Source of the DNA: Epithemia pelagica | Lineage: Eukaryota > Protista > Bacillariophyta | Assembly: GCA_946965045.2 (NCBI GenBank) | Contig: OX337229.1 | Coordinates: 496,001 to 560,000 of the forward strand | DNA length: 64,000 bases | Reading direction: 5' to 3' | Shown: positions 1 to 64,000 of the stretch, one piece after another | How the letters are laid out: each line of letters opens with the position of its first letter | Numbering within the stretch: the first letter of the stretch is position 1 | Program-made: the position numbers and the translations under genes | Notes under the pieces: model-generated | The model's database searches: none | Told to the model about the DNA's origin: nothing | Seen by the model: only the letters and a program-made list of their open reading frames with translations

Positions 1-682
1 CTACCTAGTAGAGGTAGACAGACGATTCGCATTATCCGAAATCCGTCCGGGTCAATTGCAATAGTCGAAGCGTGTTGTCCGAAGTCCGACGTACTGCTCC
101 TAGGAGTAAATTCACTCCTTACGCTTGGAGTAGTACTCCTCTAGCTAGTAGTAGTGGTAGGGGCTAGCTACTCCTCTACTCCTAGTAGCTAGCTAGAGCT
201 ACTAGAGAGAGAGCTACCAAGTAGAGAGAAACAAACGACTTCTCTCATCTTCTCTCATCTTCTCTCATCTCTCAATCACCAATCACGTGTCTGGCTTTGG
301 GTAACTAGGAGTACGAGTGGAGAGGAGTGCGGCATCCTTTTTTAAGAGAGCACGTGCAGTTCTAAGAACATCAGGCAGCAAAACTGACCGCATTTAGCCG
401 GAGTTTCATTATGCATTCGTATTCGAATTATTGCCCTTATCAGAATTCTCATTTATGGAAGGCATCTGGCGATGTTTACAATTTGCAACACGCGTGTCTT
501 TACTAGCCGTGACTGCGATAGGGCACGTGTGACCTAAGAAAGGCGAATCTGTTGCACTTCAACTGTTCAAGTAGGCGAGTGCAACAATGTCCAGAAGGCG
601 TTCGGTCGTCGCGAGGCACATTATTGCGTTTTGAATGTGCGTTGTTACGCAGCGCAATATCAAAAATCCGATCTCAAGGCTT

Positions 683-828
683 GGCCCTGGGCCTAGTACC
701 CCCAAGCAGGGGTGAGTGAGTCCCGCGTGATCGAATTCTCTGCGCTTGTATTCCCTTACAATACAAATCGTGTATTCTATAGCTAGTCCTCATTACTCAC
801 CCCCGCTGGGGGGTATGGGCCCAGGACC
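683..828. repeat. Imperfect ~36-bp inverted repeat pair (possible decayed MITE or hairpin)
   Basis: 683-718 ggccctgggcctagtacccccaagcaggggtgagtg aligns with the reverse complement of 793-828 (ggtcctgggcccataccccccagcgggggtgagtaa). No TSD found. Confidence 0.55.
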
Positions 829-992
829 GACAAAAGCATACGACGACGCAGTCCACTGGAAATAACGAATAACAGGAAAGCGATATCACCAGTCGAGGAG
901 AATTGCCAGCGATCCGGTGTCCTACCTTAGTCCTGAAATGAACGATTGGCTGGATTAGTTGGCATAATTCCAAACAAGTGGTGGTTTGAATC

Positions 993-2910
993 ATGTCGGG
1001 TACAACGCCGCTGCTCCTCCTTCTCAATGAGTTGTTGTCGCATGATGACCATGATCGTGAGCAGCAAGAAGCAGGCATCAGATCGGCTTTGCAAGCTCTG
1101 GACGCCATGGTTAACGGGGAACTGCCTCCTTACTCGCTGCCAATGACGTCTCGTGAACTCGTGAGGATTTTGGCTAAAGTGCTGGAGGTGCACCCTCAAC
1201 TAGCTCGAAAAGCAAGCGCTCATGAGGGTTCTTTGCCCTTACATTTCGCGGCCTCTCTCGGCGACGTCAATGTTGCCTCATTGTTATTGGATTATGTAAG
1301 TTTCGCCTGCTATCGAACGGAATGCATGGTCTTTTGGCTCTAATCTGTTCCTTTGTTCGGTTCTTCAGTACCCTGAAGCTGCCGCTCGACCAAATGATAA
1401 AGGCAAAATCCCGTTGCATTACGCCGCAAGGGAAGGTCGGCTTCATATGGTTAGATTGTTCATGAAGGTTGCACCATACACTGCCGCAATCAAGTCAAAG
1501 AAAGACAAGCTGGCCTTGCACTTTGCAGCTGGAGAAGGGCATGTAGAAATTGTTCAGTCACTTTTGTCAGCCTATCCAAAAGGGGCATCCATACCTTCCG
1601 CAAAAGGAAAGGTACCTCTACATTTTGCCGCTCGATGGGGACACATGCACATTGCGCTCGATTTACTTCACTTTTATCCAAACGGAATCAAGACACTTGA
1701 TTGGGAAGGGTCTCTCCCTCTTCACGATGCAGCACGTGAGGGTCAATTTCCCATGTCTGAATTCTTGGTGCAGCGCTTCCCTGAAGCTCTTGCTGCAGCC
1801 AATCTGAGAGGCGATATCCCCCTCTTCCCAGCGGTTCGTTCGGAAAACATTGAGCTAGTGGCGTTCCTTGTACAAGTCTGGCCGGAAGGAGGTCGTCACG
1901 TTCTCCAGAGTATCCGCTCAGAGGATTGTGTTTCTGAATGGGATCAGGACGCTTTCACATTGGTTCTTCGAGGTGCAGTAGACAACTTTGATGGATGTGA
2001 GTTGCTTCAAGGGAGGAATGCACCAAATATCCGCCTGAAGAGTGAGTTGAATGCTGTGAATGTAATTCAACCTCCCGACGAGGACACGGAACACGACGAA
2101 ATGATGGTTACGGATGGAACTGGTGGTATGGATGTCAAAGAACAGACTATTTCAGTTGCTTGTAGTGAGATGAAAGGAACCCAACCGTTGCTGCAGGAAG
2201 ATCAGTCCGAAGCTGTTGCTGTTTGCTCAACAATATCCAGAAAAAGACAAGGAAAGGACAAATCTCGCTCTAAATCGCCTGTCCTCCAGACTGATGAACA
2301 GGAGAGCCATGAGGAGGACCAAAAACGTAAACGTAGATGCACTGTCAGACCTGGATCTACATGCAGTTCCCACAAACCTCGGACGTTCTTGCCTCTTCAT
2401 GCAGCACTTGAAAGCAATGCATCACAACCTGTGGTCGAGCACGTTCTCGAATACACACAGAGGACAGGGACGACATGCTCACTGGACGTGAAAGATCACG
2501 AGGGTCGATACGCTCTTCATTGTGCAATGAACTGGGCAAAGAATGACGTTGATCGCTGTGCCTTTGTCATTCAAAACATGGTTCAAACGCGTCCCCAAGT
2601 CGCCTCCTTTCGTGACGCATCGGGCATCTTTCCCTTATGGCAAGGCATTCGTGCCAATGTGCACGCGGATCTCATCTCAGCCTTGATTGCAGCTCATCCT
2701 CCAGCAGCCGTTTCCGACGTACGAAGAGAATTGAGGCCTGTGGAAATGGCATGTCACTGTTCCTGTGATTTGAGCACAGTCTATCAATTGCTTCGAGAGG
2801 ATCCTAGTCATGTGGAGACCATGGTTAACCGCAGAAACGACCAATGGACCCCCGCTTTCTTATTTCCCCCTGTGGAGTCGGCAAGATTCAGACCGACTGG
2901 CTATGAGTAG
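993..2910 (+). CDS. Ankyrin-repeat protein, 2 exons (993-1295, 1369-2910)
   Basis: Repeated LPLHFAA / IPLHYAAREG / VPLHFAARWG / LPLHDAAREG motifs. A GTAAGT...TTCAG intron at 1296-1368 joins the two ORFs in frame. Confidence 0.9.
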
Positions 2911-3330
2911 GAGGACAGCAATCTTTTTACGTGAACAAAAGCAAAACTAAAGAGTTGAGCCATACTGTTGAGGCATCCATATGTCTATTAAATTATATAG
3001 TGGAAAATTGCTATCAGTTTGTTTGTTGTCGTCTTTCCGGTATATCCATTACTCCTACGTCTTACTCTCTAGAGAGGGAGGGAGAGAGTTGGATAGACTA
3101 TGTACACCACGATGTCGTAGCTCCTCCTCTAGCTACCTATTGGAATACTCAGTTGAAGATTTTGGAGACCCACACTTTCGCCATCTTTCGTGTCAACCCA
3201 CACACAGACACAAAGAACGTGGGGGTAACAATGGCATCGTGAGCTGGTTTGTTTACAACAGCGTCAAGACTTTCGATACAGTGTGGTTTAAGGACGCTTG
3301 ATCAAACAAGGTGTACTGACGATTGAAATC

Positions 3331-4175
3331 ATGGCAGCTCTTCTTGTACTAGTGTTGGTCATGTTGCCAATCACCACAACCACAGCCTGGATCCCATCCG
3401 TGGCCCATCCGCCGATGACAACGCCTGTACGGAGGTCTATCCTCACCCCACCGCCGTTATTACGAGAGCCCAACAGACACCACGCACTGTATGCATTTGG
3501 AGGATTTGGTGGGGATGATAAGAACAAGAAAAAGAAGGAAGTGAAACTGAAACCCAAACAACAATGGGATCGCTTTTTGGATATGAAAAAGGAGAAAAAG
3601 ATTCGTGTGGCGGTTCAAGTATCGGAAGCAGATGACGAATGGCTGGAAATTGGAAATGTTCGAAGCAAGGAAGATAAACATACGGAATACGCTGTAGCAC
3701 GACAACGCGCATTGATTGCCGAAGTACGTTGATTGGATGAGCACAAAAGATACACAGCAGTATATGATATCATACAAATGGACACAAGACACATGCCTGA
3801 CTTGAATATTTTCTTCTTTTCTTTCTGTTCTCGCCTGGCAGCATGCACGGAGACTATTTCCACTCCAGATTTCTGCTCGCGATACGGTGAATTGGGCCTA
3901 TTGGGAGGAAGAATCGGAACAGTGGGTTGTTCTTGACAAAGAGGCCTTGGACAATGCCAAGACGGTTAGTTTGGAAAAGGTGATTGGATTTGAAGGTCGA
4001 CCGGATCCCAGTTCTGGTACGTTGGCTGGGAACTACAGTTCATGTGTCTTCTCTACATACGTCTAACACGTGGCGTGTTCTCTTGGACCAAACAGGCTTT
4101 TACTGTGTGTACAACGAGGGGCGTCTTGTCAACGATGGTGATGACGCTAGACCCTCGTCGAAGCGGCTCAAATGA
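3331..4175 (+). CDS. Plastid-targeted hypothetical protein, possibly HHL1-like, 3 exons (3331-3723, 3842-4016, 4096-4175)
   Basis: Signal peptide ends in TTA-WIP, a diatom bipartite motif. GT-AG introns at 3724-3841 and 4017-4095 give a continuous frame ...QRALIAE|HARRLFPL...PDPSSG|FYCVYNEG. The family name is tentative. Confidence 0.7.
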
Positions 4176-4611
4176 GGCGTTGGTGGTTGACTTGAAACCC
4201 AAATGTCTCGCTCCCACCACAGTGTGTAGAGTATTCTGGCTCAGTGACGATTGGATCTTTGTTTTGTTTAGCTGGTGATGATGATAATTAGGAGAGACGA
4301 GATGGAAAATGGCAACCCAGGAACCAATAAATACCCCCTAATGTAAAGGCCCCTGCTATGTTTTTGTTATATCCGTGTCAAACTCGTCTGCGGAAGGAAA
4401 GAGATGATGCCAAAGGGTCTTGGGCACGCTAAGCTAGAGTCCGCATCGACTGCACCGGTATAAGATTGGGGTAGCTTTCGGCCCCAGGTAGCAGCTCCGA
4501 AGCTTCCGGGTTCTGTTTGATGGACTCATCACTGACACTTTTTTCTCCCTCCACAAAATTCTGTTCGGGTATCTTTCGTCGACCCATCATCATCATCATC
4601 AGATCATTACC

Positions 4612-6806
4612 ATGTGGACCGTTGCAAGATCTCTCTTGTCCCAACGACAAGCAAGGCTTGCATGCCAACAGCATCCGTATGCTTCCTTTTCGTTTGCTCG
4701 AACATTGTTGAGACCAGCGGCTGCTGTGCGAGGTGGAGGTCAAGCAGTTGCATCCTGGTCCACGACCACTACAACGACGACCGATGGTCCAACAAGACGA
4801 GTTTGTCCACCAGACTACTCGACATGTCATCGCTTTCAAAGCACGACTACTACTGCGGCTGATTCGGATAGTGCGAACGAACAAGAACCACGAGAAGCCA
4901 TGCCCTTTGATGTTCTCATTGTGGGTGGAGGACCAGCGGGTTTGGCGGCTGCCATTCGAATCAAACAATTGTGTCAAGAAACCGGCAAGGACTTGTCTGT
5001 CTGTCTCATTGACAAGGGAAGGTACGCTTCATGGAATGCCAGAAGGATGGAGGAAACCTTGTTTGTATATCTGACTCTCCATGGTTTTGGTTTGTTTGTT
5101 CTTTTATGTGTTTGCCTTTTGCGCTTGTGTCGTTCGGTTGGTTGGATGAATCTCCAATCATCCATCGTCGTCGCAGTGAGATTGGCTCTCACATTTTATC
5201 CGGCAATGTATTTGATCCCAAAGCCTTGGAGGAACTCTTTTCCTCCGATTCTACCATGAATTGGACCAAGGACATGTTGGAGACGGTAGGATCGCACGCC
5301 ACACCGGTATCCAAGGACCAATTTCAAATCTTGACCGAATCGGGAGGGAGTTATACGATTCCCAATCTACTACTGCCACCTCAACTCAACAATCATGGAA
5401 ATTATGTCATTAGTTTGTCCCAATTGTGTCGATGGTTGGCGACCAAGGCGGAAGAATTGGGGGTCGAAATTTATCCTGGCTTTGCCGCCAGCGAGGTCTT
5501 GATTGACCCCGAAACGGGCTCGTGTTATGGCATTGCCACTCGAGATGTGGGCGTTGGCAAGGATGGACAACCCAAATCCACCTTTGAACGAGGCGTCGAA
5601 TTGCAAGCACGGCAAACCTTGTTTGCCGAAGGAGCACGAGGATCCTGCAGTGAATTTCTCATGCAACACTACCAGTTGCGACAAAATGCCGCTCCTCAAA
5701 CCTATGGCCTGGGACTCAAGGAAGTGTGGCAAATTCCACCCGAAAAGTTACAACCCGGTCTCGTTCAACATACCTTGGGCTTTCCCTTGCAACAAGGTCC
5801 TTTCGACAAGGTATTTGGAGGATCCTTTCTCTATCATCAGGAACCCGATCTGGTCTTGGTCGGTCTCGTGATTGGCTTGGACTATGCCAATCCCCACATT
5901 AATCCGTACCAAGAATTTCAACGCTTCAAAACCCATGCGGCCATTCGTCCACATTTGGAGGGGGGTACCTGTCTCTCGTATGGTGCGCGGGTTTTGAACG
6001 AGGGCGGATATCACAGTCTTCCCAAACTGGTGTTCCCCGGTGGAGCCTTGATTGGATGCAGTGCCGGCTTTTTGAATGCCGTCAAAATCAAGGGCTCGCA
6101 TACCGCCATGAAATCCGGCATGTTGGCCGCTCAAGCCGTCCATGACGCCTTGACGACAACTTCAACGTCGTCGGTAGCGGAAACGGGAGAACTGCCGCCC
6201 CTCGCGACTCTGACCGAACTCTCTGCGTATCCCGAAGCGATTCGCAATTCCTGGATTCATGAAGAATTGTATCAAGTCCGGAATTGTCATCAAGCCTTTA
6301 GTCGATGGGGTGTCGGAGGCGGATTGCTGTACAGTGGCATAGCAAGCTTTGTCACCAAGGGTCGAGAACCGTGGACGCTGTCGTCCCATGCTCCATCCGA
6401 TGCCGCCACGACCGAACCCACCTCGTCGCATGCCATTCCCACCTATCCTCCAGCCGACAATGTGGTGACGTTTGATCTCTTGACCAATTTGCAACGCAGT
6501 GGAACCTACCATACCGAAGATCAACCCAGCCATTTGCGCATCAAGGAAGTGGCGCAAAATATGGTGACCCAATCCATTTCCTTGGAGACCTTTGGCGGTC
6601 CCGAACAACGGTTTTGTCCCGCTGCCGTCTACGAATACGTCGACGATCCGTCCACCTCAAAAGAGGGTCAACCACCTCAAAAGAGTTTGGTGATTAATGC
6701 GCAAAATTGTCTGCATTGCAAATGTTGTTCCATTAAAATGCCGGGTGAGTACATTGATTGGACCGTACCCGAAGGAGGAGGAGGACCACAATATCAAGTC
6801 ATGTAG
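4612..6806 (+). CDS. ETFDH: Electron transfer flavoprotein-ubiquinone oxidoreductase (mitochondrial), intron 5022-5176
   Basis: FDVLIVGGGPAGLAAAIR FAD-binding motif, IKGSHTAMKSGMLAA, C-terminal 4Fe-4S motif FCPAAVYE...NCLHCKCCSIK and DWTVPEGGGGPQY. Confidence 0.97.
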
Positions 6807-7451
6807 AGATGAAAAGATGGATATGGATTCGAAACAAAATGCTTTCCTGGGTGGGAATAGGAACTACTAGCTAGAGAGATGGATATCGTTCGTCTCTCAC
6901 GACCTACTCTAGCTAGAGCTAGCTACCCACCAAATCGTAGATGAGGTAGGGGCCACGAAGAAACTGGGGGTGCGACCAAACTCAGAGAACCCGACTTCCA
7001 CGTGTCGTGTGTTCAACCGCGTACTGTTTTGTTCCCAGTCCCTGAATGGAGCGAACGATGACGCAGTTCCTGTCATCGAGGGAGTGGGATTGAAAACAAG
7101 CGAAGAAAGCGAGACCCACCCAGACGCAAGCTGAAATTCTGCGCAGATCACTGATGATGCGGTCCCTTCATTTTCTGCATGTGCAACTCTGCGTACCTAT
7201 CATAGATGGCGAGAATTTCTCTCTCCCTCGCACAGATTGTGATTGTGCCCCCCTCCTTCGTTCCATCTGTTGTGTGTTGAGAGAAGAAGAAAAAGCATCT
7301 TGACCCAACAGAACAACAAACTGAACGAGAGCTTGTATCATTCTGTGGACCGCACTGACATAACAACAAGAAGAAAAAGTTAAAAGGTTGAGTTCGATCC
7401 GTCTCTGGACTATCCACATTATTTTCTTTCATCGACTGACGCAATCTCGAA

Positions 7452-10400
7452 ATGCGAACGCAACATTCGTCTCGGGAAATCATGTTTCATAAACGCCCCC
7501 GAACAGACTTGCCCTCCTCCTCCTCTTTGGGTAGCACCACAACACACGAAATGGCAACGCCATGTGTCAACAAGCAACATCAAGAATGGGGAAAGTCATG
7601 GCGAAGATTACCACCAATCCGTTGGACCCTGCTTTCTGTCACTTGTTCCCTGTGGACCGTTCTACTTCCACTGCTGCTGTTGCAGGACAGAGGCACGGAT
7701 GCTTTGGTGTTGCAAACTTCATTTCACTCCCAACGCAACGCAAGATTTACTGGGAGTACGACAAGACATGCCGAACCACTGGCGTCTGTAGGTTTGAGAC
7801 AAAGCAATCCTGCTCTTGGTGGCAGCAGTAACCGTCCATGCTCCAGATCCAGTAGTAGTACCACAACTGTCATGACGCTTGTCGATACGTGCATGTTCGT
7901 GCCACATGCTTCCGCCCCTACGATTTCCCTGTCTTCTTCAAGTCCAACAACCTCTACAATCACAACCACCCGTTCTCAACCCTCGGTTCGTGTGAGCGAT
8001 GCGGCTGCTGCTTCGATTCGAATCCCCACCCGTCGAGGCAGTCTGGGATTTCGTGTCGAGGATGATACCGACTCGACCAGCCAAAAGGGCAATCTTCGTT
8101 CTGCGTCTTCGTCGGCTGCTTCTCGTTTCTCTGGTCCCCGATTTCGTACCGAACGACCGGCTCGCCTCTCGTGGAGGTCCCAACCATCCTCTTCGTCCTT
8201 CTCCAGTGGCAACCGCCCCCGAAACAATCGAGTCTTGTTGGAATCCCTCGTCTCGTCGCCTTCTTCTTCTGTGTCCACAGACTCGAATCGCCCATCGGTT
8301 CGATCTCATCGCAGCAGCCATACGCCTCCTCCAACGTCCCCCAATCACCCTTCCTTGTGGATCCCCGATTCTAGTACCATTGGACAATGGTCCATGGTGC
8401 AATTGCGCATGGCCCTGGCGGATCGAGGTTTGGCAACCTGGGGAAACAAGGCGTGTTTGCAACAACGACTCTTGGATTGGACGGCCGAACAAAAACGACT
8501 CGATCGAAAACAACAACACCAACCACCATCGGCGGCGGACCATTGGTCCCTAAATAGTGGTGCGGGTCTTTATCAAACCTATGGCGTACGACCATCGCCT
8601 CCATCTACCAATCGTCGTCGCAGTCGTCATGGTCGTCCGGACCGAGAGGAATGGGCCACGGAAACCAACCAACAAACGAATGGGGTTCCCAGCGCCAATT
8701 CCTTGGCCGAATGGACTCGAACCGTAGATTTGAAACCCTTATTGCAACGTCGCGAAGCGATTTACAAGGAACGAGAACGGGGCAAAGGTGCCACGAGCAA
8801 TCCGAAATACAACAACAAGAACAACCACCAAATGGGAAATGGCGACGAAGAGGAATCCTCGCTCATGAGCAAGGACGAATACATTTCCGTCTTGAAAAAA
8901 GTCTTTGATCAATCCTCACCCAGTCGCTATTCCAATTACGAAGTCCAACAAATGTATGCCGCCTCCAAGGAAGCCGATCAATTGGGCGATCGGGCCTTGT
9001 CCAAACGCATTCTCAATGAACTCAAAGAAGTCACGCCGCACGATGCCCGGGTGGTTCGACGCTTGTCGCGCATGGAAAAAGAAGAGGGCAATCTCATGGG
9101 AGCCCGCGCCCTCTTGTGGGAAGGATTGGAAACCAATCCCCATAATGCCTATCTATGGCAAGGATTGGCCCAAGTCGCATCGACCGATGCGCAAGCCGTG
9201 GAATTTTACGAAAAGGCCATTCGCTGCGATCCCACCTTGCCCATGTCCTATCATGCCCTCGGAACCCTACAACACACCAAGGGGCGGATTGCCAGTGCCA
9301 TGAAGACACTCAAGGAAGGACTGGAGTATTGTCCTTCCAATCATCGATTGCATCATGCCTTGGGAGACATTTACCGCGATGCCAAACTCTTGAGCATGGC
9401 AGAAAAGTGCTATCGCAAAGCCCTCAAGCATGGACCGGAGGTGAGTCATGGATTCGCCTACACAGCCTTGGCCTACACAGCCTACGAAGATGACAAGGTG
9501 GACCAGTGTCGCATGTGGCTGGAAATGTCGGTCGCACTCAATGATGGACGAAATGCCAATGGGTGGGTCTCCTGGGCCCAAATGGAAGAGGCCGAGGGGA
9601 ATATTGAAGCGGCGCGCAATATTTGCATTCGCGGAATTGCCCAATACGAACAAACCTTGTTGAAACAAGCGTCGTCGCGATTCCGCAAAGCGAGTTCGTC
9701 CTCCTCCTCGTCCTGGAAGGCGCGTCGACGAGAATTTAGTGGCACATCCAACGCGAATGCCAGCGCGATTCGCAATCGTCTCATGGCCCGTGTTCCCGTC
9801 TATCGTTCGGGCGATCGCTTTTTCAATTTGTATCGCAATTGGGCCCGTCTCGAAGAACGGTACGGGACCCCGGATTCCGTCGCCGAAGTCTATCGTCGTG
9901 CTGTCGTGGCCTTTCCGCACGAATGGAAATTGGCCTTGGATTGGGCGCAGTATCATGCGCGTCTCAACTTGTCGGAACGGGCCCGGGAATTGTTTGCCAT
10001 GGCCTGTACGCAAAGTGCCGGTCAACACGGCGATGCCTACCGATGCTGGGCCGAATACGAAATGGCCCATGGCCACTACGACAAGGCGCAAGAAATTTTG
10101 TTGCAAGGCGCCGTGGCCTTTTCGCAACGGACCGCCAGTGATGAGACGAACCGGCATGGTATGATTGAACTCTACTATGTGTGGGCCATTTGCGAATGGC
10201 AGTTGGGTCATTTCGCCCGCGCCGAAACCTTGTTGGACCATGCCTTACGGTCGCTCGGTCCCGATCCGGTCCCACTCAAGTGTCGGATGTTGTTTGCCAA
10301 GGCGCAACTCCATTACGATCGAGGAGAACCACTGTTGGCCCAACATTGCATTGGCTTGTGTTTCCAAGAAAATGTCTGGTCGTCACCCGACCTGAAACGA

Positions 10401-10751
10401 CAGGTGTGGACCTTGTGGTCCCATGTGGCCACCGACGTGGGCAATGGCCGATTGAGTGCACAGTGTCGTGCCTTGGCCCAAGCGACTGCCACCACCTCGG
10501 AAGCACCACTGACAGTGCCAGAATCCGATTCGTCCCCCAAAAGCACCACTACTAGCAGCACCAGCAGCAGTCGTTTGGAAGGTCGACCCCATGTCCAACA
10601 GTTGATGCGACGCGATCCGTGGCACATGACCCTGTTTGGAAGTTCCACCCGACAACGAGGCAATTCGTACGAATCGGTCGTCTTGCCCACCGTTTTGGAG
10701 GAAGAAGAACCAGACGCAGCCACGGCCGCTGAAACGGAGGTGCAATGCTAA
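7452..10751 (+). CDS. SAP-domain + HAT/TPR-repeat protein, Mbb1/HCF107-like RNA-binding factor (probably organelle-targeted)
   Basis: Hydrophobic N-terminal signal and Ser/Arg-rich transit-like region; SAP motif WSMVQLRMALADRGLATWGNKACLQQRLL; many HAT/TPR units (WVSWAQMEEAEGNIEAARNI, WARLEERYG, WAEYEMAHGHYDKAQEIL). The start codon is uncertain. Confidence 0.75.
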   Translation: MRTQHSSREIMFHKRPRTDLPSSSSLGSTTTHEMATPCVNKQHQEWGKSWRRLPPIRWTLLSVTCSLWTVLLPLLLLQDRGTDALVLQTSFHSQRNARFTGSTTRHAEPLASVGLRQSNPALGGSSNRPCSRSSSSTTTVMTLVDTCMFVPHASAPTISLSSSSPTTSTITTTRSQPSVRVSDAAAASIRIPTRRGSLGFRVEDDTDSTSQKGNLRSASSSAASRFSGPRFRTERPARLSWRSQPSSSSFSSGNRPRNNRVLLESLVSSPSSSVSTDSNRPSVRSHRSSHTPPPTSPNHPSLWIPDSSTIGQWSMVQLRMALADRGLATWGNKACLQQRLLDWTAEQKRLDRKQQHQPPSAADHWSLNSGAGLYQTYGVRPSPPSTNRRRSRHGRPDREEWATETNQQTNGVPSANSLAEWTRTVDLKPLLQRREAIYKERERGKGATSNPKYNNKNNHQMGNGDEEESSLMSKDEYISVLKKVFDQSSPSRYSNYEVQQMYAASKEADQLGDRALSKRILNELKEVTPHDARVVRRLSRMEKEEGNLMGARALLWEGLETNPHNAYLWQGLAQVASTDAQAVEFYEKAIRCDPTLPMSYHALGTLQHTKGRIASAMKTLKEGLEYCPSNHRLHHALGDIYRDAKLLSMAEKCYRKALKHGPEVSHGFAYTALAYTAYEDDKVDQCRMWLEMSVALNDGRNANGWVSWAQMEEAEGNIEAARNICIRGIAQYEQTLLKQASSRFRKASSSSSSSWKARRREFSGTSNANASAIRNRLMARVPVYRSGDRFFNLYRNWARLEERYGTPDSVAEVYRRAVVAFPHEWKLALDWAQYHARLNLSERARELFAMACTQSAGQHGDAYRCWAEYEMAHGHYDKAQEILLQGAVAFSQRTASDETNRHGMIELYYVWAICEWQLGHFARAETLLDHALRSLGPDPVPLKCRMLFAKAQLHYDRGEPLLAQHCIGLCFQENVWSSPDLKRQVWTLWSHVATDVGNGRLSAQCRALAQATATTSEAPLTVPESDSSPKSTTTSSTSSSRLEGRPHVQQLMRRDPWHMTLFGSSTRQRGNSYESVVLPTVLEEEEPDAATAAETEVQC

Positions 10752-11034
10752 CCAGAACCCATCCCACACTTTCGCACACACTTTTTCGCTATAGTAGTAT
10801 CCCATGAACATACACACACACTACAAGAGAATCCGCACTAGTAGAATGAAAATTTTAGACTTGCCATGGGTGAATGTTATATATCTACGTGAACTGTTCA
10901 CTATCCTGTGTGATAGTAAAACGAAAAGATGTGGTAGCTAGCTAGGTAGCAGGCGCCGAGAATGTTAATCACAAGACAAGGAAAGTGACTGGGTGTATCA
11001 CAGGCAGACAGAAATAGACACACACAAGAGTCCA

Positions 11035-12105
11035 CTATTCCGGGTGAGACGTTCCATTGGAAAAGCCATTGCTCGATTCTCCATTCGTTGCCTTGAGTCG
11101 TTTGGCGTCGGGTGCTTCCTCTGGTTGTGGATCCACGGCTGCCGCCAACGGTGGAGAGGAGAGTGTGGGTGGTGGTGCGTTGTGATTCTCGTGAATGTGA
11201 TTTCCGTTGACGTGGTGGTTTCCATTGTTGGGATGATGAGTGCCATTCTCGTGGGTTCCATTGTTGTTGGGATGAGTGCCATTGCTGTTGCTGTTGGCTG
11301 TTGTTGTGGCCGCAAAGTTGCGGGGATCTTGGTCGGGATGTTTCTTGTAGTATTCCACGAGTTCATGTTTGGTCAAGAAGCGTCCTCCCGGTCCCCGTGG
11401 TCGTTTCATGGCATGTTTGTGTCGCGATTCATGTTGATAGGGTTTGGCTTCATCGGCCGCCGCTCGTTTTTGTTCGTAAATTTCTTCCATTTTGGCGCGT
11501 GCCTCGCGACGTTTGAGAATGCGGCGATACTGTTTGGCATTGACAAAGGTGGCCGCCCGTGTCGCCGCGGCCAAATTGGTGAGGGCTTCGGGAGCCGCTG
11601 CGGCTGCTTGTGGTGGTTGTGGGGGGACGGGTGCGGCCACGGGTTGGGGAGATGCCGCTTGTTGTTGTTGTTGTTGCTGCTGCTGTTGCTGCAATTGTTG
11701 TTGGGCATGCATGGCAAAGGCCGCGACGTAGGGATTCATCCAGGCGGCGGCGGCCATGTTGGGATCGACGCCCATGGCGGCCGCCAAGGCGGCAGGAGCC
11801 GCAGCGGCGGCTGCCACGGCTTGGACGGGGTTCACCACGGCCAATCCAGCCGCCGCTTCATTGGCCGCCGGTGGTGCCGGCTGCTGTGCCTGTGCCTGTG
11901 CCGGTTGTGCATCGGCAAGTCCTCCGGCTCCGTCGCCATGAGCCGCCTGCAAATGAAATTGGATCGCGGCCGCGGCAAATTCCGGAGACGTTGGATCAAA
12001 GGGAGCGGCAGCTGCTGCCGTCTCTAGGATATTATTGTTAGTATTAGTAGTTGTTGTGCCAAGAGTGGTAGGATGGGAAATGGTCGGATTGGTTGGATCG
12101 GCCAT
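11035..12105 (-). CDS. NFYA: CCAAT-binding factor subunit NF-YA/HAP2
   Basis: [19 protein letters not shown]...[25 protein letters not shown] is the conserved NF-YA core; Q/A-rich N-terminus. Confidence 0.95.
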
Positions 12106-12819
12106 TTCTATTTTCCACTAGACTACCACTGCAGGTATAGTCTTTGCAGTCTTTGATTGGATCTTTTACCTCCTCCCTCTCGCGTTCTCTTCTTCTTCTC
12201 TTTCGTGGATCGAATCCTAGAGTATTGGCTTATTATTACGCCGACTCGTTGGGACAGAGAGCGAACAAAGACCTTCAGTGCCTTCCACCTTCTTCCTCCT
12301 TCATGGCTTTTGATTGGACTCTCACCAAGAAGACTTGGCCAAGCCACCAATCAGAACCACAAACATACCCACCTCCATGGAGTGGCCGACGTCATGGACC
12401 CACACTCAACTACAACTCAAAGGTAAAAATTTGCTTTTGTATAGAAGTATATGTACGATATCTTTCTGGAAAGGCTCGAGAGTTTTGACACGGAGCAAGT
12501 TCAACGACGCTCCTTGGGAAGCAGGTAGCTTTTTCGTTGGAAAGGGTAGCTTGTAGGTGGTCCCCCCAAACTCCAAAAAGATGTACGCGGATCATGGTTT
12601 TGGGGGCTCACCTCGCTCTGCCAACGGCCCATTCAAACGAGGTGCGCGCGTGCACGTTCTCGTTCACGGAACTGGGAAAGGATCATTTTTTCGGTGCGGC
12701 TCGTCGTGTCCATAATAATAGGTGTGGACCCAATCCATCGAAACAAACACACAAGGAGAGAATTGTAGCTTTATTGAGTCTTTGTGGTGGTTTGATCCTT
12801 CCACAGAACAAGACCAAGG

Positions 12820-15532
12820 ATGCATTCGTGGAGTAACACCACCCGAAAGGGTTGGATCAATCATTTGTGTGTGTGGCTCTGGTTGCTGTCCATTGTTCTT
12901 GTCGCCGAGGCAACCACGACCCTCCTTCGTCGTCCTCAGGATTCGTCCACCCACGACGACACGGAGAAGGACGACGAGGATCCCTCCGCCGACCTGGCCG
13001 TGTCGTTGCAGCGATTCCTAGCGGTGGAGGAGGATGAGGTTGACCCTGTGGTCGTGCAACGATTCGAGGCCGTACCTGCCGGCTTTCGCAAACATCCGTC
13101 GTATTATTCCGAAACCTATTTGCGACGGGCGGCTCGGCCCACGACTCCGGAACAACAAGCCGCCCGGACGGCCCAATGGGGTCAATGGACCTATATCGAC
13201 TCCAAGGCATCCACACGTCCCACGAACGAACTGTACACGCAATATTCGCATCGCGATGTCCCGCGGGCCCGTTTTCCGTCCACAGCATGGCAAACGGACG
13301 TGCAACACTTGTCGCAATTCTTGCCGCAGGCGCTCCAATTGACGGAACGAGCCTTGGAGGCTATTTTGGCCGAATATGGCCGAGGTCCCGAGGACTTGCC
13401 CAATGAGGATTTTGCCACGCGCAGTCGCTTGTTTCAACCCAGTGCCGGGGGTGGAGGAGGAGGAACCATAACCAAAGCCTCCTACGATGGCCTCAAACGC
13501 CGCCTGTTGCATGCCGTCATGACGGAAGATCGATTCACCATTGCCATGGCGGGACATTCGGCGGCGGCCGGTACGAACCACACAAAACCAAACCGTGGTA
13601 CCACACTGGGGTTCTGGTGTTTTCTGACGCTTGCTTTTGGTTTCTGTTTCTTCTCACTCACTCACTCTACTTAGGCCATGGCAATCACTTTCCACAAACC
13701 TACACGATTCAGATGCAACGGATTTTGGAACCCATTTTGGCCCGATTGGGCGTCAAGGTGTCGGCGCGCAATTTTGGCATGGGCGGATTGGGGACCTTGC
13801 ACAATGCCGTGGCGGCCGGTGACTTGTACGGTCACGACGTTGACATTTTACTGTGGGATTCGGGCATGACGGAACGAGAACCAGAAGCGCGCGGGATCTT
13901 GTCCATTCAAGCCTTGGTGGGCATGGACCGGGCCCCCCTCTTGTGGTACGAACGCGATTCCGGCAATGTCTTGGGCCAACTGCAAGAAATCACGGGGGCC
14001 AATACCGCCTTGTATGGCAAAAATTTTGCCAACGTGCTCGGTCCCCCCGTGGAAAATGTCACGCATCTCCAAGACTTGCCCTGGGCCATTCAATACTTGA
14101 AATGTCCCGAAAAAACCATGAAAGACGCCTGTCGTCAAATCCGGTACAATGGAACCTGTTGGATCGATCGGTCCGACTATGTTTGGCACGGCGTCAACTT
14201 GTCCTATACCCCCACAGCCAAACTTCAAGACGTCCCGGGGGGACGAGCCGGATGGCATCCCGGCAATCGAGAACATCAACTGATTGGACGGTCCATGACC
14301 TTTACCATTTTGCTCGCCCTCCGAGACGTCCTACTGTCGTGGAACAACCAGGCACCGCACTACGTCCTGGACGATTCGGAATGGCATGTCACGGCCTTTT
14401 ATAAGGGAATCCAAGACCAGGTGGTGGCCCACCGGGAGGAATGGATGGAGTGGTGTACGAAAAAGGGCATTCCCACCCAGTTTTGTTACTATCCGGCCAA
14501 GGGCCGGACCGAAAATACACCCCGCACCCGACCTTGGGCCACGAGTTTGCGGTCCATTATGGAAGGGAGTGAACACAATCAGGTCTGGTTGGCAAAAAAT
14601 GACTTTGATCCGCCCGATGTCTACAATCCCACCCTCTTTCCTCCGCCCGGTCAAATCGATGTCTTGGCCATTGTCGAAGCCGGTGTTCCCTTTGCCAAAA
14701 ATTTGGCCCGCATCCACGATTCGGCCCAAAATATGCAAGGACGGGTCTTTACGGAACCACACGGCGCGGGGTCCAAGCATCACTCGGGCATTGCCGGAGG
14801 CCGGGGATGGCAATTTCAATCCGAATCCATATCGGCCGGATCCGACAATTGCGATGGAGAACATGACTCGTGGTGTCGTCGAATCGGCGAACAGTGTCCC
14901 TTGTATGGTCACAATGATGGCCGACTGTACGTCGTGGAATAACGGGTGTTGTGGCATGTTGGGTGCATTTGTTTGTATATTTGTTTCCTCAGTCCTTGTA
15001 CGAATACTCACTGTGTTGCATGAATGAATGAATCAACAGGGGTCTCTTTTTCGATGGCTTTTCGGGCTGGATGATTTTCCGCTTGCCGCAGGTAGAACAG
15101 GGTTTGGTCATGATCAAACTGCACAGTTGGGCCTTTTTCCCTCCCCAACTCACTGAGAAATGGTGCAGTGAAAACAATGTCGTGGAATGTACCGGCCGCA
15201 ACTTGATGGCCAATCAGACGCAGCAACAACCACCACAAGACGGTGCGGTCTCCCCATCAGTATCGTCGTCGTCGTCTTTGCGGCGGTTAAAACCAAAAGT
15301 TCCGGAATATTGCGACGAGTTCAAGTTTGAATTTGCCATTGACGGTGTCATTACCAGTTGGAACAAGACGGAATTTCTCCACCATCAGCGTCACGCGCAA
15401 CGGGTCGTGGAATTTTGGCCCTTGTTGCAAGACGATACCTGGGAGGGACCCAAGGATGTCGAACTGGCCATTCGTACGACGGGATGTGGCCGGCAAAAAC
15501 CCTTGGATCTCACCCACATTTACTGGATTTAA
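12820..15532 (+). CDS. Membrane-anchored or secreted hypothetical protein with an SGNH-hydrolase-like region, 3 exons (12820-13570, 13675-14926, 15040-15532)
   Basis: N-terminal hydrophobic segment; IAMAGHSAAAG|HGN, ARNFGMGGLG, WDSGMTE and WHPGNREH motifs. GT-AG introns at 13571-13674 and 14927-15039 restore one frame. Confidence 0.7.
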
Positions 15533-15858
15533 AACAACAAAAAACTGCGTTGCTTTTCTTCTAGTGTGGACTGGATCAAGACAGACTTGTAGTAGTAAAG
15601 ACAGATATGTTTACCATTCCCTTTTTAACACTCTAATGATTCTTTTCTCATGAACTTGGAGCTCCATATGAAACGTTTTTCCATTCAACCCCTCTGGGAG
15701 AATGGAGACAATGAGTATGTCTCTGATTTCTCCATAGGAGAAGTCTGCTTGCTTTCTTGTTCACACGAAACGACCAACGACCCTTTGTGATCCACTGACA
15801 GATGCTGTGCTCCAGCATTCGACGCCATTGCTACCTTATTCCACCTGTTTGGGGGTTA

Positions 15859-16677
15859 CTAGGAGTAATTGATGTAGTTTGGATTCCACGCACGCAATCG
15901 CAACAAGGCCTGCAATACGTACTTGTCTTCCGACAGGTTGTCCTTGGGATCGAGTCCAATCCACTTGTAGTTTTCACTGGTCGCGTCGAGTTGGACGTCC
16001 TTCTTATTGGTCGTATCATTGGTCACTAGTTCCACCAACACAATGGGGTTGACCGTTTGCGTTCCTTGGGTTTCGGTATTGTCCCAATGCGATGTGGGAA
16101 AAAAGGTATTCCAGACTCCCAGGATTTGCACGGGCCGTACATTGGAGAGACCCGTCTCTTGGTGGGCCTTGCGAAGGGCGGCGGCAAAAAAGGTTTCACC
16201 CTTGAGCAATCGACCTCCCGGAAGCCACCACAGACCTTTGGCCGGTTCCGACGATCGTTCCACCAACAAGGCCTGTTTGACACCTTGCGCGTCGGTCCGA
16301 ACCAACAAAATGTCGACGCAACACACGACGGCATGCAACACCATGGGCCCATACAACTCGTTCGGCAAGAATTTGCTCGCCTGGGTGATTTCAGTCAACT
16401 TTTCTACATTACCGTAAAACAAAGATAGATCATTGCCTTCCACCACAGCTCCAGCTATTCAAGAAAGAACTAAACTTGATGAGTTCTGGATCGATTGTTG
16501 TTGTTGTTGTTGCTGTTGGTTTGGGGGGTGGAATGACTCACCATTGTCTCGATCCTGTGGTTTGGAGGTGGATCGAAATATCGTTGTCGCCGCTGCGGCC
16601 AGTCCAACAACGCATCCAGCTCCAAAGGCCAACAAAAGTTGTAGTGGAACAGAAGATGAAGCAGGAGATTGCATCAT
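15859..16677 (-). CDS. Nudix hydrolase (GDP-mannose mannosyl hydrolase-like), 2 exons (16677-16542, 16454-15859)
   Basis: LLVERSSEPAKGLWWLPGGRLLKGETFFAAALRKAHQETG Nudix box. A GTGAGT...AATAG intron at 16541-16455 joins the N-terminal hydrophobic exon in frame. Confidence 0.88.
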
Positions 16678-17203
16678 GGCGTTTCAGGGTGTCGGTCGAC
16701 AAAAGTACGTAGTTACGTTGCATAAATCCAAAAAAAAAAGTTACGTTGCATAAATCCAAGAAAGATCCAAAAGATCCATGAAGCGACCCTAAGGCGACTT
16801 GTCATGGACGAACCTCTATTGGCACGGCATGCGCGCTTGCCATGCGACTGCGTGATCGGAAGTCTTGGAAATTTCGAACGACCATGATGTGATGGCAGCA
16901 ACACCCTCCTACTTTTGTGGCGGAGGGTTTCCAACTCTCTCAAGACTCTTGTGTGATTGAGGCAGGTTGATGGAAAGCGAGGTGGCGTTCACATGGGAAT
17001 CAAGAGTTCGTAGGAACACATTCCATCCATCGAACACCGGCGACAAGCAAACGATCCAGGAACAAGAAAAAAAGTGTCAACAATGCCCAAACCCGCATGT
17101 GTCGTATTATTTGACAAGTGGCAATTTGTTTGAATGGGATCGATCCGAATGGACATAAAATCAAGGATTGGGTGACAAGTTGAACCCCCTCTCTACTATC
17201 ATC

Positions 17204-18211
17204 ATGATGAAGGCTCCTAGTGTTCTCCTGTTGACCACTCTCATCCTGGATCCAACAGCCCATGCCTTTGCACCAGTATCCACGGCTGGCAATCGCCACC
17301 AACTGCCACAAGCTACCGTGGTTCCACAAGCAGTTCCCATGTTCCGACCCGTCGTAATGGCTCCTCGAACCTCCTCGTCGTCCTCGACGACTGTCCTCCA
17401 TGCCAATCTCTTGGATCGCTTTTTTCGGGTCGCCAAATCCAATGTCAATCTCGTTCTGTCCAATCTCGAAGAACCGGAAAAGATCATGGACCAAGCCGTG
17501 GTGGATATGCAAAAGGATATGGTCAAGATTCGTCAAACCTATGCCGAATTGGCCGCGACGCAACGTCGGTTACAGCAACAACAAGATCAACACAAGGCCA
17601 CGGCGCAGGATTGGTACACACGAGCGCAACTGGCCTTGCAACGCAACAAGGACGATTTGGCCCGACAAGCCTTGACGCGCCGTCAAATGGCCCTCGACGA
17701 AGCACAGGCCGTCCAACAAGAGTTGACGGTCAATGGGGCCGCATTGGACAAGCTGTATCAGAGCCTTCAATTGTTGGATCAAAAGATTTTGGATGCCAAG
17801 AGCAAAAAGGGTCAAATGGCGGCTCGGGCTCGGACGGCCAAAACCACCATTCAAGTCAATGACATGTTGAGTGGAGTCACGGGCAAAACGTCCATGGATG
17901 CCTTTGCGAGAATGGAACAAAAAGTCGAAGCCTTGGAGGCGGCGGCCGAAGCTTCGGCCGAAATGGGATCCCTGTCCGCGTCTCTACCGGAAGCCAGTCT
18001 GGAACGGGAATTTTTGCAACTCGAGGCCATGGATTCGGTCGACCAGGAGTTGATGCGGCTTAAGGGCAGCATGGTAGAGGACAACGAAGCAACCAACAAC
18101 AAACCCAAAACACCCATGGCCTTGGAACCAAGCCAAGAAAAACGCATCGAACAAGAACTCCAAGTCCTAAAAGAGAAATCGGTCTCGAACATTCCTGTCC
18201 AATGGGAGTAA
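17204..18211 (+). CDS. VIPP1: Plastid VIPP1/IM30 (PspA family, ESCRT-III-like), intact
   Basis: Signal peptide + AHA-FAP motif; NLLDRFFRVAKSNVNLVLSNLEEPEKIMDQAVVDMQ, MAARARTAKTT, AFARMEQKVEALEA; C-terminal extra helix IEQELQVLKEK. Confidence 0.93.
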   Translation: MMKAPSVLLLTTLILDPTAHAFAPVSTAGNRHQLPQATVVPQAVPMFRPVVMAPRTSSSSSTTVLHANLLDRFFRVAKSNVNLVLSNLEEPEKIMDQAVVDMQKDMVKIRQTYAELAATQRRLQQQQDQHKATAQDWYTRAQLALQRNKDDLARQALTRRQMALDEAQAVQQELTVNGAALDKLYQSLQLLDQKILDAKSKKGQMAARARTAKTTIQVNDMLSGVTGKTSMDAFARMEQKVEALEAAAEASAEMGSLSASLPEASLEREFLQLEAMDSVDQELMRLKGSMVEDNEATNNKPKTPMALEPSQEKRIEQELQVLKEKSVSNIPVQWE

Positions 18212-18575
18212 GTGTAGTGTTCCTTCTTTCTCCTATACTACTTTAGTCCAAAGGGTGAATAATATCGTAGCTTCGAGTTTACATAGTAGTTCTCGGTGAA
18301 TTGAGTCGGCCTTCAAGTCACGAGTCTTTAATCATGACACGACTACATCTCATTGGGTAACATAGGAGGCGGTTAAAGCTCACTCTGCACGCCAAACAAT
18401 GGTCATCGCGGGATCAGATCTCTTTTACTCCCACACTTGTGGCAGAGGACGACGTGTAGAGGCACCCATAATTTCGTAACTCACGGAACGAACAAGAGCT
18501 CTTCTGGACTGTGCAAGGACAATATTCTACTCTAGAGAGTGATCCAACAGAGGACGGGGACGTTGAACCAGGATA

Positions 18576-19955
18576 ATGATGATGATGATGATGAAAGTTT
18601 GGTGGTTTGGTTTCGTTTGGACCACCATCGTTCTCTTGGATGCGACCGTGCACGCCTTTGTACCATCATCGCCCTTGCTAGTACGACGATACGCCACGAA
18701 TACCCCGACAACAACAACGACGGCGCTGTCAGAACAACAACACGCCAATCGTATCGTCGTGGATCCATTGGTTCCTCGCCGTCGTCGTGTGACCAACAAC
18801 AAGAAACCAAAAGATGAACTCGTGGACGTCGACACCACGGTCTTGTTCTTGTTTACCAATCTCGTGCCAACCAGCATAAATCAAACCGTGGAGGAGATGC
18901 AAACCATTGCGACCAAGATGCATCACATTCATATCCGATGGATTGCACAAAAAGGGCTCATTCAACAATTCCAAATGGAAAAACAAGCCGATGCCCAAAC
19001 ATGCCACGACTGCTATGTCCAATGGAGATCCGACCCCTCCTCGGAACGTGGCCTGTTCTGGAAGAGACAACATGAACGTGCTTTGGATCGAGTGCAGGTA
19101 TGGCAGCAAAAACTGGACGCGCATGGCGCTGCCGTCGACAAGCTTGCGCAAAGCCTTCAAGTGTTGGATCAAACGATGGTGATAGCCCAAAGCAAACGGG
19201 ATCAAATGGCGGCTCGAGTTCGAATGGCCCAAGAGACTTTGGAAGAGCATGAGTGTTTTCAACTCGAGGCAGCCCTGAAGAATTCTACAGTGGTGGTGAT
19301 TCCACCACTCCATACCAAGAAGACCACCATCAATGTTCCAACTGGTTCTTGGTCAGCTTCTTTCTCCACAACGACGGCACTACTACTACTACTACATCAA
19401 GCCAACCTCTTGGGTCCATTCTTGGATGTAGCCAAATCTCATGTCCATGTCATGGTATCCAATCGTGCGGAACAACTCATGGATGAGTTCGTCAAGGAGT
19501 TGCAACACGTCAAGGACCAAGTGCTTCTATGGTTTCTGGAATGGCCTGCAACCCTTTGTGTAATGCTGAAAGAAGCGCAAGAACAACACGCGGACAGGGC
19601 CGAGGAATGCTACAAGAATGCCCAATTCATCTTGTCGGCGGAACAATCCATGGACAACAACAACAATACGTCTCTTGCTTCGTTCTGGTTGAAACAAAGT
19701 GAACTTGCGTTGGACAAGGCGATGGCAATCCAAGCACAAATCGACGTGGTGGATGACGCTTCGGACAAGCTGTGTCAAAGCCATGAATGGTTCGATCAAA
19801 CCATCATGACTGCCGCCAGGAACCACAGGGATGAACTGTTCATGAATGCCATTGACCGAATGGAACAAAAACTACAAGCCTTGGAAGCGGCGGCCGATGC
19901 GTACTGGGCCGGAACGGAGAGTTTCGTCCTTCCGGAGAAAAGCCAGTCTATGTAG
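18576..19955 (+). CDS. Tandem double VIPP1-derived protein, copy 1 (plastid-targeted)
   Basis: Signal + VHA-FVP. Module 1: HGAAVDKLAQSLQVLDQ...SKRDQMAARVR...FQLEA. Module 2: HQANLLGPFLDVAKSHVHVMVSN...MEQKLQALEAAA. Both align by eye to the neighbouring VIPP1. Confidence 0.82.
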   Translation: MMMMMMKVWWFGFVWTTIVLLDATVHAFVPSSPLLVRRYATNTPTTTTTALSEQQHANRIVVDPLVPRRRRVTNNKKPKDELVDVDTTVLFLFTNLVPTSINQTVEEMQTIATKMHHIHIRWIAQKGLIQQFQMEKQADAQTCHDCYVQWRSDPSSERGLFWKRQHERALDRVQVWQQKLDAHGAAVDKLAQSLQVLDQTMVIAQSKRDQMAARVRMAQETLEEHECFQLEAALKNSTVVVIPPLHTKKTTINVPTGSWSASFSTTTALLLLLHQANLLGPFLDVAKSHVHVMVSNRAEQLMDEFVKELQHVKDQVLLWFLEWPATLCVMLKEAQEQHADRAEECYKNAQFILSAEQSMDNNNNTSLASFWLKQSELALDKAMAIQAQIDVVDDASDKLCQSHEWFDQTIMTAARNHRDELFMNAIDRMEQKLQALEAAADAYWAGTESFVLPEKSQSM

Positions 19956-20105
19956 GAGTATTTGAACTGTTGCAACTCGAGGCTCCCTGGATTTGGTCCC
20001 TTGCTGTTTTGTAATTTCAATTCGTTGGAGTACCAACCTAGGTAGTAGCCATCTTCTTTTACTATATCTCAAACGGATCGTTTCCCATGCAGACATACTA
20101 GAGGT

Positions 20106-20698
20106 CTACTCTTCATCGGAAGAAGAGCTACTAGTGCTGCTGTCATCCTGGTCATTCGAAATGGGGAGTTCCAACGCATCGTCTTGCAGCAGCAACATGG
20201 TGTTGTCCTGAGGAGCGTCTTTGTTATTGTGTGGTGTAGTAATGGTTTGCGACATGAGATTCTCCGTGGCTTGTGGTTGTTGTATGGGAGACTGGGATCG
20301 CGTTTGAGACAATGCATCTGCTCCACCACCAAAGAGACTCAACAATTCCTCCGTCGATCGTGTCGTGGTGGAATGGGTGGCAGGGACGGGTGCAGCCGAA
20401 ACGGCAAACAAGGACGACGACGACGAAGCTGATGGCGGTGGTTGTGGCGGTTGAGGACTGGTGGTGGTGGTTGCGAACTCTTGAATGGAATGTCGACAGA
20501 TGCGAATGCGAGGGATCTCCACCCTGCTGTGGCACCGTGCCTGGATATTGGGTTGGTGGAGCCGTTGGGCGAGATGCTGCCTCGTATCCTCGGAGGGAGC
20601 AGCAGCAGCAACAACAACATGTCTACCATTGTTCTGGTGGGTGGTGGCGGTTTCCGGATAGGAATTCTTGGGTGGCGGTCCCCTGGAACGAGACGCAC
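20106..20698 (-). pseudogene. 3' fragment (with internal deletions) of the DUF2439 gene at 43068-45143, copy 1
   Basis: SSSSLFAVSAAPVPATHSTTTRSTEELLSLFGGGAD...DDSSTSSSSSDEE* matches the end of 43068-45143. Homology stops at gagacgca (20698). Confidence 0.85.
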
Positions 20699-21646
20699 AG
20701 CCATTGGAAAAGCACTTCAAACTGTTATCCAGGAAATTGGACGTCTTCCAATGAATTTGAACAACTTTGTTGTGGACACTGATTTAGGTGGGGACCGTGC
20801 TGGGTTTCGGTTCTCTCCAAAATGTGACGAAGATGGTTTGGAGTTTCACATTTCGAATCGGTGTACTCCTTGTATTCGAATTCATGCAGTCCCAATTTGA
20901 ACATTCCCCGTGGTAATGTGTTTTTTCTTTTTAAAATCGCAGCGATAAAAAAAGATGGTGAAGCCAGTTCGTTGAAGAATCTTTCACACTTTTCAAACTT
21001 CTTGTAAAATAGGTTTACCCATCGCCTGTCTTTACAAGCAGTGAGGGTTCTATGAGTAGACGCCAACTGCAAACCACTGTCTGTTGTGCTTTCTACATCC
21101 TCTCAGGGCCTCATTGTTGGTTGCCAATTGCTGACCAATGATGCTCTTGGGGAGAACGGGTTGGTACCTTGTTGCTGTCTGTGGTATGTTTAGTTTTGCG
21201 TGGAACGGGGATAACTTTTGACAAACCCAACAACCCAACAACAACCCCCAAGTCTACCTAGAATTGGCGGCATGATCGTTCGTAGCGACACGTGGTATTT
21301 CCAGAGGTGGAGATAGGATGTCCACGTTCAATGGAAACTGCACCGCGCGTCAAATGCCAGCCAGACCATTGTCTGTTCTCTCGGTTCCTGCTGTCTAACG
21401 ACTGCATTTGTCCTCAAGCCTGTGATAACGTGTTCGCTGGGAAATCCGTCAAGGACGCCTCATCTTGGGCTAGGTGATCTATCAGGTAAAACCATTCTGC
21501 AAAATCAACGATTCTGCAAAGTCTCTTGCTATTCTCTTGAGAGAAAGAATCCACAAAGATTTGTTGCAATTCTTGTTTATCTTTTATGGGCGTCGGTGGA
21601 TTGTTGTTCTTGTCGTTGTCAATTGCACAAATTCATTGGTGACAAG

Positions 21647-21738
21647 GGGCAAAACGTCCATGGATGCCTTTGCGAGAATGGAACAAAAAGTCGAAGCCTT
21701 GGAGGCGGCGGCCGAAGCTTCGGCCGAAATGGGATCCC
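21647..21738 (+). pseudogene. VIPP1 3' fragment, left part (interrupted by the copia insertion)
   Basis: Identical to VIPP1 17881-17964 and ends at the TSD atccc. Confidence 0.9.
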
Positions 21739-22453
21739 AGTGAAGACATAGCTATTCTACGACGTCTGTGTCCGATCAACTAGTCCAGCTAGCACACCTA
21801 GTTTATCGTCCAGGTTTGAGACATCTGTTACAAACCGCTGTATGCGACACAAACCTTGACGTGTATCTAAGACTCATTACGTGTACTTAAATAGAAGTAG
21901 GCCGTTGAACGGACAGACGGACCCGTAACAGGAATTTGTGGATAAGCATAACTATGCCCTCTACTATTCGGAAGAGATGTACGCTGGACGAGCTACACTC
22001 GGAAGTAAGAGCTACATAAATCGAGGATCTAGAAAAGAACGTGATCCTCGAGAATAGAACTTGATCTTCATCAACAGGAGATCCAACCCAAGATGGAACA
22101 CATTCCTCTATGGAGTAGAACAAGTTCTATTAGTCCCTAATCGTAACTCCATAGTACTTGTCCACTGAAGTAAGGAATACGTTCCCCATCTACGACTAGA
22201 TTTTGGGGGATGATGGCCGAACGATCCGAGAGGAGCCAAACCATCTCAAGATGAAAAACACAATCTTTAGTTTAATCTCACTTCTTTATAAACATCCAGT
22301 TTGATAATCAAACTTGTTTTGTAACGGAGAAGTCGACCTATTACGCTGATAGAAGGTGAGGGCCCCATCGTCTATTGTGCATATAGGTTGACCTAAAGAA
22401 ACTACTGTATCTAACCCTATCGTCTAGAGTTAGCTTTCTACCCTCCTTTAACT
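21739..22453 (+). repeat. 5' LTR (AGTGAAG...CTTTAACT)
   Basis: Direct repeat of 31401-32115; I noticed only two mismatches, both in the first 25 bp. Confidence 0.97.
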
Positions 22454-22467
22454 GGTTATTGAGCCCA
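22454..22467 (+). promoter_or_regulatory. Primer-binding site GGTTATTGAGCCCA (half-tRNA-iMet type)
   Basis: Directly follows the 5' LTR. It resembles the GGTTATG(G/A)GCCCAG PBS of copia elements primed by the 5' half of initiator tRNA-Met, with one extra T. Confidence 0.75.
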
Positions 22468-22848
22468 AACAGAGGCTGACGAACCCTACGCTTTTATCTG
22501 TCGATCGATCCCAAGGACAAGACATCGAGCCTGTCCCTTCTACTAGCTCTGGTGGATTATTGCGTCTACCCGACCGCTTTGCGCGCTGAAGCTATTTAGC
22601 TTCTCCCTGACTCCAGCTCCAACACGGCTGACGACCAAGACTCCCCAACCTCCTCCAGTGGAGTGGGAAGTTTCGACTTACTATCCTCTCTTGATTCCGA
22701 CGAACAACCCCAGCAAGAAACCACTGTCACTGATACAGGAGTTCCAGGGGCGCGGATTGAAAACAACGAGGAGGACACCAACAACGACCAACAAACCGGT
22801 AGATTGCAAAACTCCGACGGGTTGATTGGTGAGTCAAAACAAACAAGC

Positions 22849-25800
22849 ATGACCGAGGAGGAGGACGCTCCACCCACTGTGTTTAAGCCGACCAAGCCCA
22901 AGATCGGCGGCATCTTCCAGAGCAAACGAGATGAGTTTGTCGTCTGGACTGGCGGGAAACCCAAAGCAGATTGGAAAGGGTTAGACCCAACCGCAAGACA
23001 AGAATACTTGCGTGCACTTCAAGTACGTACCTTCAATGACAAGCGGTTCAAGGACCGAGTGACAGGACCTGAAGACAAGTTTGATAAAAAGAAAGGAGAC
23101 TTTAGTCGATTGAAGGACGACATTGAGCAACACCTTGTCATGCATGGCATGGACTCGATCGCGTACTTACGTAATCCCCTTGACCCTACCGAAATGCTCT
23201 TCATTGTGACTGAACATCCCAAATATACTCCCAGCAAGGTCAAGGAGTTGATGGACGAGCAGATGACTCATTACGATAAGTATGACCGCAACAATGATGT
23301 GAGCGCACGAGATTTCCTGTTCGACTGTCTTGAAAAGGGATTCAAAAGGGAAGTGCAGGATCAGGCACGGGACGTCAAATCGTTCCCCGAGCTTTTCATG
23401 GTGCTTGTGAAAATAGTGACACATGACTCACCGCAACACTGGGAACAGGTGAAGAAAGATATGAGAGGATTACTCCCTCAAAAATATCCGGGCCAAGACA
23501 TAATGGCACTCACCAAAGACTTCTCGCAGAAGGCGCGACCGCTGATCGCCGCTGGGTTGTACGATCACACCCTGACCGCTAGCTTGATGACCAATATACT
23601 ACGTGCCGAGTGGCCAGACACTCCCAAGTTTGAGCTCATGTACTTGGCCAAGAATCTAAACGACACCATCATTGAAGTTCGCTTCCAGGATCGCACCACT
23701 GCTGACCTGAAAATGCGAAAAGAAAAACTGTGGTATACCGATATCATTGAAACAGCAAACACAAAATATTTGGTTAGTGTCAAGGATGGCGAGTGGCGCC
23801 CCAAGCAGCATGCCACTGACTCCAAAGCGCCACCTACCTCATTTGGAGCAAACAAAGCAATCGCCAAAACTACTCCGTCCCCTCGACAGAATCGCAGTGG
23901 TGGTCATAAGGGTGCCATGACCCAGGCCAGCTTGAATGCCCTCATCAATTCGCTGAAACACCCTCCTGGCCATAATCCCACCCCTTCTCCATCCACTGGA
24001 CCACGCAATCCTTCGACCGGTCACCGCGACAAGGGGGGAAAGAAGACACCCCAACACAAGAAGACACCCCAACACAAAAAGAATATGACTCGAGTTGACC
24101 GTTCAAAGGTGCATCCGTGGCGGCTTGTGCCTCCGGCCTCTCATGAACCTGAATCCATGATCGTAGACGGTGTTATGTATTATTGGTGTGCCATCTGCAA
24201 ACGATGGAATGACACCCATGGGACCGCCAAGCATATTGTTGGATACAAGAAAAACAAGCACGGCACCAAGGAATCCCGAGCCCACAAGCTCGAGTTTGAT
24301 GTGTCCGCTTGGAAAACGGAGTTTGATTGTTGTGTGCTTTGTAATGACCAAGACTGTAATACCAACGACTGGAAAGATCTTCCAGATTGCATGTCTCTTG
24401 AAGAAGACGACAAAGGATATACCAATACACAGGACTTCGACTTGTGCGCCTTTGTCATGCAATGCGACTTCATGGAAGTACACGGAACCTCCAATTCTTC
24501 CAACATGATTCAACACCCAGTCAACAATCCCAACTTTGATCACCACTCGGCAGACACATCCTCCCTGGAATGGTCCTCCCATTCAAATAAGGATCCTCCA
24601 CAGAACCAAGAAGAAACAAATTGTTGTGTGGACCATATCACCGAAGAACTGAAAACAGAGGGAGGAACTCCTCTGGGGTTGATTGTTGGGTCTGGAGAGT
24701 CAATTGTTGCATCCAATGCGTCCTTCCCTTCTCTACCACCTCTTGTACGTCGTCATTGCTGTGAAAAGAGATGTGGTAGTGAAACAGAAGCCGAAGCAAA
24801 TACATTGTATTTCGACGAATGGGAGGATATCAACTCCTGGTATGACACGTCAAGCAAGAACCAAAACATGGACACGGATCTAAGCATGGCCATCCAAACT
24901 GTTGAAGCAAACACAGCTGCACACGAAGCGAGCTTTGACAGCTCTCAACTCAACCTTGGCAGTGACGACACACATATGCGTTCCCACAACACAACAATGA
25001 GCTCGATCCTCGATACGACACAGGACAGCTCGGTTTTGAGCGATGACAATATCTCAATGACCCCTCTCAAGAACTTGCAGAGAGGAAAGATTGCAAGTGA
25101 TGAGGAACGAGAGGATAGGAAACCTGCAGCAATGCAACCAGACATCTCACCTATCCAGATGGACCACACTTCACCTCCTCGAGTCAATCTCCAACCTCGT
25201 CCTTCTGTGAGAACTTTGGAAGAATGGGCAAGAAGCTTTCAACCAGGACTACGTCCTCCTGCAACAGATCCACGGATCTCCATAGAGGAAGAAGCAGCAA
25301 AAGCAAGACGAGATGGAATGCGTTATGAGAGAGCGCAGTACACCGTTTACGCTCTGCAACACCAAGAGCCGAAACTTACCATCGCACAGGCTTACCAAAG
25401 AGTAAAGAACGAAGAATGGTACCTTGGATGGTATTTGGATGGTACGAGGATCCCACACCACCCAAATCCAGCTCCTGTCTGGCCTGGACTCGAGATTCAA
25501 TCCGATCCGCCACCTTGCCTTCTTCGGGCTCGCATTATGGAACATCGACCAATTGAACGAGGATACCATGCACAATTTGTTGCCCTTCTCAATCAAAGCA
25601 ACGCCACGCCGTCACCAGTCAATATCTCAGATCCGCCCTCTGTAAATCTCAGTTCAAGAAGCAAGGCATGTGAGACTTTGGAACAGCAAGCAGAAGACAT
25701 GGCTGACACAGCTGATGGAGAACGATCTTTCTCCTCGACGTCGTTCGTCGACACAAGCAATCTTGGAGAACAATACGTTCCCACTGACGCTTCTCACACA

Positions 25801-28800
25801 ACAAACGAAACAGATATCACTTACCCACACATCAATCCTTTTGCGCAATACTATGCCAAGATGGCACTCATTGAAATTGCTAACTCGGACTCGAGCTCCG
25901 ACGACGAAGAGATGACTGATGCAAACGAAAATTTGGAAAGTGAAGATGAGATCGACGAGAACAACGAGTCCCCTTTTGTCTCACTCTGTGACAGTATCAT
26001 CCAATACCTCACGTGTGTCCCCCACAGTATTACTGTGATCCATAATGTACTGGGGAAGCACGGGTTTGACCAAGATCCAGACAAGATGGACGTCCTCTTA
26101 ACCAACGCGACTGAGGAATTAGTGACAACACGCCTTGCATTCAACCGTGAGTCTGATCCAGCTACACGTGGAGAGCTGGAAATCAAGCTACACAACCAAG
26201 GCGAGCTTGTTAAAGAACTATGGATTTACACACATGCACGTGAACAGGTTGAAGGATCACCCTATTCCAATCGGAGTCTACCTTTGACTCTCATTCACGA
26301 ATTTGCTTGGGAGTTAGCGGCCGGCGACCTTGCTCCTGACATCCCGACGCCGGTCTGCCCTGATCGTGTTCGTTCTGATGGATCTAGCAGTACAGTCTAT
26401 CCATTACAATCACAGACGCCTCGTGACAGTCCTAGCAAAGACTTTCCGGATTTCGATCAGTTCGAAATGAACTATGCACCTTATAGTACTTTCTCGGACA
26501 CCACGCCCGGAGATACACGTGGCCCTACACGTGTAAGCAACCACACTGCGCCTGTCGGGTCGGCACAAACGCAGGGCGAGACAACCACAATTCCTCCTTT
26601 CCCTTGGCACATGTTTGCGGCTAGCTTCACGACCCTTCTTGTGGTCCTATCCAGTATCCTTTGGATCCTACCTGTTCCTCACCCTCTGGAACATGCAAAC
26701 AATGCAACTATTTCAGGTTTTAAATCTATTTGGTCGGGAATGACCCATCTGTACTTGGGAATCCGAGACTTGACCTACGGCGGATCTGCCCTTGTTTGGA
26801 GTGTTCTTATTCACCCATCGTGCCAACCTGCTTTCTTCACCTGGTTGTGCTGTTGGTTGGCTGCCTTCATGGTTGCACCCTGGGAATCGCCTAGCGTGGC
26901 ACACACAGCCCCTATCCGTTCTTTATTCTCACCCCAGCCACAGCGCCCATCCGCTGTGAACCATTTCCGAGTCACTCTCCACCCACGTCGCCAAGCTCCA
27001 CCACCTTTGTTCGGGAACACCCTTCTTTTCCACACCTTCTGGTGCAAGATTGTTGGATCCATCCTTAATGGGCGTGTCCTTTTCGACTGCCTCCGTTTGA
27101 TTGTTGTGTCTGTTGGTAAATTGTTGCTTTCTGGCAGGGCAAATCGCTCGAAAGAGGGAGAACACCAACCTTTGTCCCCTCGACGAGCCGGTCCCAAACG
27201 CAAATCCGTTTTCCGACCAATTCACCCTGCTCCAGTCACCAAGCGAGCACGAATGCGGACTCGACTGACACGGGTTAACCGTCCATCCTTGGAACAACGA
27301 CTTCGTCAACAACGAATCCATTCCAAGAAACGACGCAACCCACAAGAAGCATACTGTACCACACCCATGGACCGCTATCAGAACCCCCATCGCGCCAACC
27401 ATCCATCGAACCCGATGAACCATCATCGGAATAGGAACTCTAATAACCGCCCGTCGACAAATCCTGTCGACATCTTCAGGAACACACGATCTGCAAAGGA
27501 ACGAGAAATGTTCGCTCTTGCAGCGTGCCTTGAGGGACCCACACTCTGCGATGTCTTCAGGACCTTGGGGAGCACACCACACCACCAATGGGAACAAATT
27601 ACACAAGCTGGACTCCAAGCTTGCCTTCAGGATCCTCTCGCTTTACGAAGCGCCATGCCACACAATGCATCCTATCCAATTATTTGGGACAGCGGAGCCA
27701 GCATCTCGATCACAAACCAGACTCAAGACTTCATCGGAACAATCCAGCCCTTGCCAAACTTCAATGTAAAAGGAATCGCCAACAGGATGAAGGCAACAGG
27801 CCGAGGTTTTGTCTTATGGTCTGTGCTCGACACCGAAGGGAAGCTCAGACAGCTCAAACTCCCTGCCTTTCTTGTGCCAAAGACCAACGCAAGACTCCTG
27901 TCAACACAAAGTCTGCTCCAAACATACGACGGTGAGAAAATCATCCAAGATGGAAAGACAATGGTGCTTACAGGAATGCCCGGTGACAAGAAACGAACGC
28001 AAATCACAATTCTCATCAATCCGTCCAACAACCTGCCCATGTCGTATGGGTACGACCACAAAGAAGTAAAGAAAAGCGCACACGCTCTCAGCTCCATCAT
28101 TTCAGAAACGTCACAGCACAACATGAATTTAAGCGAAGCGCAACAAGAATTGGTACGTTGGCACAATCGCTTCGGCCACCTGTCGTTTCGAAAAGTTCAA
28201 TTTGTTATGAGAACCGGAGTGCTCGCAACCAGTGAACACAAGCGTCGACTCCACATCAAAGCATCCACTCTCACGAACTTACCTCTTTGTGCAGCCTGCC
28301 AATATGGCAAACAAAAGCGAAGACCGTCACCTGGAACCACAAGTTCCATTGTGAAAGATCGCAAGGGGATAACAAAAGCAGAAAATTTATATCCTGGACA
28401 ATGTGTCAGTGTCGATCATTTCGTATGCTCTACTAAGGGAAGAAGATTCAATACTCAGGGTTCATCCGCGTCTAAGGATATGTATATGGGTGGAGCAATA
28501 TTCGTAGACCACGCTTCGGGTTACACCTGGATTGGCTTTCAGAGCCACTTAAATACTCATGAAACTCTACACGTTAAAAATTCCTTCGAGTTATTTTGTA
28601 GAGACGTTGGAGTTATGCCCTCTCAGTATCTCACCGATAATGGATCGGCATTCACCTCTGCCAAATATACAGAGTCCCTACAAACTTTTGCTCAAACATA
28701 TCGCTTTGCTGGAGTAGGGGCTCGTCATCACGCCGGTATAGCCGAGCGGGCCATACAAACAATTATGTCTATAGCGCGCACCATGATGCTACACGCCGCT

Positions 28801-31326
28801 ATACATTGGCCAGAAATGGCTGATCCCTCACTATGGCCCATGGCTGTGTCCCATGCTACCTTCTTATGTAACCATGTCCCCAACACCGCCACCGGAATAA
28901 GCCCACATGATTTATTCACTCGCACTAGATGGGAGCAGCGAAAGTTCCACGACTTACACGTGTGGGGCTGCCCTGTCTACGTACTGGACAAATCTATGTC
29001 AGATGGAAAGAAGCTACCTAGGTGGAAGCCACGTTCCACACGGTGTATACTAATGGGCTTGAGTAATCGACACGCAACAACTGTACCTTTAGTTTTAAAC
29101 CCTTCTACAGGATATATCACACCGCAATTCCATGTGGTATTCGATGATTGGTTTTCTACAATAGCCACTTCCGTTGAGGATGTTCCAGATTTCACTAGTA
29201 CTGAATGGGACCAATTATTCGGAGAATCTCGATATCAATATACTGAAGACGAAACAGAAGAAAATATGGAATCGCCTACTGCAACTGATGAGGTCCATCG
29301 ATCCAAATATGAAAATCGATTGGATCATATCCATCAATCCATGGATCGGCATATTCCCGACGATCCTTTACCCATACCCACTCCTCCCACTTTGCCTCCT
29401 GTTTCTTCTCACTCTGCTCCCGTAGCGGAACCGACACTGCCCTCAGAGGGAGTTCCACACACCCCTGTTGCAGCGCCCCTTCCTCAGAGGGAGAACACCG
29501 TCTTAACGCCAATCGCAGAGCAGGATCCTCCTTCACCCCCTGTTATGACCCCCTTAAAATCTGCCACTCCTAAGAGGGAACAACCTCCTCCGGAACCGAC
29601 TCCACCTAGTTCTTTCAGAACTAGCCGACGCTCCGGACGAACTATCCGTCCACCGCAACGCTATGTACAGGATGCTAACCTAGCCTCTCTAGCTCCGTCC
29701 TATCAGCCTAACGATCTGCTTTCAATGATGAAAGCGTCGATTTCCGACCCGGACACATTGAGCTATGACGAAGCAATGCGAGATAACGACATAGATAGGT
29801 GGAAAGAAGCGGCCGAAAATGAGATTAGGGAACTAGAAGGAAAAGGAACATGGACGGAAGTGCCGAAATCTGAGGCAACTACAAGAATCCTACCAGGAAC
29901 ATGGGTCTTTAAAAGAAAACGCTCTCCAGATGGAGAGATACGAAAATACAAAGCTAGGTACTGTGTACGAGGAGACCTACAGGAAACCGAAGAAGAAAAT
30001 TACTCTCCTGTTGTCAATTGGAGCACAATTCGAATAGTGCTTGTCCTTAGTCTAGTTCTAGGATGGGAGCTTGCCTGCATCGATTTCAACAATGCATTCG
30101 TGCAAGCAACACTTCATGAACCTGTCTGGATTCACCTTCCAAGAGGTTTCAGATCATCATCACCTGGAACTATGTGCCTCAGGCTTCTTAAGAGTCTATA
30201 CGGACTCTCATCCGCACCAAGACTTTGGTACGACCACCTAGTAAAGGCCCTATTGGAAGATGGTTTCCAAATGAGTAAGCATGATAAATGTCTACTGTAC
30301 AAGAAAGACATAATTATCTTTCTCTGGGTAGATGACTGTGGTGTATGCGCCCCTACAATGAAACTTGTAGACGACCTTATTGAACGGCTGAAAGAGAAAG
30401 GACTATCTTTGCAAAAAGAAGGAAACTTCACTGATTACTTAGGCATCAATTTTGTACATGACGAATAGACCAAGTCAATTACAATGACCCAAAAGGGCCT
30501 GATAAACAAAATAATCGAAGCTACAGGACTACAAGACTGTAAGCCCAACTGGACACCAGCCACACAACTGGCACTTGGAAGTGATCCAGATGGTGAACCT
30601 ATGCAAGAAAAATGGCAATACAGGTCCATTGTCGGCATGCTACTGTACCTGGCCACTAACACGCGACCCGACATAGCCTTTGCAGTTAGTCAAGTAGCAA
30701 GATTTAGTACAGCTCCGAAGAAGTCTCACGCAGCAGCAATCAAAACTATAGTCCGCTACCTAGTGCGCACTAAAGACAAGGGAACGATTTTCACCCCTAC
30801 CAAAGACTTTAAGTTGGATTGCTATGTAGATGCCGATTTCGCCGGTCTACACGGACGAGAACCACAAGATAATCCTGTAAGCGCCAAGTCTTGTACAGGA
30901 TATATTTTGAGTCTTTCTGGGTGCCCTTTAATTTGGCGTTCCCAACTTCAGTCGTCAGTAGCCTTAAGTACTCTCCAAGCCGAGTACCATGCCCTCTCAC
31001 AAGCCATGCGTAGTGTCATAGCTACCCGACGTGTAGTAGAGGAACTATTGACTAATCTGGACCTTCCATTCGAAAAGCCTACAATCTACTCAGAGGTATT
31101 CGAAGATAATTCTGGTGCCTTCTATCTTGCAACAAAGCAAAGGTTGACGCCTAGAACAAAACATTTCAACACCTACCTTCATTTCTTTTGGGAACATGTT
31201 GGCGATCACCCAGGAGGAACTAAGGTCAGCATGGTGAGCACAGAAGAACAACGAGCTGATTACTTTACAAAGTGTCAAGCACGTGACCTCTTCGAGCGCT
31301 GCCGAAAACTTAATCAAGGATGGTAA
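22849..31326 (+). pseudogene. Copia Gag-Pol polyprotein interrupted by a single in-frame TAG at 30466-30468
   Basis: Gag WTGGKP and zinc knuckle YWCAICKRWNDTHGTAKH; protease IIWDSGAS; WHNRFGHL...CAACQYGK; integrase VSVDHF / LTDNG / GIAERAIQT; RT KARYCVRGD and LWVDD; RNase H YVDADFAG. The ORF at 30484 is in frame with the ORF at 22663. Confidence 0.93.
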
Positions 31327-31390
31327 CTCCTCTCTCTCTTTTCTGCCCTCCGACATCTCGGGGCATATCGCAATTTGAGAAATCACTCCA

Positions 31391-31400
31391 TGAGAGGGAG
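31391..31400 (+). promoter_or_regulatory. Polypurine tract (t)GAGAGGGAG
   Basis: Purine run directly abutting the 3' LTR start at 31401. Confidence 0.85.
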
Positions 31401-32115
31401 AGTTAAGACATAGCTATTCTACAACGTCTGTGTCCGATCAACTAGTCCAGCTAGCACACCTAGTTTATCGTCCAGGTTTGAGACATCTGTTACAAACCGC
31501 TGTATGCGACACAAACCTTGACGTGTATCTAAGACTCATTACGTGTACTTAAATAGAAGTAGGCCGTTGAACGGACAGACGGACCCGTAACAGGAATTTG
31601 TGGATAAGCATAACTATGCCCTCTACTATTCGGAAGAGATGTACGCTGGACGAGCTACACTCGGAAGTAAGAGCTACATAAATCGAGGATCTAGAAAAGA
31701 ACGTGATCCTCGAGAATAGAACTTGATCTTCATCAACAGGAGATCCAACCCAAGATGGAACACATTCCTCTATGGAGTAGAACAAGTTCTATTAGTCCCT
31801 AATCGTAACTCCATAGTACTTGTCCACTGAAGTAAGGAATACGTTCCCCATCTACGACTAGATTTTGGGGGATGATGGCCGAACGATCCGAGAGGAGCCA
31901 AACCATCTCAAGATGAAAAACACAATCTTTAGTTTAATCTCACTTCTTTATAAACATCCAGTTTGATAATCAAACTTGTTTTGTAACGGAGAAGTCGACC
32001 TATTACGCTGATAGAAGGTGAGGGCCCCATCGTCTATTGTGCATATAGGTTGACCTAAAGAAACTACTGTATCTAACCCTATCGTCTAGAGTTAGCTTTC
32101 TACCCTCCTTTAACT
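31401..32115 (+). repeat. 3' LTR (AGTTAAG...CTTTAACT)
   Basis: Direct repeat of 21739-22453, followed by the TSD atccc. Confidence 0.97.
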
Positions 32116-32359
32116 ATCCCTGTCCGCGTCTCTACCGGAAGCCAGTCTGGAACGGGAATTTTTGCAACTCGAGGCCATGGATTCGGTCGACCAGGAGTTG
32201 ATGCGGCTTAAGGGCAGCATGGTAGAGGACAACGAAGCAACCAACAACAAACCCAAAACACCCATGGCCTTGGAACCAAGCCAAGAAAAACGCATCGAAC
32301 AAGAACTCCAAGTCCTAAAAGAGAAATCGGTCTCGAACATTCCTGTCCAATGGGAGTAA
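32116..32359 (+). pseudogene. VIPP1 3' fragment, right part
   Basis: Matches the VIPP1 3' end through ...SNIPVQWE*. Confidence 0.9.
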
Positions 32360-32723
32360 GTGTAGTGTTCCTTCTTTCTCCTATACTACTTTAGTCCAAA
32401 GGGTGAATAATATCGTAGCTTCGAGTTTACATAGTAGTTCTCGGTGAATTGAGTCGGCCTTCAAGTCACGAGTCTTTAATCATGACACGACTACATCTCA
32501 TTGGGTAACATAGGAGGCGGTTAAAGCTCACTCTGCACGCCAAACAATGGTCATCGCGGGATCAGATCTCTTTTACTCCCACACTTGTGGCAGAGGACGA
32601 CGTGTAGAGGCACCCATAATTTCGTAACTCACGGAACGAACAAGAGCTCTTCTGGACTGTGCAAGGACAATATTCTACTCTAGAGAGTGATCCAACAGAG
32701 GACGGGGACGTTGAACCAGGATA

Positions 32724-34103
32724 ATGATGATGATGATGATGAAAGTTTGGTGGTTTGGTTTCGTTTGGACCACCATCGTTCTCTTGGATGCGACCGTGCA
32801 CGCCTTTGTACCATATTCGCCCTTGCTAGTACGACGATACGCCACGAATACCCCGACAACAACAACGACGGCGCTGTCAGAACAACAACACGCCAATCGT
32901 ATCGTCGTGGATCCATTGGTTCCTCGCCGTCGTCGTGTGACCAACAACAAGAAACCAAAAGATGAACTCGTGGACGTCGACACCACGGTCTTGTTCTTGT
33001 TTACCAATCTCGTGCCAACCAGCATAAATCAAACCGTGGAGGAGATGCAAACCATTGCGACCAAGATGCATCACATTCATATCCGATGGATTGCACAAAA
33101 AGGGCTCATTCAACAATTCCAAATGGAAAAACAAGCCGATGCCCAAACATGCCACGACTGCTATGTCCAATGGAGATCCGACCCCTCCTCGGAACGTGGC
33201 CTGTTCTGGAAGAGACAACATGAACGTGCTTTGGATCGAGTGCAGGTATGGCAGCAAAAACTGGACGCGCATGGCGCTGCCGTCGACAAGCTTGCGCAAA
33301 GCCTTCAAGTGTTGGATCAAACGATGGTGATAGCCCAAAGCAAACGGGATCAAATGGCGGCTCGAGTTCGAATGGCCCAAGAGACTTTGGAAGAGCATGA
33401 GTGTTTTCAACTCGAGGCAGCCCTGAAGAATTCTACAGTGGTGGTGATTCCACCACTCCATACCAAGAAGACCACCATCAATGTTCCAACTGGTTCTTGG
33501 TCAGCTTCTTTCTCCACAACGACGGCACTACTACTACTACTACATCAAGCCAACCTCTTGGGTCCATTCTTGGATGTAGCCAAATCTCATGTCCATGTCA
33601 TGGTATCCAATCGTGCGGAACAACTCATGGATGAGTTCGTCAAGGAGTTGCAACACGTCAAGGACCAAGTGCTTCTATGGTTTCTGGAATGGCCTGCAAC
33701 CCTTTGTGTAATGCTGAAAGAAGCGCAAGAACAACACGCGGACAGGGCCGAGGAATGCTACAAGAATGCCCAATTCATCTTGTCGGCGGAACAATCCATG
33801 GACAACAACAACAATACGTCTCTTGCTTCGTTCTGGTTGAAACAAAGTGAACGTGCGTTGGACAAGGCGATGGCAATCCAAGCACAAATCGACGTGGTGG
33901 ATGACGCTTCGGACAAGCTGTGTCAAAGCCATGAATGGTTCGATCAAACCATCATGACTGCCGCCAGGAACCACAGGGATGAACTGTTCATGAATGCCAT
34001 TGACCGAATGGAACAAAAACTACAAGCCTTGGAAGCGGCGGCCGATGCGTACTGGGCCGGAACGGAGAGTTTCGTCCTTCCGGAGAAAAGCCAGTCTATG
34101 TAG
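32724..34103 (+). CDS. Tandem double VIPP1-derived protein, copy 2
   Basis: 459 aa; differs from copy 1 at two residues (AFVPS/AFVPY, SELAL/SERAL). Confidence 0.82.
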   Translation: MMMMMMKVWWFGFVWTTIVLLDATVHAFVPYSPLLVRRYATNTPTTTTTALSEQQHANRIVVDPLVPRRRRVTNNKKPKDELVDVDTTVLFLFTNLVPTSINQTVEEMQTIATKMHHIHIRWIAQKGLIQQFQMEKQADAQTCHDCYVQWRSDPSSERGLFWKRQHERALDRVQVWQQKLDAHGAAVDKLAQSLQVLDQTMVIAQSKRDQMAARVRMAQETLEEHECFQLEAALKNSTVVVIPPLHTKKTTINVPTGSWSASFSTTTALLLLLHQANLLGPFLDVAKSHVHVMVSNRAEQLMDEFVKELQHVKDQVLLWFLEWPATLCVMLKEAQEQHADRAEECYKNAQFILSAEQSMDNNNNTSLASFWLKQSERALDKAMAIQAQIDVVDDASDKLCQSHEWFDQTIMTAARNHRDELFMNAIDRMEQKLQALEAAADAYWAGTESFVLPEKSQSM

Positions 34104-34253
34104 GAGTATTTGAACTGTTGCAACTCGAGGCTCCCTGGATTTGGTCCCTTGCTGTTTTGTAATTTCAATTCGTTGGAGTACCAACCTAGGTAGTAGCCAT
34201 CTTCTTTTACTATATCTCAAACGGATCGTTTCCCATGCAGACATACTAGAGGT

Positions 34254-34846
34254 CTACTCTTCATCGGAAGAAGAGCTACTAGTGCTGCTGTCATCCTGGT
34301 CATTCGAAATGGGGAGTTCCAACGCATCGTCTTGCAGCAGCAACATGGTGTTGTCCTGAGGAGCGTCTTTGTTATTGTGTGGTGTAGTAATGGTTTGCGA
34401 CATGAGATTCTCCGTGGCTTGTGGTTGTTGTATGGGAGACTGGGATCGCGTTTGAGACAATGCATCTGCTCCACCACCAAAGAGACTCAACAATTCCTCC
34501 GTCGATCGTGTCGTGGTGGAATGGGTGGCAGGGACGGGTGCAGCCGAAACGGCAAACAAGGACGACGACGACGAAGCTGATGGCGGTGGTTGTGGCGGTT
34601 GAGGACTGGTGGTGGTGGTTGCGAACTCTTGAATGGAATGTCGACAGATGCGAATGCGAGGGATCTCCACCCTGCTGTGGCACCGTGCCTGGATATTGGG
34701 TTGGTGGAGCCGTTGGGCGAGATGCTGCCTCGTATCCTCGGAGGGAGCAGCAGCAGCAACAACAACATGTCTACCATTGTTCTGGTGGGTGGTGGCGGTT
34801 TCCGGATAGGAATTCTTGGGTGGCGGTCCCCTGGAACGAGACGCAC
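34254..34846 (-). pseudogene. 3' fragment of the DUF2439 gene, copy 2
   Basis: Same translation as 20106-20720. Confidence 0.85.
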
Positions 34847-35833
34847 AGCCATTGGAAAAGCACTTCAAACTGTTATCCAGGAAATTGGACGTCTTCCAAT
34901 GAATTTGAACAACTTTGTTGTGGACACTGATTTAGGTGGGGACCGTGCTGGGTTTCGGTTCTCTCCAAAATGTGACGAAGATGGTTTGGAGTTTCACATT
35001 TCGAATCGGTGTACTCCTTGTATTCGAATTCATGCAGTCCCAATTTGAACATTCCCCGTGGCAATGTGTTTTTTCTTTTTAAAATCGCAGCGATAAAAAA
35101 AGATGGTGAAGCCAGTTCGTTGAAGAATCTTTCACACTTTTCAAACTTCTTGGAAAATAGGTGTACCCATTGCCGGTCTTTACAAGCAGTGAGGGTTCTA
35201 AGAGTAGACGCCAACTGCAAACCACTATCTGTTGTGCTTTCTACACCCTCTCATGGCCTCATTATTGGTTGCCAATTGCTGACCAATGATGCTCTTGGGG
35301 AGAACAGGTGGGTGCCTTGTTGTTGCTGTCTGTGGTATGTTTAGTTTTGCGTGGAACGGGGATAACCTTTGACAAACCCAACAACCAACAACAACCCCCA
35401 AGTCTATCTAGAATAGGCGGCATGATTGTTCGTAGCGACACGTGGTATTTCCAGAGGTGGAGCTATAGGATGCCTACGTTCAATGGAAACTCCACCACGC
35501 GTCAAATGCCAGCCAGACCATTGTCTGTTCTCTCGGTTCCTGCTGTCTAAAGACTGCATTGGTCCTCAAGCTTGTGACAACGTGTTCGCTGGGAAATCCG
35601 TCAAGGACGCCTCATCTTGTGCTAGGTGATCTATTAGGTAAAACCATTCTGCAAAATCAACGATTCTGCAAAGTCTCTTGCTATTCTCTTGAGAGAAAGA
35701 ATCCACAAAGATTTGTTGCAATTCTTGTTTATCTTTTATGGGCGTCGGTGGATTGTTGTTCTTGTCGTTATCAATTGCACAAATTCATTGGTGACAAGGT
35801 TGTCCACATAGATTCCACTGGATCCCATGATAT

Positions 35834-36470
35834 CTATTTCACTCTTGCTGAATGAGTACCATTGCGTTGATGAGCCGTGGTGGTATTCCGCGGAGCTTTA
35901 ATCATTTTCTCGGCGTCGGCTGAGGCAACCAACAAGGCTCGATCCACGTCCGAGAAGCGTAGTTCCCCAAGACCATACCGATCCGTCCAAAGAACAAGGC
36001 CATTGCCGAAATCACCCACATCACGGGCAACCGACAACGACGTTGCGGTCGTGGCGGATGTGTTGGACAGGAGTCATCTCAAATCAAAGCCTTGTACCTT
36101 GTTGCTGTGACCCAATTGACCGAGATTCCCAAGGCACACGGTCCGGTGAGCAACAGTACGGGAATGCTGCGAAGTTTCCAAATTTCACAATCCAACGTTT
36201 CTCTACACAGCGTATTTTCGACGTCGTAATAGTCCCAGCGATTTTGAATGTGATTGAGCAAATCCTGCGCCGCTTGCACGACAATGGGATGTGCGGGTAC
36301 GGACGCCATGAATCCATCCCACAAGCAAAAATTGATATGAATCCAATCGGTCGAGGGGTACATCGCGACGGATAACAAAGGGCAAGTTGGACGTCAAAAA
36401 GGAATCCTAATTGGTAATGTTCAACTGCACGTCAATGTCGGCATAAATGCCACCAACCATCTTTCATCAA
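35834..36470 (-). pseudogene. Glycosyltransferase family 32 (DxD sugar-binding) gene fragment with frameshifts and stops
   Basis: The minus strand reads GGIYADIDVQ (~36455-36425), then GFMASVPAHPIV and LLTGPCALG in a different frame. No intact ORF. Confidence 0.65.
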
Positions 36471-36511
36471 GACGAGCAGACGAACGAAATCAGCCTTGAA
36501 GGCTCCAGGTT

Positions 36512-36737
36512 TCCGCGTCCCTACCGGAAGCCAGTCTCGAACGTGAATTCTTGCAACTCGAGGCCATGGATTCGGTCGACAAGGAGCTGATGCGGCTCAA
36601 GGGAATGGTGCAGGAAAACGAAGCAACCAACAACAAGCCTAAAACACCCAAGGCCTTGCAACCAACAAGCCAAGAAAAGCGCATTGAACAAGAACTCCAA
36701 GCTCCAAGTCAATCGGTCACGAGAGCATTGTAGTGTT
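36512..36737 (+). pseudogene. Diverged VIPP1 3' fragment (third fragment)
   Basis: LQLEAMDSVDKELMRLKGMVQENEATNNKPKTPKALQPTSQEKRIEQELQ is similar but not identical to the VIPP1 C-terminus; the end is scrambled. Confidence 0.85.
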
Positions 36738-37659
36738 TAGAGCTGGGTCAAGCAACAGCTTTTTTCTGCTGGAGAACTCAAGCGCTTGAGCGCTTGAGCT
36801 AGGACCAAATTCAAGCGCTCAAGCGCTCAAGCGGCAGCGAACAGGGCTAACACGGGAAACTATGGCAATAGACTCATTGCAATACCTCTAGTGAAATGGT
36901 AACTTCTCTTATTATGTAACTGATATGCAATGGAAACTCTGTTAGAAGATACTTCCCCAGTTCTCACGCAAAAAATGGAGATCAGAAACTGTTGAAGGAT
37001 CAAAGTATGATTGTTTTGGCGTGATTATCAGACCAGCAATACTGAATGCCCGTTCAGAGGAGGCTGCTGTTGCCGGCATGGCAAGATACTTAAGAGCAAG
37101 TCACCAAATATTGGGAAACTCACTTGCCTTTCCTTTCCACCAAGAGAGCAAAGGATCTTGTGCAACTTTCGTCCCAGCCTTGTTCACGTAGTACATTTTA
37201 AGTCCTGCCGTTGTACGGAACTTGTCAATTTCAAGACGGCAGATGGTAGCATAGGATACCCCTCCACTATAAATCTTCCTGGAGTCTCCATTGTCATCCT
37301 CTTCGTCATCCATCATTTCTCCCAGCGTGTCACTGACTTCAAACTCCACTTCTGTCCTTGCCCTCTTGGTTGGAGAAGGAACTTCCTGCTATTAGTTCCT
37401 CTTCGGACACTTGCTCATCATTATCATCATCTGGATGGTATGATGACTCATTCTCATCATCACTGGAGTTCTCGGGCATTTTGGAAAGGTGTGAAGGGCA
37501 GATGAATGCGGGTTTTTGCTACGTTTAGGGACTTTCCGGTAGTCCGGGTGCTTGAGCGCTTGAGCTCTCAAGCAACACCCTTTCTGCGCTGGAGCTCCTC
37601 AAGCGCTTGAGAGGTCAAGCGCATGAGCGCTTGAGCGCTTGACGCTTGACCCAGCTCTA
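36738..37659. mobile_element. Non-autonomous (internally deleted) hAT DNA transposon, 922 bp
   Basis: Perfect 16-bp TIRs TAGAGCTGGGTCAAGC / GCTTGACCCAGCTCTA; 8-bp TSD GTAGTGTT (36730-36737, 37660-37667); subterminal repeats (t)caagcgct / agcgcttga at both ends. Confidence 0.95.
36942..37350 (-). pseudogene. hAT transposase C-terminal dimerisation-domain remnant
   Basis: DPLLSWWKGKASEFPNIW*LALKYLAMPATAASSERAFSIAGLII, with an in-frame TGA at 37101-37103. Confidence 0.88.
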
Positions 37660-37759
37660 GTAGTGTTCCTTCTGTATGTGTCATTGGTTCTACTTTTGAC
37701 ATAGTATGAAAAATTCTAAGCGGGGAGGCCGCAGACGACTGTGGTGGAAGAAGGGAAGA

Positions 37760-38030
37760 AGTCGCCCAAAGGGCAAGGGGTGTGCCAACAACGAGCAAGA
37801 TTCGCTTCTGTTCTTATGGTGATGTGGAACACAGGAAAGGTGTGCCTGTCATCGATGGTGAAGAAAAGTCAATCGCACATAGATTACATGACAAGCCCCG
37901 ATAAGTATCTTTTGCTGCCAAACAACAACAAGAACAATCGTCGCTGGTGCTGCTGAGTTCGGTACGAGGCACAAAGGATGCCGTGATCGAGGTCGAACAC
38001 TGCTGTTCGACAGTGTTGTTGTCGTGCAAC
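37760..38030 (-). pseudogene. Decayed paralogous pieces of the Kelch gene 5' region
   Basis: 37830-37900 (...caatcgcacatagattacatgacaagcccc) resembles 40015-40090. 37920-37990 resembles the HASVVL...VVVLGG segment at ~39740-39800. Confidence 0.55.
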
Positions 38031-38708
38031 AAGGTTTCGGTGGAACTGGCATTGAGGGGGCAAGACATCGCGATGGAGAGCGGCTTGGCCAATGACAATA
38101 ACGAGGGAGAACATGACAAGTTCCTTTCCACCAACCAACACAAGATAGTTCCATTATAGCCAGCCTCCGTTAATGGAACCTCGTTGACATCGACGCCCTC
38201 CAGAATCCAGAGTATTGTCTCGAATCGCTCTCAATCATGACAGGATCAGCATGGCTTCACTCTCTCGTCCTTCTCCTATTGTTCGAAAGGACATGCCGAT
38301 CCACCCTTTTTGTCCATGTCGGATTCGTCCTCATCTTGGTGCTCCTCTCCTACTCATCGTGCTCTGTGTCATCGCTGTAGATCGAACTTAAGTATGAACA
38401 AGACCGGATCTACGAAGAATAAAGCAACATTCAGACTTTGTGTCGCGTAAAGTTCCATGACACCGCCCCAAAGCACCAGAATCTTTTCTCATGATCGTAC
38501 AAACCCCGGTGGTGGCACTGTCCCACAACTGTGTCAGGTCATGGCCGAAGCGTAGTACCACTTGTAGAGGTACACAAATCGGGTCGTTGACAACAAATAA
38601 GCACCTTCTTTCTTGCAACATGTTCTTTCTACTTTTGAGTTACTACTTACAAGGTTCTACGATTGCAATCGAATGTAGAAAACAAGTCAACCACTCGAAA
38701 ACAAACGG

Positions 38709-39911
38709 CTAGGTTTCATCATTCCCTCTATCATTTTGGCATGTATTGGTCCTTACTCGTTTGCGAGCTAATGTCGATGGGGAGAAGGGTGAGATATCAG
38801 CATCTCGGATACCCATACCTTCAAGAGAATGATACCATCCGTTCGATTGCTGCTCACAGAGACGACGAAAACACCACGTATTCCTATCCAGTAGTGGTAA
38901 TGTTGCACATGAAGGATTGGGATATCCACCAATCACGGCAACTTGATTGGCAACAGTCACCGTACTGCAGCCATTGCGGTGATTATCCGATGGTGGGAGA
39001 TACCAAACGCGGTTGCTTTGCGTGTCCAAGACTTCCCCGGTTGAATTGTTCCATCCTCCCGCCACCACCAGACAAGATCCCACGGCAACCATTGCACACG
39101 ACCTTCGTGTATTGGAAAGCCTCAACTCCGAATGAGTGGTCCAAAGGGTCGAGAAGGAAATGAATGTCGAACCAGTTTCCTTTTTTGTCTCATGATTGTC
39201 ACAGGGTGTTGCATAGTCCAAATACTCCACCGAGTCAAGATTGCCATTATCGTTACGACCTCCAACGACAAAGATGCGGTGACCAATAACCGCACTGGCA
39301 CACCATTGTCGTTTAACAGTCATAGATGGTCCCGCAATAACAGTGTGGTTCATGGTATCAATAATATCAACCGACGACAAATAGCGACCGTTGTAATAGC
39401 CACCCATTACAACGATGTATCGGTTGTGAACCGCGACAGCACAACATCCTGATCGTGGCGTTGATAAGCGACAATTCAATGTCGTCCAGTTCATCTCGTG
39501 TGTGATGCTGGTTGTCAAAGATGATTGCAGCAAATAATTGGCATCAATTTGTTCGATACAATCCAAAGGTGCTCCAGTGTCTCCTCCCATCACGTAAATG
39601 CCGCCATTGCACACAACAGCGGCATGTCCATCACGTTTCTGGTTCATGCGTGGCCCTTCTCGCCACTGCTTGTTTGATTCTGCCAAGTTTAATACATGAA
39701 TGGAATCGAGCTCGCCTTGCCCCGGGTGATATCCGCCCAACACGACGACGGTTTGTTCTTGGTTGTTATCGGTATGATTCAGTACGACCGAAGCATGGCG
39801 GTAACGCCATCCACCCTCAAGAGGAGGCCAGTCCTCGAAATTCCATTCAGGTGTCTCGTCTAACAGGACAAGGCCCGACTGCCATGCTTGTTCTTTCAGT
39901 GTCGTTGTCAT
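38709..39911 (-). CDS. Kelch-repeat protein (ORF open to 40058; likely start MTTTLKEQ)
   Basis: Repeated GG...W Kelch blades: VVVLGGY, GPRMNQKRDGHAAVVCNGGIYVMGG, IVVMGGYYNGRYLSSVDI, IFVVGGRN. Confidence 0.88.
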   Translation of the reverse strand: MTTTLKEQAWQSGLVLLDETPEWNFEDWPPLEGGWRYRHASVVLNHTDNNQEQTVVVLGGYHPGQGELDSIHVLNLAESNKQWREGPRMNQKRDGHAAVVCNGGIYVMGGDTGAPLDCIEQIDANYLLQSSLTTSITHEMNWTTLNCRLSTPRSGCCAVAVHNRYIVVMGGYYNGRYLSSVDIIDTMNHTVIAGPSMTVKRQWCASAVIGHRIFVVGGRNDNGNLDSVEYLDYATPCDNHETKKETGSTFISFSTLWTTHSELRLSNTRRSCAMVAVGSCLVVAGGWNNSTGEVLDTQSNRVWYLPPSDNHRNGCSTVTVANQVAVIGGYPNPSCATLPLLDRNTWCFRRLCEQQSNGWYHSLEGMGIRDADISPFSPSTLARKRVRTNTCQNDRGNDET

Positions 39912-40416
39912 GGTCACGGCGCTTGACGATGTCGACAAGAAAGGGCAGCACGAGAGGCTGTTTGTAATAGAGCAACGCGTGGAAGCTTGTTGCTTTTTTG
40001 CGTGGAGACCGCGCGACAGAAAAGGTGTTCCTGTCCTGCGTACGATGGTGAAGGGCAATCAATCGCACATAGATTTCATGACAAGCCCCCAAAAGGAGTA
40101 TGATGAGGAGGAGCAGGACCGTCCGTGGACGATGAAGATTTGACCCATTCGCAAGATGGCGATGATGATTACAATGATCCGCAGTTGATGGTGGTGGCCC
40201 AAGCGGTGCGGAGTGACACAGTCAAAAAAGTTTTCAGCAACCACAACTCAATTCGAAACGACGGGTGGTGGATGAAGATTCCGAATTGGATCCCAACTCC
40301 GATCGCAGTGGAAGACTATATTTGGATCCGAATACGATCCTTCGGAACAACGTTCGCCACCCACCACGACGACGACGACGAATGGACACTTGAATGATCA
40401 CCAGGACGACAATGAC

Positions 40417-40935
40417 GCCGATGTTCGACGACCGGGATGGGGCGGTCGATGGTTTTATCTGTCCTCTTTCTTTTCCATTGCCTCGATTGGAGCCTTTTCC
40501 TATCTCATGGTTTCGTGAAAGGAGATTATTGAAAATACCTTGGGCATTCCATCGGTTATCAGGGAATTGACCGTCTTGGCGGCTGGAACTTCAGTGCCAG
40601 ACTTGTAGTCCAGTGTCATTGTCGCTCGCCGCGGATCGGGAGATATGGCAATCAGCAGTTCGATTGGGAGAAATATTTTTGACATTTTGGTTGGGTTGCC
40701 CATTCCCTGGATCCTGTTTACGGCGTGGCCGAGCAAACCGAGTATTGTGGAAATTGAATCGGAAAATATTTGGATTTCCATTATTGTCTTGTTGGGCATG
40801 TTGGTCTTTGTGATTGTCGCCATTCATTGTCAAGGATGGAAATTGACCAAAACGCTGGCCATGCTCATGCTGCTCTTTTATGCCGGTTCCTTGGCGCAAG
40901 CCATTGTCTTGGAAATACCCTTTGAAACCTGCACG
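40417..40935 (+). pseudogene. K-dependent Na/Ca exchanger (NCKX/SLC24-like) C-terminal fragment
   Basis: PDVRRPGWGGRWFYL...[46 protein letters not shown] (alpha-2 repeat), with in-frame stops at 40516 and 40606. No 5' half. Confidence 0.85.
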
Positions 40936-41540
40936 GACAAGGAAAGAAAGCGAGTGCAGCATAGGCTCTTGACAAGGATACAGCAACTCTTGGCACAAGT
41001 TTTGGGTGGCCAACATGACTCCCAAAAGAAACAAGAGCTCAAGGAAGGTATTACTGTAGAGCCGGATGCGTTGTTTAGTACTGGAGGAAAGAGTGGAAAG
41101 AACACGGACAAACGAACCCCTACTCCGAATGCGGTGGAACAACAAAAGAAGAAGAAGACAATGACCACTTGGAAGATTACAGTAGGAGTAGTAACTACGA
41201 TGACGACGACGACGACAACTGCCAACAGCGTCACCGAGATATCGTAGCTTCGAGTCTAGGTAGACATACTAAATCTCGGCTAATTGAGTCGATCTTCAAG
41301 TCACGAGTCTTTGATCATGACACGACTACATCTCATTGGGTATGATAGGAGGAGCGCACTCTGCAGGTCATCGCGGGATCAGATCTCTTTTACTCCCACA
41401 CTTTTGGCAGAGGACGACGTGTAGAGGCACCCATAATTTCGTAACTCACGGAACGAACAAGAGCACTTCTGGACTGTGCAAGGACAATATTCTACTCTAG
41501 AGAGTGATCCAACAGAGGACGGGGACGTTGAACCAGGATA

Positions 41541-42914
41541 ATGATGATGATGATGATGATGAAAGTTTGGTGGTTTGGTTTCGTTTGGACCACCATCGTT
41601 CTCTTGGATGCGACCGTGCACGCCTTTGTACCATATTCGCCCTTGCTAGTACGACGATACGCCACGAATACCCCGACAACAACAACGACGGCGCTGTCAG
41701 AACAACAACACGCCAATCGTATCGTCGTGGATCCATTGGTTCCTCGCCGTCGTCGTGTGATCAACAACAAGAAACCAAAAGATGTACTCGTCGACGTCGA
41801 CACCACGGTCTTGTTCTTGTTTACCAATCTCGTGCCAACCAGCATGAATCAAACCGTGGAGGAGATGCAAACCATTGTCGCCAAGATGCATGACATCCAT
41901 GCCGAATGGATGGAGAAACAAGATCGCTTCCAAGAATTCTATTCGGAACAACAAGCCAAGGCCCAGAAACACCACGACCGGTTGGTCAAATGGCGGTCCA
42001 ACCTCTCCATGGAACAAGCCCTGGACTCGAAGAGAGAACATGAACGTGCTTTGGAAAGTGTACAAATAGTTCAAGAAAAAATGGACTTGCATGGGGCTGC
42101 CGTCGACAAGCTTGCGCAAAGACTTGAAGTGTTGGATCAACAATTCTCAGAGGCCCAAAGCAAACGAGATCAAATGGCGGCTCGAGTTCGAATGACCCAA
42201 GAGACTTTGGAAGAGAATGAGCGTTTTCAACTCGAGGCAGCCCTGAAGAATTCCACAGCGGTGATTCCACCATTCCATACCAAGACCACCACCACCAATG
42301 TTCCAACTGGATCTTGGTCATCTTCTTTCTCCACAACGACGGCACTACTACTACATCAAGCCAACCTCTTGGGCCCATTCTTGGATGTAGCCAAATCTCA
42401 TGTCCATGTCATGGTATCCAATCGTGCGGAACAACTCATGGATGATTTCGTCAAGGAGTTGGAAAATATCAGGGACGAAGTGTTTGTCACGTGTCTCAAA
42501 TGGACTACGACCCTATGTGAAATGCTGAAACAAGAGAAAGAACAACACGAGGACAGGGCCGACGAATACGACAAGAATGCCCGTTTCATCTTGTCGTCCG
42601 AACAAACCATGGACAACAACAACAATACGTCTCTTGTTTCGTTCTGGGTGAAACAATGTGACCGTGCGTTGGACAAGGCGGATGCAATCCAAGCACAAAT
42701 CGACGTGGTGGATGCCGTTGAGGACAAGCTGTTTCAAAGCCATGATTGGTTCGATCAAACCATCATGACTGCTGCCAGGAACCACAGGGATCAACTGTCC
42801 ATGAATGCCATGGTCCGAATGGAACAAAAACTACAAGCCTTGGAAGCGGCGGCCGATGCGTACTGGGCCGGAACGGAGAGTTTCGTCCTTCCGAATAAAA
42901 GCCAGTCTTTGTAG
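41541..42914 (+). CDS. Tandem double VIPP1-derived protein, copy 3 (diverged)
   Basis: 457 aa with the same architecture as 18576-19955. Homology with unit 1 starts at 41239 (matches 18262). Confidence 0.82.
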   Translation: MMMMMMMKVWWFGFVWTTIVLLDATVHAFVPYSPLLVRRYATNTPTTTTTALSEQQHANRIVVDPLVPRRRRVINNKKPKDVLVDVDTTVLFLFTNLVPTSMNQTVEEMQTIVAKMHDIHAEWMEKQDRFQEFYSEQQAKAQKHHDRLVKWRSNLSMEQALDSKREHERALESVQIVQEKMDLHGAAVDKLAQRLEVLDQQFSEAQSKRDQMAARVRMTQETLEENERFQLEAALKNSTAVIPPFHTKTTTTNVPTGSWSSSFSTTTALLLHQANLLGPFLDVAKSHVHVMVSNRAEQLMDDFVKELENIRDEVFVTCLKWTTTLCEMLKQEKEQHEDRADEYDKNARFILSSEQTMDNNNNTSLVSFWVKQCDRALDKADAIQAQIDVVDAVEDKLFQSHDWFDQTIMTAARNHRDQLSMNAMVRMEQKLQALEAAADAYWAGTESFVLPNKSQSL

Positions 42915-43067
42915 GAGTGTGTGAACTGCTGCAACTCAAGGCTCCCTGGATTTGGTCCCTTGCTGTTTTGTAATTTCAATTCTTTTGGAGTACCAACCTA
43001 GGTAGTAGCCATCATCTTTTACTATGTCTCAAACGGATTGTTTCCCATCCAGATATACTAGGTAGGC

Positions 43068-45143
43068 CTACTCTTCATCCGAAGAAGAACTACTAGTACT
43101 GCTGTCATCCTGGTCATTTAAGACAGGGAGTTCCAACGCATCGTCTTGCAGCAGCAACATGGTGTCGTCCTGAGGAGAGTCTTTGTTCTTGTGTGTTGGT
43201 GTAGTGGTTTGCGAGATGGGATTCTCCTCGGCTTGTCGTGGTCGTTGTGGTGGTCGGATAGGAGACTGGGATTGTTGTGTCTGAGTCTCCGACCAGGCAT
43301 CTGCTCCACCACCAAAGAGACTCAACAATTCCTCTGTCGATCGTGTCGTGGTGGAATGGGTGGCCGGCACGGGTGCAGCCGAAACGGCAAACAAGGACGA
43401 CGACGACGAGGACGCTGCTGGTTGTGTTGGTTGACGACTGGTGGTTGTGGTTGCGACGGCATGGTCCTGGGTGTGGACCGAATGTGGATGGGAGTCGTGG
43501 CGATTGGCATGGACCGTAGTTTCGTTGTCGTCATCTTCTTCTTCTTCCCCATAAAAGCTGGCTGGGTCCACTCGATTCTTGCGAACATATTGAGATGCCT
43601 GGTTGACCGGTGCCGCAGGAGGCGGCCCTGCGGCTCTTGTCGAAGGAAATGGGAGTCCCTGAGGATAAGTATTGGTCGGCGTCGTGACAACAGAAGTAGA
43701 AGGAGGAGCAGGAGGTTGTCCATGACCATTGCCACCCTGTGGGTGCTGTTGTTGTTGGTGGTGGTGATGATGATGAAAACCATGATTCGATCCTTGCGGA
43801 TACAAAGGAGGAGGATCTCCACCTTGCTGTGGCACCGTGCCTGGATAGTGTGTTGGTGGAGCCGTTGGGCGAGGTCCTCCCTCGTATCCTCCCCCCAAAT
43901 AGGAGGGAGCAGCAGCAGCAGCAGAAGCATGTCGACCATTCTGGTTGTTGTTGTTGGTGGTGGTGGTTTCCGGATAGAAATTCCCGGGTGGTGGTCCTCT
44001 GGAACGAGACGCATGGGAGGGAGGATCCAAGTGTCCATACGCAGGAGCAGCTACTGTAGTAGTACGTTGTGGTGGTAGTGCGGGGGAAGCCGCGTTTGGT
44101 GGATGGTAATGCATGAAAGGAGGAATGTTTTGCGAGGCCGGTGGTGGTGCAGAAGGAGGACCACCATTGTGGTAGGCTGGTTGCTGCTGTGGAGGATAAT
44201 TATTCGGCATTGGTTGCTGTTGTTGTTGCTGTGACGGCGGTGGTGGTCCATAGTGTTGCTGATAGAGTTCTCCGGGTTGCAAGGGTCGTTTTCGCGTGCG
44301 CTGCCACGGCTCGGTTTGGGTCTGCTGTTGTGGTTGGGGTGGCCGGAATCCCGGTTTGCGATATTTGGACTGCAAGACTTTGCGCATCGCGTTCGAGACC
44401 ACTGGTGGACGACCTCGGTTCGTGGAGAGTGTGCTCAACACGGCAGGAGCTGGTGTGGTCCACGGTCCCTCCACTTGGACCAAGTAGGCATCGAGTTCGA
44501 GATTGGAAATGGTACCCCGTTGCAGTGCTTGCAATTGAGCCGGTAGGAATTCGGCCGTCACTTCCAAGGTACTGGGAGCGGCCACCAACGTGTCGGAGCA
44601 CGATGATGACAAAGTGGCTTGCGTGGCGGTAATATCGAGACGTCCATCGTGCCACACTTTGCGTTTTTGCGTCTTGTGTTTGGTATACAAAACCTGAAAA
44701 CTCGTCGTCGTCTTTTTCGTATTGTGATTGTGATTGGTCCAACTACTCGACATTGCGTGGTTGGCATGGGTGGAAGAAGGATCCAAGCAACGTTCCGACG
44801 CATTGGTCGTCGTCGTAGTGGGATGATGAAGATGGACTGTGGATGGTGGGACTGTGGATGGTGGGACTGTGAATGATGAAGAATCCAGAGAAAAGGAGGA
44901 TGAGTGTGGAACCGCCGTCATGGTTCCAGCAGCAGTGTTGTTGTGGTTCACCGCCCGAGTACTTGTTGTCGTCGTCGTTGTTGTTGTGGTGGTGGTTGGA
45001 TTTGAAATAATCTGGTCCTGGATGGAAGTGTTGTTGTTGTGGGTGGATGGTTGCAGCTGCTGCTGCTGAGGCGGCGGCAGTGGTTGTGACTCTGTCAGCA
45101 CGACATGGGTCGTCGAATCCAGGACGACGGGGGGAGATGCCAT
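43068..45143 (-). CDS. DUF2439 (ZGRF1/Mte1 N-terminal-like) domain protein with a long P/Q-rich tail
   Basis: FQVLYTKHKTQKRKVWHDGRLDI resembles the DUF2439 start motif. Single 691-aa ORF; the start could be 45143 or 44753. Confidence 0.72.
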   Translation of the reverse strand: MASPPVVLDSTTHVVLTESQPLPPPQQQQLQPSTHNNNTSIQDQIISNPTTTTTTTTTTTSTRAVNHNNTAAGTMTAVPHSSSFSLDSSSFTVPPSTVPPSTVHLHHPTTTTTNASERCLDPSSTHANHAMSSSWTNHNHNTKKTTTSFQVLYTKHKTQKRKVWHDGRLDITATQATLSSSCSDTLVAAPSTLEVTAEFLPAQLQALQRGTISNLELDAYLVQVEGPWTTPAPAVLSTLSTNRGRPPVVSNAMRKVLQSKYRKPGFRPPQPQQQTQTEPWQRTRKRPLQPGELYQQHYGPPPPSQQQQQQPMPNNYPPQQQPAYHNGGPPSAPPPASQNIPPFMHYHPPNAASPALPPQRTTTVAAPAYGHLDPPSHASRSRGPPPGNFYPETTTTNNNNQNGRHASAAAAAPSYLGGGYEGGPRPTAPPTHYPGTVPQQGGDPPPLYPQGSNHGFHHHHHHQQQQHPQGGNGHGQPPAPPSTSVVTTPTNTYPQGLPFPSTRAAGPPPAAPVNQASQYVRKNRVDPASFYGEEEEDDDNETTVHANRHDSHPHSVHTQDHAVATTTTSRQPTQPAASSSSSSLFAVSAAPVPATHSTTTRSTEELLSLFGGGADAWSETQTQQSQSPIRPPQRPRQAEENPISQTTTPTHKNKDSPQDDTMLLLQDDALELPVLNDQDDSSTSSSSSDEE

Positions 45144-46387
45144 GGTCCTGGTCTCGTTGTATGGGTGTTATGGACACTGCAGCTATAGGCTTGAGCGCAG
45201 GCAGGGAGGTGAAAATGGAAGACTTGTGTGGCACGGCAGGCGATCACGCGAGCCAATCTCATTCGGAAGGATGGAGGAAGAGACCCGGAGTTGGACACAT
45301 GACCATGACCGAGCTACGAGCTATCCACATTCATAGAATAGAGTTGTCCTACTCTAGCTCGGAGTAGGAGTAATCCACAGCTGGTGACCACCGATACACA
45401 CTTCTTTGTGCACCACACAAAAATCAGAATGGTTTTCGTTCCGCTTGCTTCTGGCCCTGGCATCGAATGGTTGAGTGGGTAAGAGAGAGAGAGAGAGAGA
45501 GAGACGAGAAACACCGGCCAACAACAACAAGAAAAAGCATCATGGCAGAACTCCCGGAACATGCCCAAGATCTCGGCATCCCTCACACACGAACGATGCA
45601 ATCTCCCCACTCCGCACATATAACAACAGCAAAAGATTGCGAGATTGGAATCCTTTGGCAGGCCCCCTCGGCAGAATCCACGACTTTTTGAACTCCACAA
45701 GAGAGCATCCCTGATAGTCGTCGACACGACAAAGAGAGAGAGAGAGATGATGCTCGCCTCTCAAAAGTTTCTCGACACAGCGTCAGTCAAGAGAAGGAGC
45801 TGTTTCGTTCCGGACTCCGTGGACGGCACAATCCCCGTCCCATGGTCCAAAGATCTCCTGGCTTCCCTTGTTCACCGGAAAACCTCTCCTCCTCCCAATC
45901 GCGACCATGGTCGCGGGTATAGATGGTTGACATCTTGACAGAATCGGAACACACACACAACACATTCAAAACATTGTTCTCTCGGCGATGCGGGACGGCG
46001 GACCATGGTATTCAAAATTCAAATTGACGAAAGTACGCATGGAGATTCGTTGCATCCTCGACCACGCATCTCTCGCTCTCTCTTTCGGTCGAGTGTCATC
46101 ACCAAAAGAAGAAACGAGAGAATACACGCACATACAACATTCCAAGAGAACGGTTGAGTGGTTGGGAGTTTGTGTGTTCCCACGAAAAAGAACAGAACAA
46201 CAACAGGAGAGCGAATACACACGCACACACACACAAGACACACTCTCGCTCATTCCTCGCAAACATCCAGGATTCCAATCATTTGGTTTCTCGCCATTCC
46301 GAACCTCATTCCAGAGATTCGTGCCACACAAACGCATCCAACACAGTCTCCTCGTAACTTCATCGCTACTTTCCTTGACCAAGCAGA

Positions 46388-47509
46388 ATGAGGATCCTCG
46401 TGTCGTTGTGGGTGTGCTCCGTGTCCCTCTGGTCGTCGCCAGTCGTAGTCGAAGCGTGGGGCAAGGTGGGACACGAAGCGATTGCCAATGTGGCCTGGAC
46501 CTTGTTGGATTCGTCGACGCAATCGGCGATCCAGCACGTGATTGAGGGGAGTGCCGAACCCACGGTTCGGTCCCATTGTGTGGCACCCTGCAGTCCCTTG
46601 GCCCAAGTCGCCGATTGGGCCGACCTGGCACGCTATACCAAACCCTATCATGACACCTCCACCCTGCATTACATTGACATTCAAGACCAGCAATTGCCGC
46701 CAACGTGTGTTCCAACAACGACCAACAGCATGGGGAATTCCAACGACGACTGTGGCTTTGTCTGGGATCGCGATTGTGTCCACGACCAGTGTGTCGCCGG
46801 AGCCGTTTGGAATTATACCCACCAATTGTTGACGAGCAATCCGCAAGCGCAAAAGGTAGCCCTCTTGTTTACCACGCATTTTATCGGCGACATTCATCAA
46901 CCCCTCCATGTGGCACGCCAATCCGACAAGGGCGGCAATACCATTCATGTCATGGTCCAAAATTGGACGACCAAACGCCAAGAACCAAAGTACTCTCCGC
47001 CTCGAGGTCGTCACGTCACGGCTGGATCGCTCCGACATTCCCATGGTCTCAATTTGCATGCCGTCTGGGATAGTACCCTGATTGAAACCTACTTGGATCT
47101 CCATACGTCACCCAATCGCTCGGCTTGGTCCTCCTTTTGGATGCAACACGACTATGATCGGTCCATCTTGGAAAAAGCCATGCACGAGTGGATTCAAGAG
47201 CAACAACACCACACCAATCTCACCACGACGACATGTCTCGATGGATGGCAGAATCGTTCCTGTGTCTCGGCCTGGGCTCGAGAATCTTGGACCTTGGCCC
47301 GGCGACATGCCTATGTCCATGTCGCGAATCACAGTGCGATTCGGACGCACGATGCCTTGCCGCTCGAATATTATCAAGAGAATTGGCCCCTTGTCTTGCA
47401 ACAATTGTCGGCCGCGGCCGTTCGGCTCGCGGCCACCTTGACGAGCATTTTTTCCGCAACCGCCACTGACCAATGGAGCGAGGTGGAACGAAACACTGCG
47501 ACACCCTAA
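46388..47509 (+). CDS. Secreted S1/P1 nuclease
   Basis: Signal peptide then AWGKVGHEAIA, WAD, LHYID, HFIGDIHQPLH and NLHAVWDS zinc-ligand motifs. Confidence 0.95.
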   Translation: MRILVSLWVCSVSLWSSPVVVEAWGKVGHEAIANVAWTLLDSSTQSAIQHVIEGSAEPTVRSHCVAPCSPLAQVADWADLARYTKPYHDTSTLHYIDIQDQQLPPTCVPTTTNSMGNSNDDCGFVWDRDCVHDQCVAGAVWNYTHQLLTSNPQAQKVALLFTTHFIGDIHQPLHVARQSDKGGNTIHVMVQNWTTKRQEPKYSPPRGRHVTAGSLRHSHGLNLHAVWDSTLIETYLDLHTSPNRSAWSSFWMQHDYDRSILEKAMHEWIQEQQHHTNLTTTTCLDGWQNRSCVSAWARESWTLARRHAYVHVANHSAIRTHDALPLEYYQENWPLVLQQLSAAAVRLAATLTSIFSATATDQWSEVERNTATP

Positions 47510-47834
47510 TACTACTACTCTGTAGAGTCGGACCAACTTTGGTGTGTCCAATGGAACATGTCTCTCCTCACAAGAGAGAAAGAGAGAGTATCTGTCCACA
47601 TCCAGTGTGTGAGAACGTATCTGTCAGAACCCAGTGTGTACATGTAGGATGGGGAATGTGTCGTAGCCCCTTCCTTGTCGCGTATTCTATATACACCAAA
47701 CGAGAAGCTCGTTTCCAGTGTCTGGAGACTGACTCTATATATATATACTACATAAACCATTCATAGAAATCATTTTGACATTGTTAGTTTTGCAAACTCG
47801 GTAAAAATCTTTTTCGTAGGACGGTTTGGTGTTT

Positions 47835-47957
47835 CTAGCGTGATCCGGCAAAGGGATCAAACTGATTGTTGGTGCGTGGTGGTGGTTGTTGTTGGTGCTG
47901 TGAAGTGGGTGCCGTGGGAGGTCCGGCCGCAAAGGGATTGGCCCCACCACCATAGGC

Positions 47958-47997
<40 letters not shown>

Positions 47998-50900
47998 GCG
48001 GGAGGTGGTTGCTGTGGATAATATCCCGTATTGGCATAGCCTGGTTGAGCGGCATACCCCGCTGGTTGTGATGGTGGTTGCTGCGGAGCTGGTTGGTAGG
48101 ATTGTTGGGGTGCTGCTGGTTGTCCGGGATACCCTTGTGCGGCGGGTGGATGTTGTGCTGCTGCTTGTTGGGGCTGGTACGGTGTCGGAGGTGTGGCTTG
48201 TCGAGCAAAGGCCGGTGGTTGTGGCTGGTAGGCTTGTGCTGTCGCGGGTGGTGTCGGTTGTGGTCCGGGTGGAGGAGGACGAGCCATGGGTCCCGGAAAA
48301 CTCCCATATCCAGGAGTACTGGAGGGACCGGTGGGTGTCGTTGTTGTGGTTGCTGCTGCCGGATAGTGGGATGGTTGGGGTGCAACGGCCTGTGGCACGG
48401 CAGCAGTAGCAGCTGGAGCACCGTAGTACGCCTGTTGTTGTGACGCAGGAGGAGGAGCAGTAGCAGCAGGAGGCGTTGGCTGTGGTGGCTGTGGCGGAGG
48501 AGGTCCTCCCGCTGTGGTTGCCACCAGGGCCGGATGGGCCGATTGCGACGAGGCGGAGGATGAATCTCCCGTGGATGTCATGCGTCGTGGTTCCGTCGGT
48601 TGCGTCGCAGTACTATTCGTGGCTGTGGTTCCTCCGACATCCATGGTGTTGAACAATCCCATCAAATCGGAATTGACCGAAGCCGGAGACGGCGTGGAAG
48701 GATCTGCGGCGCCCGCCCCAAATCCAAACAAGTCATCATTGCTGCTCGTTTGAATCGGAACCGGTGGTTGTTGTTGTGCGTGTTGTTGTTGTTGTGCCTG
48801 TCCCGATACCAGAGCGGCCGGTACGGACTGGGGAGGAATTTGGACAATGGTGGCCCGTGCCATGGGATGAAAGGCACCGTGAATTTGTTCAATGGCATCG
48901 GTGGGCTTGACCTTGACCATTTTTTCCAATTTGGGTTTCTTAGAGGGAGGAATGGTCAAATCACGACGTTTCTTGGCGCACAATCGTCGAATGGCCCACA
49001 ACTTGGATCGATCCACCAACATGTTGAACAAGACGGAAGCACTGCTTCGCATATCTTGGGCAACACCACCCCGCATGTGTTCGTAATACTTGAGGGCACG
49101 AATCTTGTCCAAACCGTCCGTCGCTTCGGCCACGGCCGCCAATGGACCATGGTACAAGAGATTCTTCAAGATTTGCATGGCCAAATATCCATGCTTCCAT
49201 TGCATACCTGATTCACAATAAATGGATACACGAAATTCAACAATTTCCATGAGAATACACACAAACACGCCGTGTCACACGACAACCAACAACAAAACAC
49301 AACACTCGGTTTGTCATTTCGTACCTTTGGAATCTCGCAGCCGCAACCAAATGACCGACATGACATCAAACAGGACCGAGGAGGATTCTCGACATTGTTC
49401 GACCAATTGTGCAATGGCCCGTCCGGAATCTCCTTCAAAGGCCTTATTACTGGTCAAAGACATGGCCATGCGTCGAGCATTGGTTTGCAAGAGACCCGTC
49501 AAGCGTCCGGGATTGGCCTGCGCCACTTGTCGCGCGACGCGGCGGACCGAGGGAATGGTAAAGTCAATGCTGTGTTGTCGATGGTATTGGGCACATTGGG
49601 AAAAGAGGGGCGCATCGGGCGTGGACACGACCAGGCGGAGTCGAATTTCTTCGACGCGCGCCTTGGCAAATTCCTGAAACATTTGCGTTTGACAAAAGTT
49701 TTGCAAGAGTGGCCAAATGGCCGATCCTTGGCCATCGCCCGCCTTGCGTTTGGCGTCCAAAAACCGATTGTGATCCAATTGCGGCAATTGACCCTGGGCC
49801 GGAACCGTCAAGTACCAACGCATATTGCCAATCATGGCCAAGAAAAAGACGGTAAAGGCCAAGCGAACTTCCTGTTCGCCCACTTCATTGTGACAACCTT
49901 CGGTAAAAATGTAATCGTCCGCCACTGACGAGGTTTCTCCCCCCACACCACCCGTGCCATCGTCCGTTCTCGTGGCGGCCGTGTCGTCCTGCTCCGTACT
50001 CGTGGCTTCTTCCACGTCATTCGAGGACGACGACGAGGTGCCCTTGATGCGCTTTTTCAATTTGGAAAATCCCGACTTGATGGCCTTGGCCGCCTTGCCG
50101 GCCGTTTCTCCGACATTGGTCAAGGTGGATCCTTCGCCAATCAAGGCTTTCTTGTCCGTTTTGAGAATTTCCAACAAATCTTGGGCCAAAAATTCCGAAG
50201 CCGATGGGGGAACATCCCGGTCTCGTTTCAAGGGCGACATGCCGCCAGCGCCAGCTCCACTGCTGCTTTCATTGTAATAATTGGGATCGGCACTGGAAAA
50301 CAAATCGGGCAATCGTTGGGCCACGACTTGTTGGGGAATGTTGCGGGTTTCCATGGCATTGGTATCCAAATTCACCAACAGCACTTCGCCCAAGCCATCC
50401 GTGTGATCCAATTTGCGGGCGGCAGCCGACGTTAAAATGCCAATCAAGTAGGGATAGGGGGCGGCCAAATATTGCCACAAGTGCGGTGGCAAGACGGGAA
50501 TGTACAAGTGTTGCCATTGCAACAACCCGCAGCGAAGCATGGCCAAGGCGGCATGGGAACACGTCGACAGTCGGGTGGGACTGGAACTCGTGAGAATAAT
50601 GCGACGTTCCGACAAGAGGGCCGACAAAATGCGCAAGGCATGAGCGACGCCAATACACCGCAACAGCGGCAAGACGGAACTGGTCGAATCGGCCGTCGAT
50701 GTCGTGGACGCTGCAGCGTCCCGGGGGCCTTGCTGCACCAAGAGGGAGGTGGGAATGAGAAAGCGATGGACATCTTGGTGGGCAAAGATCGTCGACTGTT
50801 GCAATTCCAAGCCCGTCAAATTGGCAATCAAGGGTTTGCCCCGTTCTTCCATGGGGCGTTGTTGATAATGGGCCGCCATGCGTTGTTGTTCGTGATACAA

Positions 50901-51689
50901 GCAATGCAAAAAGGCTTGTTCGGCCGAGTCGCCACTGCTGCTACCGAACGAGCGCTGCAATTCCGGACGCAAGGCCTTGTGCAAAGACGTCAAGGCGTCA
51001 ATCGATCTGTAAATATAGAAATCATTCGGAGCATGTCGAGTGGTCATAGCAAAAAAATAACAATCCAACAAAAAAGGCAATGGCATGGTCAAGAGAGTGA
51101 GACAACCAAACCCAAACAAACACAACAACAACAAACCCCAATAAACACGACAACATCCCGTTCCAACGTACTTGAGCATGGCTTGATACAATTGTCCGGC
51201 CCCGGCCGATTGGGTCAAGAGCACGAGAGCGCGTTCGCCGCGGCGTCCGACATCGTACCGCATGGCCGCTTTGGGGTGCAAGGGCAAACTCCGTCGGACA
51301 TGACCATACCAGCGTCGACCATCCTGCAATTGCAAGGTAAAGGTAAAACTGCTAAAGGATTTGGGTTGCATGGCATATTGATCGTACCGATTCACCACCA
51401 TGTGCTGAAAGAGGGCCGTCGTTTGACCCGCTGCCGTTGCTCGTCCCGCCGGTTGCAACAAGGCTTCGTCGTATTCGGGAAAACAAAAGGCCGACAATTG
51501 ATTCAAGACTTTGGGGTGTGGTTGTCCCGTATTGACCTGATGCGGTGCTGGAAGAACGACCAAGGGGGGACAGGATTTGGACGCGGCGGGATGAGGAACG
51601 GAACAAAAGTATTCAAACAAGGGAGGAGCTGCTGCCGCCGTCGTAGGAGGAGCAGCCGCCGTAGGAGGAGTGGAGACCTCGGTTGCCAT
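47835..51689 (-). CDS. DENN-domain + ENTH-domain endocytic protein, 3 exons (51689-51172, 51006-49325, 49207-47835)
   Basis: DENN motifs LSAFCFP, FTFTLQLQDG, ILSALLSERRIILTS, LYIPVLPP...LAAPYPYLIG. ENTH-like DVMSVIWLRLRDSK|GMQWKHGYLAMQILKNLL. Introns at 51171-51007 and 49324-49208. Confidence 0.85.
47964..47996. repeat. (GTT)n microsatellite encoding polyQ in the DENN-ENTH tail
   Basis: Uninterrupted ttg/gtt run. Confidence 0.8.
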
Positions 51690-52355
51690 TTTCTCTCTCT
51701 CTCTTTCTCTTCTTCTTGGGTATAGTTTGTCTCTCTCTCCAGACAGGAGACCAACAGAGATCCTACTGTTGTGTGCAGACAACACAAACACAAGGAGCGA
51801 GAGAGTTCAACGGGTCTTTTTGGTGCTCGCTTTGACCATAGATTGGTTGCGCAGTTTTTTGGCGTACGTAGTCCGTAGTTCTATATTCGCCCTCCAACAT
51901 AAAAAACTAGGAGTACCTATGAAACCTATGCGTTTGGGCCACAAAATCCTTCTTGCCCGTCGGTCGCGGAAAAGTCCCGCGGGTTTGAGAAAAGATCCTT
52001 TTCCGCGGCGGGATGGATCTTTCTTCGGAGTGATCTTGCGGGATTGAAAGATCTTGAGTACCACGTCCGAGCAGCAGTGCGCGTTTGACTGTAATCATCT
52101 TTCGTCATCTTTTCCGTCGGCAACGATTCTTTTCGATTCGTTGTCCACCATCTTACAAAAAGCAAGCAATCATCAACAAGCAAGAGATTGCAGTTTTGGT
52201 GTAAATCTTCTTGTTTCCTAGCTCTAGACGTTGAATTTGCAACGACAACAGTTCAGGCGGTCCAGTCTACTAGTAGTTTGGCGTGTGAAAGACCTCTGTT
52301 GCATCCTAACTACACTTGGATTTATTATAATATTCATTCGACCAATCTCCAAATC

Positions 52356-55300
52356 ATGTGGGCGGCCATTTCCAGACGACACAGACCCACCGGTTCGTAT
52401 CGATCGATACCGACCGCTTCCCTATCATCGTCAACATCAACCCACGGAGTTGTTCGTCGACGAAGATTACCCCGAGCAACGGGGGATCTTCTTGGAGGGA
52501 TCCAGAAAGATTCATCATCATCATCGTTTTCACGACCGCACCAATGGCCATGTGCGGCGGGAATGTCCAGTTGGGATGAATCTGAACGTTTGTACCAAGA
52601 AGAGGAGGATCATGCCAATCGTCGTCGATTGGTTGCTTCTACTGCAAGGCCCGCCACACAACTACAGAGGGACCATGGAACGAACCTTTGGGGGAAGCCA
52701 TCGAAACGTGCTACTACTACTGCATCCTGGAATCCATACCAACTGCAACGCAATCCTGGGACTCGATACCTGGCGAGAGGATTGTCTTCTTTGGGGATTC
52801 TTCAAGGACAAGATACCTCGTTCATGAATTTGTTGGTCTCTCCCACCAGCACGGCTGCCTTGTCCTCGCGTTTAGCTATTTCCTTCTTTTCGACATCCAC
52901 CACAACGACCACCACAACCACAACGAATCCTCCTCCTCCTCCGCCACCACCGCCACCTCCCAAACACAACCACACGACCAAGAACAACAGCTCGACCCAA
53001 TTAAAGGTGAAAGTGCCGAGTCGCAGTTTGGCCCGGTCCAAAATTCCCACACCCAATTCGGCTCCGCCTGTGGAAGACAATCCCTTGGCCAATTTGCCCG
53101 AACCCAAATCGCTCTTGCGCAAAGGAACGGAATTGCTCTGGTGGGCTTGTTCGTCGCTGGTGCGTTTTGTCCTGCTCTTGCCGTCCAATACCTATTGGTA
53201 TGCCGTCCATCCCGCGGAACGACGGGCCGCCTGGAGCAAGGTCCACGACGTGATTCAACACGAAGTCCATCATTATTGGATGGGCACCAAACTGTTGTGG
53301 GCCGATGTACGGACGGCGCGGGATTTGCTCTTTAAAATGTTGCGCGGTCATGCCTTGACGCGACGGGAACGCAAACAATTGCTCCGCACCACGTCCGACT
53401 TGTTTCGCCTCGTGCCCTTTTCCATGTTTGTCATTATCCCATTCATGGAATTTGCCCTGCCCTTTGCCCTGCGCATCTTTCCCAATTTACTGCCCAGTAC
53501 CTTTCAAGATTCACTCAAGGCGGAAGAAAACATGAAACGGGAAGTCAAATCCCGAATTGCCATGGCGCAATTCTTTCAAGAAACGCTGGAAGAATTGGCC
53601 AAGGAACAAAAACGCAAGGCACGTCGCCGCAAGGAAGAATTGATGGAAGCCGGCGTTTCGTCCGAAGATGACGACACCATTGACGAACAAGAAGATTCGG
53701 CCGCCAGCATGTTGGAATTTCTTCAAAAGGCGCAAAGTGGCGAAATGATTCCCCCCAATGTCATTATCCGCTACGCCAAATACTTTCAAGACGATTTGAC
53801 CTTGGACAATATGCCGCGCATGCAACTCATCAACATGTGCAAATACATGGCCATTCCACCCTACGGGACCGATGCCTTTTTGCGCTTTCAATTGCGCCAC
53901 CGCATTCGCGTCTTAAAAGAAGACGATCAACGCATTTTGTGGGAAGGCATTGATTCCTTGACCAAAATGGAATTGCGCGAGGCCTGTCAAGAACGGGGCA
54001 TGCGGTCTACCGGGTTGTCCAAGGATGCCTACAAAAATGCCCTCCAACAATGGCTCGATCTCTCCGTCAACAAAAATGTTCCCATTGCCCTTCTCGTCAT
54101 GAGCCGCACCTTTTTTCTCCGCGAGGACATGTTCCAACCCAATCGCGCCGCCCCCACCACTCTGGCCGGTGGGACGGCCGATTCCCAAGCGGCTGACAGT
54201 GGCATTACCGGCTTGGCCGATACCATTTCGGGCTTGGATAAGGAAGTGTTGAATGAAGTCATTTTGCAAGTGGCCACGTCCGAAGAAAAGAAATCGGATC
54301 CCACCATTCAAAAACTCAAACTGGAAGTGTTGGATCAACAAAATGAACTCATTCGAGAAGAACAGGAAGCCCGAGAAGCGGCGGCAGCCCTCAAAAAGTT
54401 GCAACATCAACCCACCGACGATGTGGAACCTGTCGTACTGAGCGATTCGAGTCTTGTCGGTGCCACCACCACGGCCACTCACACTACCAAAACAACCACG
54501 ACGACGGGAGTGAGTGCCGATGGTCGGGCCACGACCGAGGCACGAACGTTGGACGAAACCATGGAGTCCTTGGAACCGCCATTGTCATCCTCAGCCGATG
54601 CGTCTGTCCCATCGACATCTGCCACCATGGAAGCCGAAAAGTTTGTCGTCGAAGACGAAGAGAGAGATCTCTCGGCCGAGGAAATGGATGCCCTGCGACA
54701 CTTGTTGAGTGACGATCCCGTCAGTAAAGAACGGGAGGATTTGGCCAAGTTGAAGGCCGACTTGGAAGGTGGTGGGGACACTGCAAAGGAATCCTCCAAG
54801 GCCGAGGACGAGGCCATGGGAGCGACAATCACCGATGCAACCCACGGCGTGGTAAGTGACGCACTGGGGACCATGGATACCCTCGTCGAGGGCTCCTCCA
54901 CGGCGGCGGCGGCGGCGGCAAGTCCCTTGACGTCGACCGATTTGTACAAGGTGCAGACCAAGGTGGAAAGTCCGACTGCCAGCATGCCACCAATAACAGA
55001 GGTTTCCCAGGAACAAGACGAAGAGTTTAGCGAAGATCCCATTGTGCAACGCCTCAAGAAACGAATTGAATCCATGGTGGACAAGATTGAGGTGCAACTA
55101 TCGGATGTCCAGGTAAAGATTGGTGACAAATTACACTTTTTGGATAAGGACCGGGATGGAATATTATCACGGGAAGAGGTGGCATCCGTTCTGCAGCAAG
55201 TTTTTAAGCGAAAAATCACATTTGAAGAAGCAATGGAGATTACATGTGATATGGTAAGCAGTGAGAACATTAGTATTACAAAACTGTCTATGTTTGAGAT

Positions 55301-55504
55301 TTGCAAGTCTGAACAATGCTTCGTTATGCTTTTCAGGATGGGAATCAGGACGGATTCTTTTCTGTTGAAGAACTCTTGCGGTGGATCGACGAAACGAGAC
55401 TCGTGAAATTTGTTGAAGAAGGACGAGAAGCGGAGATGGACCGAATAATAAAAAATCAGGTATCCGAGCCGCAAAAAGACAGCGGGGATACCAAGCAATC
55501 CTAG
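52356..55504 (+). CDS. LETM1: LETM1/Mdm38 mitochondrial inner-membrane protein with EF-hands, intron 55254-55336
   Basis: HHYWMGTKLLWAD, RRERKQLLRTTSDLFRLVPFSMFVIIPFMEFALP, ELREACQERGMR; EF-hands DKDRDGILSREE and DGNQDGFFSVEE. Confidence 0.95.
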
Positions 55505-55539
55505 AACACATAACACACACTTGATAGAGAAACATCTTT

Positions 55540-58500
55540 TCAACCTTGCGCACAAGTATCCAGATCGGCCATACATGAGTAGCACACAAATCGATCGGGT
55601 GCCTGCTGTAGTTGGTAGCACGCCTGATGTGCTGTATTGAAGCAAAGCTCGCAACACATGAGTTCTCCGCCATCCAAGCAGACAGAACAAACGGATCTGT
55701 AATCACCATTCCACAAAGGAACATTCATATCATTTGCGCGTTGAAGCGTGACACGAACTCGCCCTTCGTAGGACATTTCCTTGAGCGTCGGAGGGCAGTG
55801 ATCTCCGGGAGGCATTGACGTGGGCTCGGCCGCAACCAGTGCTGTAGCTTCTGAAATACACAGATCTAGTACCTCCAACTCCAAAAAGAAGGCAGCCCAT
55901 GACATTTCCGAAAGAAAATGCTGGAAAACCGACCAACCCTGTCCCTCTGCCTTCCACCATTCTGGGAACTTACTCTTGTCTAGAGAACTCACAAGAACCA
56001 CAAGAGCCTGAAACAATGTTTCTTTGCACGAAGCTTCTTTCACAACCAACGCCCAGCTTGCCCTTTCCAAACCACCCACATTTCGTAAAGAAGGGTGCGA
56101 CGTCGCAAAAAAGCCATCCGGACAGACGGAAATAATTTCCAACAACATTGAGCGTCCTGCATCAACTAACGACGCGGGGTTCCCATCCCACAGTAAGGGA
56201 GATTCGTCAATGACAAGGCCTCCATGCATGGTGTTACACGCATTTCTATATGCACCACACTCCATACAATCCATTCGCTCCGTTTTATTGACGTCCACGA
56301 CGTATGGTTCTACCTGTTCTACGGTTCCCACGTCTCCCAAACTCGTCGTCCGATCTTGCACTTCAGTCTCAGCATTCCTTGACTTCAAAGGCGAGTAGCA
56401 GTGTACCCGAGATACAATTTGCAACAAGCTTCGCACATCAACTTGCACACGTTCATCTTGCTCCGACAGGGCGTTTTGCACTTCTTCACTCGACAACTCG
56501 TTACCAATGAAGACATGTTCACCATCCGATGTTCTTGTAAAAAACTGGTCAAATCCTGGCCACAACGAAGAGACTGTCTCTGATAAAGCTTTAAGTAAAT
56601 CTCGAATCGAATCACCAACAAGGCGTCTGAGAGCAGGGCGTCCACAGCTGGCACTAGCAGTTTCCAATTCAACGCTACGCAATGAACGTCCATGTACTGG
56701 CAACTGGTTGACATACAGGGCCTTTGGGTCACTTCCGAACCAGTGTACTCTGCGTCCGTCGGACAAGAAACCACAAAGTCTGGATTCTGCTGGTGCACTC
56801 GGAGAGCTAGCTGTCTTGGAGCTACAAGAAGTACGGTTGTTTTGTTCTTGTATGTGTTGCTGCGGATCGACAGGCATCGTGCTGCTTTCCATGTCAACAG
56901 GTGCTTCACGAGCTTCGAGTTCAGTTGATGCATTTTGCCCCGAATTGGCGTTCTCAGTAGACTTAGCCTTATCAACAGTGTCATCATTCGTTGTATGAGT
57001 ATCCACGACAAGTTGTTCGTGTATGTGTGGCTGCTGATCGACAGGCATCGTGATCGTGCTGCTTTCCATGTCAACGTGTGCTTCACAAGCTGCGAGTTCA
57101 GTTGATGCATTTTGCCCCGAATTGGCGTTCTCAGTAGACTTAGCCGTATCAACAGTGTTATCATTCGTTGTATGAGTATCCACGACAAGTTGTTCGTGTA
57201 TGTGTGGCTGCTGATCGACAGGCATCGTTATCGTGCTGCTTTCCATGTCAACATGTGCTTCACGAGCTTCGAGTTCAGTTGATACACTTTGCCCCAAATT
57301 GGCGTTCCCAGTAGACTTAGCCGTATCAACAGTGTTATCATTCGTTGTATGAGTATCCACGACAAGTTGTTCGTGTATGTGTGGCTGCTGATCAACAGGC
57401 ATCGTGATCGTGCTGCTTTCCATGTCAACGTGTGCTTCACAAGCTGCGAGTTCAGTTGATGCATTTTGCCCCGAATTGGCTTTCTCAGTAGACTTAGCCG
57501 TATCAACAGTGTTATCATTCGTTGTATGAGTATCCACGACAAGTTGTTCGTGTATGTGGGGCTGCTGATCGACAGGCATCGTGATCGTGCTGCTTTCCAT
57601 GTCAACGTGTGCTTCACAAGCTGCGAGTTCAGTTGATGCATTTTGCCCCGAATTGGCTTTCTCAGTAGACTTAGCCGTATCAACAGTGTTATCATTCATT
57701 GTATGAGTATCCACGACAAGTTGTTCGTGTATGTGTGGCTGCTGATCGACAGGCATCGTGATCGTGCTGCTTTCCATGTCAACATGTGCTTCACGAGCTT
57801 CGAGTTCAGTTGATACACTTTGCCCCAAATTGGCGTTCCCAGTAGACTTAACCGTATCAACAGTGTTATCATTCATTGTATGAGTATCCACGACAGGTTG
57901 GGCTTTGGCTGAGCGTTCCTTTTTCGGCTGCATTGCTTCTGCTTTAAGGAAGTCCTGCTCTTTGATAGAACCAGACACAACGATGGAAAGTTCCCGAGCT
58001 TCCCACTTGAACGGTTTCGACGGGATGGCCCCAAAACCTGATATAAAAACTACATCGACGAGAACTTTCTTTTCACCTGTGCGTTTACATACTCTGCCAA
58101 TGAGTTCCGAAACATTCCGTATAGAATTATCCTCTGATAGCTTGGCACGTCCACATACAACCTGTCCGTCCCAGTCCGACTCAGGAAGGTCGACAAGGAG
58201 TCTCGGCACAATGTTGGGCTCAGGCCCTCCTCCTCGAACACGAAATACACGTGGATTCAATATACGTGCATTAATTTGAGCAGCGAATGGATGCACAATA
58301 TCTTCGTAAGGATGGATGTTGGCTCGAGCATCAAGGTCTGTAATCCCAATGCAAGGAAACGTTAAACCACGCATATTGTGACAATTATAAAGAGCCCGCG
58401 CAAACGACTTACATTCTTCAATGATACGGTCAATTGGACATCGCACGACGGGCATCCTATACTGAAACGCTGCACAGAATAATTAAGAGAACAAATGAGA

Positions 58501-61500
58501 ACAAAGCAAGAAGTTGGGCACCTATCACGTAGGACGACATCGATGTAACGTACAATTTTGGGAATCAATGAAGATGACTGGAGCATCTTGCCTTTCCTGA
58601 TGAGTGCGATAATAATCGATCCTCTGGAATACTTCCCATGCATGGAAAGGCAAAATCTTGACCCTTTCAACATGGACCGAACGCAGCGATTGGACTTGAT
58701 CAATGACAACGGTAATGGAATATCTGGGAAGCAGCAATCTCATACCTAACAGCACCTGTTTTCGGTTCATCGAAGTTAGCAAAAGTGACGTTTCGGCCTG
58801 AGTCAGAATAAGTGGAACTGGTCCTGGTTTATCAAGATCACAGTAGTCAAGAGGAGGAGCACCGCCAAACTTGTAGAGGCTACCAATTGCATTAACGAAA
58901 CTCTCCATTTCAGTATCTCTCACTTGCCGGATTGGAGCGTATGCCACTGGGTGTGTCGGGTGCTGTGTAGAGTTTTGAATTCGACTCTCGTGCTGTCGAG
59001 AGGTCTGAATTTCACGTTGCGGCGATTGTCGAACGTAATTTTGAGGGGTCGTTGGAGCATGGGTCGCTGCTTCTTGTCTACGCTGTTGGTGCTCTGTCCA
59101 TTTCTTTTTCATTTCATTGATGAAGAAGATAAGAGCAGCGGAAGCCTCTGCCTCTGTTGCCAGTCTCCACGTCGGGGTTTGAGTGTGAGTGAAATCCGTA
59201 ATCAAAAACCTGCCATGGGGAGTTATGAGACCGTAGATCTTTCTAGCGAGAAGAGTGACGTTGGGGTTTTGAGAAAAGGTATGTGAAATCGACTTGAGAA
59301 TATTGCTGTAGTTGTTGTGGGGCTTCTTAGCCATTACAATGCGGTTGTGGCTATAGCGTCCCAAGAAAATATCCATTTCACTGGGGAATATTTGTGGCCC
59401 ACTTTCATTCACTGTTTCTTCGATATCGTCTGATACCAAGTCAATAACCTCTGGGCCTTCTGGGAGTCGTTGATTGCGCTGTGGAGAGGCAAATGGAAGT
59501 GGTTGATGAAGATGTTGTTGCTGTTGTTGATGCGATACCTCTCGTTGCTGTTGCCTCACAGCTACGCTCATTCTTCGTATCTTCGCCTGTAGTACACAAA
59601 CGTCTAGTCCTTGAACAGCGGAGAGCTTTAACTGGTATGCTGTTAGAGCTTCTCTGGGGGAATGCGAGACATCGGCTAAGAAAGGGAGACCCAACAGAGC
59701 GCAACCTAACGAAACCGGAGAATTGAGAACATCCACCGAGAGGCCGTTCAATTCAACAATACGGTCTCCTGCCCGTAGTCCTGATATGTACGCAGCACCA
59801 GAATCCAGAATACGCCCCACAGTAATCACATCTTGTTCACCGCATTTCCATCGATAAAGCTCCATGCCCCACCCACTGAGCTCAGGTGCCTCAATCTGTG
59901 GACGCCTTGACATTGACAGGGTAATGGTTGATTCGATATGGTTGGGGAAGGTATCAGTGAGCACAGGGCTTTTCTTCATAAAGGTATCCCTCTCGGCCTC
60001 GGTTTGAAAGTACAAATCACTGTAAGCCACAGCACAATCGTGTTTTTTGTCGATTCTAAGAGTAGCAAGAAAACACTCAGGGGTGAACTCCTTGTTCCCC
60101 CGTAAAGGAGGAACGCAACGACGAACTTTTTCAAGGACTAGATCATGCTCCTGTGTGGGGATAGGTACATGAAGAGACCCACTACGTCGGAGAAGCTCCT
60201 CAAAAACCGGATTGTGCCCATAGCATGTATCGTCAAGTACAAGAAGCTTTTCATTGGTCGAAGGACGTCGAAGACCCTCATTGTCCAAGGATTGAGTGAA
60301 GCCGGATGTCACAGGGATAAACGTACTATGGTGTTCCACGAGAGACTCCAAATGGTCTCCTTCCGATGGTTCGGTACAGTCGCTTGCTAGCCGTGTCACT
60401 TCGTTCTTGGCTGCGTCAAACAACTTGTTTGTCAATGTCATCAGATCGGCAACTTCACCGTAAGACATTTTGAGTACTCCACCAAGATCAAGGAGACCAT
60501 CTGTGCCCCATCGATCCATTGCTTCAGCACTTAGAGTCGGTTCGATCTTCCGCGGTTTGCCCAACTTGGCAAGAAAGTCAACTTGGTCCGAGTATATCAA
60601 CGGAAGTACATGATAAACATCTTCTTCGTCGTCGTTGTCGCTTTCGGTGCGGCACAAGTATCGAGGGAAATAAGAAGCCACCAATAACTCAACTGGTCTA
60701 TCGTGGTGTTCGACAATGATGTTGAATCTCTTTAAATCTGTGGCGAGTTTGGTCATCCGTTCATCACCTGGCAGAAGGAGGAGTACCTTTCCAACAAGGC
60801 TCGCTCTTTTCTCATATCTTCGTTTTGAAGCAAACAAGAGTTTTGAAGCCTCAGCTTCCGAAAATTCTTTCAGTTTGTCCTTTTGACGATGCAGCTTATT
60901 ACAAACAGAGCACCAAGAACCACTCTGAAAGCGAGTTTCTTGGACGAGACAGCGTTGACAATGATAGCCTTTGTCAAATGGAAGTGGGGCATGAAGCGCG
61001 TGAAGATAGGGCCCCTGTGTGGTCATGGTCTTGTCGGAATGGCTTGGGGATAGACACCACGCACAAAAGAGGCGAACAAAATCTGTCAAAAAGGCTTCCT
61101 TCATGGCGTCATTATCCATTCGGTCCAAAAGTCTTTGTGCACCGGAGCAGAGCAACTCAAGTGGAGATTTTTCTGCGTCTTCGGGTGCCCAAAGTAACCG
61201 TTCGGAATCTACCATGAACCCATAATACGACGACGCCTCGTTGCTGTTGGAACCATTCTGTTTGTTCAAGAAACTATCCATCATGAGGTCCAATCGGGCC
61301 AAGCTGACGCACTTGTCATGGAATGCGGTCGCAGCACTGGCTTGTTCGCGTTCTTCGAAATCTTTCCGTTCCAATAGTTCAAACCACAGGTCCCGTCCGT
61401 ACCACTGTGTGGCCAAGTATCGTACCACTGCTCGTCCACATGCCGCTTCCCAAACTGGCGAGGATTTCTCGAGGATGGGTTTCGGTTTGCAAACCTCGGT

Positions 61501-64000
61501 GCTAAAACACAACGAGTCGTGCCTGCGAAGTACGTCTCCGGCCATGCGGTGTTTTTCAATCAAACAGTTCAACAAAGCGCGACCCTGATCAAAAATGGGT
61601 TGGTTGGGCCGATTGACAGTGATGATGATTTCCGTGGCCTCGGTTCTGAAAAGATTAAAACGATGGTCTCGGTCGACATCCGCAACGATGAATTTGCTAA
61701 AAAGATGGAATATGTAGAGAGAGTGTGTCAGATACACGGAGAACAAAACATCGACGACAAGAAACAAACTCCAAACGGCAGTCGGTCTGCGCGGGCCAAC
61801 CATGAACAAAGCAAAACAAACAATACATACTGTTGTTGTGGTGGGTTCAAAGAGTGCTTCACATCCTCTCCCTCTGGTTGGAGGAACCGTACAACCTCGA
61901 CGGCGGTAATGATATCATTGTTTTGAATGCCTCCATTGGATGCGGCACAGTCGGGCTTGATGTGATGCACCATGAGTCCATCAGTGAGGTTCTTTTTGGC
62001 ACTGCCAGGTATGGAAAAGGGAATCCGGCCACCGGGAAAGCCCGTCATGTCCCAGACACGAAACTTTCCCTCCAGGAGGGATTCCATGGTTTCCTGACAC
62101 AAGCTGACATGACACAAGTTCATTCCAAATGCTTGCAAAATTGCTTTCCCGTCGGTACCCTGACAAACGGTCCGTCGGACCGTAATTTGCAATTCGGTAA
62201 ACTCGAGATTGTCCGCCATGCTCGGGTCGGCATAGTTGGGAATGACAATGGATTGGCCGGACCGGTCCTGGATTGTACCAGACGATGGAATCCGTACCGT
62301 GAACATGTCTTCCAAAGGAGAAAATGATTCAATCAAGCGTTTGGTGCGATGCGTCAGGGGTGGACCACTCTCCGACCCTTGCGATCCTTCCTCGTCGTTG
62401 CCTTTACCACCAGATGGCTTTTTGCTGCAAATGGAATGGAACCAGCCTTGACTGGACGCACATTTGTAAATTTCCATGGGCTGCTTGGCACTCGTTCGTG
62501 TGTTGGGAATGGCAAACGATCGTTGACATTTTTGACATTGGGTCATCCATGGCGGTGGAATGGAATCCAACACGCGCCGCACCCATTCTTGTCGGGTCGG
62601 TTCGACACTGTCCTTGTGACTCATCATCATCATTGTCATCCTGTGAGAATCTTCGTTGCCGTGCCACTCTGGATCCAGTGCGAGAAATTTCTCGGCAGCG
62701 GCAAGGATGCCGCCCCCTTGTTCGGTCAACTCGTCAAACCATTGAAGCGGTTGAAGCAGATATTCATGAAAATCCACCACCATGGCTTGGACAAAGTCCG
62801 GACGCTCTCCGTGGTTGGTTTGCAAAATGGCTTGGATATAGGCACTCATGATTTGTTGAAGGGCATTGTCCAAGGATCCAGTCGTCTTGTAGTGACCCAG
62901 CTGAATGAGACGGTCCACTTGCGACAAGCTCCGACCCGTGGTCCGGACCAGGGTCTTGACGAGTTTCAATATTGTCTCGACATCTGTTTCACTCCACAAG
63001 GCCTTGTTGTTCTTCTCCTCCGACTTTACTTCGTTCGACTCTGCCGCCGATGACGATGACAAGGGAAACCAATGGACACGATGGGCGGTCAAGGCTTGTT
63101 CCATGCTACTGTAAAAAATGGGTTGCAAGAATCGTTCGCAGCGTCGTGCCCAACTGCGTAAAATGGCCCGTTGGACACTCTTGATCAAGCTGGTCCGAAT
63201 CCAATCCGTCATTTCTTCTTCCTCCTCCTGCTCGGATTCGGATGGATCCGATTCGTTCCGGTACGTGATTTGATTCTTGGTCTTTTTATTGTTGTTCTTT
63301 GGGGTCTTGCGGTCGGTCTTGGTCCAATGGTATTCGGGGGGTGGTACGGGCACTTTGTGTCCGGGCGGCCCATACCGCGTGTGCAAAAACTGGTAGACGA
63401 GGGGTGCCGTGACCAAGACTTGATTGGAAATGGCCCAGTGTTGCAAGGTCATCAATCCCGACGACGAGGTAATGGATCGAGAATACAGCCACTTGTGATT
63501 GCCGCGAAACCGAGCTTGATACTCATACTCGTGGTGCGCGGTGGCGGTTGTTGCTGTTCCACTGGAAGGAAGGGGACGGTATTCAAACAATTGTATCAAG
63601 TGTCGCTTGGCTGGTAAATTCCGCAGGGATCGTAAAAAGAGTGCCACCAAATCTGGAATGGAAAATTTGCGCAGTGGACTGGACAAGAATTTGGGCAAGG
63701 GTTTCCACGACTTGTTGCTGCTGTTGCTGTGCTTGTGGTTCTTGTTGGGACGGGTGTGAGCCTGAGATCCCAAAAAGGAGGACGTGTGCACTTGAGGCAA
63801 GAGAGAAGGAGGGACTTGAACCAGGACATGAATGATGGAGGCAAAGACGGGCCAGGTATACGAATCGGGAGGCAAGGATAAACCTGGAGGAATCTCGGAA
63901 TCATCGTCATCATCGTCCTCGGATTCATGGCTCGTGTGGTCCTGGTCTTTGTTGTTGTTGGTGGTGATGGATTGGTCCGTTGCGCTTGGGCCATGGTTCT
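55540..64000 (-). CDS. Giant multidomain protein (PHD fingers, two PDZ, DUF6824-like, internal repeats); 5' end lies beyond the window; exons >64000-61831, 61696-58554, 58469-55540
   Basis: GT-AG introns at 61830-61697 and 58553-58470 join three long ORFs in frame, and the frame is open to the window end. PHD CSVCLDGGELMCCELCFNTAHQAC; PDZ GRILDSGAAYISGLRAGDRIVELNG and HHIKPDCAASNGGIQNNDIITAV. Confidence 0.8.
56850..57897 (-). repeat. Coding tandem repeat, 177-bp (59-aa) unit x6
   Basis: The motif cgaca recurs at 57006, 57183, 57360, 57537, 57714 and 57891. Unit: VVDTHT.NDNTVDT.KST...MESSTITMPVDQQPHIHEQL. Confidence 0.95.

Follow-up and report, generated by a model that had tools for sequence, protein, structure and literature searches.

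A young family of two-module VIPP1-derived fusion genes beside VIPP1 in a raphid pennate diatom

Introduction

VIPP1 is essential to the biogenesis and repair of thylakoids. The genes described here may bear on the question of how VIPP1 polymers start, are limited and are disassembled in vivo. The window, a 64,000-nucleotide stretch of DNA analysed as a whole, comes from a diatom known in sequence collections from a single ENA assembly. Beside its VIPP1 gene lie open reading frames that an earlier sequence-only reading took for three single-chain proteins, each with a plastid signal and two VIPP1-derived modules. The locus raises the questions of whether these frames are genuine relatives of VIPP1, where they came from, and what keeps them open.

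Gene content of the locus

The three intact ORFs begin and end exactly as the sequence-only reading had claimed, and VIPP1 lies upstream of them, with 364 bp between its end and the start of A1. They are not three equivalent genes, however: A and B are diverged paralogues, and the third gene is a recent duplicate, 99% identical and specific to one haplotype. A second contig of the assembly carries two fusion genes (A and B) without the recent A1/A2 duplication, and all five fusion copies on the two contigs are intact. The genes are as follows.

17204..18211, + strand: parental VIPP1 gene (335 aa; signal peptide, transit peptide, α0-α6); Pfam PspA_IM30 E=3e-42 (145 bits), PDB Vipp1 chains E=1e-37
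18576..19955, + strand: fusion gene A1 (459 aa), from BLASTP and hhalign
32724..34103, + strand: fusion gene A2 (459 aa), differing from A1 at 2 aa
41541..42914, + strand: fusion gene B (457 aa); against A1, identity is 79% at the aa level and 89% at the nt level
43068..45143, - strand: complete ZGRF1-like gene; ancestrally the next gene downstream of VIPP1, an arrangement kept in Epithemia
38709-40058, - strand: Kelch-repeat gene, within the insertion 36701..41262
40645-41247, + strand: Na/Ca-exchanger fragment, within the same insertion

Two VIPP1-derived modules in one chain

Against VIPP1, the fusion protein gave two separate BLASTP alignments, at residues 3-228 (E=2e-16) and 272-456 (E=2e-14). 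In profile-profile comparison with a diatom VIPP1 profile (hhalign), module 1 corresponded to VIPP1 α1-α3 (98.2%) and module 2 to α0-α4 (98.7%). The description as single-chain, two-module derivatives beside a parental VIPP1 thus stands. The expectation of two PspA_IM30 HMM matches per protein failed, since Pfam PspA_IM30 (PF04012) gave no match to full-length A1 or B even at E<=10. Nor were the fusion proteins detected with PDB Vipp1 sequences in HMMER, and the hmmsearch matches of the fusion family were PspA_IM30 proteins only. Identity to VIPP1 is about 31-35%, and each module keeps 13-22 of 60 VIPP1-invariant positions (60-80% lost). The two-module match is not a product of chance, as judged from the two BLASTP E-values, the five intact copies and the 10/5000 stop-free simulations given below. 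The parts of A1, all on the + strand, are as follows.

18576..18656, +: signal peptide (aa 1-27) with …VHA as its last residues, followed by Phe28 (ASAFAP-like motif); alignable to the VIPP1 signal peptide (alignments, by inspection)
18657..18836, +: transit-peptide-like region and degenerate α0 remnant (aa 28-87); muH 0.23-0.28, prolines, and an 11-aa insertion missing from copy B of the second contig (L001)
18837..19280, +: module 1 (aa 88-235); putative α1-α2/3 hairpin, α4 deleted, 11-aa invariant α5N remnant FQLEAALKNST (hhalign 98.2%, E=4e-14; AF2 helices)
19281..19379, +: linker (aa 236-268), derived from the VIPP1 transit-peptide end and predicted disordered (alignment; AF2 pLDDT about 30)
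19380..19955, +: module 2 (aa 269-459); α0, putative α1-α2/3 hairpin whose tip carries an NNNN insertion, loss of about 26 aa, α4, then a stop ahead of α5 (hhalign 98.7%, E=2e-16; AF2 helices; 33-aa block unchanged in all five copies)

Module 1 skips from MAARVRM..ETLEE to FQLEA, and therefore α4 is lost. This jump had been read correctly, but α0 is not cleanly deleted as had been thought; a degenerate version survives (HANRIVVDPLVPRRRRV with an insertion), its amphipathicity gone. Module 2 is as described: it retains ANLLGPFLDVAKSH, is missing about 26 residues in the region of MAARARTAKTT, and terminates after an α4-like MEQKLQALEAAA segment. The resemblance of the linker to the VIPP1 transit-peptide end was also borne out by alignment (…TTTALLLLLHQ/ANLL against …STTVLH/ANLL).

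AF2 placed helices at residues 85-152 and 157-236 in module 1 of A1 (pLDDT 60-82) and at 265-357 and 361-447 in module 2, where the alignment included VIPP1 rows and the result is partly circular. The complete fusion was modelled as two helical hairpins at pLDDT 60-88 (mean 56.5), with pTM 0.31 and a low-confidence relative arrangement of the modules. The best Foldseek matches were Vipp1 and CHMP1B chains at a probability of 0.99, with E only 0.04-0.3.

The polymer-contact helices are missing, as had been proposed: α5 and α6 are gone from both modules and α4 from module 1. The 11-aa α5N stub of module 1 does not fall in register with Nostoc F197/L200, module 2 ends before α5, and the C-terminal extension with helix α6, the hallmark of VIPP1 versus PspA, is missing from both. 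Vipp1 without α5/6 does not form rings or filaments (PMC8281802). The α0 of module 2 has a muH of 0.35 (165/5000 shuffles reach 0.35) and a charge of +1, with two Arg lost and Gly-Pro gained; that of VIPP1 has a muH of 0.61 and a charge of +2, and the non-amphipathic equivalent in module 1 has a muH of 0.28 and a charge of -3. Divergence is greatest at the hairpin tips, the site that accepts α5 when Vipp1 polymerises, and module 2 carries an insertion there, which argues against canonical docking to VIPP1.

Presequence and predicted plastid targeting

On inspection, the proposed plastid signal proved to be of the heterokont/diatom bipartite type, with a hydrophobic core and …VHA/FVP with Phe at +1, followed by a transit-peptide part rich in S, T, P and R and free of acidic residues for about 25 aa. 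The presequence can be aligned to that of VIPP1 itself; for the signal peptide, this is true of the local VIPP1, whereas the VIPP1 signal peptides of other diatoms do not align. The fusion genes thus appear to carry a diatom stromal-type bipartite presequence, and their products would probably be imported into the plastid.

Origin and relation to known proteins

The gene order is the same in Epithemia clementina (SAP/TPR … VIPP1, ZGRF1-like, S1/P1 nuclease, DENN), where the gap from VIPP1 to the ZGRF1-like gene is 228 bp, the fusion is absent, and tblastn found no second VIPP-like sequence. No relatives of the fusion elsewhere were found in an exhaustive hmmsearch of 1.84e9 protein representatives, or by a word search and a JGI metagenome scan. 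In the tree, both modules fell in a clade (100/98) with the Epithemia and local VIPP1s, nearest to the local VIPP1, on stem branches of 6.5-7.2 substitutions per site versus 0.02-0.5 for VIPP1s. The view that the fusion is a lineage-specific gene family of this raphid pennate diatom, born at its present locus, is well supported by these comparisons. A VIPP1 copy was partly duplicated and fused into a single ORF, with the resulting order of signal peptide, transit peptide, degenerate α0, α1-α3 hairpin, α5 stub, transit-peptide end, α0, α1-α4 and stop. Because the ancestral empty site survives in Epithemia, the locus is a clean, datable case of gene birth through partial duplication and fusion.

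With VIPP1/IM30 (PF04012, cyanobacteria and plastids), both modules share homology (hhalign 98%) and, as predicted, the α1-α2/3 coiled-coil hairpin. An N-terminal α0-like segment and α4 are also present in module 2, the presequences go back to one ancestral gene, and VIPP1 and the fusion genes are neighbours. The fusion differs in having two modules per chain without α5 and α6, with module 1 lacking α4 and module 2 about 26 residues, in falling below Pfam detection, and in its dN/dS (about 1 versus 0.14); self-polymerisation is predicted to be ruled out by the published truncation data.

The sequence-only reading knew of no described tandem VIPP1. This calls for a qualification: PspA_IM30 tandem repeats occur in under 2% of homologues, and adjacent PspA paralogues are occasionally fused in cyanobacteria (Ravi et al. 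2024, PMC11237479). We found no description in the literature of a eukaryotic, plastid-targeted tandem VIPP1/PspA. Like the diatom fusion, the bacterial tandem proteins and fused cyanobacterial PspA/Vipp1 paralogues (e.g. BAG06015.1) have two PspA-type domains per polypeptide, from tandem gene duplication. Compared by description only, they are prokaryotic and Pfam-recognised, with complete domains as far as described, whereas the diatom fusion is eukaryotic, nuclear-encoded and highly diverged, with a plastid presequence and complementary truncations. An independent origin of the diatom fusion is implied, since the tree places its modules by the local VIPP1. Chlamydomonas VIPP2 and other single-domain VIPP1 paralogues are likewise lineage-specific extra VIPP1-derived genes that may act beside VIPP1, but VIPP2 is a protein of a single, complete PspA_IM30 domain and the diatom fusion is a truncated tandem.

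Selection on the open frames

Between A and B, dN/dS was 0.9-1.15 (bootstrap CI 0.66-1.57), and substitutions were spread evenly over the codon positions (58/44/48) without third-position excess. For VIPP1, the ratio was 0.14 against the second contig. Neutral drift would give the same dN/dS of about 1 and the same even codon-position pattern. When 150 random substitutions were simulated, 10 of 5000 sequences remained stop-free (under neutrality P is about 0.002, counting only the A/B divergence). Indels in the CDS are 3 and 6 nt long, in frame, and those in the flanks 1, 2, 3, 6, 7, 9, 11 and 12 nt. Codon-position GC and frame-specific codon likelihood of the fusion ORFs are gene-like, and a 33-aa block is unchanged in all five copies. 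The fastest-evolving parts are the hairpin tips, and columns 331-405 of module 2 hold about 21 nonsynonymous changes versus about 1 synonymous change. The fusion copies exchange sequence via gene conversion.

Selection appears to preserve the open frame and the targeting sequence, while canonical VIPP1 constraints are lost and the predicted helical hairpins evolve at a dN/dS of about 1. Of the combination that the sequence-only reading had set against itself, dN/dS near 1 with disrupted alleles, the ratio was found but the disruption was not (5/5 copies intact).

The genes might instead be neutral young duplicates, functionless by-products of VIPP1 rearrangement heading to pseudogenes, still open through short time or restoration by gene conversion. 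The dN/dS of about 1 without third-position excess would fit this, as would the loss of most VIPP1-invariant residues and of the Pfam signal, the absence of the family from the nearest sequenced relatives, and the instability of the locus (retrotransposon, insertions, gene fragments). Under neutrality, however, five open frames out of five are improbable (about 0.002 for the A/B divergence alone), and the far larger divergence from VIPP1 (about 31-35% identity) was reached without one stop. In addition, the CDS indels are all in frame while the flank indels are not, the presequence and the 33-aa block are conserved, and the codon signature is kept. We consider neutrality rather unlikely, though it deserves weight; drifting ORFs would be of smaller value, as a case study of coiled-coil ORF lifetime at a dN/dS of about 1. 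Because none occur elsewhere in public data, the frames are open and the rate is near neutral, the fusion genes are a real, unusual young gene family of putative function, open yet evolving almost at the speed of neutral DNA.

Possible function

The best explanation, which we hold to be probable, is that this lineage-specific family encodes a non-polymerising accessory protein of VIPP1. The protein would be imported into the plastid stroma and, because neither module has helix α5, would be unable alone to build Vipp1-type rings or filaments. Its two hairpins joined by a flexible linker, together with a single amphipathic α0 in weakened form, would most likely make it such an accessory, docking to VIPP1 assemblies or membranes by hairpin side-packing. 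VIPP1 assembly would then be limited or tuned, with no membrane remodelling by the fusion protein itself. A natural two-hairpin derivative that has no polymerisation helix might regulate VIPP1 and would also be usable as a tool just as it is.

It is unlikely that the protein is a covalent ESCRT-III-superfamily pseudo-dimer, that is, a plastid-imported, α5-less double hairpin that assembles together with VIPP1, capping or tuning the VIPP1 rings and filaments, and whose hairpin surfaces evolve under diversifying selection and not under a relaxed regime. IST1-CHMP1B and other ESCRT-III heteropolymers and regulators share the idea of a divergent hairpin subunit that co-assembles with and modulates a polymerising partner, and CHMP1B is among the fold matches; they are separate polypeptides that keep the α5 contacts, and any such interaction of the diatom fusion is putative. 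The capping or seeding of VIPP1 polymers suggested earlier is weakened, because it assumes that the canonical VIPP1 interfaces persist. Each module retains only 13-22 of the 60 invariant positions, the hairpin tips evolve fastest, and the α0 of module 2 is short of two arginines.

Still less probable is a polyprotein precursor, cut after import at a probable stromal processing site just before ANLL to give two products, an α1-α3 hairpin on its own and an α0-α4 protein whose amphipathic helix would be free at the N-terminus. The linker is alignable to the VIPP1 transit-peptide end and predicted disordered, so accessible, and the α0 of Vipp1 is N-terminal (PMC8281802). The junction and α0 (LLLHQANLLGPF…) form the longest invariant block of all five copies (pN 0.000), but gene conversion could explain this invariance, since dS is low there. 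A further point against a polyprotein is that euglenids and dinoflagellates have plastid polyproteins, but we know of none in diatoms.

Copy history

The duplicated and inserted segments are as follows.

17881..21647, no strand: segmental duplication unit copy 1 (VIPP1 3' end, A1, ZGRF1-like fragment), from self-blastn
20106..20720, - strand: ZGRF1-like gene fragment carried by the older duplication and repeated at 34254-34868; 83% match to 43813-44013
21647..21738, + strand: start of unit copy 2, a VIPP1 3'-CDS fragment 100% identical to 17881-17972 (self-blastn)
21739..32115, + strand: Ty1/copia-type LTR retrotransposon inside unit copy 2; LTRs 21739-22453 and 31401-32115, 99.7% identical; 5-bp target-site duplication ATCCC
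32116..35799, no strand: remainder of unit copy 2, 99.0% identical to 17968-21647, opening with the VIPP1 3' fragment 32116-32359 (self-blastn)
36512..36705, + strand: older VIPP1 3' fragment (88% identity), start of the B duplication unit
36701..41262, no strand: insertion missing from the second contig (Kelch-repeat gene and Na/Ca-exchanger fragment)

An older tandem segmental duplication gave rise to A and B (about 88-89% nt identity), and a recent one, on this contig only and with the copia insertion, to A1 and A2 (99% identity); both events are well supported. In the retrotransposon between A1 and A2, integrase precedes RT (RVT_2), which together with the two LTRs and the 5-bp target-site duplication places it in the Ty1/copia type. 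It is very improbable that the A1/A2 pair is an assembly artefact, in which two haplotypes, one with the copia insertion, were joined in tandem and each truly has two fusion genes: the identity of 99.0% lies inside the contig-to-contig divergence range (95-97%) and the second contig has A and B only, but the unit junction (21647 joined to the copy of 17881-17972) is found in neither simple haplotype, the retrotransposon inside copy 2 bears a clean 5-bp target-site duplication, and the LTRs (99.7%) are younger than the duplication (99.0%), so the order of events is consistent. An artefact of this kind would touch copy number only, not the nature of the fusion family.

Fusion genes beside VIPP1

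The sequence-only reading had described three intact ORFs, each encoding a plastid signal and two VIPP1-derived modules, and their positions were confirmed next to the parental VIPP1 gene.

17204-18211, parental VIPP1 gene, 364 bp upstream of the first fusion ORF
18576-19955, fusion gene A1, 459 aa
32724-34103, fusion gene A2, 459 aa
41541-42914, fusion gene B, 457 aa

The local VIPP1 matched Pfam PspA_IM30 (E=3e-42) and solved Vipp1 structures (E=1e-37). In BLASTP, the fusion protein aligned to this VIPP1 over two separate, nonoverlapping regions, residues 3-228 (E=2e-16, signal peptide included in the alignment) and residues 272-456 (E=2e-14). The complementary deletions proposed for the two modules were found. 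In module 1, α4 is missing: the sequence follows α1-α3 as far as MAARVRM…ETLEE, and the next residues are FQLEA, where α5 begins. Module 2 starts with the α0-like ANLLGPFLDVAKSH, lacks approximately 26 residues around MAARARTAKTT, retains the α4-like MEQKLQALEAAA and ends immediately before α5. The likeness of the linker to the end of the VIPP1 transit peptide was also borne out by alignment. Module 1 had been said to lack the amphipathic α0; its start is indeed no longer amphipathic, but the deletion is not clean and a degenerate, proline-interrupted remnant persists. By inspection, the presequence comprises a hydrophobic core, …VHA|FVP and then a Ser/Thr/Pro/Arg-rich run, consistent with the bipartite plastid signal of heterokonts, in which Phe occupies position +1.

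A further two fusion copies, A and B, are carried by L001, a second contig (ctg1269l) of the assembly that contains the window (ERZ21939226, where the window corresponds to ctg1342l). Across the five genes, the coding sequence starts with a run of 1 to 7 ATG copies (18576-18596, 32724-32744, and 41541-41564; positions 11394 and 15906 of L001); this triplet microsatellite sits where translation starts. An antisense ORF at 18729-19313 (minus strand) was dismissed, as its conservation was absent in copy B.

Two PspA-like modules per protein

Two hits per protein had been anticipated from Pfam PspA_IM30, but the model gave none in the fusion proteins, even at E<=10. Likewise, phmmer and hmmsearch with the full protein or each module profile did not reach Vipp1/PspA among PDB sequences. 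Homology was therefore shown by the BLASTP alignments to the local VIPP1 and by hhalign. In profile-profile comparison with a diatom VIPP1 profile, module 1 matched over α1-α3 (98.2%, E=4e-14) and module 2 over α0-α4 (98.7%, E=2e-16), and the two modules matched each other with 94% probability and 31% identity. Outside the family, the exhaustive profile search gave only single-domain PspA_IM30 proteins. As judged from these more sensitive comparisons, the assignment of two PspA-like modules to each protein is settled, and the second module is present.

For structure prediction, a first AF2 run with an alignment of only the five family members was unusable (pLDDT 43.8). VIPP1 rows were added for the second run; MAFFT put every one of them on module 2, and module 1 rests on family members. 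The enriched alignment gave long helical hairpins at residues 85-152/157-236 and 265-357/361-447 (pLDDT 60-88) with a disordered linker between them; since the pTM was only 0.31, the model does not give the relative placement of the two modules. The best Foldseek matches were Vipp1 and CHMP1B chains (probability 0.99, E 0.04-0.3), which is weakly consistent with a Vipp1-type fold and partly circular for module 2.

Local origin of the fusion

The nearest relatives of the local VIPP1 were an ENA protein (65%) and that of Epithemia clementina (64%), and the remaining matches were all from diatoms, including Amphora, Cylindrotheca, Nitzschia, Seminavis, Fistulifera, and Mayamaea, indicating that the organism is a raphid pennate diatom. 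The neighbouring genes in the window are ordinary eukaryotic nuclear genes with long uninterrupted ORFs (ankyrin, ETF-QO, SAP/TPR, NF-YA, S1/P1 nuclease, DENN, and LETM1). The gene order is the same in Epithemia clementina (SAP/TPR … VIPP1, ZGRF1-like on the opposite strand, S1/P1 nuclease, DENN), where the gap from VIPP1 to the ZGRF1-like gene is just 228 bp. Within ±10 kb of VIPP1 in this species, tblastn with the fusion proteins matched VIPP1 alone, and VIPP1 alone was found in the same interval of a second relative (ERZ25042306). No other fusion was detected among 5.8 billion proteins (word-indexed search), among 1.84 billion representatives (exhaustive hmmsearch) or in the JGI metagenome contigs scanned; the sequence searches for the fusion in other diatoms, as suggested earlier, thus gave no second example.

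A tree was built from both modules with the presequences removed. Both fell within the starred clade (100/98) containing the Epithemia and local VIPP1s and were closest to the local VIPP1 (92/68). The stem branches of the modules were 6.5 and 7.2 substitutions per site, compared with 0.02-0.5 for the VIPP1s; because two long branches meet here, the tree says nothing about a sister relationship between the modules. The fusion signal peptide aligned with its counterpart in the local VIPP1; the signal peptides of other diatoms could not be aligned to it. Taken together, the synteny, the absence elsewhere, the tree, and the signal-peptide likeness show that the local VIPP1 gave rise to the fusion in place, once the Epithemia lineage had split off, and that the fusion then changed very rapidly. 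The fusion family is real, cleanly datable, and confined to one diatom lineage.

In bacteria, proteins with PspA_IM30 repeats in tandem, and fusions of neighbouring PspA/Vipp1 paralogues, have been catalogued and make up less than 2% of homologues (Ravi et al. 2024, PMC11237479), so the bare tandem architecture is not new. Compared with these proteins by description, the diatom fusion is likewise a two-domain chain, but one that is nuclear-encoded, putatively plastid-targeted, and complementarily truncated. No description of a eukaryotic tandem of this kind was found in the literature searched; the earlier remark that no tandem VIPP1 was known needs qualifying in view of the bacterial proteins.

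Copy history and gene conversion

The following features record the history of the locus.

20106-20720 and 34254-34868, minus strand, ZGRF1-like leftovers, 204-aa ORFs carried by the segmental duplications
21739-32115, Ty1/copia LTR retrotransposon, LTRs of 715 bp and 99.7% identity, 5-bp target-site duplication ATCCC
36512-36705, VIPP1 3′ fragment, debris of the older duplication
36701-41262, 4.5-kb segment missing from L001, located between fusion gene B and the older VIPP1 3′ fragment
38709-40058, minus strand, intact Kelch-repeat gene within this segment
40645-41247, Na/Ca exchanger fragment within this segment
43068-45143, full ZGRF1-like copy

An older tandem duplication, with a unit extending from the VIPP1 3′ end to part of the ZGRF1-like gene, yielded paralogues A and B (88-89% nucleotide identity) and left behind the VIPP1 3′ fragment at 36512-36705 and the ZGRF1-like remnant at 20106-20720. 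Self-comparison revealed a recent tandem duplication of 17881-21647 that generated A1 and A2 (99.0% identity, two amino acid differences), and the Ty1/copia insertion into the second unit came later. L001 is collinear with the window (95-97%) and carries VIPP1, A (455 aa), and B (437 aa), without A2, the retrotransposon or the Kelch/Na-Ca insertion. Because only A and B are present on L001, the three genes described earlier stand as three ORFs but represent two diverged paralogues and one haplotype- or strain-specific new copy. An assembly artefact, as a rival explanation, would bear on the A1/A2 copy number alone.

The L001 A copy has 14 consecutive B-type sites (CDS nt 585-630), and the window B copy has an A-type N-terminus that the L001 B copy lacks. 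Such mosaic sequence patterns show gene conversion among the copies. For the 14-site block, VIPP1 as a donor to the window A copies was unconvincing (identity 39/51 vs 35/51), and A-B conversion in L001 is the simpler reading. Between window 17204-19955 and L001 10001-12761, divergence was uneven, with a dS of 0.116 in VIPP1 and 0.023 in the adjoining fusion gene A, which is suggestive of gene conversion, or of contigs from separate strains or sibling genomes instead of simple haplotypes. The 300 bp 5′ of the fusion genes (18262-18575 vs 41239-41540) were 95.3% identical between paralogues, compared with 89.0% for the coding sequence, compatible with a conserved promoter or gene conversion.

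Selection and coding capacity

Nei-Gojobori estimates of dN/dS were 0.9-1.15 for A versus B (bootstrap 95% CI 0.66-1.57), 0.6-0.7 for the same paralogue between the window and L001, and 0.14 for VIPP1 between the two contigs (dN 0.016, dS 0.116). The A/B differences were evenly distributed over codon positions (58/44/48), and each module retained 13-22 of the 60 positions invariant across six stramenopile VIPP1s. By these measures, the canonical VIPP1 constraint is gone. The substitution pattern of the family is near-neutral, and neutral young ORFs are a rival explanation.

The reading frames themselves indicate, at the sequence level, that coding capacity is maintained. The ORF was intact in all five copies, whereas random placement of the observed 150 substitutions left it stop-free in 10 of 5000 simulations. 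Indels were 3 and 6 nt in the CDS and 1, 2, 3, 6, 7, 9, 11, and 12 nt in the flanks. The frame is unbroken despite far greater divergence from VIPP1, and codon-position GC and frame-specific codon likelihood are still gene-like. Against the refutation criteria set in the sequence-only reading, the finding is weakened by a dN/dS near 1 but not refuted, as none of the five copies was a disrupted allele and each protein has a second module. RIP-like hypermutation is unlikely, since transitions were not in excess (56 transitions vs 94 transversions).

A block of 33 residues, comprising the linker end and α0 of module 2, was invariant in all copies, and the hairpin tips were the fastest-changing parts. 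In columns 331-405 of module 2, approximately 21 nonsynonymous versus 1 synonymous differences were suggestive of positive selection, without significance.

Possible role of the fusion proteins

A Nostoc Vipp1 construct without α5/α6 fails to assemble into rings or filaments, and Nostoc Vipp1 binds membranes via α0 (PMC8281802). In the fusion proteins, α5 is missing from both modules; module 1 holds just an 11-residue invariant stub, which is out of register with Nostoc F197/L200 (F270/L273 in the local VIPP1). Since neither module has α5, it is reasonable, given the Nostoc data, that the fusion proteins would be unable to polymerise by the canonical route. [quoted passage not shown] The best reading is that the fusion protein would enter the plastid and serve as a non-polymerising accessory. 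Tentatively, this accessory might tune VIPP1 assemblies or bind membranes weakly.

Alternatively, the product could be a polyprotein cleaved at the retained transit-peptide end. Cleavage would leave module 2 with a free N-terminal α0, accounting for the invariant junction.

Other features of the window

The main ORF of the Ty1/copia element (22663-30468, 2601 aa) has approximately 1800 N-terminal residues without a Pfam match, before gag-pre-integrase, integrase, and RVT_2, and this region far exceeds the usual gag-protease length. Elsewhere, six near-identical tandem repeats of 177 bp (59 codons) at 56842-57900 lie within a long ORF.

55540-58455, minus strand, repeat-bearing ORF of 971 aa, no Pfam match
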